A DNA stretch of 64,000 nt from the IMG/VR virus record IMGVR_UViG_3300044846_003008; one strand, given 5' to 3'. This DNA is from a virus. The notes below the pieces were generated by a model. That model saw nothing but the letters and a program-made list of their open reading frames with translations, did no database searches and was not told the origin of the DNA. How positions within the stretch are numbered: position 1 is the first letter of the stretch; every line of letters begins with the position of its first letter. This document shows, in pieces, positions 1 to 64,000 of the stretch. Made by a program: the position numbers and the translations under genes.

Positions 1-865
1 CCGAAACCAAACTACATAAAGAACCACTCTTTAATGCCGGTTTACATTTAAGTTTTAAAGATTCATCATCATTCGATGAAATTAATGACCCCATAAAAAT
101 CGAGGTCGGTTGTATATTGATATTCTTTTCGGCTGATAAATCAAAGTCAGTTCTTGTAATACCTAAATTACATAATGTCTCATCACCCCATAAAGGTTCA
201 ACTTCCAATGTTCGATTAATCGTAATAATTTGTGGTAATTCATTAATATTTGTTGATGACTTAAATTTTGTTCCATCAACTTGTGCGGGTGTTGCAACCC
301 CCATTCTTATTAAATCTTGAGGTGATAATGAAAAATCACCAATATCTGATAAATCAACATTAACTACGATTGTCTGCGAACCAACAGGAACACCAAAAAT
401 CATATAATCACCACTTTCGTTAGTTATCGCATTGTATTTATAATATTTGTCATAAATCTCAATTTTGGTTTGATTAGTTAAAACATCTTTTCGAGTGAAA
501 AATGAACCCGTCGGAACGTGGTTACTATAAGATTGTTCTGAAGGTAATAGATTGTATCTATAACCAATATCATTAACTTGACTTAAAGTCTTATACGGAT
601 ATAAGTCCGCGATAATCGGATTGTTCGCTTCATCATCACTTGATAGTGGGATGAAGATAGATACTTTAGCGTTAGGGACTCCAAAACCATTGTTAATACT
701 AACACGACCAACTATGACACCATAATCAGAACATTTTCTTGTATAAACCTCGCTTTGTAGTAATTTTAACGATAAAATCTCAAGGTATTCGAAATCTTGG
801 TCAATTCTAACTTTAATTGATTTGTCAACACCAGGGGTTGTTCTTATTCTATATGAATTCGACAT
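1..865 (-). CDS. Phage structural/baseplate-region protein, partial (runs off the left end)
   Basis: Not in the ORF track. Read manually: ATG at 865, MSNSYRIRTTPGVDKSIKVRIDQDFEYLEILSLK...GRVSINNGFGVPNAKVSIF...TNESGDYMIFGVPVG..., open to position 1. Beta-sandwich (carboxypeptidase-regulatory-like) pattern. TATTTAT motif at 880-886. Follows the baseplate wedge genes. Confidence 0.75.
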   Translation of the reverse strand, partial: MSNSYRIRTTPGVDKSIKVRIDQDFEYLEILSLKLLQSEVYTRKCSDYGVIVGRVSINNGFGVPNAKVSIFIPLSSDDEANNPIIADLYPYKTLSQVNDIGYRYNLLPSEQSYSNHVPTGSFFTRKDVLTNQTKIEIYDKYYKYNAITNESGDYMIFGVPVGSQTIVVNVDLSDIGDFSLSPQDLIRMGVATPAQVDGTKFKSSTNINELPQIITINRTLEVEPLWGDETLCNLGITRTDFDLSAEKNINIQPTSIFMGSLISSNDDESLKLKCKPALKSGSLCSLVS

Positions 866-936
866 TTAATTCTTTTATAATAAATAGTTTATCTGCTATT
901 TTTAAAAGATAAATGATTAAAATTCAAAATAAATCA

Positions 937-2775
937 TCAACTAAAATTAGTTACCGCTAGATTCTTAACACGAATATTAATATCTTTACTTGGATATCTA
1001 ATTTGGTAGGTTTGACTTGGTTGTGCAAATATAGTGTCATCAATCAATTCAATCTCTCTTGTCTCACTATCAGCGTATCTTTGTGACGTTTGTGATGACG
1101 AATATTGACCCCCAACTTTATTGAAGACCTTAATATCTGAAATTGATAACACCCCATTTTGTGATTGTAGAATTCTTCTAATTTCCGAAACGTTTACGTT
1201 CTGCCCCATTTGTCTATTACCCGGCTCAAAATAATCGGACACACTATTAATGATTTGTGAAATCACAGAACCTTGATTCTGACTACTATCTAGTACAACA
1301 TCAATAGTCACACCCAAATCAATAACATTTGCGGTTTGGATTGAGATATAGTCATTCATCATTCGATAATTAGATAAGTAATTCGCCACATTATTTTTTA
1401 ATGTGTCAGAAACAATTTCAGTTAATTTTCCTGACTCATCATATGATAACATTTTAATTACAACTTTGTTGTTTTCTTCCGTAATAGCAACTTTAGCGGG
1501 AGCCCCAAACAATGAAGGCATTGTTCTAATTAAAGAATCGTAATCACTAACTGTAACCGCTCTATTTTGAGCTGAGAAGTTAAACGCCACTAAGTTTCTA
1601 ACTTCTTCCACAGTTGGGAAATCAGCCCCACCAATTGCCGCGGTAACGTTGTTACATCTTAATGAATTAACTACTGTTGTATTAACTGACTCCGATGGAC
1701 CATTCACAAAGAAAGAAACCGTTCCAATTTGTGTTATAACATTAACACCAAGGTTAGTTGATGTTCCCCCACCGATTCTATACTGAACAAATAATGTTGA
1801 ATTAGATTTTAATGTACTACCTAACGCTAAGTTATTAGAATATTTATATAAATTCAAATTATAACCATTTCTCGCAAACTCTCTAAGTTGTTCATCAGCC
1901 GATTGACTACCACCACCGAACGTCATTTTAAAGAAACCTTCAGGTGTGTATTCTGTGATAAACTTATCACTCGTCGCCATATACTTACCAACTTTAATTC
2001 CAGGACTATCCGATACTTTAGTTGGGTCCTCAACAAAGACTCTATCTTCCGCCAAGGCTTTAACCTCATACCATCTGTTATCTAAACCAAGGAATTCACT
2101 ATTTGATGGGACATTACCATATTGTGTTCCGTCTTTTAACAACACACTAGTTACCCCCAATACATTTTTCTCAGGTAAAAATAATTCATAAAATGGTTTA
2201 ACATCGTTAGGTGTAATCACTTTTTTGAATACCTTTGTTGTGCCATTTACAATAGTCTCACGTTTAGTGATAGTATAATTAATTAATTTGTTGTTTGAAT
2301 CGAAATTCGGTATTTTAACCCTATTTGGAAATCCATCACCATTAATTGGGGATGCAAAATCAATATCATAAACCGTTTCAAAGATTTGTCCCGCACCATT
2401 CACTTGAGAACCTCTTCTCAAGATACCACAATAACGTAAATCTTCTTTATCTCCGTAGGCAGGAACCGTAATTGAGAAATCAATTAAAGCAACCGATGGT
2501 CTTTGACCCGGAACTTTTAAACCATATGTTCTCGCAATATTATAAATTGAAGACCTTTGTTGTGCGTATTGTAACACTGTCTCTTGGATACTTCTATCTA
2601 TGTTAAATTGTAAGTTATCTGTTACCGCAGCATTTAAATCCAATAATACGGAGAATACTGACGCGTCATTAACATTATCAATTAAGTCAGGGTAATAAGT
2701 CCTTGTGAAGTTAATTAACTCAGTTCTTATTGATTGGTAATCCCTTGTAGTGTACGAAATTTTCTTATTAGCCAT
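937..2775 (-). CDS. Baseplate wedge subunit (T4 gp6 / baseplate J-like)
   Basis: N-terminal 'YTTRDYQSIRTELINF...', 'YRIGGG..TN', 'GGAD..TVEEVR', 'QNRAVTVSDY' are typical gp6/J motifs. Lies directly after a gp25-like gene. Confidence 0.9.
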   Translation of the reverse strand: MANKKISYTTRDYQSIRTELINFTRTYYPDLIDNVNDASVFSVLLDLNAAVTDNLQFNIDRSIQETVLQYAQQRSSIYNIARTYGLKVPGQRPSVALIDFSITVPAYGDKEDLRYCGILRRGSQVNGAGQIFETVYDIDFASPINGDGFPNRVKIPNFDSNNKLINYTITKRETIVNGTTKVFKKVITPNDVKPFYELFLPEKNVLGVTSVLLKDGTQYGNVPSNSEFLGLDNRWYEVKALAEDRVFVEDPTKVSDSPGIKVGKYMATSDKFITEYTPEGFFKMTFGGGSQSADEQLREFARNGYNLNLYKYSNNLALGSTLKSNSTLFVQYRIGGGTSTNLGVNVITQIGTVSFFVNGPSESVNTTVVNSLRCNNVTAAIGGADFPTVEEVRNLVAFNFSAQNRAVTVSDYDSLIRTMPSLFGAPAKVAITEENNKVVIKMLSYDESGKLTEIVSDTLKNNVANYLSNYRMMNDYISIQTANVIDLGVTIDVVLDSSQNQGSVISQIINSVSDYFEPGNRQMGQNVNVSEIRRILQSQNGVLSISDIKVFNKVGGQYSSSQTSQRYADSETREIELIDDTIFAQPSQTYQIRYPSKDINIRVKNLAVTNFS

Positions 2776-2776
2776 A

Positions 2777-3235
2777 TTATAAATTTATAATCACAAAATC
2801 ACTTGAACTAAACGCATCGTCGTTTAACAAGTAATCAATTTTAATTTTTGCGGTATGTTCTTTAGTTCCAATACCAGGAACTCTAAAAACTCTCTCATCA
2901 TTACCATTAACAAATGTCCCCATATCCTCTTCAGCATCAGATGCTGCCGTTACTGAAATATTCGTAATAGTTATCCCCGGTATATACTCTTTTACCGAAT
3001 CTCTAATTTCCGATTCAATCTCAGAAAACGTCGGACCATCCATTGGTTCAAAAATATACTCATATAATCTTGTTCCAAAATCAGGTAAATAATATCGTGT
3101 ACCCTTTCGTGTTAATAAAAGGTGTATCAAATTTGTTCGTATCTCTTCCTGATTACTTTCTGATAAATCTAAAAATTTACCATCATAAGAATCTCTAAAC
3201 GGAAAATTAATACCATATGTTAATCCATTTGCCAT
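2777..3235 (-). CDS. Baseplate wedge / sheath initiator (T4 gp25 / gpW-like)
   Basis: 'GINFPF...IRTNLIHLLLTRKGTRYYLPDFGTRLYEYIFEP' is the gp25 signature. True start is probably MANGLTYG at 3235; the ORF-track start at 3352 overlaps the nrdA end and its terminator. Confidence 0.9.
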   Translation of the reverse strand: MANGLTYGINFPFRDSYDGKFLDLSESNQEEIRTNLIHLLLTRKGTRYYLPDFGTRLYEYIFEPMDGPTFSEIESEIRDSVKEYIPGITITNISVTAASDAEEDMGTFVNGNDERVFRVPGIGTKEHTAKIKIDYLLNDDAFSSSDFVIINL

Positions 3236-3287
3236 ATACCATAAATATAATGTGGTAATAATTTTTTTGTATACAGATATAAAATAA

Positions 3288-3314
3288 AAAACTCCCGACA
3301 ATGCCGAGAGTTTT
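3288..3314 (-). terminator. Rho-independent terminator after nrdA
   Basis: Minus strand AAAACTCTCGGC-ATT-GTCGGGAGTTTT hairpin followed by a T-rich run, just after the nrdA stop. Confidence 0.75.
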
Positions 3315-3330
3315 AAAGTATTTTGTTTTC

Positions 3331-5745
3331 TTATGAAGAACAACCAAAACATTCGAATTCAGAATCCGCGGGTTTTGCTGGAACAACATCAACTATTGGT
3401 TTTTCATTTTTAGGTTTTTCTCTTTTTGAGACATCAACCGCCAAATGTTTCGCTCCTGTTGAAATAGCCTTTGTTCTAATATAGTAACTTAACGTTTTCA
3501 AACCTTTTTCCCATCCGTGGAAGTGTGATGAGGTGATTTTTGATAATGTAGGGTTACCCATATAGATGTTCATTGATTGTGATTGGTCAATAAATGGTGC
3601 TCTGTCAGCCGCCATATCAATCAATTCTCTTTGAGATATCTCCCAAATTGTTTTGTATTTCAACATTAAATGTTCAATACGTGTTACTTTTTTATTGTAG
3701 TTTTTATCTTCAACATCTAAGTAATTATTGAAATTAATGTTTTGAATTGACCCCTCATTTATAATGATATCATTTTTTAAATCTTCACACCAAATTCCGA
3801 TTTTTTCGAAATCTTGAATTAAGTATTTGTTTACGATTAAAATTTCACCACCAACAACACGTCTGTTAAATAACGCTGAGTGTGCAGGTTCTGTCATTTC
3901 AAATGACCCCGTTATCTTCGCTGAAGACGCTACCGGCATCTGAGCTGAGAATAGTGAGTTACAAATACCATATTTTTTAACACTATCTTTTAATGAAGAC
4001 CAATCCCACATTCCTGATAAATCATCTTCAGTTAATCCCCACATATCAAATTGGAACACTCCTTGAGACATTGGTGAACCTTCGAAGAACTTATATGGTT
4101 CGTATTTTTCCTCAATACATAATTGGTTACTTTCTGTAATCGCCGCGAAGTAAATTGTTTCGAAAATTTGTTTGTTTAATTTTCTCGCATCCTCAGATGT
4201 AAATACATAATCCAATAAGTAGAATACATCAGCTAACCCTTGAGTTCCAATTGCAATAGCTCTTTGTTCTAAACCACCTTTAAGTCCTTTTTCAGTTGAG
4301 TAACTATTAATGTTAATAACTTTGTTCAAAGTTCTTGTTACTTTTCTAACCTCATCAAACAATAATTTGAAATTGAATTTACCATCAACGATGAAGTTTT
4401 TCAATACCATAGAAGATAACGTACAAATCGCAGTTGTTTCCTCATCAGTGTATTGGAATATCTCAGCACATAAGTTAGATTGGTGAATAACCCCAATGTT
4501 TTGGTGGTTAGTTTTCTTATTAGCATTATCTTTAGAACATAAATAAGGAACACCTGTTTCAATTTGTGACTCAATAATTTTAGTCCAAACTTCAGTTGCA
4601 CTTACTTTTTTACCAAGACCTAACTCAATCGCTTTTGCATAGTTTTGTTCGTATTCATCACCATAAGATTCCTGCAATGGTTTGATACCCGCTTTCTTAA
4701 TATCGTTAGGACAGAACAAATACCAATCGGAATTATTCTTAACCGCTCTCATAAAGTTATCAGGAACCCATAATGCAGTAAACAAGTCTCTCGCTCTTAA
4801 CTCATCTTTACCTGTATTCTTTTTGATATCCAATAAATCAAAAATATCTTTATGCCAAGGTTCGATATAGATAGCTGCACTACCAGGTCTTCTACCTTGT
4901 TGATTAAAGAATCTTAATGATTCGTTAACTATTTTAAGATACTTTAATAATCCACCCGCAAAACCACCTGAAGTTGTTATACGACTTTCTTTACTTCTTT
5001 GATTTGACATACATAACCCAATACCTGCGGCATCAGAAGAATACGTTGAAATGTCATTTAATGTCCCTAACAACCCTTGTCTTGAATCTGAATTGTTGTA
5101 ATGTAATACACAAGACGCTAACTGAGGAATCAATGTCCCTGAGTTAATCATAATAGGTGTCGCTTTAGATATTCTTTGTTCCGACAATGATTTGTAATAA
5201 TCAATTGCTTCATCATAAGAATCTGTTACCCACAACGCAATTCTCATATACATATGTTGTGGTCTTTCAATAACTTTACCATTTGGTAATTTCAACAGAT
5301 ACATTTCTTGTAATGCTTTCCAAGCGAAGAAATCGAAGTTATAATCATTTTCGTGATTAATTATCGAATCAATATTACTTGGTCCGTATTTCTCAATTAC
5401 ACTCATTAGATTATCGTGAACAACACCTTCAGTATGTAATATGTGCATAGTTTCACTAAAACTATCAAGAGTGTCTTTATGATATGCTGAGATAGCAACT
5501 GACGACGCCAATCTTGAGTAGTCGTGATGACTACCAGTGTATGAGGACGCAATCTCATACACTAATTTATCTAATTCTTTTGTTGTAATATACCCTTCAG
5601 TAGGTAATGACGTTGTTACTTTAATGAAAATCTCATCAAAGTTAACATTAAGACCTTTCGCCGCCTTCTTAACTCGGTTGTAAATTTTTTGAGGATTAAA
5701 TGATTGTTTCTCCCCGTTTCTTTTTTTAATTTTTAATGACATCAT
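3331..5745 (-). CDS. nrdA: Ribonucleotide reductase class Ia alpha subunit with N-terminal ATP-cone
   Basis: ATP cone 'KIKKRNGEKQSFNPQKI', 'PQLASC', 'QQGRRPGS', 'SNLCAEI', 'MPVASS', 'KTLSYYIR', C-terminal 'ECFGCSS'. Confidence 0.97.
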   Translation of the reverse strand: MMSLKIKKRNGEKQSFNPQKIYNRVKKAAKGLNVNFDEIFIKVTTSLPTEGYITTKELDKLVYEIASSYTGSHHDYSRLASSVAISAYHKDTLDSFSETMHILHTEGVVHDNLMSVIEKYGPSNIDSIINHENDYNFDFFAWKALQEMYLLKLPNGKVIERPQHMYMRIALWVTDSYDEAIDYYKSLSEQRISKATPIMINSGTLIPQLASCVLHYNNSDSRQGLLGTLNDISTYSSDAAGIGLCMSNQRSKESRITTSGGFAGGLLKYLKIVNESLRFFNQQGRRPGSAAIYIEPWHKDIFDLLDIKKNTGKDELRARDLFTALWVPDNFMRAVKNNSDWYLFCPNDIKKAGIKPLQESYGDEYEQNYAKAIELGLGKKVSATEVWTKIIESQIETGVPYLCSKDNANKKTNHQNIGVIHQSNLCAEIFQYTDEETTAICTLSSMVLKNFIVDGKFNFKLLFDEVRKVTRTLNKVININSYSTEKGLKGGLEQRAIAIGTQGLADVFYLLDYVFTSEDARKLNKQIFETIYFAAITESNQLCIEEKYEPYKFFEGSPMSQGVFQFDMWGLTEDDLSGMWDWSSLKDSVKKYGICNSLFSAQMPVASSAKITGSFEMTEPAHSALFNRRVVGGEILIVNKYLIQDFEKIGIWCEDLKNDIIINEGSIQNINFNNYLDVEDKNYNKKVTRIEHLMLKYKTIWEISQRELIDMAADRAPFIDQSQSMNIYMGNPTLSKITSSHFHGWEKGLKTLSYYIRTKAISTGAKHLAVDVSKREKPKNEKPIVDVVPAKPADSEFECFGCSS

Positions 5746-5763
5746 AATGATTAAAATAATTTA

Positions 5764-6711
5764 TTAAAACTCGTCAGTGAACGTAATTGACTCATTCAAT
5801 TTCGCCTTTTGGTATTCAAGGGTTCTATTTTCAAAGAAGTTACCTTTAGTTTCAACCGCAATCTGTTCCATAAATTTGAAAGGTTGTTCGACATTAAATT
5901 CTTTACTACAACCTAACTTATATAATAGACCATCCACTACAAATTCTAAATATTGTTTCATTAGATTTTGATTCATACCAATTAAAGAAACAGGTAGTGA
6001 TTCGGTTATAAATTCTTTCTCAATTTCTAACGCTGAAAGTAAGATTTCTTTGATACGTTTTTCACTTGGTCTGTCAACAATATGGTGGTTTAATAAGTGA
6101 ATAGCGAAGTCACAGTGAAGATTTTCGTCCTTGAAAATCAATGCGTTAGCGTCACATAAACCTTGCATAATCCCTCTTGATTTCAACCAAAATATTGAAC
6201 AAAATGAACCTGAAAAAAATATTCCTTCTACCGCTGCAAAAGCAATTAAACGTTCTTGGAATGATGCGTTTTCAATCCAATCTAAAGCCCACTTAGACTT
6301 CTTTTGGACTGCAGGTAATCTATCAATTGCGTGAAAACAATCATCTTTTTCCTTAGAGTCTGTGATATAAGTATCAATCAATAAAGAATAAGTTAATGAG
6401 TGTTCATTCTCCATCGCAATTTGAAATCCATAGAAGAATTTCGCCTCAGCATATTGAACCTCTCTTGAGAAGTTCTCAGCGATATTTTCATTCACAATAC
6501 CATCTGACGCTGCGAAAAATGCCAAGATATTTTTAATGAAATATTTTTCATTATCTGACAAATTTTCCCAATCTCGAATATCATCACTTAAATCAAATTC
6601 TTCAGCCGTCCAAAACGCTGCTTTATGGTCTTTGTAAAATTGCCATATATCGTGGTGTTGTATTGGGAACACCACGAATCTATCAGGGTTTGGTTTTAAT
6701 ATGTTTTCCAT
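5764..6711 (-). CDS. nrdB: Ribonucleotide reductase class Ia beta subunit
   Basis: 'FWTAEE', '[12 protein letters not shown]', 'ENEHSLTY', '[10 protein letters not shown]', 'DENLH', 'NFFE': di-iron ligands and the radical Tyr are present. Confidence 0.97.
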
Positions 6712-6713
6712 AA

Positions 6714-8108
6714 TTAATTATTGTTTTTCTTTTTTTGTTCTTCTCTCTCTTTTCGTTTATCCAACAACTCACGAACTTTATCACGTTGTTTTTGCTCGTT
6801 TTGTTCTTCAAGACCTAAGAATGTTACTGACGTTTCAGTATCAATGTCTAACATTCCGTTATCAAATTTACAATTCTCAAAAACAACACCATCGTCACCG
6901 ATACGTGATTTTGTAATTGCAATAGTCGCCAATTTCATTTCTTTCTGTTGTAATGACTTAGCAACAGAAATAATAACGTGACCAACTTGAGCCTTTTTAA
7001 TTGAACCCCCCATTTGGTCAGTTGTTACAACTTCAGACGAAATTGAACTTCTATTACCTTGAGTTGCGGTCCAACCAACTAAATTTAATTCGTGACACAT
7101 CGCTTCGAATGCTCTCATTACAGAACCTTCAGACTTCCATTCGTCACCCAAATTCTTATCAGGTAATACACAATCAATATAATCTAATGAAATCATATCA
7201 ACCTTAATACCATCAGCAATCATTTTTCTGACTTGGTTCTTGATTTGTAACATTGTTATCGTATCAGACGGAAGTTTCTTTAAAATTAACTGATTCGGCA
7301 TTGTTGTCTTAATCTCGTTAACTTTAAGTAAAACCTCATCTTTACGAGTTGTTAACTCATCAGGATGTATCTTAGTCCACAAAGTTATGTGTTTTCTTTG
7401 AATAATCTTAGGATTATCTTCAAAAAATAATTGTAATACGTTATACCCAAGGTTAAACGCGTGATTTGTGATTTTAGTCATCAATGTAGTTTTACCCACA
7501 CCTGTTGGTGCTAATACAACTCCGATTTCACCTTTAGCTAAACCCCCTTTTAAGAGCTTATCTATTCCTGAAATACCCATTGGTATAGGATGTCTATAAT
7601 CCTCATCTAAGACCTCTTCTAAATTAGAGAAAACGTTGGTCATACCATCTTCTCTTTCTCCAACTTGTAATGCCGTTCTAACTAATTGTTCGACTTTATC
7701 GTAGTTTTCAAATTCCCCACCATCAATGATTTTTTGAGCTTTGTTCATCACTTTCTGTAACTCTTGTTGTTTACAGAATTTCATCGCTTTTTCTTGAACG
7801 AAGTCACCTCCTTCGATTGGTGCGTCTTTTATTTTACTAATAGTATCTATAACAATTTTAGACGCAGTTTCTTGTTGTAATTCCGATTTTGTAATTTGTT
7901 CCAACGTATCGAAAGTTGGAACGTGTTCGTATTTTGAATAATATTCTCTAATCATTTGGATGATTAGTTTGAAATATTTATTCTCAAAATAATTGACTTC
8001 AATCACGTCGATAATAGACCTTGCGAAATCTTTATCGACGATGATTTGGTTTAATAATTGTAGCTGAAAACCACTACCTAAGTACTCGAAATTTTTATTT
8101 GAACTCAT
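6714..8108 (-). CDS. Replicative helicase (DnaB / T4 gp41-like)
   Basis: Walker A 'APTGVGKTT', Walker B 'SLDYID', 'WTATQGNR', 'KSRIG'. Confidence 0.93.
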
Positions 8109-8135
8109 ATTTTAAAATTGATTTATAAATAAATA

Positions 8136-8591
8136 TTACGCGTCTAGACTAACATTAAAATATTCGTAAGATAAATTTTCTGATGAAAAAATGTCAGTTA
8201 ATGACATAAGTAAGTTTTTTAGGTGTGGACGTACATCCACAGTGTATCTTATTTTTGGAGGGTAGATTTTAGCGTCGATTTGACGATTAAAAATAATTGA
8301 ATCTCCTTGTTTAATGTACACATTGAAGTATTCAGGTCCATCAGTATATGATGTATCTAAAACTGTTGGGTTGTTAGAAATCTCGTACATATTGTCCATC
8401 ATATATGTTACGGTTTTCATTTTTAACTGATGTTCTAAATCAGATTTAAAATCCTTAATTAAATCATATAGGTCACTTGAATTTTTAGCTTTAGGATTGA
8501 AATCCTTAACATTAAAAAAACGTTGTACGATAATGTTATCATTTACCGTCATTAAAAATTCTAACTTTGTTGATTCGTGTTGTTCTCTCAT
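8136..8591 (-). CDS. Hypothetical protein in the replication operon
   Basis: 151-aa ORF tightly packed between the exonuclease and helicase genes. No motif recognised. Confidence 0.8.
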   Translation of the reverse strand: MREQHESTKLEFLMTVNDNIIVQRFFNVKDFNPKAKNSSDLYDLIKDFKSDLEHQLKMKTVTYMMDNMYEISNNPTVLDTSYTDGPEYFNVYIKQGDSIIFNRQIDAKIYPPKIRYTVDVRPHLKNLLMSLTDIFSSENLSYEYFNVSLDA

Positions 8592-8595
8592 AATT

Positions 8596-9597
8596 TTATT
8601 TATTAAACTTTCTTTTTTCTTTTCTTGTTAATTTTAAAAAGGGTGTTAAAAAATTCACCCAAGCATTGTCACCTTTCGGTAGGAACTTGAAGAATCCATC
8701 TTCCATCATCAATTTGATAACATTCCTATGACCTCGACCATCAGGGTCTAAGGTTTCTGAGTAATATTCGTTTACTATGTTTTTCCCATCTTCAGTTATT
8801 AAAGGGTTTGACAAATCTACAATTTTTTCGTTAATCACAAAAAATTCATCACCATAAATCCCACTCTTAGTTTTACCCGTTAAAAGATTCTGTAACACCT
8901 TGTTATCTTTATCTTCTTTGTGTAGGATTTCTGCCTTCTCTAAAATATCGGTGAATTTTACTTCTCGGTCAAGTAGCTCAGGAAATAATTTCGCCAAGGT
9001 CTTATCCCCAAGGTAATAGATACCATCAATATTATCCGATTTATCACCGGCTATAATCTTGTAAGTCTTAACGTTATAGTGAGGAATTTCAATATCCTTA
9101 AACTTAATAGTGTCACCAAGTTTGTAATATTGTTTTAAATCAGGTAAATAAACTCTTACCTTATCCGAAATCAATTGAGTTAAATCACGGTCACCTGAGA
9201 ATATTGTTTTATCTTCATCAGGTGAGATTTGACAATAGTAAGCAATCAAATCATCAGCTTCGTTATTATCGACCAACACCTGTCTTATAAACAACTCTTC
9301 CAAGTATTGTTTAACACGTTCCTTTTGTTCGGTAATAGAATCTTCTTTGGTTAAATCAAAAGGGGTCTTTCGATTCGCTTTGTATTGGGGGTATAATATT
9401 TTTCGTGATAATGAATTTTCATCACCATCCCAAAATACAACAACTTTATCGAAGTTTTCAGTATCAATAAATCGTCGTAGTGTGTTTATAAAGTGCCACA
9501 CTCCACCTATGTGTTTTCCGGAGTGAAAGAAATCTTTCACCCCGTGAACACCAATTTTAATTAGGTTGTTTCCATCAACCAATAAGGTTTTAGTCAT
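8596..9597 (-). CDS. 5'-3' exonuclease / flap endonuclease (PolI N-terminal / T4 RNase H-like)
   Basis: 'LLVDGNNL', 'YKANR', 'EADDLIA', 'SGDRDLTQL', 'GDKSDNIDGI..LGDKT'. Confidence 0.95.
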   Translation of the reverse strand: MTKTLLVDGNNLIKIGVHGVKDFFHSGKHIGGVWHFINTLRRFIDTENFDKVVVFWDGDENSLSRKILYPQYKANRKTPFDLTKEDSITEQKERVKQYLEELFIRQVLVDNNEADDLIAYYCQISPDEDKTIFSGDRDLTQLISDKVRVYLPDLKQYYKLGDTIKFKDIEIPHYNVKTYKIIAGDKSDNIDGIYYLGDKTLAKLFPELLDREVKFTDILEKAEILHKEDKDNKVLQNLLTGKTKSGIYGDEFFVINEKIVDLSNPLITEDGKNIVNEYYSETLDPDGRGHRNVIKLMMEDGFFKFLPKGDNAWVNFLTPFLKLTRKEKRKFNK

Positions 9598-9622
9598 TTT
9601 TTACCATTAAATGGTTCTACAA

Positions 9623-10624
9623 TCATTCTTCGAATTCTTCTTCCTCTGTTGGGACAAATACTTCACTAAGTTTAAAGTCACCCTCACCACCTAATTTCTT
9701 ATTCCAATAATCAGAAAATTCTTTTTTGTATTTCTCAATCGCCGATTTATCATCTTTGATGTAACCTTGAGGAACCGCTAATATTTTACCATCTTTATAT
9801 GATAATCCATTTACGTGATTCTTCAATATTGAGATTTTTGTTCTTGTCGCATAAACAACAGTTCTACCATTTTTAGTTGCGGTAATGTGATTAATACCGG
9901 CTTTCTTCTGATTACCAAATAAGAACACCAATGAAGATGCTAACCATATCGCCTCACCACCTTTTGCTTTAATCTCAGGTTGTCCAAATGGATTGTCAGG
10001 TAATTCAACCCAAGGTTGATTAATAACCACCATACTCGCCCAATATGGAACATCCTCTTTTTTGGTTTTAGATATTCTTGCAGAGATACCCATACCAATT
10101 TTATCTGCAAATGTTGCCGCGTTATGTTGTTTACCACCTTTACCGTCAAATGTCATTTTACAAGGAATTGACCCAACAGAATCCCATAAGAATACAATGT
10201 TGTAAGGTATTTCTCCTTTGTCTTGAGCATCCAAAATTTGATTAATGAAGTCAGTTGCTTGTTCAATATAGTCGAAACTATCATTGAAAATAAAATTACC
10301 ATCCCATTCACCATCAGAGTTTTGTTCCGCTTGAAGTCCCAATTCAACTGCGTGTTCCCAATTCCATTTTCTTTCCGTAATAACGAAAACAGGTAAATCA
10401 CCTTGTTTTTGTGCGTTTGCCGCCGCCAAAATCATCGCCGTTGTTTTTGACGAGTTTGAGTGACCTAAGAACATATTAATGTGTCCTTTACTTGGCCCAG
10501 GTAGACCACAAGCCTCAGCGAACTCTTCACCACAATCGTAAAAACTATCAGGTTTATATTTTGTTTTGGTTGAAAACTTACCTTTGATTGATTCTAATGA
10601 AAAATCTTTTTTCTTTACTGCCAT
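9623..10624 (-). CDS. RecA/UvsX-like recombinase
   Basis: Walker A-like 'GHSNSSKTT', 'FLWDSVGS', 'VINQ', 'KGGEA', 'KNHV'. Adjacent to the SSB gene. Confidence 0.88.
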   Translation of the reverse strand: MAVKKKDFSLESIKGKFSTKTKYKPDSFYDCGEEFAEACGLPGPSKGHINMFLGHSNSSKTTAMILAAANAQKQGDLPVFVITERKWNWEHAVELGLQAEQNSDGEWDGNFIFNDSFDYIEQATDFINQILDAQDKGEIPYNIVFLWDSVGSIPCKMTFDGKGGKQHNAATFADKIGMGISARISKTKKEDVPYWASMVVINQPWVELPDNPFGQPEIKAKGGEAIWLASSLVFLFGNQKKAGINHITATKNGRTVVYATRTKISILKNHVNGLSYKDGKILAVPQGYIKDDKSAIEKYKKEFSDYWNKKLGGEGDFKLSEVFVPTEEEEFEE

Positions 10625-10654
10625 ATATTGTGTTTTTAAATAAAAGATAAAAAA

Positions 10655-10681
10655 AGGTAGTGACTTTGTAAATCACTACCT
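10655..10681 (-). terminator. Terminator/attenuator after the SSB gene
   Basis: AGGTAGTGA-N9-TCACTACCT inverted repeat followed by a T-run on the minus strand. Confidence 0.75.
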
Positions 10682-10696
10682 ATCTATAGGTTCGTT

Positions 10697-11560
10697 TTAG
10701 AATGGTAAATCTTCGTCTACCTCAGCATTAACCTGTGGGTCAACAATTACAGGTTTAGACTCATTCTTTGGTTTTGAACCACCAAATGATTCTTCTGCCG
10801 ATGTTGCGTCACCGTAAACGTATTTACCTTGGTCATTATCCCATTTAGGAGTTTCACCACGAGCAATCGCTTCTAAGTATTCAACAGGTTTTTTAGAATA
10901 AACATCTTTCCAAGTTAACTCATCATTAGCCCAAGAGTTTTTAGTATCAACATCTTCGTGTAATGTAGTTGGGTCATCATACATAACTGTTTGAATAACC
11001 GTATATTCTTTACCTTGGTTAGTTTTTGCCTTAGTCATTTCAAGGATAAGGTCTCTACCTTTTTCAGCATCGGTGATATCACCTTTGTTTCTCCAAATTG
11101 GAATGATTTTGTCCAAGATACCCTCATTTTTGTAGTTGTGTTTAAATCTCCAAAATTTAGGACCATCCTCTTCTTTATCACGGTCAATAACTTTTACAAT
11201 GTAAAATTTACGTGATTTGTAGTTTTTTGCAAGTTCCTTGTCGCCATCAATTAACAACTCTTCGTGAACTTCGTTCAAAGGTGAACGTTCATTGTCGTTC
11301 ATACCAGGGTCATACAATTTAATCCATTTCCCGTCGATAAACATTTCGTGGAACCACACTTCCACAAATGGTGAAGAACCATCAGGTGTTGGGAGAATTC
11401 TTAATCTCTTAGAACCTTGTTTCTCATTATCTTTCAAGATAGCCGCGAAATATTTTTTCATTCGCTCGTCTTGACTCATTTTGTTACTGTTAGAAGGGTA
11501 ACCACCTTGTTGTGCTTTCTCGTATTGAGCTAACACTGAATCTAATGTACTTGTCGCCAT
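10697..11560 (-). CDS. Single-stranded DNA-binding protein (T4 gp32-like)
   Basis: 'RLRILP...PFVEVWFH', 'YIVKVIDR', 'DITD...GRDL', acidic tail 'EVDEDLPF'. Confidence 0.88.
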   Translation of the reverse strand: MATSTLDSVLAQYEKAQQGGYPSNSNKMSQDERMKKYFAAILKDNEKQGSKRLRILPTPDGSSPFVEVWFHEMFIDGKWIKLYDPGMNDNERSPLNEVHEELLIDGDKELAKNYKSRKFYIVKVIDRDKEEDGPKFWRFKHNYKNEGILDKIIPIWRNKGDITDAEKGRDLILEMTKAKTNQGKEYTVIQTVMYDDPTTLHEDVDTKNSWANDELTWKDVYSKKPVEYLEAIARGETPKWDNDQGKYVYGDATSAEESFGGSKPKNESKPVIVDPQVNAEVDEDLPF

Positions 11561-11585
11561 AAAATTTAGTTTATTTGTTTATTAA

Positions 11586-11614
11586 AGTATAAGTCCGCCT
11601 TGTTGTATTGTCAA
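11586..11614 (-). promoter_or_regulatory. Sigma70-type promoter heading the ssb-recA-exo-helicase-nrd operon
   Basis: Minus strand TTGACA (11614-11609), 17-nt spacer, TATACT (11591-11586), 25 nt upstream of the SSB ATG and just downstream of a terminator. Confidence 0.85.
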
Positions 11615-11630
11615 ATTTTTTAGGAAAAAA

Positions 11631-11655
11631 AACTTGTCTTTTTTTAAGACAAGTT
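11631..11655 (-). terminator. Terminator after the Pro-rich gene
   Basis: AACTTGTCTT-N5-AAGACAAGTT perfect inverted repeat followed by Ts on the minus strand. Confidence 0.75.
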
Positions 11656-11675
11656 CATTTCCAATGTATTATCTA

Positions 11676-12368
11676 TTAAAAATTATTCTTGTAACCTTCC
11701 TCATCATCAAAGTCTCTAAAAGTCTTTTGAATTTCGTTAGGTGAAAAATCTTTAACCTCATCCGTAGTTAAAATATATTCGTTTTTACCTGATTTTTCCA
11801 TATCTTCTTGTTTATCAATAAAGAAATCGGAAAGTTTTTGATTATAAGGTCCTGAATCTAAACTTCTTAACTCTAATTTTTCTTGTGGTGTTTTTTCACG
11901 ATATTTATCGACTTTAGCCTCAAGACTATTTAGTTGGTTCACAATATTATCCATTTCACCTAATTTACTTTCCAAATTTTCTAAGTGAGAAAATAATTGT
12001 TGGAAGTATTCTTCTTGTTTCTCCTCAACATTCTTTTGAGATTTAACCAAATCAGTAATGTCAAGTTCTTCTTTACCTGACTCATCACCAACTTTTTCAA
12101 CATCAGGGTCAGCTTCCACATCAACAGGTGCTGGTTCAGTACCAGGTGCCGGTGGTGGAGTCGCTCCCGCAGCCGCAGGGTCAACAGGAGGTGCTCCCGC
12201 TAAAGGGTCCGCAGGTGCTCCCGCCAATGGGTCAGCAGGGGCACCCGCTAATGGGTCTTCTGCCGGTGGTGGTGGTAACTCTTGTTCATTAATGTATTTA
12301 TTAATAGAGTTAAATCGAGACAATTCTTCTAAAATTTTTTTATCAATATTCATAGTTTTGTTATCCAT
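11676..12368 (-). CDS. Pro/Ala-rich acidic coiled-coil protein (possible internal head/scaffold-type protein)
   Basis: Three DPLAGAP repeats, a predicted coiled coil 'LENLESKLGEMDNIVNQLNSLEAKV', and N-terminal ILE/INE motifs. Confidence 0.7.
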   Translation of the reverse strand: MDNKTMNIDKKILEELSRFNSINKYINEQELPPPPAEDPLAGAPADPLAGAPADPLAGAPPVDPAAAGATPPPAPGTEPAPVDVEADPDVEKVGDESGKEELDITDLVKSQKNVEEKQEEYFQQLFSHLENLESKLGEMDNIVNQLNSLEAKVDKYREKTPQEKLELRSLDSGPYNQKLSDFFIDKQEDMEKSGKNEYILTTDEVKDFSPNEIQKTFRDFDDEEGYKNNF

Positions 12369-12585
12369 TTAATAATTGTTTAACACCTGAACGTGTCTCA
12401 ACTTGTATTTTTTTATTTGTACTCATTGTGTTGTCAACTCTTTCAATTAGACCATCTTTCATTCTAATTGTATAACAATCACCTGTATCTAAATCACAAA
12501 CTTCTTTAAATCCGTTACCGGCATCTTTTTCAGTGTGACGGGTACTTTTACCCAAATAGTTATCTAAGATTAATTTAGTGTTCAT
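12361..12585 (-). CDS. Small hypothetical protein
   Basis: 74 aa, ATG preceded by TATTTAT (12602-12608), overlaps the start of the next gene. Contains 'CDLDTGDC'. Confidence 0.75.
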   Translation of the reverse strand: MNTKLILDNYLGKSTRHTEKDAGNGFKEVCDLDTGDCYTIRMKDGLIERVDNTMSTNKKIQVETRSGVKQLLNG

Positions 12586-12635
12586 AATAATATGTTTATA
12601 TATAAATATCTTTAATTGTGAAAAAAATGTTTATA

Positions 12636-15600
12636 TCAAATATTAACCGAATTAAATAATTTAATATTATCGGTAACTTTACTAACAATATTATCTCTAT
12701 CAGTCTGACTCATTGACATCCAATTCGCCATTTCAACATCTGATGAGTTTGGTAAACGATTCACAAACCAAAACTCAGCAATTGACGGAGCAATTTTACC
12801 ATCACTATTTGGTTTAACGGTTGACATTCTAGTTTTAAATCTATTAATTAACATATCAATATTTTTATCAACCGAACTAAACGACGCATAAGGTAATAAT
12901 GTTGACCCACCACTTTTCATACAATAAAAAACAGGTTCAAAAGATTTAATAATTCCCCAATCCCTTGATAAATCAACACCGGATAAATTATTTAAAAACC
13001 CCCTTCCAATATTATTTAACATAATAGATGAGAATACCACAAATTTCAATTTACCATCATCAGGTACATTTGCGTTTGCCATTCTTGACATTATTTTAGT
13101 TACTAAATCTTTTGTGGTAATTAAAGTCTCTTCAGGTTCATCAACAGGTGTGTATTTTTTATATTTTTCAAATAATAAATCAGAACAACTATTTGATGGT
13201 TCTATCGTTTTATCTTTACTTGTTGATGCGACCGCATTTGACGTTTGATTCTGTGTTGTTCCTCCTGTTGAATTCGCCAACGTTTTAGTTGCGTCAGTAT
13301 CTGACTTCTGTTTGTTTTTCTCAACAATTGATGCTAATAGATTAGCTTTCAATGATTGGATATAATTATCAATTTTAGGTAACGAAGCCGTCGGTTGTCT
13401 AATACCCTCAACAATTGTTTCAAAAGTACCTGGTCCAATTGTATGGTTAACCGATGTTATCATATACGGACCATAGAACATTGGAACGTGTCTTAAATTG
13501 AAATACATTGTTGGTTGTATCAACGCATTCCCCATCATTGATATTGTACAAGTATAACTTCTATTCTTATATAGATTATAAAGTGAAATATTCTGACTTG
13601 CGGCTGCTTTACCTGAAGATTGATTCGCCATTTGATTCTCCACCTCTAACGATTCCGCAGTTGCTTTACCATTTTGTTGGGAAACATTAAACCCATAAAA
13701 TATAGATTGGTTTTGTGGTCCAATATCAACATTAAACCCAACAACTTTGTTTGATTTATCCCAATCTTTTTTACCTATCTGATTTTCCAATAATGGATTA
13801 TCACTAGATTTTCTAATATCAAAGGCATCATCCCTAAACTTAAAATCAACATTTTTAATAGCAACAGTCTCACTCGGTTTACCCGCGTAAGTACAAACCA
13901 TTTTTGCTGAAGAATCACGAGTATCCACATTCATAAATGTACCAAATAATGTATTGGCAAATTCTGTAGTTCCTTCAGGTCTTGGATTTGCGTTTTTAAC
14001 GGCATCTTGTACGTTATAAAAGTTCACATACGCCGGTAAATTCATTACCACAAAATTGTTCTCCATTAATATGGATTCAACAAATGATAACATATCAACT
14101 TTAGTTCCTTCGTGAAATAATGTATCTAACCTACTTTTTAATTTATAGATATCAACTAATATTTTATCACCAATATTTCTACTAGCCCTATCAAGTAATA
14201 ATACATCCTCAAAATATGTCTTAGTCTTTAAATCCGCACCCGCAATCCATTTGTCATTTAAGGATTTAAAACTATCCCAATAATCAAGTTTACCCTGAGA
14301 ACCATTAAGTACTGAATCAACAATCGGTTGTGGTGTATTATTAACATCAGGTAAAATTACTTGTAATCGTAACATTAAATTATTCAACACCCTGTCTTGA
14401 AATTTACTTGATGATTGTATGTAATCATCCATTAATTTTTTGAAATTAACTTCATTAAAGTTTGATTTAGATACCGGTGTTGTTATTAATTTTTTAGACC
14501 TAATTTTTTTAGAGACTATCGGGTTTTCTTGAATCCCTAAAGGACCGTAATGTACGACAATTAATTCGTCGAACAATTTTAAATCATCAGGCTCTAACGA
14601 AGAAGGTAATGAATCCACAACATTTTTGTCAGGTGCAAATAAGATAGCCGTTTTCTTAGGTCCTGGTCCTAAAAATATCTCAATTTTATTACCATCCTGT
14701 AATATCGCATATGAATTTTTATTTTCTGTTGTTGGGGGTAACGCAGTGTTATCCAACGATTCACTTAATTTTTGAGACGCATAAATTTTAATAATTGGTG
14801 CGAATGTTTTTATATTAGTATCGGTAAACGCAACATTAAAGTCCAAAAAGAAATCAGTGATAAACGAACCGTTATTTGAATACATTAATTGATTAATATC
14901 GGAATACCCAACATAAGTTTCCAAAACCTTCCATTCGTTAGGGTAGTTGGCCTTTGACGCCGCTAATGTCACCGACCCACCATTAGAAGGTAAAGCATTC
15001 GGTGTTGTTGAAACATACTTATCCCAAGTATAAGAATCAGTTAAACTATAGTTAGAAAACGTATAGAATAACCTTTTATCAAAATTTGATGGGTTACCAT
15101 ATTTCACATACATATTAGTATCCAAGAATTTTTTGATAGTATTATTAATATTGTCAAATTGTTGTAATTGGATGTTCTCAACCAACTCAGTTGGTGTTGT
15201 ACCTGTTTGTGTTGGGGTACTCATCATACTAATCATTAGTTTCTGAAAATTCATTCCATAATCAACATTCTCATCAATGTCGTATTGTGATTTACAAAAA
15301 TCTAAAAACTTAGTTTCAAACATATCCAATATATCGGTTTCAAAAACTGAAAAGATTTCACTGATTTCCGAATAACTATTTAATCCACCTTTGATTGAGA
15401 AATTTTCTTGATTTGTACTACCCGTTAAAATTTGTTTTAAATAATTTGTCGGACTTGGTTTCATTACTCGACCACTATCAAAATACCCGTAAGTTGGTGC
15501 CGCCCAAAATGTTCTAACAGAACCGTTATACATCGCAGTATTACCTGTCACCTCAACTCTTAAATCACCGTATTGGAAACACTCTTCTTGAGTTTGATTT

Positions 15601-18600
15601 TTAATCACCCCCATAGATGGCATTGGGAATATATTTGCCCCATCATCTGATTCAACAAATACTGTCCAAGGATTAATCCTTAAATCCCTATTAATATTAT
15701 TAGCATCAAACGTTTTAACACCCGTAATTGACGCACTATCAACATATTGTAATGAAACACCGTAATCATTCACACCATTCTGAATGTCACCATTAGTATA
15801 TCCTGAAAAAACATTATATCCTTGATAAAACACATTGAAGTCGTTAATAACTTTAGGATAAAATCCTGTGTTAATTAATGTTGTCGTGTCAGTACCAAAT
15901 GTACTAGTTTTTTCTAAAACAATATCTATAGTTCCTCCATTAACTGAGAAAGTATAGTTTTTAGTTTTTGCTGATGTTACAGGGTCGAAATTGGTAACAT
16001 AATCAAAATTTTTCCAAGCATTATCTAAAATATCAACACCATCATTTACGTATCGTTTATAACGATGCCAAACTGAACCTAACTTAACAATCCAAGCATA
16101 AGGTAACTTATGTAGTGCTCCGAATTTTTTCAATCCCGCAAAAATATAATCAAGGTCTAAGGTTGTTCCCGCATCATATTTACGATTTCGTTCTCTTAAT
16201 GTCGCTAATGGTAAACTATTCAAAAATAGATACGCCGCAGAGACATAAGGTGTCTTATCATAATTTCTAAAATTTAACACCCCCTCTTGGATTGAGTTCA
16301 CAAAATAAGGTGTGTTTAACATAGATATTGTTTGTTTTGAATCAACATATCCACTATAATTGGCATAATATAAATCACCCTCAGTTATGATTTGATTTTC
16401 AGGTTTTCTGTTACTATAAAAATCTTTAAATGTCGCACTATCTTCAGGTGCCGGTGTCGTAATCGTCCCCATATGAACAAAGTTCGTGATTGGGTAAGAC
16501 GAATCATTTATTGTAAAACTTGTGATTGTTTTATATTGTTTATCAAACGATAAAGTTTTTGTTGTATTAAATGCGTCACGACTTAACGATATTGAACCAC
16601 CATTCGATAAATTATTCTTACACCAAGTAGTATCAATAAATGGGTAAGTATCTAAAACATCAAACGAATTACTTGTTGTTGACCCGGTTAAATAATCAAT
16701 GAATGAATCCTCTTTACTTAAACTTATCATAGGTTTAGATAATGGATTCTCCATAACTTCCTCATCAATAAATAAAAAGTTATCAGATTGTGATAGTTGT
16801 TTAATATAAGGTGTATTGTAGATACCTCGGATATAATTTTGCCAGCTAACACCAACACCCTGATTAGACATATGTTCTAACACTTGGATAAAGTTTTGAG
16901 AATTTAATGAGTATTCTTTTAATTTTTTGATTAAAAATGGATTATCATTTGACAAACTTTCTTTAATATTAATAACCTCACTTTCAGCAATTAAATTTGC
17001 AGTACTATCCGCGGCTGATACAAAACTATTGGTTCTGTTTAACCTTGAATAGTTTGTTAAGAAAATAATTCTTTCCAATAATTCGTAGAAAAATTTAACC
17101 TCCTCTTTATTTTGGAACACCGTGTTAGAGATTGGGAATTCAATTGCGTTTAAAGTAATTCTATTAACATCGGTTACTTCATTAAACTTTGGTGACGCTA
17201 ATTGAGGTTCTGACGCTCTCGCAGTATACCCTTTCATAAACTCCTCAACAAACTCAATTTCAGGCCACACATTTAATAAATGACCATTTGTTACTCCGAC
17301 AACATCATTGTCACCAGGATATCTATGTTCAAATTTTTCGTGACCATCTTCACCACTTGTAGTTATCATATAAGTCGGCCAAGGATATACAGGTAGTAAA
17401 TTATTAACACCCGAACTAAGATTATCAGGGTTAGCATTCGAAACAGTATTCTCAAATATTGGTTTTTTTCTCAAAGGATTTAATCGTTCTTCCCAAGCAG
17501 TTGAGTGAACATCATCCATTAAACGTAGAAACGCTTCACCATTGGCAAAAATCACCGCAAGAACATTTCTAATATTAGGAACAAACCCAATACCATTATC
17601 ACTACTTTGTAATAATTTAGCCAACGCATTAGTTAAATCATCTTGTATTTTTTCTCTCCATTTACTTACATCCGCAGCAATTTGTTCAATCTTGTCATTA
17701 AAACTATTTTTACCCTGAAAATAAAACCAATCAAATTTTGGTACAGGATTACCATCTTTAAGAACTATGGTTTGGTCATTTAAATATTTTTTAGCAACTA
17801 ATTCCGCTTGGAATTTAGTCAACTCTTCATTACTCGGCTCTGTTTTAGACCCTTTAACTTGTCGATAGGTCTCTTTTAAGTTTAATTGTTTTTCAGTAAA
17901 TGATATTTCAAAAATACTTTCTTTAATGTTTACAGGTATACTAGAATTGGTTGTCTTACCATCAATAGTGTATTTACCTTCAACACCTAATGTTTCATTT
18001 AAAGATAATATTTTATTACATTCCGTAACAATCTTTTTTAATTCGGTTATTGCGTTATTTCTTTCATTTGGTGTAAATTCAGGTTTAAAGGTGTAAATTT
18101 TAAGAGTATTTGATTGACCTGTAGCCGTTTTAACTATTGTTGTTGATGTACCATTAGTTAACGAATTTAAATTACCCGACACCGGATTATCAATTATTAA
18201 AAAATTGACTTTATCCATATACTTGTCAACCCAACACACTTTATCATATAGAAAAATTTGGCTTTTATAATCATTCAGTTTCTTTTGATATTCCTCAACT
18301 TTAGTTAATGGGTCCATATTTTGTTTAGTAAATGAATCCAAAATATTTTTGATAAAATTCTCAAGATTGTTTCTCATTCTAGCAATGGTCAACTCAGGAA
18401 AATCATCAGGAATCATTCCTTTTGTTTTATACTCAGTATAGACTTCCTTAATTTTCCCATAACCTTTCGTCGCAATAACATCATTAACTTCTGTTAAATT
18501 ACCAGGTCCACCTGTTGTTGGTTTCACCGAGTATCTTGAGGTATACATATGTGGAACTGCCAATAAATAACCCATTGACACTTCAGCTATCGCACTAAAT

Positions 18601-19301
18601 TTATATGTGTAAAACACCAAATCTATTACGAAATTACTACTATACGAATCATATCGAGCATTGAATGATTTTAACATCAATTTATATTTGATTGCCTTAC
18701 CATAGTACCCTTTAACCGTTAATTCAAACATTGGATATGGCATATTGAAAAATGCCGCGTAAGGTGAACTATTTCCCGCCTCAAATAACGCACGTCCTTT
18801 AACGTCAATTAATTCAATATTAAACGTCGGCATAAAATCTAAACCTTGACGAATATTAATACGTGAAATACCTAATAAACCATTATCAGTCGCTTTTTCC
18901 GCACCATCTGAATGTATTGTTTGTCTAAGATAAAAGTCGTTATCCATATTTGGATTTTTAACTGACTTTTGATTTGGCTGATTAACCCCTTTACCCTGTA
19001 AAGTATTTTTACCCGTAATTTCGTCGGTATAACTATTATCCAAAAATTCTTTATCACCAGGTTTTAAGAAATTGATTGATGCGATTGATAAATTTTGTAT
19101 TCTATCATTTGCCGCAACACCCGCAGCCAATTTAGTTCGAGGTAAAACTTTACACTCCAAATTGGCATACATCACCAAATTCTCTTGGTTAACATATCGT
19201 TCTTTACCTTTACCATCTTCACCTAATACCTTATTAGGGTCAACTATGATTAAGTTATTGTAATCGAAATCTACTAATATATTTTCTGTTTTATCTACCA
19301 T
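12636..19301 (-). CDS. Large baseplate hub protein (gp27/gpD/VgrG-like ends with a large insertion)
   Basis: N-terminal 'LGISRINI...FNIELIDVKGRALF...PYPMFELTVKGYYG' and late 'YTCTISMMGNALIQPTMYFNL..VPMFYGPYMITSVNHTI...FETIVEGIR' resemble hub proteins. Lies after the LysM-like and tube-initiator genes. Confidence 0.7.
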   Translation of the reverse strand: MVDKTENILVDFDYNNLIIVDPNKVLGEDGKGKERYVNQENLVMYANLECKVLPRTKLAAGVAANDRIQNLSIASINFLKPGDKEFLDNSYTDEITGKNTLQGKGVNQPNQKSVKNPNMDNDFYLRQTIHSDGAEKATDNGLLGISRINIRQGLDFMPTFNIELIDVKGRALFEAGNSSPYAAFFNMPYPMFELTVKGYYGKAIKYKLMLKSFNARYDSYSSNFVIDLVFYTYKFSAIAEVSMGYLLAVPHMYTSRYSVKPTTGGPGNLTEVNDVIATKGYGKIKEVYTEYKTKGMIPDDFPELTIARMRNNLENFIKNILDSFTKQNMDPLTKVEEYQKKLNDYKSQIFLYDKVCWVDKYMDKVNFLIIDNPVSGNLNSLTNGTSTTIVKTATGQSNTLKIYTFKPEFTPNERNNAITELKKIVTECNKILSLNETLGVEGKYTIDGKTTNSSIPVNIKESIFEISFTEKQLNLKETYRQVKGSKTEPSNEELTKFQAELVAKKYLNDQTIVLKDGNPVPKFDWFYFQGKNSFNDKIEQIAADVSKWREKIQDDLTNALAKLLQSSDNGIGFVPNIRNVLAVIFANGEAFLRLMDDVHSTAWEERLNPLRKKPIFENTVSNANPDNLSSGVNNLLPVYPWPTYMITTSGEDGHEKFEHRYPGDNDVVGVTNGHLLNVWPEIEFVEEFMKGYTARASEPQLASPKFNEVTDVNRITLNAIEFPISNTVFQNKEEVKFFYELLERIIFLTNYSRLNRTNSFVSAADSTANLIAESEVINIKESLSNDNPFLIKKLKEYSLNSQNFIQVLEHMSNQGVGVSWQNYIRGIYNTPYIKQLSQSDNFLFIDEEVMENPLSKPMISLSKEDSFIDYLTGSTTSNSFDVLDTYPFIDTTWCKNNLSNGGSISLSRDAFNTTKTLSFDKQYKTITSFTINDSSYPITNFVHMGTITTPAPEDSATFKDFYSNRKPENQIITEGDLYYANYSGYVDSKQTISMLNTPYFVNSIQEGVLNFRNYDKTPYVSAAYLFLNSLPLATLRERNRKYDAGTTLDLDYIFAGLKKFGALHKLPYAWIVKLGSVWHRYKRYVNDGVDILDNAWKNFDYVTNFDPVTSAKTKNYTFSVNGGTIDIVLEKTSTFGTDTTTLINTGFYPKVINDFNVFYQGYNVFSGYTNGDIQNGVNDYGVSLQYVDSASITGVKTFDANNINRDLRINPWTVFVESDDGANIFPMPSMGVIKNQTQEECFQYGDLRVEVTGNTAMYNGSVRTFWAAPTYGYFDSGRVMKPSPTNYLKQILTGSTNQENFSIKGGLNSYSEISEIFSVFETDILDMFETKFLDFCKSQYDIDENVDYGMNFQKLMISMMSTPTQTGTTPTELVENIQLQQFDNINNTIKKFLDTNMYVKYGNPSNFDKRLFYTFSNYSLTDSYTWDKYVSTTPNALPSNGGSVTLAASKANYPNEWKVLETYVGYSDINQLMYSNNGSFITDFFLDFNVAFTDTNIKTFAPIIKIYASQKLSESLDNTALPPTTENKNSYAILQDGNKIEIFLGPGPKKTAILFAPDKNVVDSLPSSLEPDDLKLFDELIVVHYGPLGIQENPIVSKKIRSKKLITTPVSKSNFNEVNFKKLMDDYIQSSSKFQDRVLNNLMLRLQVILPDVNNTPQPIVDSVLNGSQGKLDYWDSFKSLNDKWIAGADLKTKTYFEDVLLLDRASRNIGDKILVDIYKLKSRLDTLFHEGTKVDMLSFVESILMENNFVVMNLPAYVNFYNVQDAVKNANPRPEGTTEFANTLFGTFMNVDTRDSSAKMVCTYAGKPSETVAIKNVDFKFRDDAFDIRKSSDNPLLENQIGKKDWDKSNKVVGFNVDIGPQNQSIFYGFNVSQQNGKATAESLEVENQMANQSSGKAAASQNISLYNLYKNRSYTCTISMMGNALIQPTMYFNLRHVPMFYGPYMITSVNHTIGPGTFETIVEGIRQPTASLPKIDNYIQSLKANLLASIVEKNKQKSDTDATKTLANSTGGTTQNQTSNAVASTSKDKTIEPSNSCSDLLFEKYKKYTPVDEPEETLITTKDLVTKIMSRMANANVPDDGKLKFVVFSSIMLNNIGRGFLNNLSGVDLSRDWGIIKSFEPVFYCMKSGGSTLLPYASFSSVDKNIDMLINRFKTRMSTVKPNSDGKIAPSIAEFWFVNRLPNSSDVEMANWMSMSQTDRDNIVSKVTDNIKLFNSVNI

Positions 19302-19614
19302 AATAAAAGAAATGTGTCTCTAATTGATTGTTATAATCCTGTAATGAAGCTACTAAAGGAAATGGAATTGTCAATATAGAACCATCACTTATGTTCCATT
19401 CTTGACCACCAAAATTAGGATTAGCGGACATAATTAACCAACCAAAATATGGAGTACCATAATATTGTTGTGACATTTTATCTAATCTTGATTGTCCAAC
19501 TTTGTAAATATACCTCTTGTCGGTACTTTTACTCGGTATATTAACATAAGGAACCACAGTTTGTTCCCCATCTATTATGAAGTTGTTATATCGGTTATAA
19601 TATTGTCTACCCAT
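19291..19614 (-). CDS. LysM / tail-X-like baseplate wedge protein (gp53-like)
   Basis: 'YIYKVGQSRLDKMSQQYYGTPYFGWLIMSANP...DGSILTIP' is a LysM-like pattern. Confidence 0.85.
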   Translation of the reverse strand: MGRQYYNRYNNFIIDGEQTVVPYVNIPSKSTDKRYIYKVGQSRLDKMSQQYYGTPYFGWLIMSANPNFGGQEWNISDGSILTIPFPLVASLQDYNNQLETHFFYYGR

Positions 19615-19616
19615 AA

Positions 19617-22600
19617 TTAATTAAATTTAATTTTACCATCAAAGGTTTCTAATTTATTGGTTAAAGACGGGTCCCCTTTATATAAATTCGTTAAATCTGT
19701 TTTTTGTTGAGCCTCTTTAGCGGCATCAGGAACTGTAGTGAAATTAACAATCCTTGACTTACCTTTCGTATATAGTATCTCATCAATACCTTTAGTGTAT
19801 TTTTTAAACTCAGATGTGTTCTTAAACTTATCTAAAACTTTATCCTCAGCTTTTATTTCCTCTTTATATAAATCAACTAAATAATCCATAACATCATCAA
19901 ACACTTTAGCTAATTTTTTAGGTTTTTTAATCGTTGCGATATTTGGTGTGATAATTCTTTTTGTAAAGTCTTCGACTTTATTTTTATCAGTAAAAATTCT
20001 ACCAACTAAAATAAAGAAACGTGCGAATTCGGTAGGTTCACCTTTAAATGCGGTTTCTGAAAAGAAATCACCATCAGCAGGGTATGGTGGTGGTATTATC
20101 GCGTTTGTATCAGCTAATAAAGTATAATACTCATTCAACGCTAATTTAAGTTTACCATAATCATTGGCCATATCAGCAAATTCACCCCCACTAAGATTGT
20201 AAATTTTTAATTCACCATTATCTAATATTTTACCATCAGTTTTATTATTAACAAAATTCATTTTTCTGATGTCTTGAACATAGTCTTGTTGAGCGGTCCC
20301 AATTTTAGTATTAGTAATAGTACTAATGTCACTTGATATTGAACTTTTTAAACTATTAACGTATTTGATTAAATTATCTTTAATCACACTTAAAGTGGTA
20401 TTATCATTAAATCCTTCATCAACCAATAAAGTAATTATTGGATGAGTTCCCGATAGTATATCATTTAAAACCAATTCAAATAAACCATTTAAATCATCTT
20501 GGAAATCAGGTTTACCAAAGATTTTAACATCACCACCATTACCATCTTCAATAACCGTCCCACCTGAGAAATTTCGTTTGTTACTCACTAATTGTAACAT
20601 ACCATAGTTAGTTTGTTTTTGAATTTCTTCAATTGAATTAAAGATATTGGTAAAATACGTTTTACTATCTTCCAACACTTTATCCATAATTTTCATATAA
20701 CTCATTTCACCTGTTTCACCACTCGGTGTTAAAGGGATTGTGTTTTTAATTTCACCAATCGTATTTCCAGCGTCATTACTTTGTTGTGCCGCCGCAGTAT
20801 TGTTAACTGTTACAGGTGGTTGTTGGGCAATAATCGCATCTACAACCATTTTATCTAACGCTGAAGTATCTTCAGTCCAAGTCGCTCTTTCATCATATAT
20901 CTCAGTATTACCATAGTAATTAAATGATAACGCATTTTGTAATTGTTCAACAGGTTTTGCTAACCCCATACCACCAATCATCTTAAATGATAAACTAACT
21001 TTAGCAATCATAGGTTGAACACCAATACCTTCAGGGTTCATATCATAGATTAACGGGTCATAAGTTATAGATAATGTCTCAGGGATAATTTTAGTGTGGT
21101 AGAAGTCACCAATACGTAATACCAATACGGGTGGTGCACCAAACGAAGTATTAACCGCGTCTGAAACTTTAGGTTTACCGTCACTACCGATAATAGGAAT
21201 AGTTTCCCCCGGTCTAACACATTGATTTAAGAAAGTTAATCGAGAATTTAAACCTTCAGGTGTTGTTGAGTGAAAAGCCGGATTAAAATATTTAATCTTT
21301 TCCTTAATCGAATCATATAACATCGGAACATTCTCTTTGATAACATCAAAATAATCACATTCTGATAATAAGTTTCTTAATATTTTTTTAGATATACCTT
21401 CTTTAATTTTTTGCTCAATTGATTTTTGAGGTTCAGGTCTTTTAATTGGTAATGTTTCGGTATTTCCATTTGTGTTAGTAACCACAACATCAGGTTTAAG
21501 TGTTGTTGTCGTCGTAACAGGAGCCGGTGTCACCGTTATACTTTTTACTTTAACTCTACGACAAGCCATTGCGTTAGTCGCAAAAACTTGTGAAATTGCA
21601 GTCACTTTACCATTTTTATCTTTAATATCAACAGTACAATTAACATCAGTTCCATTACCTGAATCAACAGTCGTTCCTGTAGTTCCATTAGCACCTGTTT
21701 CCACACTTGTTTTTGGAATTACGGTTTGTTCACCCGAACCTTTAGATAATTCAATCTTAATAGTTCCTTTAGTGAAAAACTCATCCAATTTTTTATCACC
21801 AATGTTTTTACTCTTCAAAAATTTAGTAACAATATCAAGTCGTCTTTCAGATAACGCTTTGTTATACGGAACCGTTGCCGTAGCCGACGCAGAACCTTCC
21901 ATTACTATTTTAATAGTTCCAAGTCCTTTAGATAATATGTCGTAAGCGTCTGTAATGAAGTTCTTATCCCCACCAGCAAATAAGTTATAATTACTTTTTA
22001 TAACCGTATCAAAAAATGGTTTAACATTTCGGTTCACATCACCGGCATTAAACGCCGATTCCGAATTTTTAACATATTTTTCAATATTAGTATCAGAAGT
22101 ATATGAATCATAAGTTGACTGATACTCTTCAGTAGTTGTTGTATTTGGGTTTTTACCCGGAATGTCATTTTCAAAATAAAACGCAAAATCCAAGTATTTG
22201 TTTTCAAAATCTTGTATTGATGAATCAGGAACAACTGTTTGGTCGGTATTTGATGCCGCAACATCAGCACTTCCTGTTCCTGCGTTATTTGAATTGTCTT
22301 TAGGGATTTGTTTATTAATCTCACCAATAATTTCTTTATCCGTTAATTGCGGATTACTTAAAATTTCTTGATAAGTATACAAATCCTTAGTTGGGATAGT
22401 ATTGAATTTAATAGCTAATTTGTAGATATCGAATTTAACACATCCCGCGAAAAATGAATCAATAATTGAATCAATACGTTCTTTTGCTTGTCCTTTCAAT
22501 TGTTTCTCAACCACCGTATTCATAACTGACGGGTGGTCAACAATAATTTTCCAAGACAACGAACCCGTTCTACTTGTTTCTTTATATGTATAAATTGGTT

Positions 22601-24653
22601 CAGGACGACCCAAGAAACTTTGTGAGTTCCAAGACGCACTACTTGAATCCGAAAATTGTAAATCATAAGGTGGGAACCACATAACTCTACCCCCATTTGG
22701 ACCTTTCTCACAAACAGGTAGTTCATCATAAGTGTAACCCGGTCTACTTGATGTTCTCCAAGCCAAGTTCTCAATCGAGAACATATATTTTTTAGCGTAA
22801 CCACCACGACCATTAGCATCGTCTGCAATAATATTAGTTGACCCAGGATTTCTAAGTGGAGCGATATTTAAATTGAACGTGTTATCTAACACTGAGTTTG
22901 TAAATCTTCTACCTGACGTTGTAATACCATCAGTCTTTTGTAAATCAGCATAAGTGTAATATGGAGTATCCTTTGTAAATACACGACAATACTCAATACC
23001 TTTTTCCCCACCTGTAGTATCATCTTTATACGATACCACTTGTGAACCTTTTGTCATTTCTTTATAACCATCGTGAAAAACTTTACTCACTTGGTTCATT
23101 GCATTACCGACGTGTTTTAATCGACTAATACCCGTAACATTATCCGCAGAATCAATAATTCTTTGAGTGTTATCTAATATAGAGTTTTCTTTAAAATCAA
23201 CATTAGTTGATTCTGATTTATTATATTGACTACTTATTTGATTAAATTCTTCATCTTTACTACCTGAACCACCACCCGGTGTTGCTTTAAAACCAGCGTT
23301 AGGTTTGTATTTTGGTGAAGTCCAAACTAAACCACCATCAATACCACCACCATTACTTAATGATTTACCCGCTAAACCAAAGTTTAATCGACCATCATTA
23401 CCTTCAAATAAAATACCCATTTCAGACGGACCATAAACAGGTGTTTGAACTTGTTCTCCGTAAGGATTTACAGGTATCTGATTTGGGGGTGAAGTAATCG
23501 AACTTGGCTCCGCATTCACACTACCAACGTAGTAACCACCGGCTAAAGTCCCATTTGGATTTATCAAACTAAGAGCTAAATTAGCAATCGCTTGACCAAT
23601 CCCCAATATACCACCAAAATCTTTTTTATAACCCGGTTGATATCTATTATAATCTAAGTTGTTGAATAACGCAGACCTTTGACCATTACCCGTGTTCGCT
23701 AAAAATATTTGTGACGGATTTCTTTTAATATTTAATATTGGACCTAAGAAACCTCCCGTTAATTGATTAACAACATTTAACGCATTTGACGTTTGTTGTG
23801 TTTGTAGACCACCCTTAGTATTTTCATCGAAATAATCTCCAGGGATAAATGATACAGGCCAATAAGCACCCGATATTCTTGTTGCGAAATCAAACGCCGC
23901 AGTTACAGGTGATTCGGGAACCGTAATCCTCCAATTACGATAAATAAGAGGTTCTTTTCCCGCTGCCAATAAACTAGCTTCAAACGGGTCAGATAGTGAC
24001 TCTAAATTAACCTTACCAACCGTATTTTGTAATATCTCTAAATTAATCCTTTCTTGAAATAAAAAGTTCAATTGTTTCGCACCTAATTTAGCTATGAATG
24101 AATCTTGAGATAATGACCCATCACTACCTGTCGGGTTATTCGATAATAAGATTTCATAAGGTGAATATATCGAAGGAACAAATGTGGTTAACCCATAAGG
24201 TAGAAAATAATTAGGAGTACTAATCGGATTTTCAATTACGTTATAAACATAGTTATAACCCCCACTTGGTATGAATAGGTTTTTTACCCCCGGTGACGTT
24301 GGAGATAAATTTAGGTATAAATTATTACTTAGTAGTAATACACTTTGATTTGGGGAATAAGGTCCCTGATTAGGTATTACAGGTAATAACGGACCATTGT
24401 AAGTTATATTAAGATTAAAACCCCCATCTGGCCCATAGGCATTTAAAGGATATAATTGTTGTACGAACGGTCCATTAGATATCAAACCATCAGGTGAATC
24501 TACCACGGGGGATTGACTTAAAACTACCTCATAGTTTAATGGACCTGACGGTGGGGTATAAACACCTGTAACCGTATACGTTGATAAGTTTTTGGCCATC
24601 AACGCGTCTCTAAACGATGAGGTTGACGCAAATGATAAAGTACTATTCGGCAT
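19617..24653 (-). CDS. Tail tube initiator (gp48/gp54-like) protein with an inserted OmpA-like domain
   Basis: 'WFPPYDLQFSDSSSASWNSQSFLGRPEPIYTYKETSRTGSLSW' and 'PPVLVLRIGD...SITYD...QPMIAKVSLSF' form tube-initiator halves. They flank 'FYFEND...EGSASAT...YNKALSERRLDIV...GSGE...RRVKV' (OmpA C-terminal-like). Confidence 0.7.
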   Translation of the reverse strand: MPNSTLSFASTSSFRDALMAKNLSTYTVTGVYTPPSGPLNYEVVLSQSPVVDSPDGLISNGPFVQQLYPLNAYGPDGGFNLNITYNGPLLPVIPNQGPYSPNQSVLLLSNNLYLNLSPTSPGVKNLFIPSGGYNYVYNVIENPISTPNYFLPYGLTTFVPSIYSPYEILLSNNPTGSDGSLSQDSFIAKLGAKQLNFLFQERINLEILQNTVGKVNLESLSDPFEASLLAAGKEPLIYRNWRITVPESPVTAAFDFATRISGAYWPVSFIPGDYFDENTKGGLQTQQTSNALNVVNQLTGGFLGPILNIKRNPSQIFLANTGNGQRSALFNNLDYNRYQPGYKKDFGGILGIGQAIANLALSLINPNGTLAGGYYVGSVNAEPSSITSPPNQIPVNPYGEQVQTPVYGPSEMGILFEGNDGRLNFGLAGKSLSNGGGIDGGLVWTSPKYKPNAGFKATPGGGSGSKDEEFNQISSQYNKSESTNVDFKENSILDNTQRIIDSADNVTGISRLKHVGNAMNQVSKVFHDGYKEMTKGSQVVSYKDDTTGGEKGIEYCRVFTKDTPYYTYADLQKTDGITTSGRRFTNSVLDNTFNLNIAPLRNPGSTNIIADDANGRGGYAKKYMFSIENLAWRTSSRPGYTYDELPVCEKGPNGGRVMWFPPYDLQFSDSSSASWNSQSFLGRPEPIYTYKETSRTGSLSWKIIVDHPSVMNTVVEKQLKGQAKERIDSIIDSFFAGCVKFDIYKLAIKFNTIPTKDLYTYQEILSNPQLTDKEIIGEINKQIPKDNSNNAGTGSADVAASNTDQTVVPDSSIQDFENKYLDFAFYFENDIPGKNPNTTTTEEYQSTYDSYTSDTNIEKYVKNSESAFNAGDVNRNVKPFFDTVIKSNYNLFAGGDKNFITDAYDILSKGLGTIKIVMEGSASATATVPYNKALSERRLDIVTKFLKSKNIGDKKLDEFFTKGTIKIELSKGSGEQTVIPKTSVETGANGTTGTTVDSGNGTDVNCTVDIKDKNGKVTAISQVFATNAMACRRVKVKSITVTPAPVTTTTTLKPDVVVTNTNGNTETLPIKRPEPQKSIEQKIKEGISKKILRNLLSECDYFDVIKENVPMLYDSIKEKIKYFNPAFHSTTPEGLNSRLTFLNQCVRPGETIPIIGSDGKPKVSDAVNTSFGAPPVLVLRIGDFYHTKIIPETLSITYDPLIYDMNPEGIGVQPMIAKVSLSFKMIGGMGLAKPVEQLQNALSFNYYGNTEIYDERATWTEDTSALDKMVVDAIIAQQPPVTVNNTAAAQQSNDAGNTIGEIKNTIPLTPSGETGEMSYMKIMDKVLEDSKTYFTNIFNSIEEIQKQTNYGMLQLVSNKRNFSGGTVIEDGNGGDVKIFGKPDFQDDLNGLFELVLNDILSGTHPIITLLVDEGFNDNTTLSVIKDNLIKYVNSLKSSISSDISTITNTKIGTAQQDYVQDIRKMNFVNNKTDGKILDNGELKIYNLSGGEFADMANDYGKLKLALNEYYTLLADTNAIIPPPYPADGDFFSETAFKGEPTEFARFFILVGRIFTDKNKVEDFTKRIITPNIATIKKPKKLAKVFDDVMDYLVDLYKEEIKAEDKVLDKFKNTSEFKKYTKGIDEILYTKGKSRIVNFTTVPDAAKEAQQKTDLTNLYKGDPSLTNKLETFDGKIKFN

Positions 24654-24693
24654 TGTTTGTTATTTTATATATAAATAGAATACTACTCAATTT

Positions 24694-26577
24694 TTATGCT
24701 TTAGAAGGAACTTTAGTTTGGTTATTTAATGACGGAGTATCTTTAATCATTTTTAAAAGAGATTCTTTAAATTCAGGACTTCTCATTAAATCATCAAACG
24801 CCCTTTGGTCCATACCGGTAGGTATTTTAACATTAATATCCATATCCAATTTCCCTGAGTGGAACGTTTCTCCTTTAGCGTTAGCATTTTCAGGTTTTTG
24901 ATAATCAATAATTTCTTTATATTTTCCCGAATAATTTTTTAATTCAGTATTGATTGGTGCGGCCATTGGTTTGGTATCAACACTTTTAGGTTTACTATCG
25001 GTTCCTATATGTTCAGCTTTAGCTACCGTCCCTATAAGTCCTTCAGTTGCATAAGCCCCTATTTGGTCATATTTATTTTCACTTTCTTTTAACTTAATAC
25101 CTTCGGCATTTAAATTAGCCGTCACGGCTTTAATTGTCTTTTCAAATGTAATTGCACTATCACTAAGTATTTTACCCGCAACACCGGCAACTTCAGTAAA
25201 TGAACCTTCACCTTTAGCGAATTTTAATAAGGAATCACCAACCGCGGTTAAATCTTCATCAAGACCTTTCCTCATTTTACCAATATCCATTTCTTTATTA
25301 AATGAATCAGTAATGGCTTTAACATAGTTCCCACTCGAAACTAACATTTGTTCACCTTGTTTAGTTCCCGCAAATGCTCGACCCGTTTTACCTTTTAACG
25401 ACTCAGTATTTGCCGCAATTTTTTCAGAAACTGTTAATTGTTCTTGTAATAATTCCTCATTAGATTTCGGAGTATTATCTTTAATGATTTTATTTAATTT
25501 TTCAGGGTCATTTGCATATTTCGCTAACGCCTCATTCATATCAACCATTTGTCCATCAACGTTAATTTTGATTTCACCATCTTTCATTGATGAAACATTC
25601 GCTAATAATTTTTTCTGGTCTTCATTAATAAAATCAGGGAATTTGATTTTACTCATTTTAATATCCATTTCAGCTGCTGCCTTAGACATTTTAGCGAATT
25701 CCGCTTGAGGCATACCCGCGGCATCAGCCAATTCTTTCATCCTACGAATACTTCCAGGTGCTATTTTAACGTTACCTTTCTCATCTAATTCAGTTAAACT
25801 CGCACCCATTTTTGCGATAGACTGTTGGAAAGCTTCAGGGTCATTTTGTGACATATTCATCAACCTCATCGGGTCTAATAATTCACTTTGAGAAACACCT
25901 AATCTTTGGAACGCCGCCGCCATTTCAATAGCACCTTCAGGATTAAATGCCTTATCAACCGACGCTAAAATAGTACTCATATTAACACGTAATCCCGCCG
26001 ACGTTGCGGCCATTCTCGCTAAACCTTCAACACCACCCGAAAAATTGTGAGTGTCTAACGCCTCCATATTACCTAAAACCGCCGACGAAACCGCTTGAGC
26101 ACTAACACCCAAAGACCTCGCGGTGTCCATTACTTTTTTAGTTTCTTCACCGATATTGTGCATATTATAACCGGCATCAATAAACTTTTTAGTTAAAACA
26201 TCAGCTTCTTGTCCTGATACTTTAGCCGCCGCATAAATGTCGGTAAACACTTCCTTAGTTGCAATAACATTAGTACCTAAAGCACCAATTAAACCTTTTT
26301 GTATTGTTTCAATGTCAGACATTTTACCCCCTAACTTTGCAACGTCAGAATACGCATCCCCTAACGACGCTTTAATCGCCACCGCCGATTCACGGCCAAG
26401 ACCCATATTTTTGGAAAGATTCGAATAAACCTGGTCCATTTCATCAACGACTTTAGCAATCTCAGAAGCACTTGTATTACTTTTAATAATACTTTTGATT
26501 TCCGCTAAAATAGCATCAACACCACTAACCGCACTTTTTGATTTTTCTTCGTCATCACCAGCAAATAAATAACCCAT
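24694..26577 (-). CDS. Tape measure protein
   Basis: Ala/Gly/Lys/Met-rich helical 627-aa protein directly after the tube and chaperone genes. Confidence 0.75.
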   Translation of the reverse strand: MGYLFAGDDEEKSKSAVSGVDAILAEIKSIIKSNTSASEIAKVVDEMDQVYSNLSKNMGLGRESAVAIKASLGDAYSDVAKLGGKMSDIETIQKGLIGALGTNVIATKEVFTDIYAAAKVSGQEADVLTKKFIDAGYNMHNIGEETKKVMDTARSLGVSAQAVSSAVLGNMEALDTHNFSGGVEGLARMAATSAGLRVNMSTILASVDKAFNPEGAIEMAAAFQRLGVSQSELLDPMRLMNMSQNDPEAFQQSIAKMGASLTELDEKGNVKIAPGSIRRMKELADAAGMPQAEFAKMSKAAAEMDIKMSKIKFPDFINEDQKKLLANVSSMKDGEIKINVDGQMVDMNEALAKYANDPEKLNKIIKDNTPKSNEELLQEQLTVSEKIAANTESLKGKTGRAFAGTKQGEQMLVSSGNYVKAITDSFNKEMDIGKMRKGLDEDLTAVGDSLLKFAKGEGSFTEVAGVAGKILSDSAITFEKTIKAVTANLNAEGIKLKESENKYDQIGAYATEGLIGTVAKAEHIGTDSKPKSVDTKPMAAPINTELKNYSGKYKEIIDYQKPENANAKGETFHSGKLDMDINVKIPTGMDQRAFDDLMRSPEFKESLLKMIKDTPSLNNQTKVPSKA

Positions 26578-26602
26578 ATTTTTGTGTATTTCTTATAATA
26601 TA

Positions 26603-26636
26603 AATACACCAAAGGTTAATTTTCCTTTGGTGTATT
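26603..26636. terminator. 13-bp perfect inverted repeat overlapping the frameshift-ORF stop and the tape-measure promoter motif
   Basis: AATACACCAAAGG (26603-26615) and CCTTTGGTGTATT (26624-26636). Confidence 0.6.
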
Positions 26637-26780
26637 ATCTTCAATAATTTTATCAATTAAATATTTTCGTATATATGTGGGTATTTTTAAATACTCACTA
26701 TATTGGGTTCTCAAAAATCGACTTAAAACATAAAACTCATCAATTAATTGTTTGCTATATTCAGAAGAAAGGACGAAAAA
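26616..26780 (-). CDS. Tail assembly chaperone C-terminal extension (lambda gpT / T4 gp51-like), probably reached by +1 frameshift
   Basis: Not in the ORF track. Open +1 frame FFVLSSEYSKQLIDEFYVLSRFLRTQYSEYLKIPTYIRKYLIDKIIEDNTPKEN* (TAA at 26618-26616) has no ATG and fills the gap between the chaperone and tape measure genes. Confidence 0.7.
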   Translation of the reverse strand, partial: FFVLSSEYSKQLIDEFYVLSRFLRTQYSEYLKIPTYIRKYLIDKIIEDNTPKEN

Positions 26781-27513
26781 ACTCCACCCCAAAGGATACG
26801 TTAAACGTAACCAATTCTCCTGACGGGGCGTAAACTTGTCTATTTAAATCTAGTGAAGGTTGGTTATCTCTCAAATATTTTCTAATGTATTTAGAATCCA
26901 TTATAGGTAACGTACTAACAAATTGAGCAATAGCTGCAGGGTCATTACTACCATCAACTTCAACAATTTGTTTATTTAATCTCCAAGTTACTGTTGGTGC
27001 GGTCCTCCCTTTAGGATATTGTTCCGACATAACATCAATTTCAATCCCTTCATAAAAAGTCAATGGTTTTAATTTGACAGTTGAACCTGTTTTAGGTAAT
27101 TTTGTCGTAAAGATACCGTTTTCATTAGGTTCTTCTTGAGTTACTTTAATACTTAACGAGTCCAAAATTTCGGTATGTTCAAAAATTTTACCCGATTTAG
27201 GGTCAGTTAAATTAAGTGTATATTCAGGACCAAATGATGTATTTCTCAAAAAGATTAAAATCGCTTCAACATCACCATCAGTCATTTCTTCCGGTCTTAA
27301 ATCGTGTTCATAAACTTTATTTCTTAATAAAGTCATCACAATATGTTCTTTTGAATCATTATTTAATAAATAATTCTCATCTTCAGCAGTTAAATAACCT
27401 ACTTTAACCGAAGTTTTTTTTGATTTGTAGAAAATCCCCTTTGAAGGTAATTTTACCACGTCGTGAGGTAGATTAAAACCCTCCGTCGCAGCTTTTAATA
27501 AGTCAGCATCCAT
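26761..27513 (-). CDS. Tail assembly chaperone / baseplate hub assembly protein (T4 gp26-like)
   Basis: 'VKLPSKGIFY...VGYLTAEDE', 'GDVEAILIFLRNTSFGPEY', 'KLPKTGSTVKLKPLT', ends 'GVEFFRPFF'. Between tube and tape measure. Start set at MDADLL (27513) because the upstream ATG overlaps a terminator. Confidence 0.8.
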   Translation of the reverse strand: MDADLLKAATEGFNLPHDVVKLPSKGIFYKSKKTSVKVGYLTAEDENYLLNNDSKEHIVMTLLRNKVYEHDLRPEEMTDGDVEAILIFLRNTSFGPEYTLNLTDPKSGKIFEHTEILDSLSIKVTQEEPNENGIFTTKLPKTGSTVKLKPLTFYEGIEIDVMSEQYPKGRTAPTVTWRLNKQIVEVDGSNDPAAIAQFVSTLPIMDSKYIRKYLRDNQPSLDLNRQVYAPSGELVTFNVSFGVEFFRPFF

Positions 27514-27578
27514 ATTTACTTGTTTTTTAAAAAAATATAGTTTACATTTGTTTTTACTAAATATATAAAACAAAAAAA

Positions 27579-27600
27579 TCCACATACGTTAATATGTGGA
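27579..27600 (-). terminator. Terminator after the tail tube gene
   Basis: TCCACAT-N8-ATGTGGA hairpin followed by T7 on the minus strand. Confidence 0.7.
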
Positions 27601-27625
27601 CTATAAAAATTATATTTAAAATTTT

Positions 27626-28114
27626 TTAGTAAACTAATACACAACGGTCAGGTCTAAGTGTTGCCGTGATAGACGCGATTGCATCAGAGTTATACGCTAA
27701 TGAATCGAAGTTAACGTCAGATAACCAAGCACCTTCTAATATCCATTTTTCAACAACAACCCCTGTTGGGTCTAACATTTCCAAGTCAACATTTTTCTTG
27801 TAACCTGCAGCATAACCCATACGTCCTGTAACAGATTCCGCACATAGACGAACCCATTCCATTAATGCTTGTGAAGCTGAAGGTCCGATAGGGTCACGGA
27901 ACTTAACGTTAATTGTTCCCCAAGTAAAACGTCCCGCAACATAAGTTGACGTATTTAAAAATTGTACCTCAACCGGGTTAATAGTGATGTGTGGTCTTGA
28001 TGCCGTTTCAACGAACCATTCATTAATTCCCAAACTTGAAGGGAATCTCATTATAAACCTGTTTTGTCTTTTAGGTTCGTATGGTATCGGCATTTTCATT
28101 AATAAATCAGCCAT
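27626..28114 (-). CDS. Tail tube protein (T4 gp19-like)
   Basis: 'EPKRQNRF', 'YVAGRFTWGTINVKFRD', 'EW', 'YKKNVDLEMLDPTGVVVEKWILEGAW', 'LRPDRC'. Confidence 0.92.
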   Translation of the reverse strand: MADLLMKMPIPYEPKRQNRFIMRFPSSLGINEWFVETASRPHITINPVEVQFLNTSTYVAGRFTWGTINVKFRDPIGPSASQALMEWVRLCAESVTGRMGYAAGYKKNVDLEMLDPTGVVVEKWILEGAWLSDVNFDSLAYNSDAIASITATLRPDRCVLVY

Positions 28115-28270
28115 CTTATTCTTTTTTTATTATTTTAGTGTTTATTTTTATTTATAAATATCGTTTGAAAGATTTTTCTATTTACTTCTAATTATTTTTA
28201 AAATATCTTTCTAGTAATAAATATCTAGTTTAATTAATTTTTATATTAATATTAATTTATTCTTTATTTA

Positions 28271-29089
28271 TTAATATCTTTTCTTTATTCCTCCTGCAGT
28301 TGAATAGGTCTTTATGATATTATCTGGTTCATTTTCGAAATGTCCTTTAACTTTTTCCACGTTTCTTAAATCATCATCTGAAAATCCAATTTGCGGTTCG
28401 TGATTTGCTAATTTTTTCTTTAAGAATGCTTTTTTTCTGATAAAACTTGATAGGTGTTTTACGTGGTCTACAAACTCTTTTAACGCCTTAATCTTACCTT
28501 CTTCCGGATTTGTAGCTGAACCTTCACCATACGTCACCGGATAGAATTTACAAAGGTCTAAATACTCTTGGATTAATTCTTTTTTAGATAATTCACCTTC
28601 GTCAGCCAAATCTCTATATTTTTCTAAATTTCTAACTAATTGTTCAGAATCAATTCCATTATGATTTGAAACTATTAAATTGTATACTGCGTCTCTCATA
28701 ACAGAAGGTGTGTGACCTCTAGCCGTTACAATTGAAAATATTGACCCGTTATTGATTGCCTCAACAAAATCAGGCCAAGCCGGTCCATCACTCGCGGTCA
28801 TAGAATCGACTATGAAATTTTTATCACCTGTTGTTGAAAAATATCTAAAAGGTAAATCTGCGAATCCAACAATTTGATGTCCTTCATATTCGAAAGGTTC
28901 TTTACCGATATCCATTCTATATTCCGCAAAATCTTCGGTTGACATTGGAACTTCGTTACCTTCATCATCCTGTAATATAATTTTGGTTGGCATATACATA
29001 ATATTATCATCCCAATCGAATGCGTAATATTTCATATCGGGGGTTCCGGTCTCATCAAGACCTTCTCTTAAATTTTTATATTTTTTCAT
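28271..29089 (-). CDS. HAD-superfamily phosphatase-like protein
   Basis: Motif I 'AFDWDDNI', motif II 'VTARG', motif III K in 'EGKIKAL', motif IV 'GFSDDD..N'. Confidence 0.7.
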   Translation of the reverse strand: MKKYKNLREGLDETGTPDMKYYAFDWDDNIMYMPTKIILQDDEGNEVPMSTEDFAEYRMDIGKEPFEYEGHQIVGFADLPFRYFSTTGDKNFIVDSMTASDGPAWPDFVEAINNGSIFSIVTARGHTPSVMRDAVYNLIVSNHNGIDSEQLVRNLEKYRDLADEGELSKKELIQEYLDLCKFYPVTYGEGSATNPEEGKIKALKEFVDHVKHLSSFIRKKAFLKKKLANHEPQIGFSDDDLRNVEKVKGHFENEPDNIIKTYSTAGGIKKRY

Positions 29090-29108
29090 ATGTTATTTTA
29101 AAAGGCTA

Positions 29109-29146
29109 AAAAACAAGCCGATATTATAAATACCGACTTGTTTTGT
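29109..29146 (-). terminator. Terminator after the sheath gene, containing a TATTTAT motif
   Basis: Minus strand AAACAAGTCGGTATT-TAT-AATATCGGCTTGTTT followed by Ts. Confidence 0.7.
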
Positions 29147-29150
29147 TTTT

Positions 29151-32100
29151 TTAGATATTTTCGAAAGAAGCTCCTGTTGGAGTAATATAGAATGTGATAT
29201 CTATAAATTCTAACGCTTTAGTTGGTTTGATATAAATCTTACCTGTCATTTGATTTCTGTCTAAGTCAGCAGCATCTGAAGAAACTGTTACTCGGAAATC
29301 ATATAGACCTCTATCTCTTCTGATTGAGTCTAAGATTGGGTTAACCGCATCTAAGAAATCTTGTCTTACTTTTTGGTCGTTTTGTTCGAACAACAATCTC
29401 ACTGAAACCGCTGAAATCAATTTACGAGCTTGTAATAACAATCTTCTAACGTTGATTCTATCTAATGCCGACTCTCTAACTTGAAGAGTTTTATTACCCC
29501 AAATAACTGTTCCCACATCTGAGAAAGTCGCGATAGGGTTAATTCTACCTTTGTATAGAACGTCTCTATCTTCTTGAGTTAATTTTTTACGTGCTTTGAT
29601 AGCGTTTACGATACCTCTTGTGTAACCTGCCGCCGCGAACCAAGGGAATGCGATATTGTCTGTCAATGCCAAGTTTCTCGTCACCTCCGCAGTTGGTGGT
29701 AAATAGATTTGTGTATTGTTAACACTATCTCTTGTTAATACCCAAGGGTAGTAAGTAGCGGTGTAGTTAGAGTCGATACCTGTAGTTTCTAAATTATCAA
29801 TAGCCTCTTGTGGGTAAATTAAATCTTCAGTCACAAATGAAGGTGTGAACATTTGAGTATCAGGTGTTGTACAGATATAAACTGAATCCGCTCTATCGTT
29901 TTCAATCATATCAATAGCACTTTCAACGATATCTGAATGGTTTACATAATCAACACCCGGAGTTGCGAATACGTTGATGTTTACCGCTTCAGGATTTGCG
30001 AATGTTCTTTGTCCTAATAGGTAAGCGTAGTAGTCAGTATTACCCCAATCTTGAGTATTGTCACCAACCGTGATTTGTTTAAACGCTCCCCATCCTGTAG
30101 CCGTTGGGTATTTAACTGAAGGACAAGCCCCTTTCAAATAACCAGGTCTACCTAATACGAATCTATCTGTATTTGTTCTTGATTCTCTATAGATATCCCA
30201 TCCATCAAAACCACCTTGTACTATTAATGAGAATTTACGTGCGTAAAGTCTGTAGTATGGGTTTGATTCAACTGTTGGGTCAGAACTAAAGTTAGCATCA
30301 CCTGTAAAGAATGCGGTTGTTGCACTTGTAATTGCAGATAAAACATATTTGTTTTCTTCAGTATTCCACACTTTTTGGTAGAAAGTATTGTTAATTGTGA
30401 TACCTGACGCTCTGTTATCCATATGGAAACCTTTAGTTTTAGTATCCCACAACGCTCCCGTTGATTGAGTACAAACATCTAATGGTAATTGTTTACCTTT
30501 GTATGCCGTGAAATCAACATCATAACCAACTGTATCTGAAACACCTAAATAAGTTCTACGAACATTATCACCGTTACTTCTAATTGCGTCATCCGCACCT
30601 GAAGATAAACCAAATGGTGGGTTGTAAATTACTTCACCTGGATAATCATATTTAGTTTTATAAATAGGGAATGGTGAACGAACACCTGTATAAGTTCTTG
30701 TATCGTAACCTTCAAAACCACAAGGTAATGCGTCTATCGGAGCGTTTTCGTTAACTTCAACCATTACATATTTTGAATTCAATTGGTATTCACCGTCAGA
30801 TGTACCAATTTTTTTCGCGATGAAGTTATTTTGATTGATGTCCATAGAACAATTAGTGAATTTCTCGATAACAACCGGAGCTGAATCTGAATCATAATAA
30901 TCTCTAACTAACACATCAAAAGTACCATTTCCAAATGAAATATTTGCAATTGATATTTTAACATCCGTATTTGCCGCGTCACCATCAGCAATTGTTGTAA
31001 ATTTGAATAAACGATAAACTTCCGTTCCTCTTAATTCAGACACAACCCAAGGTGATGCTGGTGATTGGTATTTTTCTAAATAGAAACCTAATGATGTTGG
31101 GTCAGCACCTTGTCTAGCGTCAGGATATGCCTCAACTCTCGAACTTAAACCTCTAATGAAACCTTTTCTCCAAGCGTAATTTAATAATGATTGATATTTT
31201 TCTTCCACAAATAAAGGAACTGAGCTTCTATCTTTTGAGAAGTTAGTTGAACCCAATACTTTACTAATGTATTTTGAGTCAGAATTTGATAATGATGTTT
31301 CAAATGAAAACTGAGTCCCTGTTCTACCTGTTGCATTAATAACGAAAGTTGAGTATGGGTTTTTAGTTACACCTGAATAAACACCTGAAGTATTTAGACT
31401 AACTTGTGTTAAACCTGAAACTTCATAAACGGGCCCATTTTGACTTGAATAATCTGAAATACCTCTTGAACGTAAAGTTGCAACAACTAAATCATCATAT
31501 TCTAAGAATGGTTCACCTGATAATACAAAGAATGTACCGGTTAACACACCATCATAACAAGTTGTTGTCGAACCAACGTTCATTGTACCTGTATCACCTG
31601 TAGTTGTAGGGTCACAAGGGTTAAGGTTACTAACACATACTGTCCAATTTGTTGTAACAGTGTTATCGTCAGAAATTAATTTATAACTTAAACAAGTTGT
31701 GAAATCATTATCAGTTGAGTCACTTACTTGTATAACGTTATTTATTGTTACATCTGTAGTACAAGCACTGAATGTTGATATTACTTGTGTTATGTCAACG
31801 TTTGTTGGAACATAAACATAAATTGTGTTAGTATTATAGTTAATATTACCATCACAACTTCCGATACTCAATACGTTAATAGTTGCGTTTAATGCGGAAC
31901 CACCTTGAGAGATAGTTACTACATCACCAACTTGATAACCTGTACCTGCTTTGTTAATTGTTACACCTGTAACAACATTACTTCCATTTACCGCAATATT
32001 AACGGTTAATCCAATACCTGAACCACCTGTTGTTGCAACATTAGTTCCGTTAACATAACTTGAACCTGAAGCATTTATACTTGAAGTAAGGACGTTACCA

Positions 32101-32996
32101 TTAACTGAATAATTGTAAAATGATGCACAATTTGAAAGTGAAGATGTTTCAGTTAATCCTGACACTGTTGTGTAAAAAGAGGAACCTGAATATACCCCAC
32201 CACCTAAGTTGTCAAATAAAGCGTAATACCAAGAGTCGTTTGAAGGTGCTGAATAATCTATTGTGTCAGAGTTCATTGTATCCGCTTGGAAAACATTAGT
32301 TCTTGCAGTGTACCCCAAAGAAGTGTTATCATCATAATAAACACCAGGAACTGCTCCATAATAATAAACAGAACTTTCTTCTTTAGAATTATCAAGGATA
32401 ATATCGTAAACTTGTTGTTTTAATTTCGTGTCGATACTACTAATACTACCATCAAAATTTTCGTAAGGTAGATTCAATTTGTTTAAAAGTTCTTGAGGTA
32501 AGTCAGTTGTTGTGAAACCAACACTATTAGGACTATTAGTACATCCTGTAAATGGTAATTCAAAATCAACTTCATAATATTGAACACATTCAGACACACA
32601 ATTTGCGGTAATTGCACTTAAACAATAAAACTGAATTGTTGATGGGTTCACGTTTGCTTTGGTTGTAATTGACCAAGATGGACCCGCATCATAACCAGAA
32701 AGTCCTAAGATTCTAGTTACGAACAATTGATTAGATTGTTGTAAATAAGATTTAGCGATGTATGATGCCTCATATTTAGGGATTTGTGTATTTACAAATT
32801 TCTCAGGTGAAGTACCTCCGAAGAATGTTGAGAATTCGTCAAAATTACGGATAAAGATTGGTTCGAATGCGGGACCTTTTAACGTCTCCCCAACGATACC
32901 CAATGTAGTTACCCCTACACTTTGTGCTACGAAACTCAAATCAACTTCTGAAGTATAAACTCCCGGTGAAACAAATACTTTACTGTTTGTTGCCAT
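29151..32996 (-). CDS. Tail sheath protein (T4 gp18-like) with large insertion domains
   Basis: 'SPGVYTSEVDLS', 'GETLKGPAFEP', 'TYYPW', 'PWFAAAGYTRG', 'INPI', 'WGNKT', 'RINVRRLL', 'LFEQND', 'IKPTKALEFI'. Confidence 0.96.
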   Translation of the reverse strand: MATNSKVFVSPGVYTSEVDLSFVAQSVGVTTLGIVGETLKGPAFEPIFIRNFDEFSTFFGGTSPEKFVNTQIPKYEASYIAKSYLQQSNQLFVTRILGLSGYDAGPSWSITTKANVNPSTIQFYCLSAITANCVSECVQYYEVDFELPFTGCTNSPNSVGFTTTDLPQELLNKLNLPYENFDGSISSIDTKLKQQVYDIILDNSKEESSVYYYGAVPGVYYDDNTSLGYTARTNVFQADTMNSDTIDYSAPSNDSWYYALFDNLGGGVYSGSSFYTTVSGLTETSSLSNCASFYNYSVNGNVLTSSINASGSSYVNGTNVATTGGSGIGLTVNIAVNGSNVVTGVTINKAGTGYQVGDVVTISQGGSALNATINVLSIGSCDGNINYNTNTIYVYVPTNVDITQVISTFSACTTDVTINNVIQVSDSTDNDFTTCLSYKLISDDNTVTTNWTVCVSNLNPCDPTTTGDTGTMNVGSTTTCYDGVLTGTFFVLSGEPFLEYDDLVVATLRSRGISDYSSQNGPVYEVSGLTQVSLNTSGVYSGVTKNPYSTFVINATGRTGTQFSFETSLSNSDSKYISKVLGSTNFSKDRSSVPLFVEEKYQSLLNYAWRKGFIRGLSSRVEAYPDARQGADPTSLGFYLEKYQSPASPWVVSELRGTEVYRLFKFTTIADGDAANTDVKISIANISFGNGTFDVLVRDYYDSDSAPVVIEKFTNCSMDINQNNFIAKKIGTSDGEYQLNSKYVMVEVNENAPIDALPCGFEGYDTRTYTGVRSPFPIYKTKYDYPGEVIYNPPFGLSSGADDAIRSNGDNVRRTYLGVSDTVGYDVDFTAYKGKQLPLDVCTQSTGALWDTKTKGFHMDNRASGITINNTFYQKVWNTEENKYVLSAITSATTAFFTGDANFSSDPTVESNPYYRLYARKFSLIVQGGFDGWDIYRESRTNTDRFVLGRPGYLKGACPSVKYPTATGWGAFKQITVGDNTQDWGNTDYYAYLLGQRTFANPEAVNINVFATPGVDYVNHSDIVESAIDMIENDRADSVYICTTPDTQMFTPSFVTEDLIYPQEAIDNLETTGIDSNYTATYYPWVLTRDSVNNTQIYLPPTAEVTRNLALTDNIAFPWFAAAGYTRGIVNAIKARKKLTQEDRDVLYKGRINPIATFSDVGTVIWGNKTLQVRESALDRINVRRLLLQARKLISAVSVRLLFEQNDQKVRQDFLDAVNPILDSIRRDRGLYDFRVTVSSDAADLDRNQMTGKIYIKPTKALEFIDITFYITPTGASFENI

Positions 32997-33120
32997 TATT
33001 TTTTTGTTTTTCTTAAAAGATTTATTTTTATTTGATAAATATTCAGAAAAAAACCAAAATACTTTACTTTCTACGAGGTATTTATATTTTAGGTAGATTA
33101 TTTTCTACCTTTTTTCTACT

Positions 33121-33285
33121 ATGGCAGAGGACAATAAGAAGATTAAAAATTTAAAGATATCAGAAGAAGTTCACGAAATTTTAAAAAATTACTGTGATAA
33201 AAGGGGTATTAAAATATACCGATTTTTAGAAAAGTTAATTGTTGAAAAGTGTAAAGAAAAGAAGGATATCTACGGTGAAGATTAA
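33121..33285 (+). CDS. Small ribbon-helix-helix-like DNA-binding protein
   Basis: Not in the ORF track (54 aa): MAEDNKKIKNLKISEEVHEILKNYCDKRGIKIYRFLEKLIVEKCKEKKDIYGED*. Beta-strand 'KNLKIS' followed by helix-G-helix. Divergent from the sheath gene. Confidence 0.7.
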   Translation: MAEDNKKIKNLKISEEVHEILKNYCDKRGIKIYRFLEKLIVEKCKEKKDIYGED

Positions 33286-34325
33286 AGTAACTGATTATTA
33301 AGGGTGATTGATGCTTCAAGAGCGTCGTCCTTTTTTATTGCGATAATTTTTAGAACATCGTTAGTGTTAATTTGTATTTCACTAATATCACCACCAACAT
33401 ATTGGTTATTTATAAACACATCGTAACCCTCAATATTATTAGTCTCACCAATGTTTAAATTAAGTGTGTAATCAAATAATTGTGTAATAGTATCATTACC
33501 AACAACAAATAATATTTCAGAAGTTAAACTACTTGGGTTTGAGTTTTGTTTTTTACCTTTTCGGTCTTTATCGGTTTGTAATTCATATACTTGTAAAACT
33601 CGACTGATTGCCGGTGAAACCTCAAACTCATCTTCATCAATTAAAAAACCTAACATAGTAAATTCGTATGTTTGGATATAGTATTTTCTTTTTTCTAATT
33701 CGTTAACCGATTCATCAGAAATATTACCTTGGACAATTGGAATGTAATGTCCTTTAATGTTTGTATAGGCTTGTTTTGATGCGAATTTACCCAATACGAT
33801 TTTATTGAACTCGTTTAATTCTCTCATCCGATTACAAACTATTTTAACTTGATATGTGATATCAACAGGGATGGGTTGTGGGATTTTGTAAATATCCATT
33901 CCGTTTCTTTGACCGTCAAATGTTGGAACTTGTGCGTAAAAATATTGTCGTCTATTTGGAATATTGTAAATGACCGCAGGATTAGTTCCAAATTTTACTT
34001 CAGGCATTCTAACCACGGTAATAAATGGGGGTTCGGCGTTTTTGTCAATATTTTGGAAATTCCAAGTCTCAATAAATTGTGACCAATTTTGGGTTGTTAT
34101 TAAAATATCAACCATTGGGATTTTTTTACCATCTACGATTGTTTGTAAATCGGTTTTAACAAAGTTTAAAAAACCACCATCCAAATCGGCGTGTAATAAC
34201 GACTTTGGTAAGTATGTTCCATCTTTATTGATTTTATCTAATAACTCATATCTTCTTGGTAATAGAGTCTTTGATTCCGTCAATGGAATATGTTTTTTAA
34301 TATTACTTTTTTTAGGTAATCCCAT
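33282..34325 (-). CDS. Tail terminator / sheath stabiliser (T4 gp15-like)
   Basis: 'PPFITVVR', 'PQPIPVDITYQVKIVCNRMRELNEFN', 'YEFTMLGFL'. Next to the neck and sheath genes. Start MGLPKK at 34325. Confidence 0.7.
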   Translation of the reverse strand: MGLPKKSNIKKHIPLTESKTLLPRRYELLDKINKDGTYLPKSLLHADLDGGFLNFVKTDLQTIVDGKKIPMVDILITTQNWSQFIETWNFQNIDKNAEPPFITVVRMPEVKFGTNPAVIYNIPNRRQYFYAQVPTFDGQRNGMDIYKIPQPIPVDITYQVKIVCNRMRELNEFNKIVLGKFASKQAYTNIKGHYIPIVQGNISDESVNELEKRKYYIQTYEFTMLGFLIDEDEFEVSPAISRVLQVYELQTDKDRKGKKQNSNPSSLTSEILFVVGNDTITQLFDYTLNLNIGETNNIEGYDVFINNQYVGGDISEIQINTNDVLKIIAIKKDDALEASITLNNQLL

Positions 34326-34329
34326 TATA

Positions 34330-34491
34330 TTATTTTTTAGGTGTGTTATCGTGACGACATTTATGACAAATGTACGGGTCACTACCTCCATCTTTTAAAG
34401 ACCAATTCCAATTACATTTATCACAGAAAACCTCATCTTCAATAATTCGTTCAATTAATTTAAATTGACGTTCAGTTATAACAATTTTCAT
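34330..34491 (-). CDS. Small zinc-ribbon protein (CxxC...CxxC)
   Basis: Not in the ORF track (53 aa): MKIVITERQFKLIERIIEDEVFCDKCNWNWSLKDGGSDPYICHKCRHDNTPKK*. ATG overlaps the TGA of the upstream gene (ATGA). Confidence 0.75.
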   Translation of the reverse strand: MKIVITERQFKLIERIIEDEVFCDKCNWNWSLKDGGSDPYICHKCRHDNTPKK

Positions 34492-35003
34492 AATCCTCTA
34501 AATTCGTTATCAGTAACAGGTGACGCACCAATACTTCTATAGTAAGGTCTTGTCCCCGCATAATTATGTTTATTGTCTGAAACAACCCTACCGTCATTAT
34601 TAACCGTATAGTATCTCACCCTTGTTTCTGTTTCATAATAACCAATATAATCACCATAAGTAATATCAATCCCCAATTCATCTAAGTGATGTTGATAAAC
34701 ACCTACTTTAAGATTACCTGGCTCAAATTGGTCAACTTTGGATGTTCCAATAGTTTTATTCTCAGGGGCCAATATTTGAACGTACCCTTTAAATTCAACA
34801 GGGGGTAAAAATTTAATACCATCAGCAACTGATTCACCATATACGTCATCCGTCTTAGTTTTAATTCTATCAACTCGATATAAAACTAATGTGAAATTCA
34901 TATCTCCGTGAAGCCATTCTTCACCCATATTTAAATCTAGGTTAAAATCTTCTCCTCCGAAAAATTTACCTAATCGTGTTATTGGAACATTATTATTAGA
35001 CAT
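34488..35003 (-). CDS. Neck / head-closure protein (T4 gp14-like)
   Basis: 'LYRVDR..T..DDVYGES', 'GIDITYGDYIGY', 'YYTVNN'. Upstream of the tail terminator gene. Confidence 0.65.
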   Translation of the reverse strand: MSNNNVPITRLGKFFGGEDFNLDLNMGEEWLHGDMNFTLVLYRVDRIKTKTDDVYGESVADGIKFLPPVEFKGYVQILAPENKTIGTSKVDQFEPGNLKVGVYQHHLDELGIDITYGDYIGYYETETRVRYYTVNNDGRVVSDNKHNYAGTRPYYRSIGASPVTDNEFRGL

Positions 35004-35051
35004 ATTGATAAATATCGGATTATTTATTATTTTTTAAACAAACAAATAGTT

Positions 35052-36809
35052 TTGGAAAACAAAATCGTATCTATAGAACAACAGGCAATACAAATACTTG
35101 AGAATTACTCAGGGGGGAATAACTATATTCTGAAATTAAAATTACAGAAAGAAAACAATAAAAAGTTTTACCCGACAAGAGCCCAATCTGATTATATCAT
35201 TAATTACTCAGACTACCAACCTAAAGTTGCTAAGAAGTGGGTTGACTTGGACCCTTACTTCGCAAAAAAGATTGCGGACCAAAATCTTTACACTGAAATC
35301 CCTAAACAAGTTTGGGTTGAGAAATTATTGGTTGAGAAAGAAAAATCATACCATATTTGGGGGAAAATTAAAGAGGAAGAAACTATTCACGATTTTTGGA
35401 TGCCAAAAGGTGCGATGTTAAAAACCCATAAAGTTGAAAATGTTGTTATTGATTATACTAAGTATTCACACCGACCTCCATTGGAACACCAAAAGATAGC
35501 CATCGAATCATTAGCGGGGTCTAAACGTTTTATTTTGGCGGATGATATGGGTCTTGGGAAGACAACCGCAACAATTATCGCCGCGTTAGAGACAGGTGCT
35601 AAGAAAATATTAATTATTTGTCCCGCAACATTAAAAATTAACTGGCAACGTGAAATTGAAAACTATACTGATAGGTCTATTTTTATTTCTGAAAGTAAAA
35701 GTTTTTCAACTGAACACGATTTTGTTATTGTTAATTATGATATCTTAAAGAACTTTTACGACCTCAAAGATAAAGCAAATTCATTAATTACGAAATGTAA
35801 TTTTGATTTAATTATTATTGATGAGGCACACTATATACAAAATGCTCAAGCTCAAAGAACTAAACTAATTAATAGTTTTTCAACTAAGGTGGATAGATTA
35901 TGGTTGTTAACGGGAACTCCGATGACTTCAAGACCAATGAACTACTTCAACTTATTGAGTTTGATTGAAAGTCCTGTTGCTCAAAATTGGATGGCCTACG
36001 CGATTAGATATTGTCAAGGTTATCAGTTCACTGCCGGTAAAAGAAAGATATGGAACGTGTCAGGGGCATCTAATTTAGAGGAACTTAGAGATAGAACATC
36101 AAGACAAGTATTACGTAGGTTAAAAACTGATGTATTAGATTTACCCGATAAAATAATCACACCTGTTTATCTGAGATTGAAATCTAAAGACTATGAAACT
36201 GAGGTTGGTGAATACTACGATTGGTATGAAAATAAAAAAGACGAGTCTAAATCATTAACGGTTCAATTTAGTAAGTTAATGAAAGTAAGACAAATTATTG
36301 CGGAAGAAAAAATAAAACAAACAATAGAATTAGCTCAAAACATAATAGACCAAGATAAAAAGGTTATTATATTCACAAATTTTACAGATACATTAAGAAA
36401 AATTCACGAACATTTTGGAAAACAATCAGTTTATTTAGACGGGTCTTGTACCAAACCACAAAGACAATACGCAGTTGACCAATTTCAGGAAAATGAAAAA
36501 ATAAAGGTGTTTGTGGGAAATTTAAAAGCTGCAGGTGTCGGAATTACTCTCACCGCTGGTGAGGCTTGTATTATGAATGACTTATCATTTGTTCCATCGG
36601 ACCATTCACAAGCGGAAGATAGGGCTTACAGATATGGTCAAAAAAACACGGTTTCAGTTTATTACCCAATATTTGAAAATACAATTGAAGGTATTATTTA
36701 TGATATGTTAAATCATAAGAAAAATGTGTTTGAAACGGTGATGGGGGACAATTTAGATAAGGGTGACTTTGTTGAACAAATGATGAATCGAATCAACCAA
36801 AGGAGATAA
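35052..36809 (+). CDS. SNF2-family ATPase (SMARCAL1/HARP-like helicase)
   Basis: 'LADDMGLGKT', 'IIDEAH', 'LTGTPM', 'GVGITLT', 'QAEDRAYRYGQ'. TTG start. Confidence 0.93.
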   Translation: MENKIVSIEQQAIQILENYSGGNNYILKLKLQKENNKKFYPTRAQSDYIINYSDYQPKVAKKWVDLDPYFAKKIADQNLYTEIPKQVWVEKLLVEKEKSYHIWGKIKEEETIHDFWMPKGAMLKTHKVENVVIDYTKYSHRPPLEHQKIAIESLAGSKRFILADDMGLGKTTATIIAALETGAKKILIICPATLKINWQREIENYTDRSIFISESKSFSTEHDFVIVNYDILKNFYDLKDKANSLITKCNFDLIIIDEAHYIQNAQAQRTKLINSFSTKVDRLWLLTGTPMTSRPMNYFNLLSLIESPVAQNWMAYAIRYCQGYQFTAGKRKIWNVSGASNLEELRDRTSRQVLRRLKTDVLDLPDKIITPVYLRLKSKDYETEVGEYYDWYENKKDESKSLTVQFSKLMKVRQIIAEEKIKQTIELAQNIIDQDKKVIIFTNFTDTLRKIHEHFGKQSVYLDGSCTKPQRQYAVDQFQENEKIKVFVGNLKAAGVGITLTAGEACIMNDLSFVPSDHSQAEDRAYRYGQKNTVSVYYPIFENTIEGIIYDMLNHKKNVFETVMGDNLDKGDFVEQMMNRINQRR

Positions 36810-36850
36810 TTCAAAACTTCCGCTTATTTATAGGTAACAAAATAAGTAAA

Positions 36851-38389
36851 ATGAAAGTAATTGAAGAACGTATCAAAGTTATTACCGAAAAGTTAGAAAC
36901 TATTGATAAAGAAAAAAACAAAGAACTTTTCCTTACGGAAATGAAAAAGATAGGGATAGAAAAGTTACCCTACGCTTACTCAGCCTTGAAACAATTTATT
37001 GACGCAGAAACGATGTCATACCATTATAACAAACATTATAAAGGTTATGTTGAGAAATTAAACACTGCGTTAGAGAAAGGTAAGTATGGTGATTTAGAAT
37101 TAGAACAAATCATCAAGAGTATTAGTCGATACAATAAAACAATCCGAAACAATGCGGGTGGAGCATTTAATCACGCTTTGTTTTGGAAAATGTTAACACC
37201 AAAGACACAAAAACCAAGTGGTAAAGTTTTTAATAAAATTGTAAAACAATACGACTCGTTTAATGATTTTAAAATTAAATTTGATGAAGTTGCGAAACAA
37301 AGATTTGGGTCAGGTTGGGTTTGGTTAGTTTTAACAAAACAAAATCAACTTAAAATAGTTTCAACCCCCAATCAAGACAATCCATTAATGAATGTCGTAA
37401 AAAATGGTGGGTATCCATTATTGGGGTTAGATTTATGGGAACACGCTTATTACTTAAAGTATCGTAACAAAAGGGACGAATACATAAATAACTTTTGGAA
37501 ATGTGTTAATTGGGAATTCGTTGATAAATTATATTCAATGAAAGTTAAAACCAAAATTAACGAGAGTAGTGAAATTAAAACTTTAATTACCGAACAAAAG
37601 TCGGAAAGATGTAGTCGAGAATTAACCGAGAAGATTAGACAAATATTTAATTCAAATCCTGACGTTAAAAACACATACAAGATAGCCATTAATCGAATTC
37701 TTAAAGAAGCTTTTCCTGATAAATTTTATGGTAAAGATAAATACGCTCCGGGTGAAATGTCGGGGATTTATAATTTGGAAGGTGAGGGTAGGTCAGTAAT
37801 TAATAAATTGAATACTAACTATAGTACTTTTTGTTTATTAATTCAGGACGTTAATAAAGTATTGGTGAAACTAAATAAACCTGAAATTGATTTAATTGGT
37901 CGAAATAAATTTGACCAAGTGAGTGAGACTAAACGATTTATCAAAGTAATTGATTATTATAAGTTTAGAATTTTTTCACCTGAATCATCGACGTTCCAAA
38001 ACATTATGTCAGTTTTAAATCAAACGAATACTTGGGGTGAACAAAGAGAAGATTATGTTGTTGTTAAATTACAAAGTATTTTTGGTAAAGACAATGTAAG
38101 TAAAATCGGTAAACTTGGGAGTAAAGAAGATATGATTGGTGGAATTGATTGTGAGATAAAAGTTGACGGTCAAATAAAAACATCACAAATCAAACCTTTC
38201 ACGGGAATTAAAAAGGATAATGGGAACATCATCATTTTAGGTTCAGGTAATGTTAAAAATTATAAAACAGATTGGTTAATCTTCGCAAAAAATAATAAGG
38301 AGGTTTTAGTGTTCGATAATAAAGATACTCAAATCATTGGAGGTATGTTTGTTTTTCCTGAAAATAATTTAATTTATACTATAGATTGA
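36851..38389 (+). CDS. Fe/Mn superoxide dismutase fused to a C-terminal domain with a PD-(D/E)xK-like motif
   Basis: SOD motifs 'LPYAYSAL', 'HYNKHYKGYV', 'GGAFNHALFW', 'FGSGWVWL', 'NQDNP', 'DLWEHAYYLKY'. About 280 extra C-terminal residues include 'GEQRE...DMIGGIDC...TSQIKP'. Confidence 0.9.
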   Translation: MKVIEERIKVITEKLETIDKEKNKELFLTEMKKIGIEKLPYAYSALKQFIDAETMSYHYNKHYKGYVEKLNTALEKGKYGDLELEQIIKSISRYNKTIRNNAGGAFNHALFWKMLTPKTQKPSGKVFNKIVKQYDSFNDFKIKFDEVAKQRFGSGWVWLVLTKQNQLKIVSTPNQDNPLMNVVKNGGYPLLGLDLWEHAYYLKYRNKRDEYINNFWKCVNWEFVDKLYSMKVKTKINESSEIKTLITEQKSERCSRELTEKIRQIFNSNPDVKNTYKIAINRILKEAFPDKFYGKDKYAPGEMSGIYNLEGEGRSVINKLNTNYSTFCLLIQDVNKVLVKLNKPEIDLIGRNKFDQVSETKRFIKVIDYYKFRIFSPESSTFQNIMSVLNQTNTWGEQREDYVVVKLQSIFGKDNVSKIGKLGSKEDMIGGIDCEIKVDGQIKTSQIKPFTGIKKDNGNIIILGSGNVKNYKTDWLIFAKNNKEVLVFDNKDTQIIGGMFVFPENNLIYTID

Positions 38390-38412
38390 TATTTATATAG
38401 AAAACAAATACT

Positions 38413-39540
38413 ATGTCAATAATTCCGGAACCACATAGAAGTGAACTATATAAAAAGGTGAGACACCTATTGGGGGCTCCTTTACGTTCTGTTGAACTTG
38501 ATGATGAACAAATGGATACTTTGTTAGAATTTTCAATTGATGATTATTCTGAACAAGTGCAAAATTGGTTAATCGAGTCTCAATGGACTTCACTATATAA
38601 TCTAAATCTTGATACTCAATCTTTGAGTAGAGCTTTTATGACTAAGAGTTTAGATTATGAAACAAGATATTCTTACGCATACTCTAAGATTGTTGGTTTA
38701 CAAGCCGGTGGTGAATGGGAATTGAAAAGAGATTATGTTGAATTAAAAGCTAATCAACAAGTTTACGAAATACCTGCGAATCGAGAAATTAATGAAGTTC
38801 TTTGGTTTTCACCCGCAAATTTAAATAACGCGATGTTTGACCCTTGGTCATTTGGTGCTTTAGGTGCCGGTGGTGGTCTTGGTGGTGGGGGTGGTCTTGC
38901 TCAAATGGGTAATACAGGTGGTAGTTTCTTAATGATGCCGGCATTTGATATGTTACTGAGAATGCAAGAAATTAACATACAACGAAGAATCATTACAGGT
39001 GACTTAACTTATAAGATTACGGCATTACCTGAAGGTAAAAAAGCATTACACTTAATGCAAACACCTGGTGGTAAATTTGACTTTGGTAATACAACATTAA
39101 TGAGAGGTAAGGTATGGTATTGTTATTACGATGCGGGACCTGCTGACAGAGATAAGTGTTTAAAAGACAATCCTGATATCATTAAACTACCGTCCGACGT
39201 TCCATTTGATAAAATGTCTTGGACTGACTTAAATAATCCGGCACAAGTTTGGGTTAGACGTTGGTTTGTTGCGTCTTGTAAAGAGACATTATCAAAAGTT
39301 CGTGGAAAATATAGTGGTAATTTAAAAACACCTGATTCTGAATTAACTATGGATTATCAATCTCTATCAACTGAAGGTAAAGATGAGAAAACAAAATTGT
39401 TAGAAGAATTAATTGGTGCTGAAGGTAAATTAACAAGATTGAAACCTGAAAAGGTTTTAGAACGTGAGGCATTAATTGCTGAGAACTTAAATAAACAAAT
39501 GAAGTTTAGAGCGTTCCCAAGACAAATATATATAATTTAA
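38413..39540 (+). CDS. Neck / head-tail adaptor protein (T4 gp13-like)
   Basis: 'LLGAPLRSVELDDEQM', 'WVRRWFVASCKETLSKVRGKY...LTMD...EG..EK..L.EEL' follow the gp13 pattern. Confidence 0.8.
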   Translation: MSIIPEPHRSELYKKVRHLLGAPLRSVELDDEQMDTLLEFSIDDYSEQVQNWLIESQWTSLYNLNLDTQSLSRAFMTKSLDYETRYSYAYSKIVGLQAGGEWELKRDYVELKANQQVYEIPANREINEVLWFSPANLNNAMFDPWSFGALGAGGGLGGGGGLAQMGNTGGSFLMMPAFDMLLRMQEINIQRRIITGDLTYKITALPEGKKALHLMQTPGGKFDFGNTTLMRGKVWYCYYDAGPADRDKCLKDNPDIIKLPSDVPFDKMSWTDLNNPAQVWVRRWFVASCKETLSKVRGKYSGNLKTPDSELTMDYQSLSTEGKDEKTKLLEELIGAEGKLTRLKPEKVLEREALIAENLNKQMKFRAFPRQIYII

Positions 39541-39541
39541 T

Positions 39542-39889
39542 ATGGTAGAACATCCGAGAAATACAGAAAAAAAAATAGTTGGTGAAAAAATTTACCTACG
39601 AGGGTTTAATGACCCTATTAGTAGAATTATTCGTGATTCAGTTTATAAAACCGATGGTGAATATTTCTTAGTTATTAAAGACATTGAAAATTGTAGGTTA
39701 GTTCTTGATTCAGCGACGACTAATCATATTAGAATTAAAGCGTTGACAAAAGTATTAATTTCCCCTTTAATTGGGAAAATTGACGAAGAATATGACGAAA
39801 TTTTTATTGATAAAGGGGCTTGTGTTGAGTTCTTACAAATAGAAGGTTCGTGGTATATTGTGTCGTCTGACGGATTGAAATTGAGTTAG
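39542..39889 (+). CDS. Hypothetical protein
   Basis: 115-aa ORF starting 1 nt after the neck gene stop and ending at a hairpin. Confidence 0.75.
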   Translation: MVEHPRNTEKKIVGEKIYLRGFNDPISRIIRDSVYKTDGEYFLVIKDIENCRLVLDSATTNHIRIKALTKVLISPLIGKIDEEYDEIFIDKGACVEFLQIEGSWYIVSSDGLKLS

Positions 39890-39894
39890 TTAAG

Positions 39895-39926
39895 TTCACA
39901 GAGGGAAATCGACTTCCCTCTGTGAA
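39895..39926. terminator. Bidirectional terminator between convergent genes
   Basis: TTCACAGAGGGAA-N6-TTCCCTCTGTGAA, a perfect 13-bp inverted repeat between the 39889 stop and the polymerase stop. Confidence 0.8.
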
Positions 39927-39930
39927 AACT

Positions 39931-42741
39931 TTATATAAAGACCTCATAACCTTCACTTGCTTGGTCATAGATATAGTCAGGACTAACATTAATGTTGTTC
40001 CAAAATTCCACTTCTTTTTCAGTTATAGTTAACAAATCTTCAATCGAATCTTGGTCACCCTCTTTAAATGGTAAGCCATTAGTCAATCTACATTGGTCGG
40101 TTGTAAAGAAACCACGTTGTTCGGGGTCCGTAACCAATAAGTTATCTCTCACTTCATTATTAAAAACAATCAACAAAGGTTGGATACGTTTGTTAAAGGT
40201 TGTAATTGCTCTCGGAACATTATATTCCCCCAACATATCAGGGTTATTCTCCAAATCTGAAGTATTCAAAATGTAACAATTAAGTTTAACTGTTGATTCT
40301 ACGGAATCTTCAGGGTATTTACCATATCCTTCATAAAACAAATCAAGTTGTTCTTGTTTCCACCCACTTTTAGGTTTATTAACTTTTTGAACATCACCGT
40401 GAGATGCTCTAACACCATTATTAACATAATAGATAACATCACCTAACTGAGTATTCATATTATGTTTGATAGCCAATTCCATATGAGCCATTCTTGACAT
40501 TGACCCACCTGATTTAGTTTTCTGTGTCGTTCTTGTTAAATAATCTTTGATTGATAATTTAACTTTTGCTCTCTGAGCAATTTGCATTAATGGTATCTCT
40601 TGATTAAATATTTTAGTAACGTATTCGTAATACCACTCAACAAATTCTTTACCTTGACCTTCTAACAAATGGTTAACCGCCTTGTCTAAGAATTTCTCAA
40701 TATACAATGGTAATTTTTTAGATTTAATGGTATTACCTGTTAATTTAACTTTTCCTTTATGTTCCATAGTTGCGTAGTTCTTTCTTGCTAAGTTGATACA
40801 AGATTTCCAAGTACCATCACAATCAAGACCCATAGCACCTCTCATAAACAAATCATTAAACTCCGCAACATCGGCATCATAACCCTCATATTCTTTACCC
40901 TCTTTAACTAACCAATTTAACCCTTTACCAACGTATCTTCTATCATCAACCCCTTCTTCAGGTAATGAGAAGTTCATACCATCGGTATCACATACAAGTG
41001 GAGTATAACCTCGTTTTTTAAAGAACAACAACATTTGACGTAAATATTGTCTACCTGTACAAGTAATCTTCTCACCTTTATCCATATCCCCCCAAGCGAA
41101 TACTTGTGGTGCTGATAATGCCCCAAATAATGAGTTGATGAAAATCTTAATCGGTAATTGTTTACGGTCAAATTTAAGGGATGTTTTCTTATCCTTACTT
41201 TCCCATTCTTTCGCCAAGTTTTTATACATAATACGAGAGTTACGGAAATACGCTAACATTCCTTTCATCGCACCTGTAACGTCACACTCAGGGAACACAT
41301 CGTGAACCAACTGAATTGATGGGTATAGTGACGAGTAATCGAGTTTTAATACGTCTTTCGAATAACCAACCATTAACAGACGAGAAAGTCCTCCTACGAA
41401 GTCTCTTTTCTCTTGTTTCTTGGGGATTGCTAATTTGTGTTTATATGACCACGCTAACATAATCATCTTCCATAATGTCGCAGTACCCATTGTTGATACA
41501 CGTTCATATGTTGTTGGTACTAAGGATGCTAATAGAAACGTTCCTTGGTTGAATTCCTCATCCACCAATAACGTTTCCTCAAGGTCATCGTCAAGATAAC
41601 GCTCAACTAAATCATCCCCCGTAGTTTTAATGTAAACACTTGGATGACGTTCACAAACCTCATCAATTTTTTCACTAACACCAACTTTTTTATAGTTACC
41701 ATTCTCAATGTTTAACCAAAACTCCTCTTTATTAGCATAATATGGACCGATATCTAAGTGGTCAATATATACACGGTCTTTAGCCTCAGCATCAATATAT
41801 TTTGTAATATATTTCAGACCTGCGGACTTAATACCTGAGTTAATTGCTTGAGCTCTACGAACTGAGTGGATAATATCAATTACGTTATAACCCCACATAC
41901 CAACTTGGTTGTATCTCTCAACCTCATTTGCAAGTTTTAATAGGTTTTCCGATTGTTTTATAGGGCTCTTAGGGTTCAGAGTCTTACAGATTTTTTTAAT
42001 GTCTATATTGAGAGCTTTACATCTTTCGAATATCCAAAACCAGTCGAAGTTTGCTGAGTTATACCCACCAATAATACTTGGTTTTTGTTCGTCAATAGTG
42101 TTGAAGAATTCCACAAGACCTCTACGTTCTGAATCTGCGTCAGGACATTCGATTACTTTTTTAAATCCTTTATTGGTTTTCATTCCAATCATAAAGATAC
42201 GACCGTCTTTAGGTTCTAAAGCAGTCGTCTCTAAGTCGAATCCAAACCTCGTAAGGTCATTGTATTCGTCAAATCCTTTAAATAATCTTTTTTCTCGTGA
42301 AATTAAGTATTGTTCTACCGGTGGTAGAATCATTATCTTGTCTTTTGATTTTTCACCCCAAGGTTCTACACCACCTTCTTTGAAGAATTGGATTAATGAA
42401 CGGTAACCTTTTAAAGATTTTACCATATACTTTAATCCTTCATCTAATCTGTCATTGGGTGTTCCATCTTCATTCTCCGTTCTTAAACGTTCGATGATGA
42501 TGTTATGTTTGGACATACCCGCTTTTTGTTCGTGTTTAGATGAATTGTAAAAATTCAATCCTCTTAAATCACCAACCCACGCAAATGCGGTGAACGTATC
42601 TTTTCTGATTTCTTTTCCTTTACCAGGAATTTCTTTGATTTTGTAAACACAATCTCCTGCATAATCGAATTCTATTGCAACGATATGTTCTTCAGGGTCA
42701 TTACCTTCCAAGAAGGATTTGATTTCTTCTTCTGATATCAT
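39931..42741 (-). CDS. Family B DNA polymerase with 3'-5' exonuclease
   Basis: ExoI 'FDLET', ExoII 'GYNSANFD', ExoIII 'YLDDD'. Polymerase motifs 'LDYSSLYPS', 'KIFINSLFG', 'CDTDG'. Confidence 0.95.
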   Translation of the reverse strand: MISEEEIKSFLEGNDPEEHIVAIEFDYAGDCVYKIKEIPGKGKEIRKDTFTAFAWVGDLRGLNFYNSSKHEQKAGMSKHNIIIERLRTENEDGTPNDRLDEGLKYMVKSLKGYRSLIQFFKEGGVEPWGEKSKDKIMILPPVEQYLISREKRLFKGFDEYNDLTRFGFDLETTALEPKDGRIFMIGMKTNKGFKKVIECPDADSERRGLVEFFNTIDEQKPSIIGGYNSANFDWFWIFERCKALNIDIKKICKTLNPKSPIKQSENLLKLANEVERYNQVGMWGYNVIDIIHSVRRAQAINSGIKSAGLKYITKYIDAEAKDRVYIDHLDIGPYYANKEEFWLNIENGNYKKVGVSEKIDEVCERHPSVYIKTTGDDLVERYLDDDLEETLLVDEEFNQGTFLLASLVPTTYERVSTMGTATLWKMIMLAWSYKHKLAIPKKQEKRDFVGGLSRLLMVGYSKDVLKLDYSSLYPSIQLVHDVFPECDVTGAMKGMLAYFRNSRIMYKNLAKEWESKDKKTSLKFDRKQLPIKIFINSLFGALSAPQVFAWGDMDKGEKITCTGRQYLRQMLLFFKKRGYTPLVCDTDGMNFSLPEEGVDDRRYVGKGLNWLVKEGKEYEGYDADVAEFNDLFMRGAMGLDCDGTWKSCINLARKNYATMEHKGKVKLTGNTIKSKKLPLYIEKFLDKAVNHLLEGQGKEFVEWYYEYVTKIFNQEIPLMQIAQRAKVKLSIKDYLTRTTQKTKSGGSMSRMAHMELAIKHNMNTQLGDVIYYVNNGVRASHGDVQKVNKPKSGWKQEQLDLFYEGYGKYPEDSVESTVKLNCYILNTSDLENNPDMLGEYNVPRAITTFNKRIQPLLIVFNNEVRDNLLVTDPEQRGFFTTDQCRLTNGLPFKEGDQDSIEDLLTITEKEVEFWNNINVSPDYIYDQASEGYEVFI

Positions 42742-42801
42742 ATATATTTAATTTTTGGTTTATTAGCTGCCGTACTCTACGACATTTACCTTTCTCATTA
42801 A

Positions 42802-42830
42802 AATATATACCAATCGGATTTGTAAGTCAA
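42802..42830 (-). promoter_or_regulatory. Sigma70-type promoter for the DNA polymerase gene
   Basis: Minus strand TTGACT (42830-42825), 17-nt spacer, TATATT (42807-42802). Confidence 0.7.
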
Positions 42831-42831
42831 A

Positions 42832-43020
42832 TTATCTTTCGAAATAATTGGTGTAAACTTTCAACTCATCTTTTATGTAAATCAATAATAGATTATTGAA
42901 TACGTCTTTAAATTCATCTAACTTAAATGTTTTAGATTCTTTAATATTTTCCACCCATAAATCACTATCTAATGATAGTAAAAATTTATTATCACTTTTT
43001 CTTTGTATTTTCTTTGTCAT
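42832..43020 (-). CDS. Small hypothetical protein
   Basis: 62-aa ORF starting 1 nt after the preceding stop. Confidence 0.6.
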   Translation of the reverse strand: MTKKIQRKSDNKFLLSLDSDLWVENIKESKTFKLDEFKDVFNNLLLIYIKDELKVYTNYFER

Positions 43021-43021
43021 C

Positions 43022-43714
43022 TTAATTATATATTTTAATTTCTATTGGTGTATTATATAACATAAATCTTGCGGAACTAAAAGTTTGAATATCAATTACG
43101 TATAACATTGGTGTAAAAAATAATGGGTCAATACTTGCCATAAATAATGGTAAGTCAGATGAAAACCCATAAGGGACTGTTGTTCCTACAGTGAATGTTG
43201 TTTTTTTAGGGTTAAAGATATCTTCGGTCGGACTATCTGAGAAAAATAAATAAACACCATCAATACCAATTCCAGGATAATCAGGAACTAAATCAAAACC
43301 TAAAGTATTTTCAATAACATTCATAATCACATTACCCGATGAGGTTAAAGTTGACCCAATCCAAGTGTCAGCTAATATTTCTAATGTTGAAGTGCTACCT
43401 GTAACTTTAAACACACATCCTGTTTCATTTATTACCCCCTCAAGAACTTCAGCAACGTTTGAAAAATCATCACCTGCGAAGTAATCGTCAATAGTATATG
43501 TTTCTCCCAATATAAAACCACCAAGTGGTGTATCGGTATCACCAAAGAACGTTAAGGGACCTGTATGTGTTACTAACGCACGATAGATTCTATATGGTGT
43601 TATTGATGAATAGTTAATGTGGTAAGTATCACCACTTAATTCCACAGGTATCTTAGTGTTGGGTGTTAAATTAGTTAGTTCGGTTAATTCACCGATAGTT
43701 TTTCCTGTAACCAT
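43022..43714 (-). CDS. Putative virion structural/decoration protein
   Basis: N-terminal 'KTIGELTELT' resembles starts of phage fibre/appendage proteins. Beta-rich. Apparently co-transcribed with the BppU-like gene. Confidence 0.6.
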   Translation of the reverse strand: MVTGKTIGELTELTNLTPNTKIPVELSGDTYHINYSSITPYRIYRALVTHTGPLTFFGDTDTPLGGFILGETYTIDDYFAGDDFSNVAEVLEGVINETGCVFKVTGSTSTLEILADTWIGSTLTSSGNVIMNVIENTLGFDLVPDYPGIGIDGVYLFFSDSPTEDIFNPKKTTFTVGTTVPYGFSSDLPLFMASIDPLFFTPMLYVIDIQTFSSARFMLYNTPIEIKIYN

Positions 43715-43725
43715 TTTTTTATTTT

Positions 43726-44379
43726 TTAGTTAATTATTTTTAAATATAAGTTAAGGCCAACATTTAAATATGTGTCAGTCCCGATTAATAAAGCGTCAGT
43801 TATTTGTTGTTCAGGTATTGTTGGTGTTGGTGTTGGTGTTGATGTTGGTGTTGTTGATGGTATTGGTGTTGCACTCACTGATGGTGTTGGTGATGGTGTT
43901 GGTGTGTTACAAGGTTCACAACTTGGACAAGGTGTTGTGGTGGTGGTTGTTGTGTATGGTCCATTAACGCAACAAGGGAATTCTGAAACATAACAAGACT
44001 CGTAATTTAATTCATCAGCAATAAACGATTCTTGGACATATATGTTTAATTTTTCACGTATCGGTAATATCAAAACACCATCATCGGACCTTAACATAAA
44101 TTGACCTTCATATTTACCAACATCCTTAGTGTCTTTAGAATTGAATTGGTAATAGATATAATACTCAGGTTCGGCATTTGGGTCAATAAATGTTTTCTCA
44201 ACAAACCCTGCCGGTCTTGAATTAATCTTAGATAAACCTGTATCAACATTAACCATTGAAAAAAAGATTGATGACAATTCTATGGTTTTCATAAAATTAT
44301 CATAATCACTTCTACCGTCTTTAACTACTTGTAATTTTAATACAGGTAATGTTGCATTTTTTTTAATAAAAAAATCCAT
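43726..44379 (-). CDS. BppU-N-like virion protein with a Thr/Pro-rich tail
   Basis: 'FFIKKNATLPVLKLQV...YYQFNSKDTKDVGKYEGQF' followed by TTTTTTT and PTPSPTP...PTPTPTPT. Confidence 0.7.
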   Translation of the reverse strand: MDFFIKKNATLPVLKLQVVKDGRSDYDNFMKTIELSSIFFSMVNVDTGLSKINSRPAGFVEKTFIDPNAEPEYYIYYQFNSKDTKDVGKYEGQFMLRSDDGVLILPIREKLNIYVQESFIADELNYESCYVSEFPCCVNGPYTTTTTTTPCPSCEPCNTPTPSPTPSVSATPIPSTTPTSTPTPTPTIPEQQITDALLIGTDTYLNVGLNLYLKIIN

Positions 44380-44420
44380 TTATTATTTTTATTAATAAAT
44401 AGTCTGAAATTAAAAAAATA

Positions 44421-44442
44421 AAGGGGTAATTACTCACCCCTT
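44421..44442 (-). terminator. Terminator ending the glycosylation operon
   Basis: AAGGGGT-N8-ACCCCTT hairpin followed by TATTTTTT on the minus strand. Confidence 0.7.
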
Positions 44443-46132
44443 AACTTTCTTTTCTTAATTCACGTTCATAATGGTCAAACCTGTTATGCTCTGTTGGTGT
44501 TAATAATAGTAACCCGAATTTTAATTTACCTCTCTTTAATTCTTGAAACATATGGCTCATCCAAGTCTGTTCATATGGGTGTCTCCAAGTTGTTTCTAAA
44601 AACATTTTTTTACTACCACTTTTAGATACTAATTGAGGCCAATTACAATAATAAATCTCACCTGTAACATAAGGGACACCATCATAAATTTTAATATTTT
44701 CGTATTTAACTTTAGGTGCGTTAGGGTCAGTTCCTTGTTCAGGTAACTTTGAATACTCTGGCCAATATTGTTCTCTAACAACTTGAGGGACATTATACCA
44801 AGTCCATTGTGTTGAATTGTCACCAAAGAATTCACTAAAGTTAAGTTTTAAATAATCAAAATTCTCTTGTTTAGCAATCATCATTGATTTATCGTAAAGG
44901 TCGTCAATCATTCGATTAAAACCATTTCTACATACTTCACCTTTTTTAGGGTAAAAGAACATATCGTCCTCAAAAAAATACATATATTCTAAATCGGATT
45001 GTTCAAAATGTTCAGCTATCCATTGTCTTCCGCCACAAATCCCTAAATTATCCTTTTTAATATGTTCAAAACCGTATTTAGAACATAACTCACTATAAAT
45101 TGGTGTTGTGGATAAATCAGTTGAATTATCCAATAGAATCTTTCTTGGCTTTTCAATAAAGTTTTTGTCATATTCAAGCATTGACATTATTAATGTCTCT
45201 AATTGTTTTGGACTATTAAAACCTATCACATAAAGACCAACATTATCTTTGGTTATTTTTGGTATTTGATTAACATTTTTATTTATGAAATTATTATCAT
45301 AATTTTTAAGTTCTTCAAAAAATGGCCATACAAGACCATTACCTTCAATTTCGTATTTATAAATTAAATCAGGAAATTTGTGAGTTAAAATGGTGAATAA
45401 ACATTCATCGGCACCCATATAACCACTTTTTAGTGTATTTTCCAAAATAGAATAATACTGATGATTTAATTGATGGATAACGCTTTTCTCACCACCAAAA
45501 AACCCCCCTCTACAAACATAACGAACGTAATCGGTGTTACAATATTTCGCCATTTCAGTTCTTTCAAATCCGTGTATTTCGGGACTACCTTCATATGGGT
45601 AAGCTAAATGAACATATTTTATATCTTTTTGAGACATAAATTCTGTTAAATTATTTAACACTAAATCTTTTTGGAAATAACCTTTGTTAACCGTATGTGT
45701 TAGACCACCATCAACCCAATAAAAATATTTACTATTAAACGGATTCATAATTGCCGTATCATTTAACATAAACATTTTTGTTAACATCATTGCGTTATAT
45801 GATTCTAACGCGGCTTGTGGTGATTCTCTTAACCATCCAGATTGTGATAACCATTTTTCGTCTTTTCTAATTTTTTGTATTTCATCAAAAAACGGGTTCC
45901 AAGTATTAAAATCTGAGACTTCTTTAATAAAAATCCTTGTTGGTTTATCACCACGGATTCTCTCAACGTCAGACTTTAAATCGGAAGGTATCCAAATACA
46001 CATCTGAACATCAACTTCTAACATTTCAAAAAAACGTTCTTTATAATAACTAAAATCTCTTTTAGCCCAAGATTCTAAATTCCCTCTACCAACATCCCAA
46101 AGACCTGTAACGATTGTAATATCTGTATTCAT
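44441..46132 (-). CDS. Two-domain glycosyltransferase: HtrL/YibB-like plus GT-A (GT2-like)
   Basis: N-half 'ITIVTGLWDVGR...KMFML...FYWVDGG...GGFFGG...DECL'. C-half 'VIGFNSPKQLETLI...LLDNSTD...DNLGICGGRQ...FFEDD'. Confidence 0.78.
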   Translation of the reverse strand: MNTDITIVTGLWDVGRGNLESWAKRDFSYYKERFFEMLEVDVQMCIWIPSDLKSDVERIRGDKPTRIFIKEVSDFNTWNPFFDEIQKIRKDEKWLSQSGWLRESPQAALESYNAMMLTKMFMLNDTAIMNPFNSKYFYWVDGGLTHTVNKGYFQKDLVLNNLTEFMSQKDIKYVHLAYPYEGSPEIHGFERTEMAKYCNTDYVRYVCRGGFFGGEKSVIHQLNHQYYSILENTLKSGYMGADECLFTILTHKFPDLIYKYEIEGNGLVWPFFEELKNYDNNFINKNVNQIPKITKDNVGLYVIGFNSPKQLETLIMSMLEYDKNFIEKPRKILLDNSTDLSTTPIYSELCSKYGFEHIKKDNLGICGGRQWIAEHFEQSDLEYMYFFEDDMFFYPKKGEVCRNGFNRMIDDLYDKSMMIAKQENFDYLKLNFSEFFGDNSTQWTWYNVPQVVREQYWPEYSKLPEQGTDPNAPKVKYENIKIYDGVPYVTGEIYYCNWPQLVSKSGSKKMFLETTWRHPYEQTWMSHMFQELKRGKLKFGLLLLTPTEHNRFDHYERELRKES

Positions 46133-46141
46133 ATAAATTTA

Positions 46142-46747
46142 TTATTGTTTAATTTTACAAGCCCAAACAACTTGTCTAAAGTCATCTTCCATATATGGAA
46201 TTAAATTATTTCGGAGACTAGGCTCATTAATATCATTATCTTGAATTTCCAACCAATTCCAAATTTTATTATTAATATGTTCTTGGAAATATTCTTCATT
46301 CGGTGCATAGTCGTGAGCCATAATGACATCACCAACTTTTAAATAATCTGATAGAATTCTAAATTCGTTTTTCTTACTACCACCATCACATAACACTAAT
46401 GTTACTCCTTCTGATGTTATAATATCAATAACTTCTTGACCATTTTCTAAATTATCGTATTGATTGTTAAAAACGTTTTCAACTTTTAATTCAATTTTTG
46501 AACCTTCATCAACATATCGTCTTAAATAAACAGGTTCATTAACATCATAACTGATTAACCTAGTTGACTCCAATCCATTTTTATCTAAAATGTCACGTAT
46601 TAATAAAGTTAACCCACCGGATGATGTACCTATTTCTAAAACTTTAATCGGTTTTAACTCTGTTATTAGTTTTGTAAATTTTTCTTCAATTGAAGTGTGT
46701 TGCATTGTCATTAAATCTCGGTAGATAAAATATCCTGAAATACTCAT
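46142..46747 (-). CDS. Class I SAM methyltransferase (CmcI / Methyltransf_24-like; probable sugar O-methyltransferase)
   Basis: 'VLEIGTSSGG', 'ISYDV', 'LCDGG', 'LKVGDVIMAHD'. Confidence 0.8.
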   Translation of the reverse strand: MSISGYFIYRDLMTMQHTSIEEKFTKLITELKPIKVLEIGTSSGGLTLLIRDILDKNGLESTRLISYDVNEPVYLRRYVDEGSKIELKVENVFNNQYDNLENGQEVIDIITSEGVTLVLCDGGSKKNEFRILSDYLKVGDVIMAHDYAPNEEYFQEHINNKIWNWLEIQDNDINEPSLRNNLIPYMEDDFRQVVWACKIKQ

Positions 46748-46748
46748 T

Positions 46749-47483
46749 TTATATTTTTTTAATTAGGTTTAGTGAGAAACTTGAATTGTCGTGAATTAAG
46801 TATGGCTCAGTATTAAATTTAGTTTTTATTTTTTTATTTTCAATCGTATAATATGAATCATCTAACATTGCCGTCGAAAAAAAATAATCACAATTCTTAT
46901 CAGTGTTTAATTCTTTAATTTTAAGATGATAATATTGCCAAACACCTTGGTCGTCCCAAAAGTCAATATTGGTAGTTAAACAAATATTTTCTAATTCCTT
47001 AATTAGTTCATAAAAAGTATTTGTTTTAGAAATTATTGCTCCGGAGTTCAGATAAAAAAATTCTTTTTCATCCATTGGTTCACCCATCCATTTAGACACT
47101 TCGTGAATATATGGCCAACAATTTTTTTCGGTCGAAACCACAATATCTTCACCTGACTGAATAAATTTATCAATCATATCGTTAGAACTTCTACTAAATT
47201 TAGTATCACTAAAATCAATATGTGTTAGATATTCATATTTACCTAAAATGTTTTCCTCAATAAATTTTCTTAGAAGAAAAATTTTCCCATAAACTAAATC
47301 TTTACGACCTGTAATTCCAATATTTGGGATTTCTTCCATATTGAAAGGGTCAAATTTATTTGAAAAGTTAACATAAATGTCCTCCACATCACCATCAAAA
47401 TTAAACTTACTTTTTAAGTGTTCTTGTGAAATTTCGTGACAACCATTACAATAGTATGTGGTAATTACTGAGTGTTTTTTCAT
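46749..47483 (-). CDS. PLOD/LH3-type glycosyltransferase domain protein
   Basis: 'HIDFSDT', 'VVSTEKNCWP', 'YLNSGAII', 'DDQGVW', 'LIHDN' match the procollagen lysyl hydroxylase GT-domain pattern (AE.xCWP, LNSG, DDQ, HGN). Confidence 0.78.
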   Translation of the reverse strand: MKKHSVITTYYCNGCHEISQEHLKSKFNFDGDVEDIYVNFSNKFDPFNMEEIPNIGITGRKDLVYGKIFLLRKFIEENILGKYEYLTHIDFSDTKFSRSSNDMIDKFIQSGEDIVVSTEKNCWPYIHEVSKWMGEPMDEKEFFYLNSGAIISKTNTFYELIKELENICLTTNIDFWDDQGVWQYYHLKIKELNTDKNCDYFFSTAMLDDSYYTIENKKIKTKFNTEPYLIHDNSSFSLNLIKKI

Positions 47484-48157
47484 ATATTTGTTTTTTTCAT
47501 AAAATGATAATCACCATCAGGACCATTATTAGTAAAAAAGGATACTAATTCAAACCCCAACGATTCAATAAATTTAATGGATTCGACATTTAACGGTGCT
47601 CCAATATTATATTGACTATGTTGTAACTCAATAATTAAATGTTTGCAAGTTTTTAATGTTTCTGTCATACCTTTTAGAATATCGACTTCACATCCTTGGA
47701 CATCAATCTTTATTAAATCAGGTAATTTAAATTTTTTATCTTTAACCACAGTATCTACTGTGATTGTTTTTACAATTCGTTCACTATCTTTACCAAAATA
47801 TAAATCAGTTGCCCAACTATATTCTTTATAATATGAGTTACCGCCAGGACTTTCATTACTTTGGTAAAAAATTAACTCTTTATTATCTACATCACTTAAC
47901 ACACCTAAATGATATTCAAAACCAACCTCATCATATAAAAACCCAACAGAATCCATACCGTCAAAAAGGTAGTATGTTGAATTAGGCCAAATTTTTAAAG
48001 ATTCTTTAGTCCAATGTAATACACAAGCACCAATATCGTAAATTACCTCCGGTTCAAAATTAAATTCTTCTTTTAATTTTTTTAAGTATAAAATATGACT
48101 ATCAGGTATTGGTGACATATTTGATAAATTTTTTAAATTGTTTTTTACATTTTCCAT
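47480..48157 (-). CDS. FkbM-family methyltransferase
   Basis: 'VIYDIGA', 'TITVD', 'PDLIKIDVQGCEVDILKG', 'IIE'. Confidence 0.88.
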   Translation of the reverse strand: MENVKNNLKNLSNMSPIPDSHILYLKKLKEEFNFEPEVIYDIGACVLHWTKESLKIWPNSTYYLFDGMDSVGFLYDEVGFEYHLGVLSDVDNKELIFYQSNESPGGNSYYKEYSWATDLYFGKDSERIVKTITVDTVVKDKKFKLPDLIKIDVQGCEVDILKGMTETLKTCKHLIIELQHSQYNIGAPLNVESIKFIESLGFELVSFFTNNGPDGDYHFMKKTNI

Positions 48158-48159
48158 AA

Positions 48160-48897
48160 TTAGATTAAATTAAACCCTTCAATAATTCTTGGACTACCAT
48201 AATTCCATCCATTATCGTGAACAAACATTGGGGTAGTGTTAGTTAATTTATGTTTTAACATACCATTTTCATTTTCAAACCAATTTCTTGATGTTAGATA
48301 TGTACTTAAAAAATGTTGACACGTTTCATCTAATTCTATATTAGGTGAGAGATTATTAATAAAATAATAAGTATAAACTCCTTGGTCGCCTCCAAAATTT
48401 TTATAATTTAGAGGTAATACCGATTCAATAGATTTATCTAATAATTTAAGATATAATTCTTTAGTTGTTACTATAAGACCTGAATTCAAATAAATATTGT
48501 TATTTATATTCCACTCAGGGTAAGATGATATTGGACCCCAAGATGAATTATCATTTGGGTATTTATTTTTTTCTGATGAAAAAATTATACCATCATTATA
48601 TTTTAATTCATTAATATTGTCTAGACAAACAACATCATTGGTGTCACAATAAACAATAAGATTATCATCAATTTCAATTAATTTATCCTTGAATAATTTT
48701 ATCTTATAAAGAATAAATTCAAATTGATATCCATAATTGTTTTCAAATTCTTTTTCCAATTCAACATAATCATTTCGGTTGAAGTGTATGTTGATAAAAT
48801 CATTTTCATTATTTTTTTTAATAAACGACTTATATAGTATAGTGTTTTTATAATCAAAATGTGGGTCATAAGACCAAGTAACAGAAACTAACTTCAT
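48160..48897 (-). CDS. PLOD/LH3-type glycosyltransferase domain protein (paralog)
   Basis: 'VYCDTNDV', 'IFSSEKNKYP', 'YLNSGLIV', 'GDQGVY', 'FVHDNG'. Confidence 0.78.
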   Translation of the reverse strand: MKLVSVTWSYDPHFDYKNTILYKSFIKKNNENDFINIHFNRNDYVELEKEFENNYGYQFEFILYKIKLFKDKLIEIDDNLIVYCDTNDVVCLDNINELKYNDGIIFSSEKNKYPNDNSSWGPISSYPEWNINNNIYLNSGLIVTTKELYLKLLDKSIESVLPLNYKNFGGDQGVYTYYFINNLSPNIELDETCQHFLSTYLTSRNWFENENGMLKHKLTNTTPMFVHDNGWNYGSPRIIEGFNLI

Positions 48898-49610
48898 TCT
48901 TGTTCGTCTTTTGGGTATCCTTGTGTTATATATTCTTCATAATTTACATCAAAGAACCATAAATCACTATATGATGAATATTGTGTGGTTAATCCGAATT
49001 TATAACACATTGCTTTATATATTGTCGGTAAAACATCTAATGGTTGGTCTAAATTATAATAATCATACTTATCAGGATGAGTTACAACATCAACACCATA
49101 AGGTGCTAATGATAATAATTCATCGGGAGTTACGGGTTGACCAAAGAAATTAGTTTCACTAAAATTATCAATAATGAATTTACAAAAATCACGTTTAATT
49201 AAATATGATTGTGCGTAAGATACTGACGAAACTTGTAAGCAGTTATTTTTAACTTTAATTGGGTTTCGTCTATTTCTACAACCTAACCAAAACACGTCCC
49301 ATTCAGTGTTGTTAATATCATTAAAGATTTTATTACCATCCTCTTTTAATACATCTAAAAACAAGCAATCATCTTCTAATATTAATAATGTTTCAAAATC
49401 GGTTTCTAATAATTTTTCCATTAATTGTAGGTGACTTCGTTTACAATTTAAGGTGTTAGAATCATACCCCGAAAACGCGGAATGTCTCTCAACTCCCGAA
49501 ATATTGAAATCTATTAACTGAGACTCAATTTTTTCTTTCCTATCTTCACGTTTATCAAGATTTATATAAAAACCTATATCCGCAATTTTTATATCATTAA
49601 ATTTAACCAT
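48894..49610 (-). CDS. Glycosyltransferase family 25
   Basis: 'YINLDKREDR', 'C..SH', 'LILEDD', 'WDVFWLG', 'AQSYLI', 'QYSSYSD'. Confidence 0.85.
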   Translation of the reverse strand: MVKFNDIKIADIGFYINLDKREDRKEKIESQLIDFNISGVERHSAFSGYDSNTLNCKRSHLQLMEKLLETDFETLLILEDDCLFLDVLKEDGNKIFNDINNTEWDVFWLGCRNRRNPIKVKNNCLQVSSVSYAQSYLIKRDFCKFIIDNFSETNFFGQPVTPDELLSLAPYGVDVVTHPDKYDYYNLDQPLDVLPTIYKAMCYKFGLTTQYSSYSDLWFFDVNYEEYITQGYPKDEQE

Positions 49611-49615
49611 CTTTT

Positions 49616-50863
49616 TTACAAATTACCTGTTATTCTATCACCCCAACCTTTGGATTGACTATGTGGCCATACTACCCAATATTTTGGTTTGAGTGTTGTT
49701 TGGAACTCTCTCCATACTTTACAATATCCTTCAGGGTCATTCTTCATTCTATTTATTTCGTGAACGTCAGCGTCTTGTCTGTGAATTGTTTCATCATTTT
49801 CATCGTGAAAAGCGACAACCCAAAAGTCGTAATCATTTTCAGGGACTGAATCAAAACCAATATCAATACAATGTTTGAATATTGACGCGTAACTATTTAA
49901 CCATTCTTCCTCTGTTTCAAAAATTTGTGGGTTTGGTGGGTAATTTTTATCTAAAGTGTATTGTTGTACCGCTCTTTTTGAAAATAACAAACCTGAATAA
50001 ATTTCATACTCTTTTAATGTACGTTCAGTTCCGAAACCATAGATACCAAAATCTAATGTGACTTCTTCACCATCCATACCAAATAATTGTCTATTTTTAG
50101 AATGTGAAATGGTGTTTTTAGTCCCCCAATCTTTATCGTCATCCCATTGTTTTGTTCTACCTTTACGAGTATATTCGTGCCAAATCACAACTTTATGTGG
50201 GTGGAATAAATCATATCCGTGAGTATATGCTCTTGCCGCGATTGAGATTTCTTCTCCGTGGAAATAAAACTCAGGGTCGTGTTGAACTTCAGTACTGAAT
50301 TGACCAACACTGAATGCGAAATGTGCTGAATAAAATCTTGATGTTACAGGTTCTTTCAATTTCTCCCACCCAGGTATTGTTTCAGGTAAAAAGAATACGG
50401 CACCTTCAGGGATGAATCGGTCAAACACCATTCTCCAAGGTTCTCTAATACGTTCTGCCGGGTCATTCTCAGGGTTAAATGATGATACATAACCTGTTAA
50501 TAATGGTTTTGGGAAACCTTTCTTTTGTAATTGTTTAATCATTTTGATTAAAGTATCGTCCCAATCTTTTTCAAATCTCATATGAGAATCAATTTGTAAG
50601 GTATACTCTTCACCATCATATAATTGTTGTACTTGATTTCTCGCCCAACAAACACCTTTAGAATCTGAATATAAAACATCTAAAATTCTAAAACGTTTAT
50701 CTTTACGATAATCATCTAATGTGTCAAACCCATCTTCAGGATGGTATTGACGACAAATTCCAATTCTAAGGTTATTTGGTTTTTTCGCGTTAGTAATCAT
50801 ATCCTTAACCGTTTTTTCTAATTCGGGGTCACGATATGATGCAATTTGTACAAATATTTTCAT
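49616..50863 (-). CDS. GT60-like polypeptide/hydroxyproline alpha-N-acetylglucosaminyltransferase (Dictyostelium Gnt1/ModB family)
   Basis: 'IFVQIASYRDPEL', 'GICRQ', 'SKGVCWAR', 'LQIDSHMRFEKDWD', 'F.GEE...ARAYTHGYD', 'WHEY'. No signal or transmembrane anchor. Confidence 0.85.
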   Translation of the reverse strand: MKIFVQIASYRDPELEKTVKDMITNAKKPNNLRIGICRQYHPEDGFDTLDDYRKDKRFRILDVLYSDSKGVCWARNQVQQLYDGEEYTLQIDSHMRFEKDWDDTLIKMIKQLQKKGFPKPLLTGYVSSFNPENDPAERIREPWRMVFDRFIPEGAVFFLPETIPGWEKLKEPVTSRFYSAHFAFSVGQFSTEVQHDPEFYFHGEEISIAARAYTHGYDLFHPHKVVIWHEYTRKGRTKQWDDDKDWGTKNTISHSKNRQLFGMDGEEVTLDFGIYGFGTERTLKEYEIYSGLLFSKRAVQQYTLDKNYPPNPQIFETEEEWLNSYASIFKHCIDIGFDSVPENDYDFWVVAFHDENDETIHRQDADVHEINRMKNDPEGYCKVWREFQTTLKPKYWVVWPHSQSKGWGDRITGNL

Positions 50864-50952
50864 AAATTATTAGTTTTAATAATAATAAAGATTTATGAAA
50901 ATAAATAAAGTTGATTAATTAGAAAAATTATTCTCTATTCGTATAGTGGACC

Positions 50953-53900
50953 TCAAGTGTTAAAAAAACGACTACTTTCCGAATCATAGTTAGATTTGAC
51001 TTCAGTAGATGATAACTCTCGGTTATAAACTCTAAAGATTGAAATTGTCCCATCAAACCAATCGGTTCCACCGGTACGAACACCAATTTCTAATGGACCG
51101 TTGTTGGCTTGTACTAATAAGGTTTTAGTTATGTTATATCCCGCACTAACACCATTAATGTATGTATAATAACCTGTAGATGTCCATACACCGACTAAAT
51201 GAACCCATTGGGCTGCTATTGTTGTACCTGTACTAGCGTATGTGTCAACACCTCCGCCGGATTTAGCACCAATCATTTCTAAACGACCAAGTGAATCTAA
51301 CCTCATTCTAAACCCTTGATTACTATTTTTACTAAAAATTTCTGAGAAATTTTTAAACAAATCAGGTTTAACCCAAGCCTCAACAGAAACGGTGTTAGTA
51401 ATATTTGATAATGTTGAACCATTACCACAGATTATTTTTTGGTTAGTTCCGTTAAAACTAAACCCACCCATATTTGGTTTTAAGTATGTTGGGATTGTTG
51501 GATATATACTTGTATAAAAAGTACCATCGTTATTATTGTTTGTAATGTCAAATAATGCTGTACTTGAACTTGGCCAAGATAAATCTGACCCTGCATCATA
51601 CCAAAGAACTAAACCATCAGTTGTGATTGGGTAAACAGGTTCTGACCTAACAATACTTCTACTACTTGTGTAAACAGGGGTCCAAGGACTTGCAACTGAA
51701 CTAACAGGGTATATTGGGTCAACACTTGATAATCTAGAATATACGTCCCCTCCGGCTAATGTTGAAGATTGTATCCATAAATCATTGGGACTATCATACC
51801 AAACAACTGATTCTGTGGATGAATAATCCGTCGTTGGGATATTGTAAAAATCTCTACCACCATATGTTCCGTAATCTTCAGACCAAAGGTTTACATACGT
51901 TTCATTAGTGTAATCATATACTTCCCAATCCCAAGGTCTCGGTCTTGGGTATGGTGGAATACAATCAACAAACGTACAAAAATCAAAATAATTAACATTT
52001 AGATTCAAATAAATTGTGGATGATGGTGTGTGGGTAAATGAATAATATTGGTTACTACATCTTGACGTAAAATCCTCTGAGTTAAACCCGACACCCCATT
52101 GTATATTTGGGAAATACACGTCAATCACAGAACCAAACGCGGCGTTAAAACCTGCGGCGTAATTATAAAAACCTCCCATATCAGGTAAAATAACGGATGG
52201 TGAAGTAATCCAAGGTCCACCATTTATTCGGTAAACAACATTAGTAGAATCTGAATTAATACATTCAACCCCAAATGGTATATTAGTTTTGGCATAGATG
52301 TAAAGAGGACCACCACAATCATTACAATTTATAGGTGTTGTGCTACCACTTTTAGTGATAATAGGAGCGTTTGAAAGATTAAAATCCCATTTTTGGTATA
52401 TGGTATAACATTTACCATCGGTTCCTTTAATCATAGTACCAATTTTTGTTTGTGATGGTAAGTAAGCCTTAGGTACTAAATCATCGTTTGGACAGTAATC
52501 GAATTCCAACGGGGTTGTTATTTCTAAAGGTGATGGTGATTCATATAATGGATAGTAACATTGGTCTAAACAATACCAAGAATTAACTGTGTCATTATTA
52601 CATAATGTTAATGTTGCACTTGTCAATGAACCAAAATCACCACCTTGAAAATCTTGAATATATAATTTCCAAGTACCATTCGCACCACCACCACTTAAAC
52701 CGTCAAACGTAGTGAAATCAGGGTAATTACCGATAGTAAATGTTAATGATGCCGGAGATGCGAATGTCGCGTCTCTATAGGCGTAATTATCATTTTTAAA
52801 TGTCCCTGATGAATACCCATCCCACGCAAATCCGGTACTTGTTAAGGTAACCGTTGTATTAATAGCGTCACTACCGCCACCGTCACCTAAAGTTAATAAT
52901 GAATACTGACCTGTAGGTGATACTAAAACCATACCAACATCACCAACAAATGTGTGGTTATAATTTGTTAAAGTAATCTTAACGTCAGTTATTGGCGATA
53001 ATAACCCCTCAGTTGTAAAAGTTATTGGGTATACTGATGCAATACCTGAATTAGGTATGGTTATGTTAGTTTCGTTTGATGGGAAAACATAACAAAATAA
53101 ATTAGGTGTTGGTGTAGGTGTTGGTGTTGTCGTTTTTGTAGGTGTTACGGTTGGGGTGACAGTTCTTGTAGGTGTTACGGTTGGGGTGACAGTTCTTGTT
53201 GGGGTGACAGTTCTTGTTGGCGTTGGTGTAGGTGTTGGACAAATTCCACCACTACATAAACCTCTTCGATTTTTAAATGCTCCAAATAATCCTGATACGG
53301 TACTAACCCAACTTGATGAACATACACTAGCAGATTGTCCCGCATCAAGTGAGATTGTTGCAAAATTTCCTGAACAATCTATAAATGAAAATTCTCTACT
53401 AGAATCACCTATGGCTGATGCTACGCTTAAGTCCCAACAATAACAAGTGTTACAATATTGGCAAGACCCTAAAGCAGTTGCGGTTGCGGTTCCCAATATT
53501 TGAGGAATTGTACTTGAACATATCTCAAAATTTTCATTAAAAGCAGTAACCGTTAATGGGGAACTAAGGACATTAGTACAACAAGGTGTGAAAGTAACAA
53601 TGGCATCATCAACTAAAAAACCACCGGTGTAATTAATAAAATAACTAATACAAGGGGTTGTTGGTGTAGGGGTTTTTGTTGGTGTTGTCGTTTTTGTTGG
53701 TGTTACGGTTGGTGTTACAGTTCTTGTTGGTGTAGGTGTAGGTGTTGGGCAAATAAAACCACCTTGGTTACATTGGAAACAACCACTAACAGTGATATCG
53801 TTAAAAGGGTAAATATTAACTTGATTCCATACTTTAGTTTGGAGTCCTGCCGGATTGTTTAGGGTAATGTCATAACATTGACCTAACGTGTCAACTACCG

Positions 53901-56900
53901 TCCAAGAATTAAATCCTGTTGTTTGACTAATAAATGGTGTCCTATTAGTTGGTAATGACATTGCGAAAACTTGACCTGTACAACAACTAGCCACGGCAAA
54001 TAATGAATATGGTGTTGTTGGTGTCGGTGTCGGTGTTTTTGTCGGTGTTTTAGTTGGTGTGTTAGTTGGTGTTTTTGTTGGTGTTACGGTTGGTGTTTTT
54101 GTTGGTGTTGGTGTTTTTGTTGGTGTTGGTGTAACATTGACAGGACCAACATTATATACGTACCCTTCTAAGTTACAAAGGATTGGTTGTGGTGTTTTAG
54201 TTGGTGTCGGTGTCAGTGTTTTTGTCGGTGTATTAGTTGGTGTTTTTGTTGGTGTTGGTGTATTAGTTGGTGTTTTTGTTGGCGTATTAGTTGGTGTTAC
54301 GGTTGGAGTAACAGTTTTTGTTGGCGTATTAGTTGGTGTCGGTGTTGGACAAATAAATGATGTTGATTTTACCAATATAGTACCTGAAGAATCTTTAACC
54401 GCCACCCAATAAGTTGTTCCAAAAATTGAAACTCCGTAACCTATACTTGAAGTAGTAATCCAATTAGTGTTAGTTAATGCCTGAATTTGTGTTAAAAACA
54501 CTGATGCTCCCACTTGATATGGTGGAAAACCACCAACAATGTTGTTTAAACTCACTGTTGCGGTAGTCCCATTACACGAGGATGTTACGGTAAAATTAAG
54601 TGGTGGTCTTGTATTCGTTGGAGTATTGGTTGGTGTTGTCGTTTTTGTTGGTGTCACGGTTGGTGTCACGGTTGGGGTAGGAGTTTTAGTTGACGTTGGT
54701 GTTGGGGTTGGTGTAGGACAAGGATTTGTGATTAAACAAGAGTTACAGTTAAAATCCCCTCCAACAGGTGGAAACGCAGGTTTTGTATTATCCCAAATAA
54801 TTGTTGTTGGTAATGAAACGGGTGTAAGTATTTTATAACATTTACCATTAGTCGCGATTAAAACATAGTTTGTGTTTACGTATGGTGTTGGTACATTAAT
54901 TACTTCATAGGTTGGTGATGAAATTGGGTCACAACAAGCAATTGCGTATGCGGATGAGTAAAAAGTTGTTTGTGTTGGGGTATTAGTTGGTGTTTTAGTT
55001 GGGGTATTAGTTGGGGTATTAGTTGGTGATTTAGTTGGGGTATTGGTTGGTGTTACAGTTCTTGTTGGGGTATTAGTAGGCGTATTTGTTGGTGTTTTTG
55101 TTGGTGTGTTAGTTGGGGTTACTGTTCTAGTTGGGGTATTCGTAGGTGTATTTGTCGGGGTGTTCGTAGGGGTATTCGTAGGTGTATTTGTTGGGGTTAC
55201 AGTTCTAGTTGGGGTATTCGTAGGTGTTTTTGTTGGAGTGTTAGTCGGAGTATTGGTCGGAGTATTGGTCGGAGTAACAGTTCTTGTTGGTGTATTCGTA
55301 GGCGTTTTTGTTGGAGTGTTAGTCGGAGTATTGGTCGGAGTATTAGTCGGAGTAACAGTTCTTGTTGGGGTATTTGTAGGAGTGTTGGTAGGTGTTTTCG
55401 TAGGTGTATTTGTAGGTGTGTTGGTCGGGGTTTGAGTGTTAGATGGAGTGTTGGTTGGCGTGTTCGTAGGGGTTTTAGTTGGTGTCACAGTACTTGTTGG
55501 CGTGTTCGTAGGGGTTTTAGTTGGGGTATTTGTTGGAGTATTAGTTGGTGTATTTGTCGGTGTCTGTGTTATAGTTGGTGTGTTAGTTGGGGTATTTGTT
55601 GGGGTATTTGTTGGGGTTTTAGTTGGTGTGTTAGTTGGTGTAACGGTTCTTGTTGGGGTATTCGTAGGGGTTTGAGTTCTTGTGTTCGTTGGTGTGTTTG
55701 TTGGTGTATTTGTCGGAGTTTGAGTTCTTGTTGGTGTGTTCGTTGGGGTTAGAGTACTAGTCGGTGTGTTAGTAGGCGTTTCAGGTGGTGTTGAACCGGG
55801 TGTTCTTGTTGGTGTTGGGGTTTGAGTTCTTGTTGGTGTATTAGTCGGAGTGTTAGTAGGTGTATTAGTCGGAGTGTTAGTAGGTGTATTCGTAGGTGTA
55901 TTCGTAGGTGTATTAGTTGGTGTATTAGTCGGAGTTACAGTTCTTGTTGGTGTATTCGTAGGGGTGTTCGTCGGAGTATTTGTTGGGGTATTCGTCGGAG
56001 TGTTCGTCGGAGTTACTGTTCTTGTTGGTGTGTTCGTTGGTGTGTTTGTTGGTGTATTTGTAGGTGTGTTAGTAGGTGTATTAGTTGGCGTTACAGTTCT
56101 TGTTGGTGTATTTGTTGGGGTATTAGTTGGTGTATTTGTTGGGGTTACGGTTCTTGTTGGTGTATTCGTAGGTGTATTTGTCGGTGTATTCGTTGGTGTA
56201 TTTGTTGGGGTTACGGTTCTTGTTGGGGTGTTTGTTGGTGTATTTGTTGGTGTATTTGTGGGCGTATTAGTTGGGGTAACAGTACTTGTAGGTGTGTTAG
56301 TTGGGGTATTAGTTGGTGTGTTAGTTGGCGTGTTAGTTGGTGTGTTTGTTGGGGTATTAGTCGGAGTGTTTGTTGGTGTGTTAGTCGGAGTGTTAGTTGG
56401 TGTGTTAGTCGGAGTGTTCGTAGGTGTATTAGTAGGTGTATTAGTAGGTGTTACGGTTGGAGTTTGAGTTCTTGTTGATGTGTTAGTTGGAGTATTCGTA
56501 GGTGTGTTAGTAGGTGTGTTAGTTGGGGTATTCGTAGGTGTTTTTGTTGGTGTATTTGTCGGAGTATTAGTTGGTGTTTGAGTTCTTGTTGATGTGTTAG
56601 TTGGTGTATTTGTCGGGGTTGGTGTCAGTGTACTTGTCGGGGTTGGTGTTGGGGTTGGACAAGGGTTTGTTGATAAACAAGATGAACAATCAAATTCACC
56701 TCCAACAGGTGGGTATACTGGCTGAGTATCGTCCCATACAATTGTTGCTGGAATTGTTGTGATTGTAAGTACTTTATAACATTTACCATTAGTTGCAACT
56801 ACAACATAATTAGAATCAACACCCGCATATAACAATGGAACCCTAATTACTTCGTATATAGGTGATATGTCACAACAAGCGATAGCATATGCTAATGTGA

Positions 56901-59469
56901 ATGGTGTTGTTGAGGTTGGTGTTTGTGTTGGGGTTTTTGTCGGGGTATTAGTAGGGGTGTTTGTTGGTGTATTAGTAGGTGTGTTTGTTGGTGTATTAGT
57001 AGGTGTGTTAGTCGGTGTTTTTGTCGGTGTTACTGTTCTTGTTGGTGTGTTGGTTGGTGTTTGAGTTTGTGTTCTTGTATTAGTCGGTGTATTTGTTGGT
57101 GTTTTTGTTGGTGTTGGAGTTGACGTTGGCGTTGGTGTTGGGCAAATAAATCCACCTTGATTACATTGGAGACAACCACTAGTCGAATTATCGTTATAAA
57201 AATAGATATTAACGTTATTCCATACTTTAGTTGCCGGACCAAAAGGGGTATTTGGACTAATGTCATAACATTGTCCTAAAGTATCTACTACAGTCCAAGA
57301 ACTAAACCCGTTTATTGGGTCAAAATATGGTGTATAGATAGTCGGTAATGACATTACAAACTGAGACCCACTACAACAATTAATAACAACAAATAATGAA
57401 TGTGGCGTTGTTGGTGTTGGGGTATTAGTAGGGGTGTTAGTTGGGGTTACAGTACTAGTTGGGGTTACAGTACTAGTTGGTGTTTTTGTTGGCGTATTTG
57501 TTGGTGTGTTAGTAGGGGTGTTAGTAGGGGTATTAGTTGGGGTGTTAGTCGGAGTATTTGTCGGTGTTACGGTTCTTGTGTTAGTTGGAGTGTTAGTTGG
57601 AGTGTTAGTTGGAGTGTTAGTCGGTGTATTTGTTGGGGTATTAGTTGGTGTTACAGTTCTAGTTGGGGTTACAGTTCTAGTTGGGGTGTTCGTAGGAGTA
57701 TTCGTAGGGGTATTCGTAGGTGTATTTGTAGGTGTGTTAGTTGGCGTATTCGTAGGAGTGTTAGTCGGAGTATTGGTCGGAGTATTAGTCGGGGTATTAG
57801 TTGGTGTTACAGTTTTTGTTGGTGTATTTGTTGGAGTGTTAGTTGGGGTATTCGTAGGTGTGTTAGTTGGAGTATTTGTTGGTGTTACTGTTCTTGTGTT
57901 TGTTGGTGTGTTAGTAGGTGTGTTGGTCGGGGTATTAGTTGGTGTTACAGTTCTTGTTGGAGTATTTGTCGGGGTGTTAGTTGGAGTGTTAGTTGGTGTG
58001 TTGGTTGGTGTTACAGTTCTTGTTGGAGTATTTGTTGGAGTATTTGTTGGAGTATTTGTTGGGGTATTTGTTGGTGTTACAGTTCTAGTTGGGGTGTTTG
58101 TCGGTGTGTTTGTTGGCGTGTTAGTTGGTGTGTTAGTCGGGGTAACAGTTCTTGTTGCGGTATTCGTTGGAGTATTAGTCGGAGTATTCGTTGGAGTATT
58201 AGTCGGAGTATTAGTCGGAGTATTAGTTGGTGTATTTGTTGGTGTATTGGTTGGCGTATTTGTTGGTGTATTGGTTGGCGTATTTGTTGGTGTATTAGTC
58301 GGAGTATTTGTTGGGGTGTTAGTTGGAGTTTCAGTTGGAGTATTCGTAGGGGTATTCGTAGGTGTATTTGTCGGTGTATTTGTCGGTGTTTTTGTTGGCG
58401 TATTAGTCGGAGTATTTGTTGGAGTATTTGTCGGTGTATTAGTTGGGGTTTCTGTCGGAGTATTCGTAGGGGTATTCGTAGGTGTGTTAGTAGGAGTTTC
58501 TGTTGGCGTATTTGTTGGGGTATTCGTAGGTGTGTTAGTGGGAGTTTCTGTTGGAGTTGAAGTTGACGTTTTAGTCGGAGTATTTGTGGGTGTGTTAGTT
58601 GGAGTTTCTGTTGGTGTATTTGTTGGTGTATTTGTTGGTGTTGATGTTTGGGTACTGGTAGGTGTTTGAGTTTGAGTTTTAGTGGGCGTTGGTGTGGGTG
58701 TTGGGCACGTATAAATTGGATTAAATGTGAAACAAGTTGCACAATCAACCATTGAGCCCATTGAAATGTGTTGGTAAATATTTGTTGACGTTGTTGAAGG
58801 TATTGATTCAGCACAACCAACAAACCCATTTGTTGATATGAAATAACTTCCGGATAATGGATAAAAACTATAAGGTATCTTAGAAATTGTGAATTCATTA
58901 TAAGGTGAACAACAATTTCTAAACTTACCAACAATTGGTGGTAATGTTGGTGTTGGCGTTGGGGTTGGGGTTTGAGTTGGTGTTGGTGTTGGGCAACCAT
59001 TAGCGTCGCACCTTACTGAATAAACTACAGTTCCGGGCTCATCAATCGTGACGTTATATCCGCAGAAATATAAGATGGTGTTTGGTAAAATTTGTGAAGA
59101 AATTTCGGTCCCATTACATAATGTTAAACTATAATTTAAATTTTCACTTTTTGGGTTGATAATTGAAATACAACGACATTTAGCGGGTGTGCTGGTCGGT
59201 GTACTAGTCGGTGTTAATGTTGGTGTCGGTGTTGGTGTTATGTCACAAGGTAACAATAACATTTCTTCACAATTATTAGCGTCCGTTGCGATAACTAAAA
59301 CCTCACCAAATAATTCGATACCTCCAAATTCAGGAACTTGGAGAGTTAACGTTGGAGGCACGGAAACAACACCTGTAATAACCTTACTACAATAAGTTCT
59401 TGTCTTATCGCAGATTATTATCTCATAAGGTGAATGACCCGTTAAACTTGTTATCTGAACTACACTCAT
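50953..59469 (-). CDS. Giant mucin-like virion fibre protein: TPTN repeats, Cys-rich modules, proprotein-convertase P-like domain, C-terminal LamG/ConA-like domain
   Basis: 2838 aa. Long (T-P-T-N/R/K/E/V) tracts. P-domain '[16 protein letters not shown]...LVSPTG...[10 protein letters not shown]...G.L' at about 52600-53070. LamG 'GLVLWYDAG...SVEAWVK...WVHLVGV...YINGV...[14 protein letters not shown]' at about 50960-51620. No signal peptide. Confidence 0.85.
53100..59240 (-). repeat. Degenerate 12-bp coding tandem repeats ([12 protein letters not shown]) in several blocks
   Basis: Plus strand shows units such as GTTGGTGTATTA/GTAGGTGTGTTA/GTCGGAGTATTT. Main blocks at about 54010-54350, 54965-56660, 56905-57140 and 57400-58710, with third-position variation between units. 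Confidence 0.95.
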
Positions 59470-59562
59470 TATTTAAACATAAATACCATTTATATTTGTT
59501 ATTTTTTAATACATTTATAAAAAATAACTGATAATTTTTAAAATTAAATGAACAATCTAATC

Positions 59563-60627
59563 TTAAAGAGATGCACAAGGTACATTGTTAAATAATTGAC
59601 AAACTGACGATTCTAAAAATGAGGTAATTTCTTCATTTGAAAATGTTGGTGATAACCCGTTATATCTTGAAAGTAGTACTAAACCTAAGTAAATACTATG
59701 TCCTGTAACTATCACAGAATTCGTCATTAATTGCGGATTATCAGTATTTCGATTATCATCAACCCCTCTAATATCTGACCCCCATAATGTGCTAGTTACG
59801 GTAAACCACACATAAACAATACTTGGTGTTTCAGGCGAGTGGTTAGTGTAACTATACCAATTACCATTAATATCACCACAAGTGTAAGTTCCGTTATCTA
59901 ATTCTTCAGTTCTATCACCACTACCCGGAGCTCCAAAAGCACCGATACCGATAGTGTCTACAGTACTACCAAATCTGGTCATAGTTAACTGAGGCCAAAC
60001 GTTTTGTTTGGTAACAAAATAATAAGAACCAATTGTTCCGTAAGTGATTGGAATTGGACTATCAATCAATATTCTATTACCATTATCGAACATATCAAAT
60101 CCACCGTCTTGGATGTAATTAGTTGAAGGTATAAAGTTATATAGGTATTCAAACGTCATTGCAGAATACGGGACATATGAATTTAATTTCCACCAATTAG
60201 ACATTTGGGTTAAACAAGATACGGGAGTAACACTTGGGGTAAGTGTTGGGGTAGGTGTGTTAGTTGGTGTTGTCGTTGGTGTATTTGTTGGTGTTGGGGT
60301 AGGTGTTATTAAACAAGGGTTAGGTGTTATTGTTGGTGTATTTGTTGGTGTTGGGGTTGGCGTGTTAGTTGGTGTTGTGGTTAATGTTGGTGTTGGTGTC
60401 GGTGTCGGTCTTTGAACATTTAAAAAATTAGGACAATCCGAACCTGACACTAATATAGTGTAGGACCCGTAAACATCACGAGGTGGGGTTAAGATTGATG
60501 GGTCGAACGTGTAAGGTAAAATAACTTCACCTAAATTTATGGTTGTATTAACATTGTCAGGTTTAAACAAAACATTTGCTTGTTCTCCATCGTAATTTAT
60601 ACTTGATATTATAATTGATTTACTCAT
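59563..60627 (-). CDS. Virion-associated protein with a Thr/Pro repeat linker
   Basis: N-terminal beta domain, about 65 aa of PTPTPT/TNTP repeats, globular C-terminal domain. Confidence 0.75.
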   Translation of the reverse strand: MSKSIIISSINYDGEQANVLFKPDNVNTTINLGEVILPYTFDPSILTPPRDVYGSYTILVSGSDCPNFLNVQRPTPTPTPTLTTTPTNTPTPTPTNTPTITPNPCLITPTPTPTNTPTTTPTNTPTPTLTPSVTPVSCLTQMSNWWKLNSYVPYSAMTFEYLYNFIPSTNYIQDGGFDMFDNGNRILIDSPIPITYGTIGSYYFVTKQNVWPQLTMTRFGSTVDTIGIGAFGAPGSGDRTEELDNGTYTCGDINGNWYSYTNHSPETPSIVYVWFTVTSTLWGSDIRGVDDNRNTDNPQLMTNSVIVTGHSIYLGLVLLSRYNGLSPTFSNEEITSFLESSVCQLFNNVPCASL

Positions 60628-60631
60628 CTTA

Positions 60632-63565
60632 TTAAAAATTATTTTCCACGGCTAAACAAATTTCGCCATTCATTGATATTAGTCGAGACATATCACTAAA
60701 TGAAATGTATACGTGACCTTGTTTACCCCAATTTTGTCCCCAACTATTTTTAATTCTAAATAATTGTCTTGTTTTATCAACACCGTTAATTACGTATGCG
60801 TGACCACCAACAATACCACCTGTTGCTCTAATTAAACCATTCTTATCTGGATAGAACATTCCTGAGAACCAATATGTCCCAACAACTACGGGGCCTAAAT
60901 TAAACACGGTATTTATTAATGTATTAACATCGTAACCCCAATAATATGATTTAATTGCGTTTATTGATTTTAAATATTTAGCACCCGCTCTAACTGATGT
61001 TCCGTTATAATTTTCTCCCGGCCATTCATCTATTTTTTGGGACTCACTATAAATTAATTGAGGGTTAATGATTGGGGGAATTCCTCCGTGTTCCACAGGA
61101 CCGTCTTCAATCCAATGAGACCAAGCATAACCAACACATTGTGGTGTTGACCCTTGATTACCCCACCATCCGTCAGGATTCCAATACTTACTAAGATTCT
61201 GAGGTGTTGGGGTTGGTGTTGGGGTTCGAGTTGGGGTTCGAGTTGGTGTTGGTGTTGGTCGTTTTGATGAACTTGGGGTCGGTATAGGTCGTCTTGTTTT
61301 ACTTGGTGTTGGCGTTCTTCTATATCTAGTAACAACAGGTCGATTAACGACACTCATTAAATAATCGTAATTGTTGTTTATTAGATAATTTTTATCTCTG
61401 TCGTCAGGAATATATAAACGACCTAATAAATTTGCGTCAGGTTTTATTTCTATTGGAATCTCCGGAAGATTACCATCAATAATTTCATAAGTGAAATCAT
61501 CAATTTTACAAACATCGGTTGAACAATCAGGACAATCAGGGTTAAACATTCTAAATGTGTTTTTTAACACATTAAAATTATGTTTAACTTCAGGAGCAGA
61601 CATTGGGGTAACATACATTCTAAATTGTGATACACCACCTTCAAATGTTCCTGCGAAATATTTGTCAAGAATTATATTAGTATTTAACTGACTAAATGTT
61701 GTTCCGCTTAAATTAAAATCCGATAAACATTCAGGGTCTTGAATATATGGTCCATTAGGTAACGTTGTTGATGAGAAAATTAAATGTTCTCTTAACCCTT
61801 GTGTACCACCACCCCAAGAAATATTGAATGGGACTCCGACTTGTTTTTCTTTATCGGTATTTAACCCTCTTGGTATTATTTCTTCGAAGTCTTCTATAGT
61901 GTGAAAAATCTTACCATTAACATAAAGTTTTAATCGACCTTTTCGATATGCTTTTTCGATTAACCATTTTTCATTTAAATTAACTAAATCAATTTGTTCT
62001 GCCGGTGTGGAACCTGTGTGGGTGTATTCAACGTTTACTAAAGAAATTGAGTTATTCGATAGTGATTGTAAATACGATTTTGTGGTTATTTCACCTAAAC
62101 CACCTTTATAGTACAAATCACAATAATCAAACCAAGTATAACGTTCCCAAACCGCATTTAATTGGAACCAATGTTCTTCTTCTAACCACGCAGGGTTTTC
62201 AGTTTGACATCTAGGGTATATCGGGTCGGTGCAATAATTATCAATAGTAAATCCTGTAACATAAGTTGTACCTGTTTCCGAGCAAGAAGATAAGATATCG
62301 TCAGGAGAAACCTGACTATTATCTAATAATGAAACGGTTACACAATTACCGGTAATTCTTAAAACTCTAACACCGATTTGTGGGTTTTTAGGGTCCCCAC
62401 ATAATTTAAATGACAATGCGTTTGACATTGAATCAAATAATGGGTCAGTCTCACAAGTATTCTCAACTGATGAGGTATACCCCGTACCACATATGTGTTT
62501 TTGGCATTCCCAACCACAAGTATCGTATTCGGTTGGGGTACAACCACAACTCGTACATCCTGTAATAATAGTTGAACCTGTTGTTGGTGTACTACATCCG
62601 CAGATATCGCAACCATAATTAACGTGAGAATCGTGAATATTATTAAATGACCTTGGAGGGTAAACATACACACAACGACTATTGGTAACCCCCGTGTTAC
62701 AACAAGCACAAGTTTCTAATTTATTTTGTAATTCGCTCGTAACTCTAGTATAACCCGTTAATGAAATTGGGGAACCATCGGCGTGGTGGTAGAATTTATT
62801 TTCAGCTCTACTACCTATATAAAAAAATGTGTTTTTATTTTCAGGGTAAAGTACATTTAATGTTGTTTCGTCAGAATCGGGAAAATATTCGTCAACTAAT
62901 CTTGGTTTTAGTAACATTTCAACCGACCAACCTTTATTCATTCGTTCAGGAAATATTTCGTAATCATAACCAAATAGTTTGTAAAAACCTTGGTAAAAAC
63001 CACCATATAATTCGTGGTATCGACCTTCATAAGGACTATATTTACTAACAACTTCATATAATATGGTTTTATCAAAACCTGAGAAACTGATGTTTGGGGT
63101 GCTAGTGTGACCTGTCACTTGAAACATCTTTAATCGTCTATCAAAATATAAACGATTGAACTTTAATGAATCGTCGAATAATCCATTAGTGAATGTAATG
63201 GTTTGACCTGTTAATGAATCAACAAGTCCGTTATCCATACCTGTTAGTCCGATATCACACGATGTTGACCCTGAGTAACAAGACAAATCTTCATTATCTT
63301 TATTGTAATAATTTAATGAAACGATAACGTTATCTTCGTTGTATTCTTTGTAATTTAATATTTGATTTTGAACTGATAAGGTATTATTAATATCTAATGA
63401 AAATGGTAATCTATTACCATATGTTTGGGCAATTAAATAAGGTGAAAATACCACTTCTTCATTATAATCCCTTTCGTCATTAGACAAAGACATATCTTGG
63501 GAATCTAAATTCAATTTAATCCCCCAATTTGGTTTACCGTATTGATTAATATTTTGACCTGACAT
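60632..63565 (-). CDS. Cys-rich LamG-like structural protein fused via a PT linker to a papain-family (C1A) cysteine peptidase
   Basis: LamG-like pieces 'WSVEMLLK', 'KLYVNGK', 'FEGGVSQFRMY'. C-terminal 'NQGSTPQCVGYA' (Gln/Cys), 'GGHAYVING' (His), 'IKNSWG..WG..GH' (Asn). Confidence 0.85.
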   Translation of the reverse strand: MSGQNINQYGKPNWGIKLNLDSQDMSLSNDERDYNEEVVFSPYLIAQTYGNRLPFSLDINNTLSVQNQILNYKEYNEDNVIVSLNYYNKDNEDLSCYSGSTSCDIGLTGMDNGLVDSLTGQTITFTNGLFDDSLKFNRLYFDRRLKMFQVTGHTSTPNISFSGFDKTILYEVVSKYSPYEGRYHELYGGFYQGFYKLFGYDYEIFPERMNKGWSVEMLLKPRLVDEYFPDSDETTLNVLYPENKNTFFYIGSRAENKFYHHADGSPISLTGYTRVTSELQNKLETCACCNTGVTNSRCVYVYPPRSFNNIHDSHVNYGCDICGCSTPTTGSTIITGCTSCGCTPTEYDTCGWECQKHICGTGYTSSVENTCETDPLFDSMSNALSFKLCGDPKNPQIGVRVLRITGNCVTVSLLDNSQVSPDDILSSCSETGTTYVTGFTIDNYCTDPIYPRCQTENPAWLEEEHWFQLNAVWERYTWFDYCDLYYKGGLGEITTKSYLQSLSNNSISLVNVEYTHTGSTPAEQIDLVNLNEKWLIEKAYRKGRLKLYVNGKIFHTIEDFEEIIPRGLNTDKEKQVGVPFNISWGGGTQGLREHLIFSSTTLPNGPYIQDPECLSDFNLSGTTFSQLNTNIILDKYFAGTFEGGVSQFRMYVTPMSAPEVKHNFNVLKNTFRMFNPDCPDCSTDVCKIDDFTYEIIDGNLPEIPIEIKPDANLLGRLYIPDDRDKNYLINNNYDYLMSVVNRPVVTRYRRTPTPSKTRRPIPTPSSSKRPTPTPTRTPTRTPTPTPTPQNLSKYWNPDGWWGNQGSTPQCVGYAWSHWIEDGPVEHGGIPPIINPQLIYSESQKIDEWPGENYNGTSVRAGAKYLKSINAIKSYYWGYDVNTLINTVFNLGPVVVGTYWFSGMFYPDKNGLIRATGGIVGGHAYVINGVDKTRQLFRIKNSWGQNWGKQGHVYISFSDMSRLISMNGEICLAVENNF

Positions 63566-63575
63566 CTTTTTTACG

Positions 63576-63602
63576 ATAAATACTTTAAAACGAAGTATTT
63601 AT
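63576..63602. promoter_or_regulatory. Back-to-back TATTTAT motifs forming an inverted repeat between divergent genes
   Basis: ATAAATACTT-N7-AAGTATTTAT. Each arm lies 10-14 nt upstream of an ATG (63565 minus, 63617 plus). Confidence 0.7.
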
Positions 63603-63616
63603 TAATAAAAAAGAAG

Positions 63617-64000
63617 ATGATTTCATATAATACAGAATATTTTGGTAATAATTGTTACTTCTATTTGAGAGACAGAGGTGATAAAATATCCTTATACTAC
63701 TCAGTAGGTGAGACTTTAAATGAATCTCGTAAAAATGATGAGAGGGAAGATTTCGACAAATCTAATTCGAAAAATGTTAAGTCAATTATTCAAAAAGTAT
63801 TAAATAGTAAAAAGAAAATGTCTAAAGAGCAAATTAAAAAAATGCTCAAAACAAAAAAATCTGAAGAACTTGATGAGTTAGTTGATTCTGACGGGACGAT
63901 GTTAAGTTCTCGTGTACCATTTTTAGACCAAACAATGCACCCACATAAAACTATGGACCAAACGGTTGCTATGTCAAGACAAGCGGGAAATCCAATTACT
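63617..64000 (+). CDS. Hypothetical protein, partial (runs off the right end)
   Basis: Not in the ORF track. MISYNTEYFGNNCYFYLRDRGDKISLYYSVGETLNESRK...ELDELVDSDGTMLSS..., open to 64000. Confidence 0.75.
   Translation, partial: MISYNTEYFGNNCYFYLRDRGDKISLYYSVGETLNESRKNDEREDFDKSNSKNVKSIIQKVLNSKKKMSKEQIKKMLKTKKSEELDELVDSDGTMLSSRVPFLDQTMHPHKTMDQTVAMSRQAGNPIT

What the first reader, a model, noticed from the sequence alone, without database searches (positions are those of the whole stretch)
26616..26790. Probable +1 programmed ribosomal frameshift (UUU_UUU_CGU_C) in the tail assembly chaperone
Seen: the chaperone ends GAG TTT TTT CGT CCT TTC TTC TGA (shift site 26784-26772). The -1 frame closes within about 12 codons. 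The +1 frame stays open for about 54 codons to TAA at 26616, has no ATG (only an upstream TTG), and fills the gap before the tape measure gene. Known: G/GT-type chaperone frameshifts at this position are usually -1 (lambda) or -2 (Mu). UUU_CGU is the +1 shift motif of influenza PA-X and some other RNA viruses. tRNA-Phe can re-pair from UUU to UUC. The extension resembles T4-like gp51, suggesting a gp26-gp51 fusion by frameshift.
Basis: partly seen in the sequence, partly recalled or inferred. Interest (0 to 1): 0.75.

Follow-up and report, generated by a model that had tools for sequence, protein, structure and literature searches.

The report
Plus-one frameshift in tail chaperone gene
One tail-assembly gene of this uncultured lake-water giant phage very probably makes a short and a long protein because some ribosomes slip one base forward at UUU-UUU-CGU, next to a rare codon and just after a conserved RNA hairpin; phage T4 encodes the matching pair as two separate genes.

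Summary
The gene between tail tube and tape measure (27513-26761, minus strand, 250 aa) ends GAG TTT TTT CGT CCT TTC TTC TGA. A start-less +1 frame then runs 53 codons to TAA 26616.

The protein belongs to the T4 gp26/gp51 family (PF12322, phrog_150). Its three best structural matches are the three solved tail assembly chaperones.

All 114 sequences that reach the site (113 related loci and the window) keep TT[TC] TTT CGN, a frame-0 stop 6 or 8 codons from the first Phe codon, and an open +1 frame of 50-54 codons under purifying selection.

- The A-site codon is CGG or CGC in 53 of 60 distinct sequences. Neither codon occurs among 557 other Arg codons of the same genes.
- Three distinct sequences have TTC TTT, which argues against a -2 slip or transcriptional slippage.
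- Two have no ATG, GTG or TTG before the site.
- A two-helix hairpin with covariation ends 3 nt before the site. The eight earlier notes shown for the +1 site do not mention it.

Best reading: programmed +1 ribosomal frameshift (confidence 0.78). No experiment exists, and homology of the extension to the gp51 tail is only weakly shown.

This scan has already reported the same +1 site, and -1 versions, on other DNA. I found no paper describing it.

The parts
26761..27513 (-). Frame-0 gene: short form, 250 aa, T4 gp26/gp51-family hub/tail assembly chaperone
   Evidence: PF12322 scores 25.4 bits against a cut-off of 24.5, and phrog_150 gives 1.9e-10. Homologues are 250-253 aa. The model has pLDDT 82, and its best fold matches are 3FGX, 2OB9 and 3KLU at Z 5.3-5.7.
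26785..26830 (-). Conserved 5' RNA hairpin. The outer helix pairs 26830-26824 with 26791-26785 (GCCCC/GGGGU core). The inner helix pairs 26812-26806 with 26800-26794.
   Evidence: Window MFE is -18.1 kcal/mol, z -2.12. On 55 distinct sequences 83.4% of cells pair against 42-58% for slid controls, with 72 double-change cells against 4-20, and 0 of 500 shuffles reach the covariation score. The outer helix is in the MFE fold of 55 of 55. Pair 26827/26788 joins two third-codon positions: the third bases of the Ala GCC and Gly GGG codons, which are invariant in all 55 aligned sequences. These codons are otherwise uncommon in these genes.
26790..26792 (-). TTG in the +1 frame, the only canonical start candidate for an independent small ORF (rival reading)
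   Evidence: Present in 58 of 60 distinct relatives and absent, with no other start, in 2. It lies in the 3' strand of the outer helix.
26773..26781 (-). Shift site UUU (E site, 26781-79), UUU (P site, 26778-76), CGU (A site, 26775-73). tRNA-Phe re-pairs from UUU to UUC (26777-75).
   Evidence: TT[TC] TTT CGN is present in all 114 sequences that reach the site (113 loci and the window). CGN is CGG 34, CGC 19, CGT 5 and CGA 2 of 60 distinct, never AGR. CGG and CGC are each 0 of 557 Arg codons elsewhere in these genes.
26761..26772 (-). Frame-0 tail CCT TTC TTC and stop TGA
   Evidence: The frame-0 stop falls 6 (53) or 8 (7) codons after the first Phe codon in 60 distinct sequences. Residues 243-245 and 247-250 of the model have pLDDT under 50.
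26616..26777 (-). +1-frame extension (53 codons from TTC, then TAA 26618-16). It would form the C-terminal domain of the 298-aa long form.
   Evidence: Open for 50-54 codons in 60 of 60 distinct sequences. Invariant P-T-Y-x-R shows 4, 4, 2 and 4 synonymous codons. Folded alone it gives pLDDT 90.7 and three helices. It aligns with gp51 204-249 at E 0.013.
27626..28114 (-). Tail tube gene (context, upstream)
   Evidence: phrog_4542 tail tube protein, 5e-31.
24694..26577 (-). Putative tape measure gene (context, downstream), assigned by position only
   Evidence: No family hit here. The gene in the same place is annotated as tape measure in Flavobacterium phage immuto.

Best explanation
The gene encodes a gp26/gp51-type tail/hub assembly chaperone in two forms that share their first 246 residues.

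Most ribosomes read GAG UUU UUU CGU CCU UUC UUC UGA and release the 250-aa short form. A minority pause with peptidyl-tRNA-Phe on the second UUU while the little-used CGN codon waits in the A site. The tRNA re-pairs one base forward on UUC. Decoding then continues with GUC in the +1 frame for 52 more codons, giving a 298-aa long form with the junction ...GVEFF-VLSSEYSK.

By analogy with lambda G/GT, the shared body would bind the tape measure, and the small three-helix extension would recruit another tail component.

What is shown:
- the anatomy
- its conservation
- purifying selection on the extension
- the rare-codon bias
- the hairpin

What is inferred:
- the slip itself
- its efficiency
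- a stimulatory role for the hairpin (refolding behind the ribosome and favouring forward movement)
- the binding partners
For: 1. Conservation. All 114 sequences that reach the site (113 loci and the window) have the motif. The other 4 of the 118 examined end before it. Among 60 distinct complete sequences the frame-0 stop comes after 6 or 8 codons, the +1 frame is open 50-54 codons and the -1 frame closes after 8-36 codons. The top 120 of 4268 protein homologues are all 250-253 aa and cover only 82-83% of the read-through product.

2. The extension is a real coding sequence. Invariant residues show synonymous variation. The extension folds alone at pLDDT 90.7.

3. Hungry codon. The A-site Arg is never AGR. 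It is CGG or CGC in 53 of 60 sequences, while elsewhere in the same genes CGG is 0, CGC 0 and AGA 437 of 557 Arg codons. In the +1 frame the N of CGN makes V, A, D or G, so the constraint lies on CG, not on that residue.

4. Direction. Three distinct sequences (4 loci), and the distant phage GXN1, have UUC UUU CGN. Only a UUU-to-UUC re-pairing remains possible there.

5. No independent start in 2 of 60 sequences.

6. Hairpin with covariation ending 3 nt before the E-site codon. An upstream hairpin next to the E site stimulated +1 frameshifting on 70S ribosomes in vitro (PMC6321510, abstract and sections 2.1 and 3.1).

7. Precedents (PMC5009743, passages). UUU_Ynn is +1-prone in bacteria. UCC_UUU_CGU is the influenza site. 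The G/GT frameshift is conserved in long-tailed phages 'except T4'.

8. T4 has a short and a long paralogue of this family.

9. Independent DNA and RNA-library contigs carry the same T6 without gaps.
Against: No protein, ribosome-profiling or reporter data exist.

A TTG is available in the +1 frame in 58 of 60 distinct sequences, and an ATG as well in 9.

No in-frame fused homologue was found. None of the 58 hits of the extension profile carries a gp26-like body. A word-based search of the extension among proteins of 163-522 aa found only an unrelated protein.

Five of those 58 hits (P0127, P0136, P0149, P0163, P0172) have N-terminal parts of their own, of about 40-60 aa. The extension may therefore be a separate gene in some relatives.

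Homology of the extension to the gp51 tail is weak.

For the hairpin, two of the five whole-structure measures do not exceed shuffles: pairs with a double change (138 of 500 shuffles as high) and pair types (497 of 500). The helix core is invariant. I drew the inner helix by eye from 23 of the 55 sequences. Its register differs between subgroups. It ends 3 nt short of the E site, whereas the published constructs abut it.

The window's own A-site codon, CGT, is only moderately rare (6.4 per 1000 against 18.2 for AGA). The host and its tRNA pool are unknown.
Confidence: 0.78

Rival explanations
1. The +1 ORF is an independent small gene (58 aa) started at TTG 26792-90. It overlaps the end of the chaperone gene by 32 nt. 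The local nucleotide conservation would come from double coding.
For: TTG is present in 58 of 60 distinct sequences, and also in immuto and Mel-JY01, where the ORF is annotated from TTG. Gene callers list such small proteins. Five of the extension-profile hits have their own N-terminal parts. No in-frame fusion was found.
Against: Two of 60 distinct sequences (L093, L094) have no ATG, GTG or TTG between the upstream +1-frame stop and the site, yet keep the site and the extension.

Upstream of FF the variation is synonymous or conservative in frame 0 but changes W to L and S to T or N in the +1 frame.

The TTG sits in the 3' strand of a conserved G+C helix. The long ORFs of the window have A/T-rich leaders without a Shine-Dalgarno sequence.

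This reading does not explain the exclusive CGN with its CGG/CGC bias, nor the frame-0 stop fixed a few codons after the site.
Confidence: 0.09
2. The long form arises on the T6 run in one of two other ways. Either a -2 ribosomal slip (UUU to UUU, adding one more Phe), or RNA polymerase slippage that drops one U from the transcript.
For: T6 is present in 57 of 60 distinct sequences, and Mel-JY01 has T7. A -2 re-pairing on U6 would be perfect. Contigs cannot show minor RNA variants.
Against: Three distinct sequences (4 loci) and GXN1 have TTC TTT, a run of only three T, with everything else kept. Immuto has TTT CTT TGG. The contigs of two RNA libraries carry unchanged T6 with 0 gaps. A rare A-site codon and a 5' hairpin are features of ribosomal +1 shifting. 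Six T is short for efficient polymerase slippage (recalled, not tested).
Confidence: 0.07
3. The break is an assembly or sequencing indel, or a decaying gene, and has no function.
For: Homopolymer runs are prone to indel errors.
Against: The same arrangement occurs in 60 distinct sequences from many samples, and in 4 runs of 4 studies without gaps. The extension is under purifying selection.
Confidence: 0.01

Closest known systems
Lambda gpG/gpGT (and P2 E/E+E') tail assembly chaperone frameshift
   Same: The gene lies directly before the tape measure. A low-level shift near the 3' end gives a short and a long form with a common N-terminal body. This arrangement is conserved in long-tailed phages (PMC5009743, passages). 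The best fold matches here are the solved chaperones 2OB9, 3KLU and 3FGX (they are called TACs in PMC9603447, passages).
   Different: The direction is +1 at UUU_CGN with a hungry codon, not a -1 tandem slip on X_XXY_YYZ. The protein is about twice as long (250 aa), possibly with two chaperone-like halves. There is no sequence similarity. The stimulator candidate lies 5' of the site.
Phage T4 gp26 (208 aa) and gp51 (249 aa), hub assembly chaperones
   Same: Same family: PF12322 and phrog_150 hit both T4 proteins and the window protein. gp26 ends at profile position 235, about where frame 0 ends here (about 232). gp51 carries a further tail of about 45 aa, like the long form. The extension aligns end to end with gp51 204-249.
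   Different: T4 uses two divergently transcribed paralogous genes and no frameshift. The genes are not next to the tube gene. The homology of the tail is only weakly supported (E 0.013; no PHROG hit).
E. coli prfB (RF2) +1 frameshift, CUU_UGA_C with an internal Shine-Dalgarno duplex
   Same: A single P-site tRNA slips +1 while the A site waits. The E-site codon pairs weakly. A duplex just upstream acts as stimulator. Hairpins can partly replace the SD duplex on 70S ribosomes (PMC6321510).
   Different: The A site holds a rare sense codon, not a stop. The upstream duplex would be an mRNA hairpin ending 3 nt before the E-site codon, not an mRNA-rRNA helix that abuts it. The purpose is two products, not autoregulation.
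UUU_Ynn +1-prone sites in bacteria, and influenza A PA-X / amalgavirus UUU_CGN
   Same: The same four-base core, UUU_C, followed by CGN, with tRNA-Phe re-pairing on UUC (PMC5009743, passages; the amalgavirus motif is recalled).
   Different: Those are eukaryotic RNA viruses or unprogrammed bacterial errors. Here the site is in a dsDNA phage structural module, with a conserved 5' hairpin.
Other +1 shifts in phage structural genes: Listeria phage PSA cps/tsh, and the haloarchaeal myovirus HSTV-2 chaperone ('very likely +1')
   Same: +1 recoding that makes C-terminally extended tail or capsid products (PMC5009743, passages).
   Different: PSA shifts on CCC before a stop codon or a pseudoknot. The HSTV-2 site was not examined here. 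The protein families differ.

Membership tests
T4 gp26/gp51 family (Pfam PF12322 T4_baseplate; phrog_150 baseplate hub) | Significant match to the family profile over the body of the protein | tested here: met
   PF12322 scores 25.4 bits against a cut-off of 24.5. phrog_150 gives E 1.9e-10 over residues 14-247, profile positions 10-232. T4 gp26 and gp51 hit the same two models.
T4 gp26/gp51 family (Pfam PF12322 T4_baseplate; phrog_150 baseplate hub) | The long form carries a gp51-type C-terminal tail (Pfam Gp51_C, PF28602; phrog_150 positions 235-280) | tested here: inconclusive
   The extension family (63 sequences) was compared by hhalign with 8 gp51 sequences. Extension residues 3-49 align with gp51 204-249 at score 18.0, E 0.013, and 1 of 100 column shuffles scores as high. 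In the Atlas, 22 of 30 nearest hits fall in the set that carries PF28602, at score 0.94, with the family on 33% of members. The extension alone gave no PHROG hit, while the T4 tail gave 6e-24. PF28602 is not in the local libraries.
G/GT-type tail assembly chaperone | Gene lies between the tail tube (major tail) gene and the tape measure gene | tested here: met
   The order is tube 27626-28114, chaperone 26761-27513, then the 627-aa gene 24694-26577. The same order, with an annotated tape measure, occurs in Flavobacterium phage immuto.
G/GT-type tail assembly chaperone | Two overlapping frames near the 3' end with a conserved slippery site and no start for the second frame | tested here: met
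   The direction is +1, not the usual -1.
G/GT-type tail assembly chaperone | Chaperone fold | tested here: inconclusive
   Of 48,161 chains the three best are 3FGX (Z 5.7, rmsd 5.2, 90 aa, model 6-103), 2OB9 HK97 chaperone (Z 5.7, rmsd 3.2, 79 aa, model 132-220) and 3KLU (Z 5.3). Z under 8 can be a common arrangement. Foldseek found nothing at E <= 0.001, and 2OB9 had probability 0.51.
G/GT-type tail assembly chaperone | Both forms bind the tape measure, the extension binds the tube or tail protein, and both are absent from the virion | not testable with these tools
There are no proteomic data.
Programmed +1 ribosomal frameshift site | The P-site codon allows the tRNA to re-pair one base forward | tested here: met
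   UUU_C is present in all 114 sequences that reach the site (113 loci and the window).
Programmed +1 ribosomal frameshift site | A slowly decoded A-site codon | tested here: met
   By codon usage only. The site has CGG 34 and CGC 19 of 60, against 0 and 0 of 557 Arg codons elsewhere in the same genes. tRNA levels of the unknown host cannot be tested.
Programmed +1 ribosomal frameshift site | A stimulatory element | tested here: inconclusive
   The conserved 5' hairpin is shown. Its effect on shifting is inferred from PMC6321510. No 3' structure was found (z +1.88).
Programmed +1 ribosomal frameshift site | The trans-frame protein is detected | not testable with these tools
   No proteomics or ribosome profiling is available. 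The RNA data are contigs only.

The most novel reading that the evidence does not exclude
The conserved two-helix hairpin ending 3 nt before the E-site codon may be a natural 5' stimulator of +1 frameshifting that refolds during translation. It would act together with a hungry CGG/CGC codon and a weak UUU E-site codon.

In the papers I read, this mode is shown only with reporter constructs. Here it would exist in a phage whose genes lack Shine-Dalgarno leaders, so the hairpin would replace the rRNA duplex used in prfB.

If so, the gp26/gp51 family solves one problem (a fixed ratio of short to long chaperone) in three ways: a +1 slip, a -1 slip (earlier notes of this scan, not checked here), and gene duplication in T4.
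Probability: 0.4. Interest if true: 0.72.

Novelty: new variant of a known kind. Interest (0 to 1): 0.6.

Why it matters
The tail-chaperone frameshift is one of the most conserved recoding events in phages, and T4 has been named as the exception (PMC5009743). This locus suggests the T4-type family is not an exception. The gp26/gp51 family makes the same short/long pair, here from one gene by a forward slip and in T4 from two genes.

Practically, hundreds of related metagenomic phage genes are annotated as a 250-aa protein plus an orphan ORF or nothing. Annotation pipelines that look only for -1 heptamers will miss them.

Mechanistically, the site offers a compact natural test case for +1 shifting in bacteria. 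It combines UUU_C, a codon avoided elsewhere in the gene, and a 5' hairpin whose stem is written into third-codon positions.

Tried and rejected
**Natural in-frame fusions: none found.**
- The word-based search of residues 244-298 returned only P0123, an unrelated 263-aa protein whose last 16 residues equal the end of the extension.
- The extension profile, run against 1.84 billion representatives, gave 58 hits. 57 are 29-145 aa long and one is a 1282-aa repeat protein.

**Direct sequence tests that failed**
- BLASTP of the read-through product against T4 gp51 was not significant.
- hhalign of 14 read-through sequences against single T4 gp51 or gp26 was not significant. Against 8 gp51 sequences it gave E 0.52.
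- PHROGs and Pfam gave nothing for the extension alone, including the extensions of immuto, Mel-JY01 and GXN1.
- A search with the 58-aa ORF gave 3 close hits without Pfam labels.

**Structure**
- Complex prediction (extension with tube protein) was not available.
- Foldseek of the body against PDB gave nothing at E <= 0.001.
- Foldseek of the extension against BFVD gave a best E of 1.1.

**RNA**
- Rfam gave only two matches far below the gathering scores.
- No structure was found downstream of the site.
- I considered a long-range pairing of GGAGAA (26820-15) with TTCTTC (26769-64). I dropped it because the variants at the 3' side are not compensated.
- I considered GGGG or GGAG as an internal Shine-Dalgarno sequence. 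GGAG is not conserved (GGAC, GGAA, TGAC). GGGG lies 8 nt from the P codon, not the 3 nt of prfB. The genes of the window have no SD leaders.
- The three distant phages show no significant upstream structure (z +0.22, -0.51, -1.26). The hairpin is therefore established only for the window's own clade.

**Host**
- No whole genome is held for the window.
- No tRNA genes occur in the window.

**Literature**
- Searches found no report of a frameshift in gp26-like genes.
- One search was badly framed and is of no use.
Full report
**What is there**

On the minus strand the window carries a myovirus tail module:
- sheath, 29151-32996
- an unassigned 272-aa gene
- tail tube, 27626-28114 (phrog_4542, 5e-31)
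- a 250-aa gene, 27513-26761
- a 627-aa gene in the tape-measure position, 26577-24694
- a 1678-aa gene

The 250-aa gene ends GAG TTT TTT CGT CCT TTC TTC TGA. The +1 frame continues for 53 codons from TTC 26777 to TAA 26616 without any ATG. The -1 frame closes after 11 codons. Reading TTTC as one step gives a continuous 298-aa product, so the required shift is +1 or -2.

The window has 33.5% G+C, no tRNA genes, and A/T-rich leaders without Shine-Dalgarno sequences. Runs that hold it are lake-water metagenomes. No whole genome is held.

**Is it real and more than chance?**

The octamer TTTTTTCG alone is at chance level, 7 found against 8 expected.

I ran two scans of viral contigs.
- The first used seed peptides away from the site and returned 37 loci.
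- The second kept the best 80 of 584 relatives. One of its two seeds was the frame-0 peptide at the site. That biases the protein sequence but not the choice of codons.

Of the 118 sequences examined (117 loci and the window), 114 reach the site and all 114 carry GGGG-N2-GA-N-TT[TC]-TTT-CGN-CC. The other 4 end before it.

Among the 60 distinct complete sequences:
- the frame-0 stop comes 6 (53) or 8 (7) codons after the first Phe codon
- the +1 frame is open for 50-54 codons
- the -1 frame closes after 8-36 codons

The top 120 of 4268 protein homologues are all 250-253 aa and cover 82-83% of the read-through product.

Contigs of two DNA runs and two RNA libraries cross the site with no gaps. 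The 40-nt block around the site also attracts contigs of otherwise diverged phages: depth rises to 69-86 against 4-16 beside it. This is not an assembly error.

**The extension is a coding sequence**

In 23 distinct sequences the invariant residues P, T, Y and R of the motif P-T-Y-x-R-K-Y use 4, 4, 2 and 4 different codons. Folded alone from 19 sequences, the extension gives three helices at pLDDT 90.7.

Upstream of the two Phe codons the pattern reverses. The variable bases are third positions of frame 0 (GTG/GTT, GAG/GAC/GAA), and they change W to L and S to T or N in the +1 frame. Frame 0 is therefore the constrained frame up to the site, and the +1 frame after it.

**Mechanism**

The A-site codon is always CGN: CGG 34, CGC 19, CGT 5, CGA 2 of 60. 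It is never AGR. The remaining 557 Arg codons of the same genes are AGA 437, CGT 60, CGA 31, AGG 29, CGG 0 and CGC 0. In the +1 frame the free N gives V, A, D or G.

That is the signature of a selected slow codon next to a shift-prone UUU_C. UUU_Ynn is known to be +1-prone in bacteria, and UCC_UUU_CGU is the influenza site (PMC5009743, passages).

Three distinct sequences (4 loci) have TTC TTT CGN, and so does Streptococcus phage GXN1 at 30% protein identity (GAA TTC TTT CGT CCC). Flavobacterium phage immuto has TTT CTT TGG, and Microcystis phage Mel-JY01 has TTT TTT TGG. All have the homologous extension in the +1 frame. A -2 slip or polymerase slippage on a T run cannot work on TTCTTT, so +1 is the general solution.

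No stable structure follows the site (z +1.88).

**The upstream hairpin**

This is the part the earlier notes I was shown do not mention. I saw only their few-line summaries, not the full notes.

The 46 nt from 26830 to 26785 form an outer helix (core GCCCC/GGGGU) around an inner helix.
- On 18 distinct rows, 90.9% of cells pair against 44-49% for slid controls, and 31 cells carry changes on both sides against 0-5.
- On the wider set of 55 distinct sequences the figures are 83.4% against 42-58%, 72 against 4-20, and a covariation score of 0.243 against 0.05-0.09. No shuffle out of 500 reaches the observed value for these measures.
- Against this, the number of pairs with a double change (6; 138 of 500 shuffles as high) and the number of pair types (16; 497 of 500) are not above shuffles.
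- The helix core never varies. I drew the inner helix by eye from the first 23 sequences. Its register shifts by a bulge in one subgroup.

The outer helix appears in the MFE fold of 55 of 55 sequences (-12.0 to -21.5 kcal/mol; mean z -1.74; 20 of 55 below -2). For the window the fold is -18.1 kcal/mol with z -2.12.

The pair 26827/26788 joins two third-codon positions, the third bases of the Ala GCC and Gly GGG codons. Both codons are invariant in all 55 aligned sequences. Elsewhere in these genes they make up roughly a tenth of Ala and of Gly codons. In one search, GCC is 111 of 545 and GGG is 132 of 815 over the 60 sequences. Those totals include the site's own copies.

The helix ends 3 nt before the E-site codon. 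In a 70S in vitro system an upstream hairpin next to the E site gave about 60% of the +1 stimulation of the prfB internal SD duplex (PMC6321510, abstract and sections 2.1 and 3.1). A stimulatory role here is my inference.

The three distant phages show no significant upstream fold.

**What the protein is**

It matches PF12322 (25.4 bits, cut-off 24.5) and phrog_150 (1.9e-10). T4 gp26 (208 aa) and gp51 (249 aa) both belong to these models, and they are paralogues (BLASTP 2e-6). gp26 ends at profile position 235 and gp51 at 280. In T4 they are divergent genes. Leiman et al. list both as hub assembly chaperones (PMC3004832, passages). One record names a gp51 homologue 'tape measure protein assembly chaperone'.

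The frame-0 model has pLDDT 82 and pTM 0.74. Its last eight residues, which span the shift site, are mostly below pLDDT 50 (243-245 and 247-250). Of 48,161 chains the three best matches are 3FGX (model residues 6-103), 2OB9 (132-220) and 3KLU (131-220), at Z 5.3-5.7. These are the three solved tail assembly chaperones (PMC9603447, passages). The Z values are middling, and Foldseek found nothing significant.

The link of the extension to the gp51 tail is weak:
- no PHROG hit
- hhalign aligns the extension family's residues 3-49 with gp51 204-249 at E 0.013, and 1 of 100 column shuffles scores as high
- 22 of 30 nearest Atlas hits fall in the set that carries Pfam Gp51_C

**Rivals**

An independent start at the TTG remains possible. 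The TTG is present in 58 of 60 sequences. Five extension-like proteins have N-terminal parts of their own. No in-frame fusion was found.

Against that rival:
- two sequences have no start codon at all
- the TTG lies inside the helix
- the rare-codon bias is unexplained
- the frame-0 stop is fixed close to the site

I put +1 frameshifting at 0.78, an independent start at 0.09, a -2 slip or transcriptional slippage at 0.07, and an artefact at 0.01.

**Prior work**

This scan has already reported the same UUU_UUU_CGU site in freshwater giant phages, and -1 versions in T4-like phages, on other DNA. Those notes are not independent evidence. Five literature searches found no paper describing a frameshift in gp26-like genes. 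Atkins et al. state that the G-T frameshift is conserved in long-tailed phages 'except T4', and mention one 'very likely +1' chaperone case in an archaeal myovirus.

**Not done**

The complex test was unavailable.

Noticed in passing
window 26619-26666 (end of the extension); protein P0123: A 263-aa metagenomic protein with an unrelated body ends with 16 residues identical to the end of the extension (KYLIDKIIEDNTPKEN). It is either a chimeric contig or a recombination joint in a relative.
   Followed up: partly
window 26872-26898 and 26658-26681: The last helix of the chaperone body (DSKYIRKYL, residues 206-214) and the conserved core of the extension (PTYIRKYL, residues 278-285) are near-repeats. 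T4 gp51 has NKYIKKY at 187-193. The extension may mimic or replace that helix.
   Followed up: no
window 26751-26793: In two DNA runs the depth over this 40-nt block rises to 69-86, against 4-16 beside it. Contigs of otherwise diverged phages match only this block. It is an island of nucleotide conservation.
   Followed up: partly
proteins P0127, P0136, P0149, P0163, P0172: Extension-like domains preceded by unrelated N-terminal parts of 40-60 aa. In some relatives the extension may be a separate gene. The DNA context could not be fetched.
   Followed up: no
window 28271-29089 (-): A 272-aa gene between sheath and tube has no Pfam or PHROG family.
   Followed up: no
window 29151-32996 (-): The tail sheath is unusually long (1281 aa). 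Only its last 300 residues or so match sheath families.
   Followed up: no
window 12636-24653 (-) and 50953-59469 (-): Very large genes of 2221, 1678 and 2838 aa. The first two have no PHROG match at all. The third matches only phrog_15511, of unknown function.
   Followed up: no
L039 3273-3509 (Microcystis phage Mel-JY01) and L038 3339-3449 (Flavobacterium phage immuto): Public records annotate the +1 ORF as a separate hypothetical protein. In Mel-JY01 it starts at a TTG. In immuto only its last third is annotated. Neither record annotates a frameshift.
   Followed up: partly

Follow-up and report, generated by a model that had tools for sequence, protein, structure and literature searches.

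A large uncultured phage (IMGVR_UViG_3300044846_003008) carries seven co-oriented genes for soluble glycan enzymes (44441-50863, minus strand) between genes whose products contain threonine- and proline-rich (TP) tracts. We analyzed a window of 64,000 nt, which is the whole stretch of DNA considered here. Judging from the sequences, we consider it probable (roughly 0.6) that the cassette provides a phage-encoded, cytoplasmic O-glycosylation of the TP tracts on fibre or adhesin proteins of the phage. All 12 ORFs examined were confirmed on the minus strand at the positions given in a preliminary description of this DNA, and the features of the region are listed below.

43726..44379, minus strand: small conserved TP-tract protein, 217 aa (TP mask; homologues in relatives)
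44421..44442, minus strand: terminator-like hairpin, 9 pairs then a T run, directly after the last enzyme gene; the only strong one
44441..46132, minus strand: HtrL/YibB-family (WlaTC/HtrL) putative glycosyltransferase, 563 aa (Pfam PF09612 HtrL_YibB, E 5.5e-19)
46142..46747, minus strand: class I methyltransferase, Methyltransf_24, CmcI/TylF-like (Pfam); variable set
46749..47483, minus strand: PLOD-GT-like GT-A glycosyltransferase, paralogue a (PF25342 GT_PLOD, E 2.3e-9); variable set
47480..48157, minus strand: FkbM methyltransferase (Methyltransf_21; PF05050, E 8e-15; phrog_8156); variable set
48160..48897, minus strand: PLOD-GT-like GT-A glycosyltransferase, paralogue b (PF25342, E 8.8e-14); variable set
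48894..49610, minus strand: GT25-family glycosyltransferase (PF01755 Glyco_transf_25, E 1.7e-8); variable set
49616..50863, minus strand: GT60-like (PF11397 'GlcNAc') soluble glycosyltransferase, 415 aa (Pfam E 1.9e-71)
50953..59469, minus strand: giant beads-on-a-string protein, 2838 aa, directly upstream of the GT60 gene
59563..60627, minus strand: 354-aa protein; TP tract of 67 aa between an N-terminal domain of 70 aa and a C-terminal domain (homologues in relatives)
60632..63565, minus strand: 977-aa protein; papain-like (C1) peptidase domain at the C-terminus, joined by a TP/RT linker (767-792) to an N-terminal region of ~750 aa

The tight packing of the seven enzyme genes reported earlier was fully recovered, with two 4-base ATGA overlaps (47480-47483 and 48894-48897), gaps of 1-9 bases at the remaining junctions and the single strong hairpin. 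Thr/Pro tracts were observed in 4 of the 38 window ORFs, exactly the four that had been described as flanking the cassette on both sides. An HMM search, proposed in the preliminary description, gave Pfam assignments that agree with the family names first put forward (GT60, GT25, PLOD-GT, FkbM and CmcI-like). As had also been noted, no signal-peptide-like N-terminus was present among the 12 proteins examined (0/12). In addition, no 19-residue segment of these 12 proteins, enzymes and TP proteins alike, exceeded a Kyte-Doolittle hydropathy of 1.45 (maximum at most 1.13 for the seven enzymes), indicating no transmembrane segments. Among the Pfam families of the window, we observed no flippase, polymerase, lipid-carrier priming transferase or GtrA/B/C-type component.

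The GT60-like enzyme reached 241.8 bits against PF11397 (Pfam cut-off 21) and also matched phrog_24687 (E 1.6e-163). It carries the motif LQIDSHMRF (D92-x-H94) and a distal histidine, H229; these three residues were invariant over 44 homologues. In the AF2 model (pLDDT 95.2), a GT-A fold related to GT27, with the DxH metal motif and the distal His, is followed by a beta-rich C-terminal domain of ~90 aa (residues ~325-415). Every top match in a fold search with this model was a mucin-type polypeptide GalNAc-transferase (ppGalNAc-T), so the structure search suggested along with the GT60 assignment upheld it. No ricin-type lectin domain was detected in the protein by Pfam, and the beta-rich C-terminus was barely covered by the fold search. 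We propose that this enzyme is the initiating polypeptide O-glycosyltransferase. The preliminary description had also called it protist-like, a label that we abandoned: PF11397 comprises 4679 clusters at 50% identity, with thousands of bacterial and phage clusters, and is therefore no protist speciality.

The phage enzyme shares the PF11397 family and the GT-A fold with DxH and distal His with the protist pp-alphaGlcNAcT (Dictyostelium, Trypanosoma cruzi) and with Gnt1 of the Skp1 pathway, a soluble cytoplasmic GT60 enzyme that modifies hydroxyproline; the phage protein is likewise soluble. The Thr/Pro repeats adjoining the phage cassette resemble PTVT-type spacers and T. cruzi mucin repeats. 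In contrast to the protist enzymes, it is phage-encoded, its proposed site of action is the bacterial cytoplasm and not the Golgi, it has the additional beta-rich C-terminal ~90 aa, and its function is read from sequence and model. Compared to the animal GT27 polypeptide GalNAc-transferases, it belongs to another CAZy family and shows 11-15% sequence identity.

On sequence grounds, the 2838-aa protein is the proposed main acceptor. Many hundreds of Thr residues had been claimed for it, and we counted 820 (28.9%), together with 419 Pro (14.8%). Ten TP tracts account for 1399 of its 2838 residues, the longest being 443 and 573 aa, and the repeat units comprise 183 TPTN, 32 TPTK and 21 TPTRTV, with just 5 TPTE. 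The 183 TPTN units are written in 55 different DNA spellings. The protein also begins with a conserved domain and ends in a LamG domain, and it contains 6-Cys modules of ~75 aa and a P-domain. The LamG region matches proteins annotated as virion structural in S-PM2, S-RIM32 and Flavobacterium phages, as well as phrog_8510. The 217-aa protein consists of a 135-aa N-terminal domain followed by tracts of the types TTTTTTTP..., PTPSPTPS... and a third of 11 letters, and the C-terminus of the 977-aa protein matched PF00112 and the phrog_16701 peptidase (E 1.3e-50). The 2838-aa protein thus has the long tandem Thr/Ser/Pro-rich repeats of mucins, but unlike animal mucins, neither the TP proteins nor the enzymes have the signal peptide or transmembrane segment of a secretory-pathway protein. 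It may work in a mucin-like manner, yet it is no mucin in the cell-biological sense.

Co-occurrence of GT60 and TP genes across related phages had been put forward as a check, and the two proved closely paired. Of the related IMG/VR contigs, 67 extend far enough upstream for this comparison, and in 59 of them the GT60 gene is preceded, at a distance of at most 900 bases, by the end of a same-strand TP-tract ORF (175-3315 aa); among relatives of 75-89% identity this adjacency is largely inherited synteny. In relatives, the TP ORF upstream of GT60 starts with a homologue of the N-terminus of the 2838-aa protein. The arrangement persists at 62% identity (L088, L089 and L095). In four viral homologues at 39% identity (L090-L093), a TP ORF was absent from the 10 kb upstream, and the downstream side of these loci is cut off. 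We observed the pairing in bacteria as well. In 80 bacterial-genome loci from several phyla, counting genes outward from the GT60 homologue, TP-tract ORFs were 18 of 415 at ranks 1-3, 3 of 236 at ranks 4-5 and 0 of 391 from rank 6 onward (Fisher p = 7e-6). Among these neighbors, four are VgrG spikes of Burkholderiales whose C-termini form (TP)n or (EPT)n tails, and two are PqqD-domain proteins of Gemmatimonadota with a TP tail; some have N-termini that resemble Tat signals when read by eye. In the reverse direction, viral stretches were selected solely because they encode a (TP)6 tract; 9 of these 120 contain a GT60-like gene, as against 0 of 119 selected for (AP)6 (p = 0.003), a difference inflated by the abundance of one phage lineage.

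Across the relatives, the GT60 gene, the HtrL-like gene and the small TP protein are conserved and the genes in between are exchanged. The HtrL-like gene is the GT60 partner in nearly all relatives; its Atlas cluster has 3145 members, 99% of them viral, and its product bears a C-terminal domain of ~270 aa without known function. The 217-aa TP protein always comes after it, and in most of 80 related loci this place is taken by a homologue of 50-89% identity. By contrast, the interval between GT60 and HtrL differs even among phages whose GT60 proteins are at least 75% identical. Methyltransf_24 is present in only some relatives and few have a PLOD-GT-like paralogue a; replacement genes include GT11, GT10, GT7, GT25, GT34, RXYLT1-like, GT2, DegT, epimerase and methyltransferase genes. 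A fixed pathway of extending and capping enzymes, as the preliminary description implied, does not fit these data, the five middle genes being a swappable set.

A three-step mechanism would be consistent with this organization. The soluble GT60-like enzyme would put the first sugar, from a host UDP-sugar (most likely UDP-GlcNAc), on Thr of the (T-P-T-x)n tracts. The proteins modified would be multi-domain fibres or adhesins of the phage itself, chiefly the 2838-aa product of the gene directly upstream. The HtrL-like enzyme and the lineage-specific glycosyltransferases and methyltransferases, in the window GT25, the two PLOD-GT-like enzymes, FkbM and Methyltransf_24, would then extend and cap the glycan. 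In this way, globular modules would come to be separated by extended mucin-like spacers with dense glycosylation, in proteins released with the virion or forming part of it. Such a glycan may serve in stiffening, protease resistance or adhesion, as the preliminary description proposed. The TP proteins may be located on the virion, to judge by similarity at the level of domains (LamG, and a phrog_677 match in a relative) and by their architecture.

Virion glycosylation by phage enzymes is already known, and the present system would be a variant on that. Mycobacteriophages (Che8, Corndog and Myrna) glycosylate virion proteins with their own glycosyltransferases (Freeman et al. 2023, as cited in PMC12363180). 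The likeness lies in the phage-encoded glycosyltransferase genes and in the modification, proposed for our phage, of its own virion proteins inside the host. In our window, adjacency of the glycosyltransferase genes to TP-tract genes is clear, and the virion status of the latter is read from LamG and phrog matches only. The glycosyltransferase families are seemingly different, as far as the descriptions tell, and the mycobacteriophage substrates are capsid and tail-tube proteins, whereas here they would be kilobase-scale TP repeats. The mycobacteriophage hosts are Actinobacteria, and glycosylation was demonstrated there by MS, whereas here it is predicted. A cultured jumbo phage, XacN1, encodes homologues of both the GT60 protein (48% identity) and the HtrL-like protein (40%). 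Together with Xoo-sp13, Stenotrophomonas CM1 and RAS14 (HtrL identity also 40%), it has GT60-like (45-48% identity) and HtrL-like (40%) genes near PolB, and also a giant ORF (3100-3300 aa) whose product contains PT linkers; the accessory enzymes of this group differ (carbamoyltransferase, GT9-annotated). XacN1 virions contain at least two Schiff-staining glycoproteins (PMC5852040), reported as bands with no protein named and no tie to ORF334. The closest TP tracts in XacN1 and RAS14 are short (20-47 aa) and about nine genes off, which counts against glycosylation of the tracts.

The enzymes could instead make or alter a non-protein glycan (host LPS, capsule, exopolysaccharide or glycolipid), with the TP tracts as plain unglycosylated linkers that are frequent by chance in fibre genes. 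We regard this as unlikely. GT25 and HtrL/YibB take their names from LPS-core genes and are families best known from LPS synthesis, and the GT10, GT11, GT25 and DegT cassettes of relatives look like O-antigen loci. TP linkers are common without glycosylation: 111 of the 120 viral TP-tract stretches had no GT60 gene in the stretch, and complete relatives encode TP-linker proteins in four to six further regions far from the cassette, which are therefore not confined to its flanks. These observations speak against glycosylated tracts. Against a non-protein glycan stand the seven enzymes without a membrane segment, the lack in the window of the polymerase, transport and priming components searched for above, the polypeptide transferases that make up the family and nearest folds of the lead enzyme, and the recurrence of the GT60/TP pairing in unrelated bacteria, including beside cytoplasmically assembled VgrG spikes and PqqD-domain proteins. 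Another possibility is that the tracts are glycosylated on carriers that are no virion parts, such as released adhesins, decoys freed at lysis or intracellular scaffolds. The recognizable tail/baseplate module of the window (1-33 kb) contains no TP protein, domains known from adhesins of the cell surface (SprB, BspA-LRR, DUF285 and Fib_succ_major) occur in TP proteins of a relative, and XacN1 was reported without visible tail fibres (PMC5852040). We nevertheless judge this quite unlikely, as the LamG end of the 2838-aa protein matches proteins annotated as virion structural, one TP protein of relative G001 ends in a baseplate-wedge/tail-fibre-connector-like domain, fibres usually combine a conserved N-terminus with a distal end that varies, as seen here, and the XacN1 glycoproteins came from purified virions (PMC5852040).

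Hypermodification of phage DNA with sugars, comparable to T-even glucosylation or 5hmC glycan gene clusters, appears very improbable. Clusters adding mono- to trisaccharides to 5hmC are widespread in phages and may adjoin structural genes (bioRxiv 10.1101/2023.12.21.572611), and relatives encode a thymidylate-synthase-family gene. That gene lies more than 170 kb from the cassette and scores as an ordinary ThyA; 5hmC clusters need an adjacent cytosine methyltransferase and a 5mYOX/TET enzyme, and we found no dCMP/dUMP hydroxymethylase, C5-MT or 5mYOX/TET gene within the window. A Tet_JBP search of three relatives gave no match, a weak result because the control genomes were equally silent. Nor would sugar modification of DNA explain why the enzymes accompany TP-repeat genes in phages and bacteria alike. 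It is similarly hard to credit that the acceptor is hydroxyproline and not Thr, as with Gnt1 on Skp1. Pro recurs in the repeats with the same regularity as Thr, but a PF13640 2OG-Fe(II) prolyl-hydroxylase-type domain was found in none of three relatives (completeness of at least 91% for two; control genomes gave matches) and none was present in the window.

Glycosylation of the TP tracts by the phage itself would also have a parallel in eukaryotic viruses. The fibrils of Megavirinae and the capsid glycans of chloroviruses rely on virus-encoded, host-independent glycosylation with clade-specific glycan gene clusters (PMC10117803). Giant viruses thus resemble the phage cassette in virus-encoded glycosylation of surface fibres, and the closest solved sequence to the GT25-like protein is Mimivirus R655, a weak match (E 0.0017). 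They differ in the carriers, which are GMC oxidoreductases and Vp54, and in another initiating chemistry. We know of no reported link between GT60 and giant-virus or chlorovirus glycosylation.

A wider idea, which we put forward tentatively and hold to be possible but doubtful, is that mucin-type O-glycosylation has a cytoplasmic counterpart in prokaryotes and their viruses. GT60-like enzymes would coat Thr-Pro spacers on extracellular machines assembled in the cytoplasm (phage fibres or adhesins, T6SS VgrG spikes) and would have PqqD-tagged TP peptides as further substrates. Each phage lineage would owe its own glycocalyx to a hypervariable glycan cassette in the role of an O-antigen locus, and the eukaryotic GT60/GT27 initiating enzymes may have arisen from the family found in phages and bacteria. 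Judging from the bacterial VgrG proteins with TP tails and the PqqD-TP proteins, this chemistry may extend to the spikes of secretion systems and to peptide natural products. If the tracts are glycosylated, kilobase-scale mucin-like domains would exist outside eukaryotes, and phage virion glycosylation would reach beyond a few actinophages to Gram-negative hosts and a different enzyme family. Lineage-specific glycan cassettes would then diversify the phage surface, with a bearing on adsorption, on survival of proteases and grazers and on immune recognition in therapy, and the GT60 enzyme could serve as a tool for cytoplasmic O-glycosylation in bacteria. Abundant environmental jumbo-type phages, a group with 320 IMG/VR contigs and more than 7500 GT60 clusters (90% identity), would then build mucin-like glycoproteins with enzymes that they encode themselves.

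The preliminary description had placed an O-glycosylation cassette among genes for Thr-Pro (TP) repeat proteins, and this anatomy was confirmed. We recovered all twelve proposed ORFs at their positions, every one on the minus strand. The seven enzyme genes lie only -4 to 9 bases apart, two ATGA overlaps included, and Pfam assigned their products, from the HtrL-like to the GT60-like end, to HtrL_YibB, Methyltransf_24, GT_PLOD, FkbM, GT_PLOD, GT25 and PF11397 'GlcNAc' (241.8 bits). TP tracts were present in 4 of the 38 ORFs of the window, exactly those flanking the cassette, and both signal peptides and membrane segments were absent from 12/12 proteins. The main elements of the region are as follows.

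39931-42741, family B DNA polymerase (PolB)
44442-44421, terminator-like element after the last enzyme gene, a strong hairpin followed by a T run
44441-50863 (-), cassette of seven enzyme genes
44441-46132 (-), HtrL-like gene of the cassette
49616-50863 (-), GT60-like gene of the cassette
50953-59469 (-), giant TP-tract protein, 2838 aa
60632-63565 (-), TP-tract protein, 977 aa

The giant protein contains 820 Thr and 419 Pro. Its ten TP tracts add up to 1399 residues (443 and 573 aa in the two longest), and its 183 TPTN units are encoded by 55 different DNA spellings. It also carries repeated 6-Cys modules (~75 aa), a proprotein-convertase P-domain and a C-terminal LamG domain. For the N-domain of the small TP protein, the only Atlas look-alikes were viral hypothetical proteins, and a BppU_N lead was weak. 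In the 977-aa protein, the C-terminal ~190 aa are papain-like (Peptidase_C1, phrog_16701) and tethered by a TP/RT linker, and no phage homologue was matched by the N-terminal 755 aa; this product may be a virion-borne protease.

The structure of the GT60-like protein was predicted with AlphaFold from a 44-sequence alignment, since the single sequence gave too low a confidence (pLDDT 33.7). Residues D92, H94 (in LQIDSHMRF) and H229 were invariant in homologues down to 36% identity and would be equivalent to the DxH...H manganese site expected of GT27/GT60 enzymes. The characterised protist GT60 enzymes, which are related to GT27, start mucin-type O-glycosylation with GlcNAc (PMC8724618). The label 'protist-like' given earlier to the phage enzyme had to be abandoned, since this protein matches over 7500 clusters formed at 90% identity and the family is no protist speciality; at 50% identity, 4679 representatives match it with E below 1e-3. 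Some representatives, P0125 among them, are proteins of up to 2461 aa in which up to four stretches match the GT60-like query, suggesting chains with several GT60-like domains. PDB sequence searches gave no match for the GT60-like, HtrL-like, FkbM and PLOD-like b proteins, and only a weak match to Mimivirus R655 for the GT25 protein.

Beyond the gene content, enzyme families, fold and conserved linkage, which were observed, we infer with moderate confidence the acceptor, the donor, the virion location and the benefit of the modification. In the cytoplasm of the infected cell, the GT60-like enzyme would transfer a first sugar, probably GlcNAc, onto Thr of T-P-T-x repeats in the phage's own fibre or adhesin proteins, and the HtrL-like and lineage-specific enzymes would extend and then methylate the glycan. 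This would yield rigid, brush-like spacers that are shielded from proteases and keep the globular modules (6-Cys modules, P-domain, LamG and papain-like peptidase) at a distance from the particle. The prolyl hydroxylase family had no member in the window or in three relatives, with matches in control genomes, and Thr is therefore preferred over hydroxyproline as the acceptor.

A close GT60 relative is encoded by 320 IMG/VR contigs, and the best 80 of these 320 were analyzed. The anticipated co-occurrence of GT60 and TP-repeat genes held in the IMG/VR relatives: of 67 contigs with 1.5 kb or more of upstream sequence, 59 had a same-strand TP-tract ORF ending no further than 900 bases upstream of the GT60 start. 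At 39% identity, no TP ORF was found in the 10 kb upstream in loci L090-L093, whose contigs end just downstream; the longer L094, also at 39%, has a TP-tract ORF 4 kb downstream. Much of the adjacency within the lineage is inherited synteny. The upstream TP ORFs ranged from 175 to 3315 aa with 32 to 1253 TP-tract residues, and this extreme variation shows a repeat that is retained but free to change in length. In three loci at 62% identity (L088, L089 and L095; 38-40% G+C), a 370-aa ORF with ~200 residues of TPTA/TPTN repeats ends directly upstream of GT60, which is followed by a second GT60 paralogue and GT25, FkbM and GT11 genes. Among cultured jumbo phages with 45-48% identity, both the GT60 and the HtrL-like gene are retained in XacN1 and RAS14, and Xoo-sp13 and CM1 have a GT60 homologue. 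The only nearby TP tracts in XacN1 and RAS14 are linkers of 20-47 residues near the C-terminus of a giant ORF (3100-3300 aa) that adjoins baseplate wedge genes, about nine genes from GT60. In the reverse direction, a GT60-like gene was detected in 9 of 120 viral stretches chosen only by a (TP)6-coding DNA pattern and in 0 of 119 chosen by (AP)6 (p = 0.003). The abundance of the present lineage inflates this figure, and the same test shows that for most TP tracts there is no GT60 gene in the vicinity.

Across the relatives, we observed a conserved frame consisting of TP gene(s), GT60, a variable block, the HtrL-like gene and a small TP protein, with PolB a few kb further. The variable block, between GT60 and the HtrL-like gene, spans 1.5-7 kb and in the window comprises GT25, two PLOD-GT-like genes, FkbM and Methyltransf_24. 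Phages with GT60 78-87% identical have one of the following alternative blocks.

GT11 and GT25
DegT aminotransferase and GT25 genes
Epimerase and a GT34/methyltransferase fusion
RXYLT1-like/GT2, GT10 and GT7-like genes

Replacement of the block by such glycan genes was seen in the related loci L006, L016, L042, L063 and L088, at ~11-17 kb in each. The pattern matches a glycan locus that diversifies around one constant, presumed initiating enzyme, an O-antigen-style behaviour in phages. Among relatives, the N-terminal domain of the upstream TP protein is conserved and its distal end varies, as in receptor-binding fibres. GT60 copy number and the genome-wide distribution of TP tracts were taken from three relatives (G001-G003). 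The complete one, G001, has one GT60 gene and about ten TP-linker proteins in five other regions (L415-L419), so that in this phage group TP linkers are a design element used across the genome. These linkers join SprB, BspA-LRR, DUF285, Fib_succ_major and unknown domains; one of the proteins ends in a baseplate-wedge/tail-fibre-connector-like domain (phrog_677), and adhesin-type domains occur in several. That the TP tracts are glycosylated as proposed but lie on proteins outside the virion is, in our estimation, less likely.

The cassette could instead alter a host envelope glycan, a reading that we disfavour because the cassette has no membrane component and its lead enzyme has the character of a polypeptide transferase. 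We also disfavour hypermodification of the phage DNA with sugars by the cassette: the methyltransferase/TET or hydroxymethylase partners that define such systems are not linked to the cassette, and the TP association would be left unexplained. A Tet_JBP search of the three relatives gave no match, with control genomes equally silent.

The pairing of GT60 with TP tracts also recurs in bacteria. Over 80 bacterial-genome loci, TP-tract ORFs were concentrated close to the GT60 homologue (Fisher p = 7e-6).

TP-tract ORFs among all genes, by gene rank from the bacterial GT60 homologue (non-overlapping ORFs)
Rank 1-3: 18/415
Rank 4-5: 3/236
Rank 6 or more: 0/391

Such neighbours were found in Gemmatimonadota, Acidobacteriota, Verrucomicrobiota, Planctomycetota, Bacteroidota and several proteobacterial orders. 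Four Burkholderiales loci encode VgrG spikes (Phage_GPD, gp5 OB and gp5 C-terminal domains) with long (TP)n or (EPT)n tails, which suggests that T6SS spikes with TP tails are glycosylated; cytoplasmic assembly is common to VgrG and phage tails. These genes lie three genes from the GT60-like gene (L143, L165, L152 and L163, in Ralstonia, Paraburkholderia, Trinickia and Achromobacter). Directly upstream of GT60 in two Gemmatimonadota loci (L108, 8438-9232; L112, 9212-9952), a PqqD peptide-recognition domain, of the RiPP-recognition type, precedes a C-terminal TP tail, and PqqD-TP proteins may be a class of glycosylated peptides or proteins. The metagenomic contig L085 has the order GT60-PqqD-ScmC-GT60-FkbM; this arrangement aside, the contigs of distant representatives were too short for context statistics. 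Other bacterial TP-tract neighbours have LamG or fn3+BNR domains, and N-termini in three loci appeared twin-arginine-like, judged by eye only. On a Lewinellaceae MAG contig (L102; 610 kb, 62% G+C), a GT60 homologue shares 61% identity with the phage enzyme and has no TP ORF up to 10 kb away; phage-host gene exchange could account for this homologue.

Phage-encoded virion glycosylation as such is already established, in mycobacteriophages (Freeman et al. 2023, as cited in PMC12363180). It was suggested for XacN1, which has at least two Schiff-positive virion bands (PMC5852040) and in which ORF334 is the GT60 homologue and ORF330 the HtrL homologue, and giant-virus fibrils are glycosylated by clade-specific gene clusters (PMC10117803). 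Our literature search returned no publication in which GT60/PF11397 is connected with phage proteins or TP repeats. New are the enzyme family, the putative mucin-scale substrate encoded alongside, the exchangeable glycan cassette, its abundance in metagenomes and the parallel with bacterial VgrG and PqqD-TP proteins.

Among the genes of the window (64 kb, 33% G+C) are the core ones of a large phage with a contractile tail: baseplate J/gp25-like genes, those for tail tube and sheath, gp32, UvsX, a DnaB-like helicase and a class I ribonucleotide reductase. A megablast search with 39931-50863 returned nothing among GenBank phages and PolB was just 22-31% identical to its phage matches, so that no close relative of the phage is in culture. 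The related IMG/VR contigs extend to 215-322 kb, one of them rated complete. The closest matches in bacterial bins (70-73% identity; Saprospiraceae, Bacteroidia, Lewinellaceae and Chitinophagaceae MAGs) and the SprB, BspA-LRR, DUF285 and Fib_succ_major domains in fibre-like proteins of the complete relative point to a Bacteroidota host. Further genes of the window are listed below.

12636-19301 (-) and 19617-24653 (-), giant ORFs of the tail module (2221 and 1678 aa) without Pfam match
29151-32996 (-), unusually long sheath (1281 aa), with recognisable sheath domains in the last 280 residues only
36851-38389 (+), 512-aa protein with a complete Fe/Mn superoxide dismutase (Sod_Fe_N 37-115, Sod_Fe_C 122-226) and, after it, a ~285-aa extension without family match

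In G001 (C1:5332-7607, minus strand), a thymidylate-synthase-family gene matches its profile in separate pieces over ~2.3 kb, and the corresponding frame in G002 and G003 has 413-424 aa, exceeding the usual ThyA; the gene may contain an insertion such as an intron or intein.
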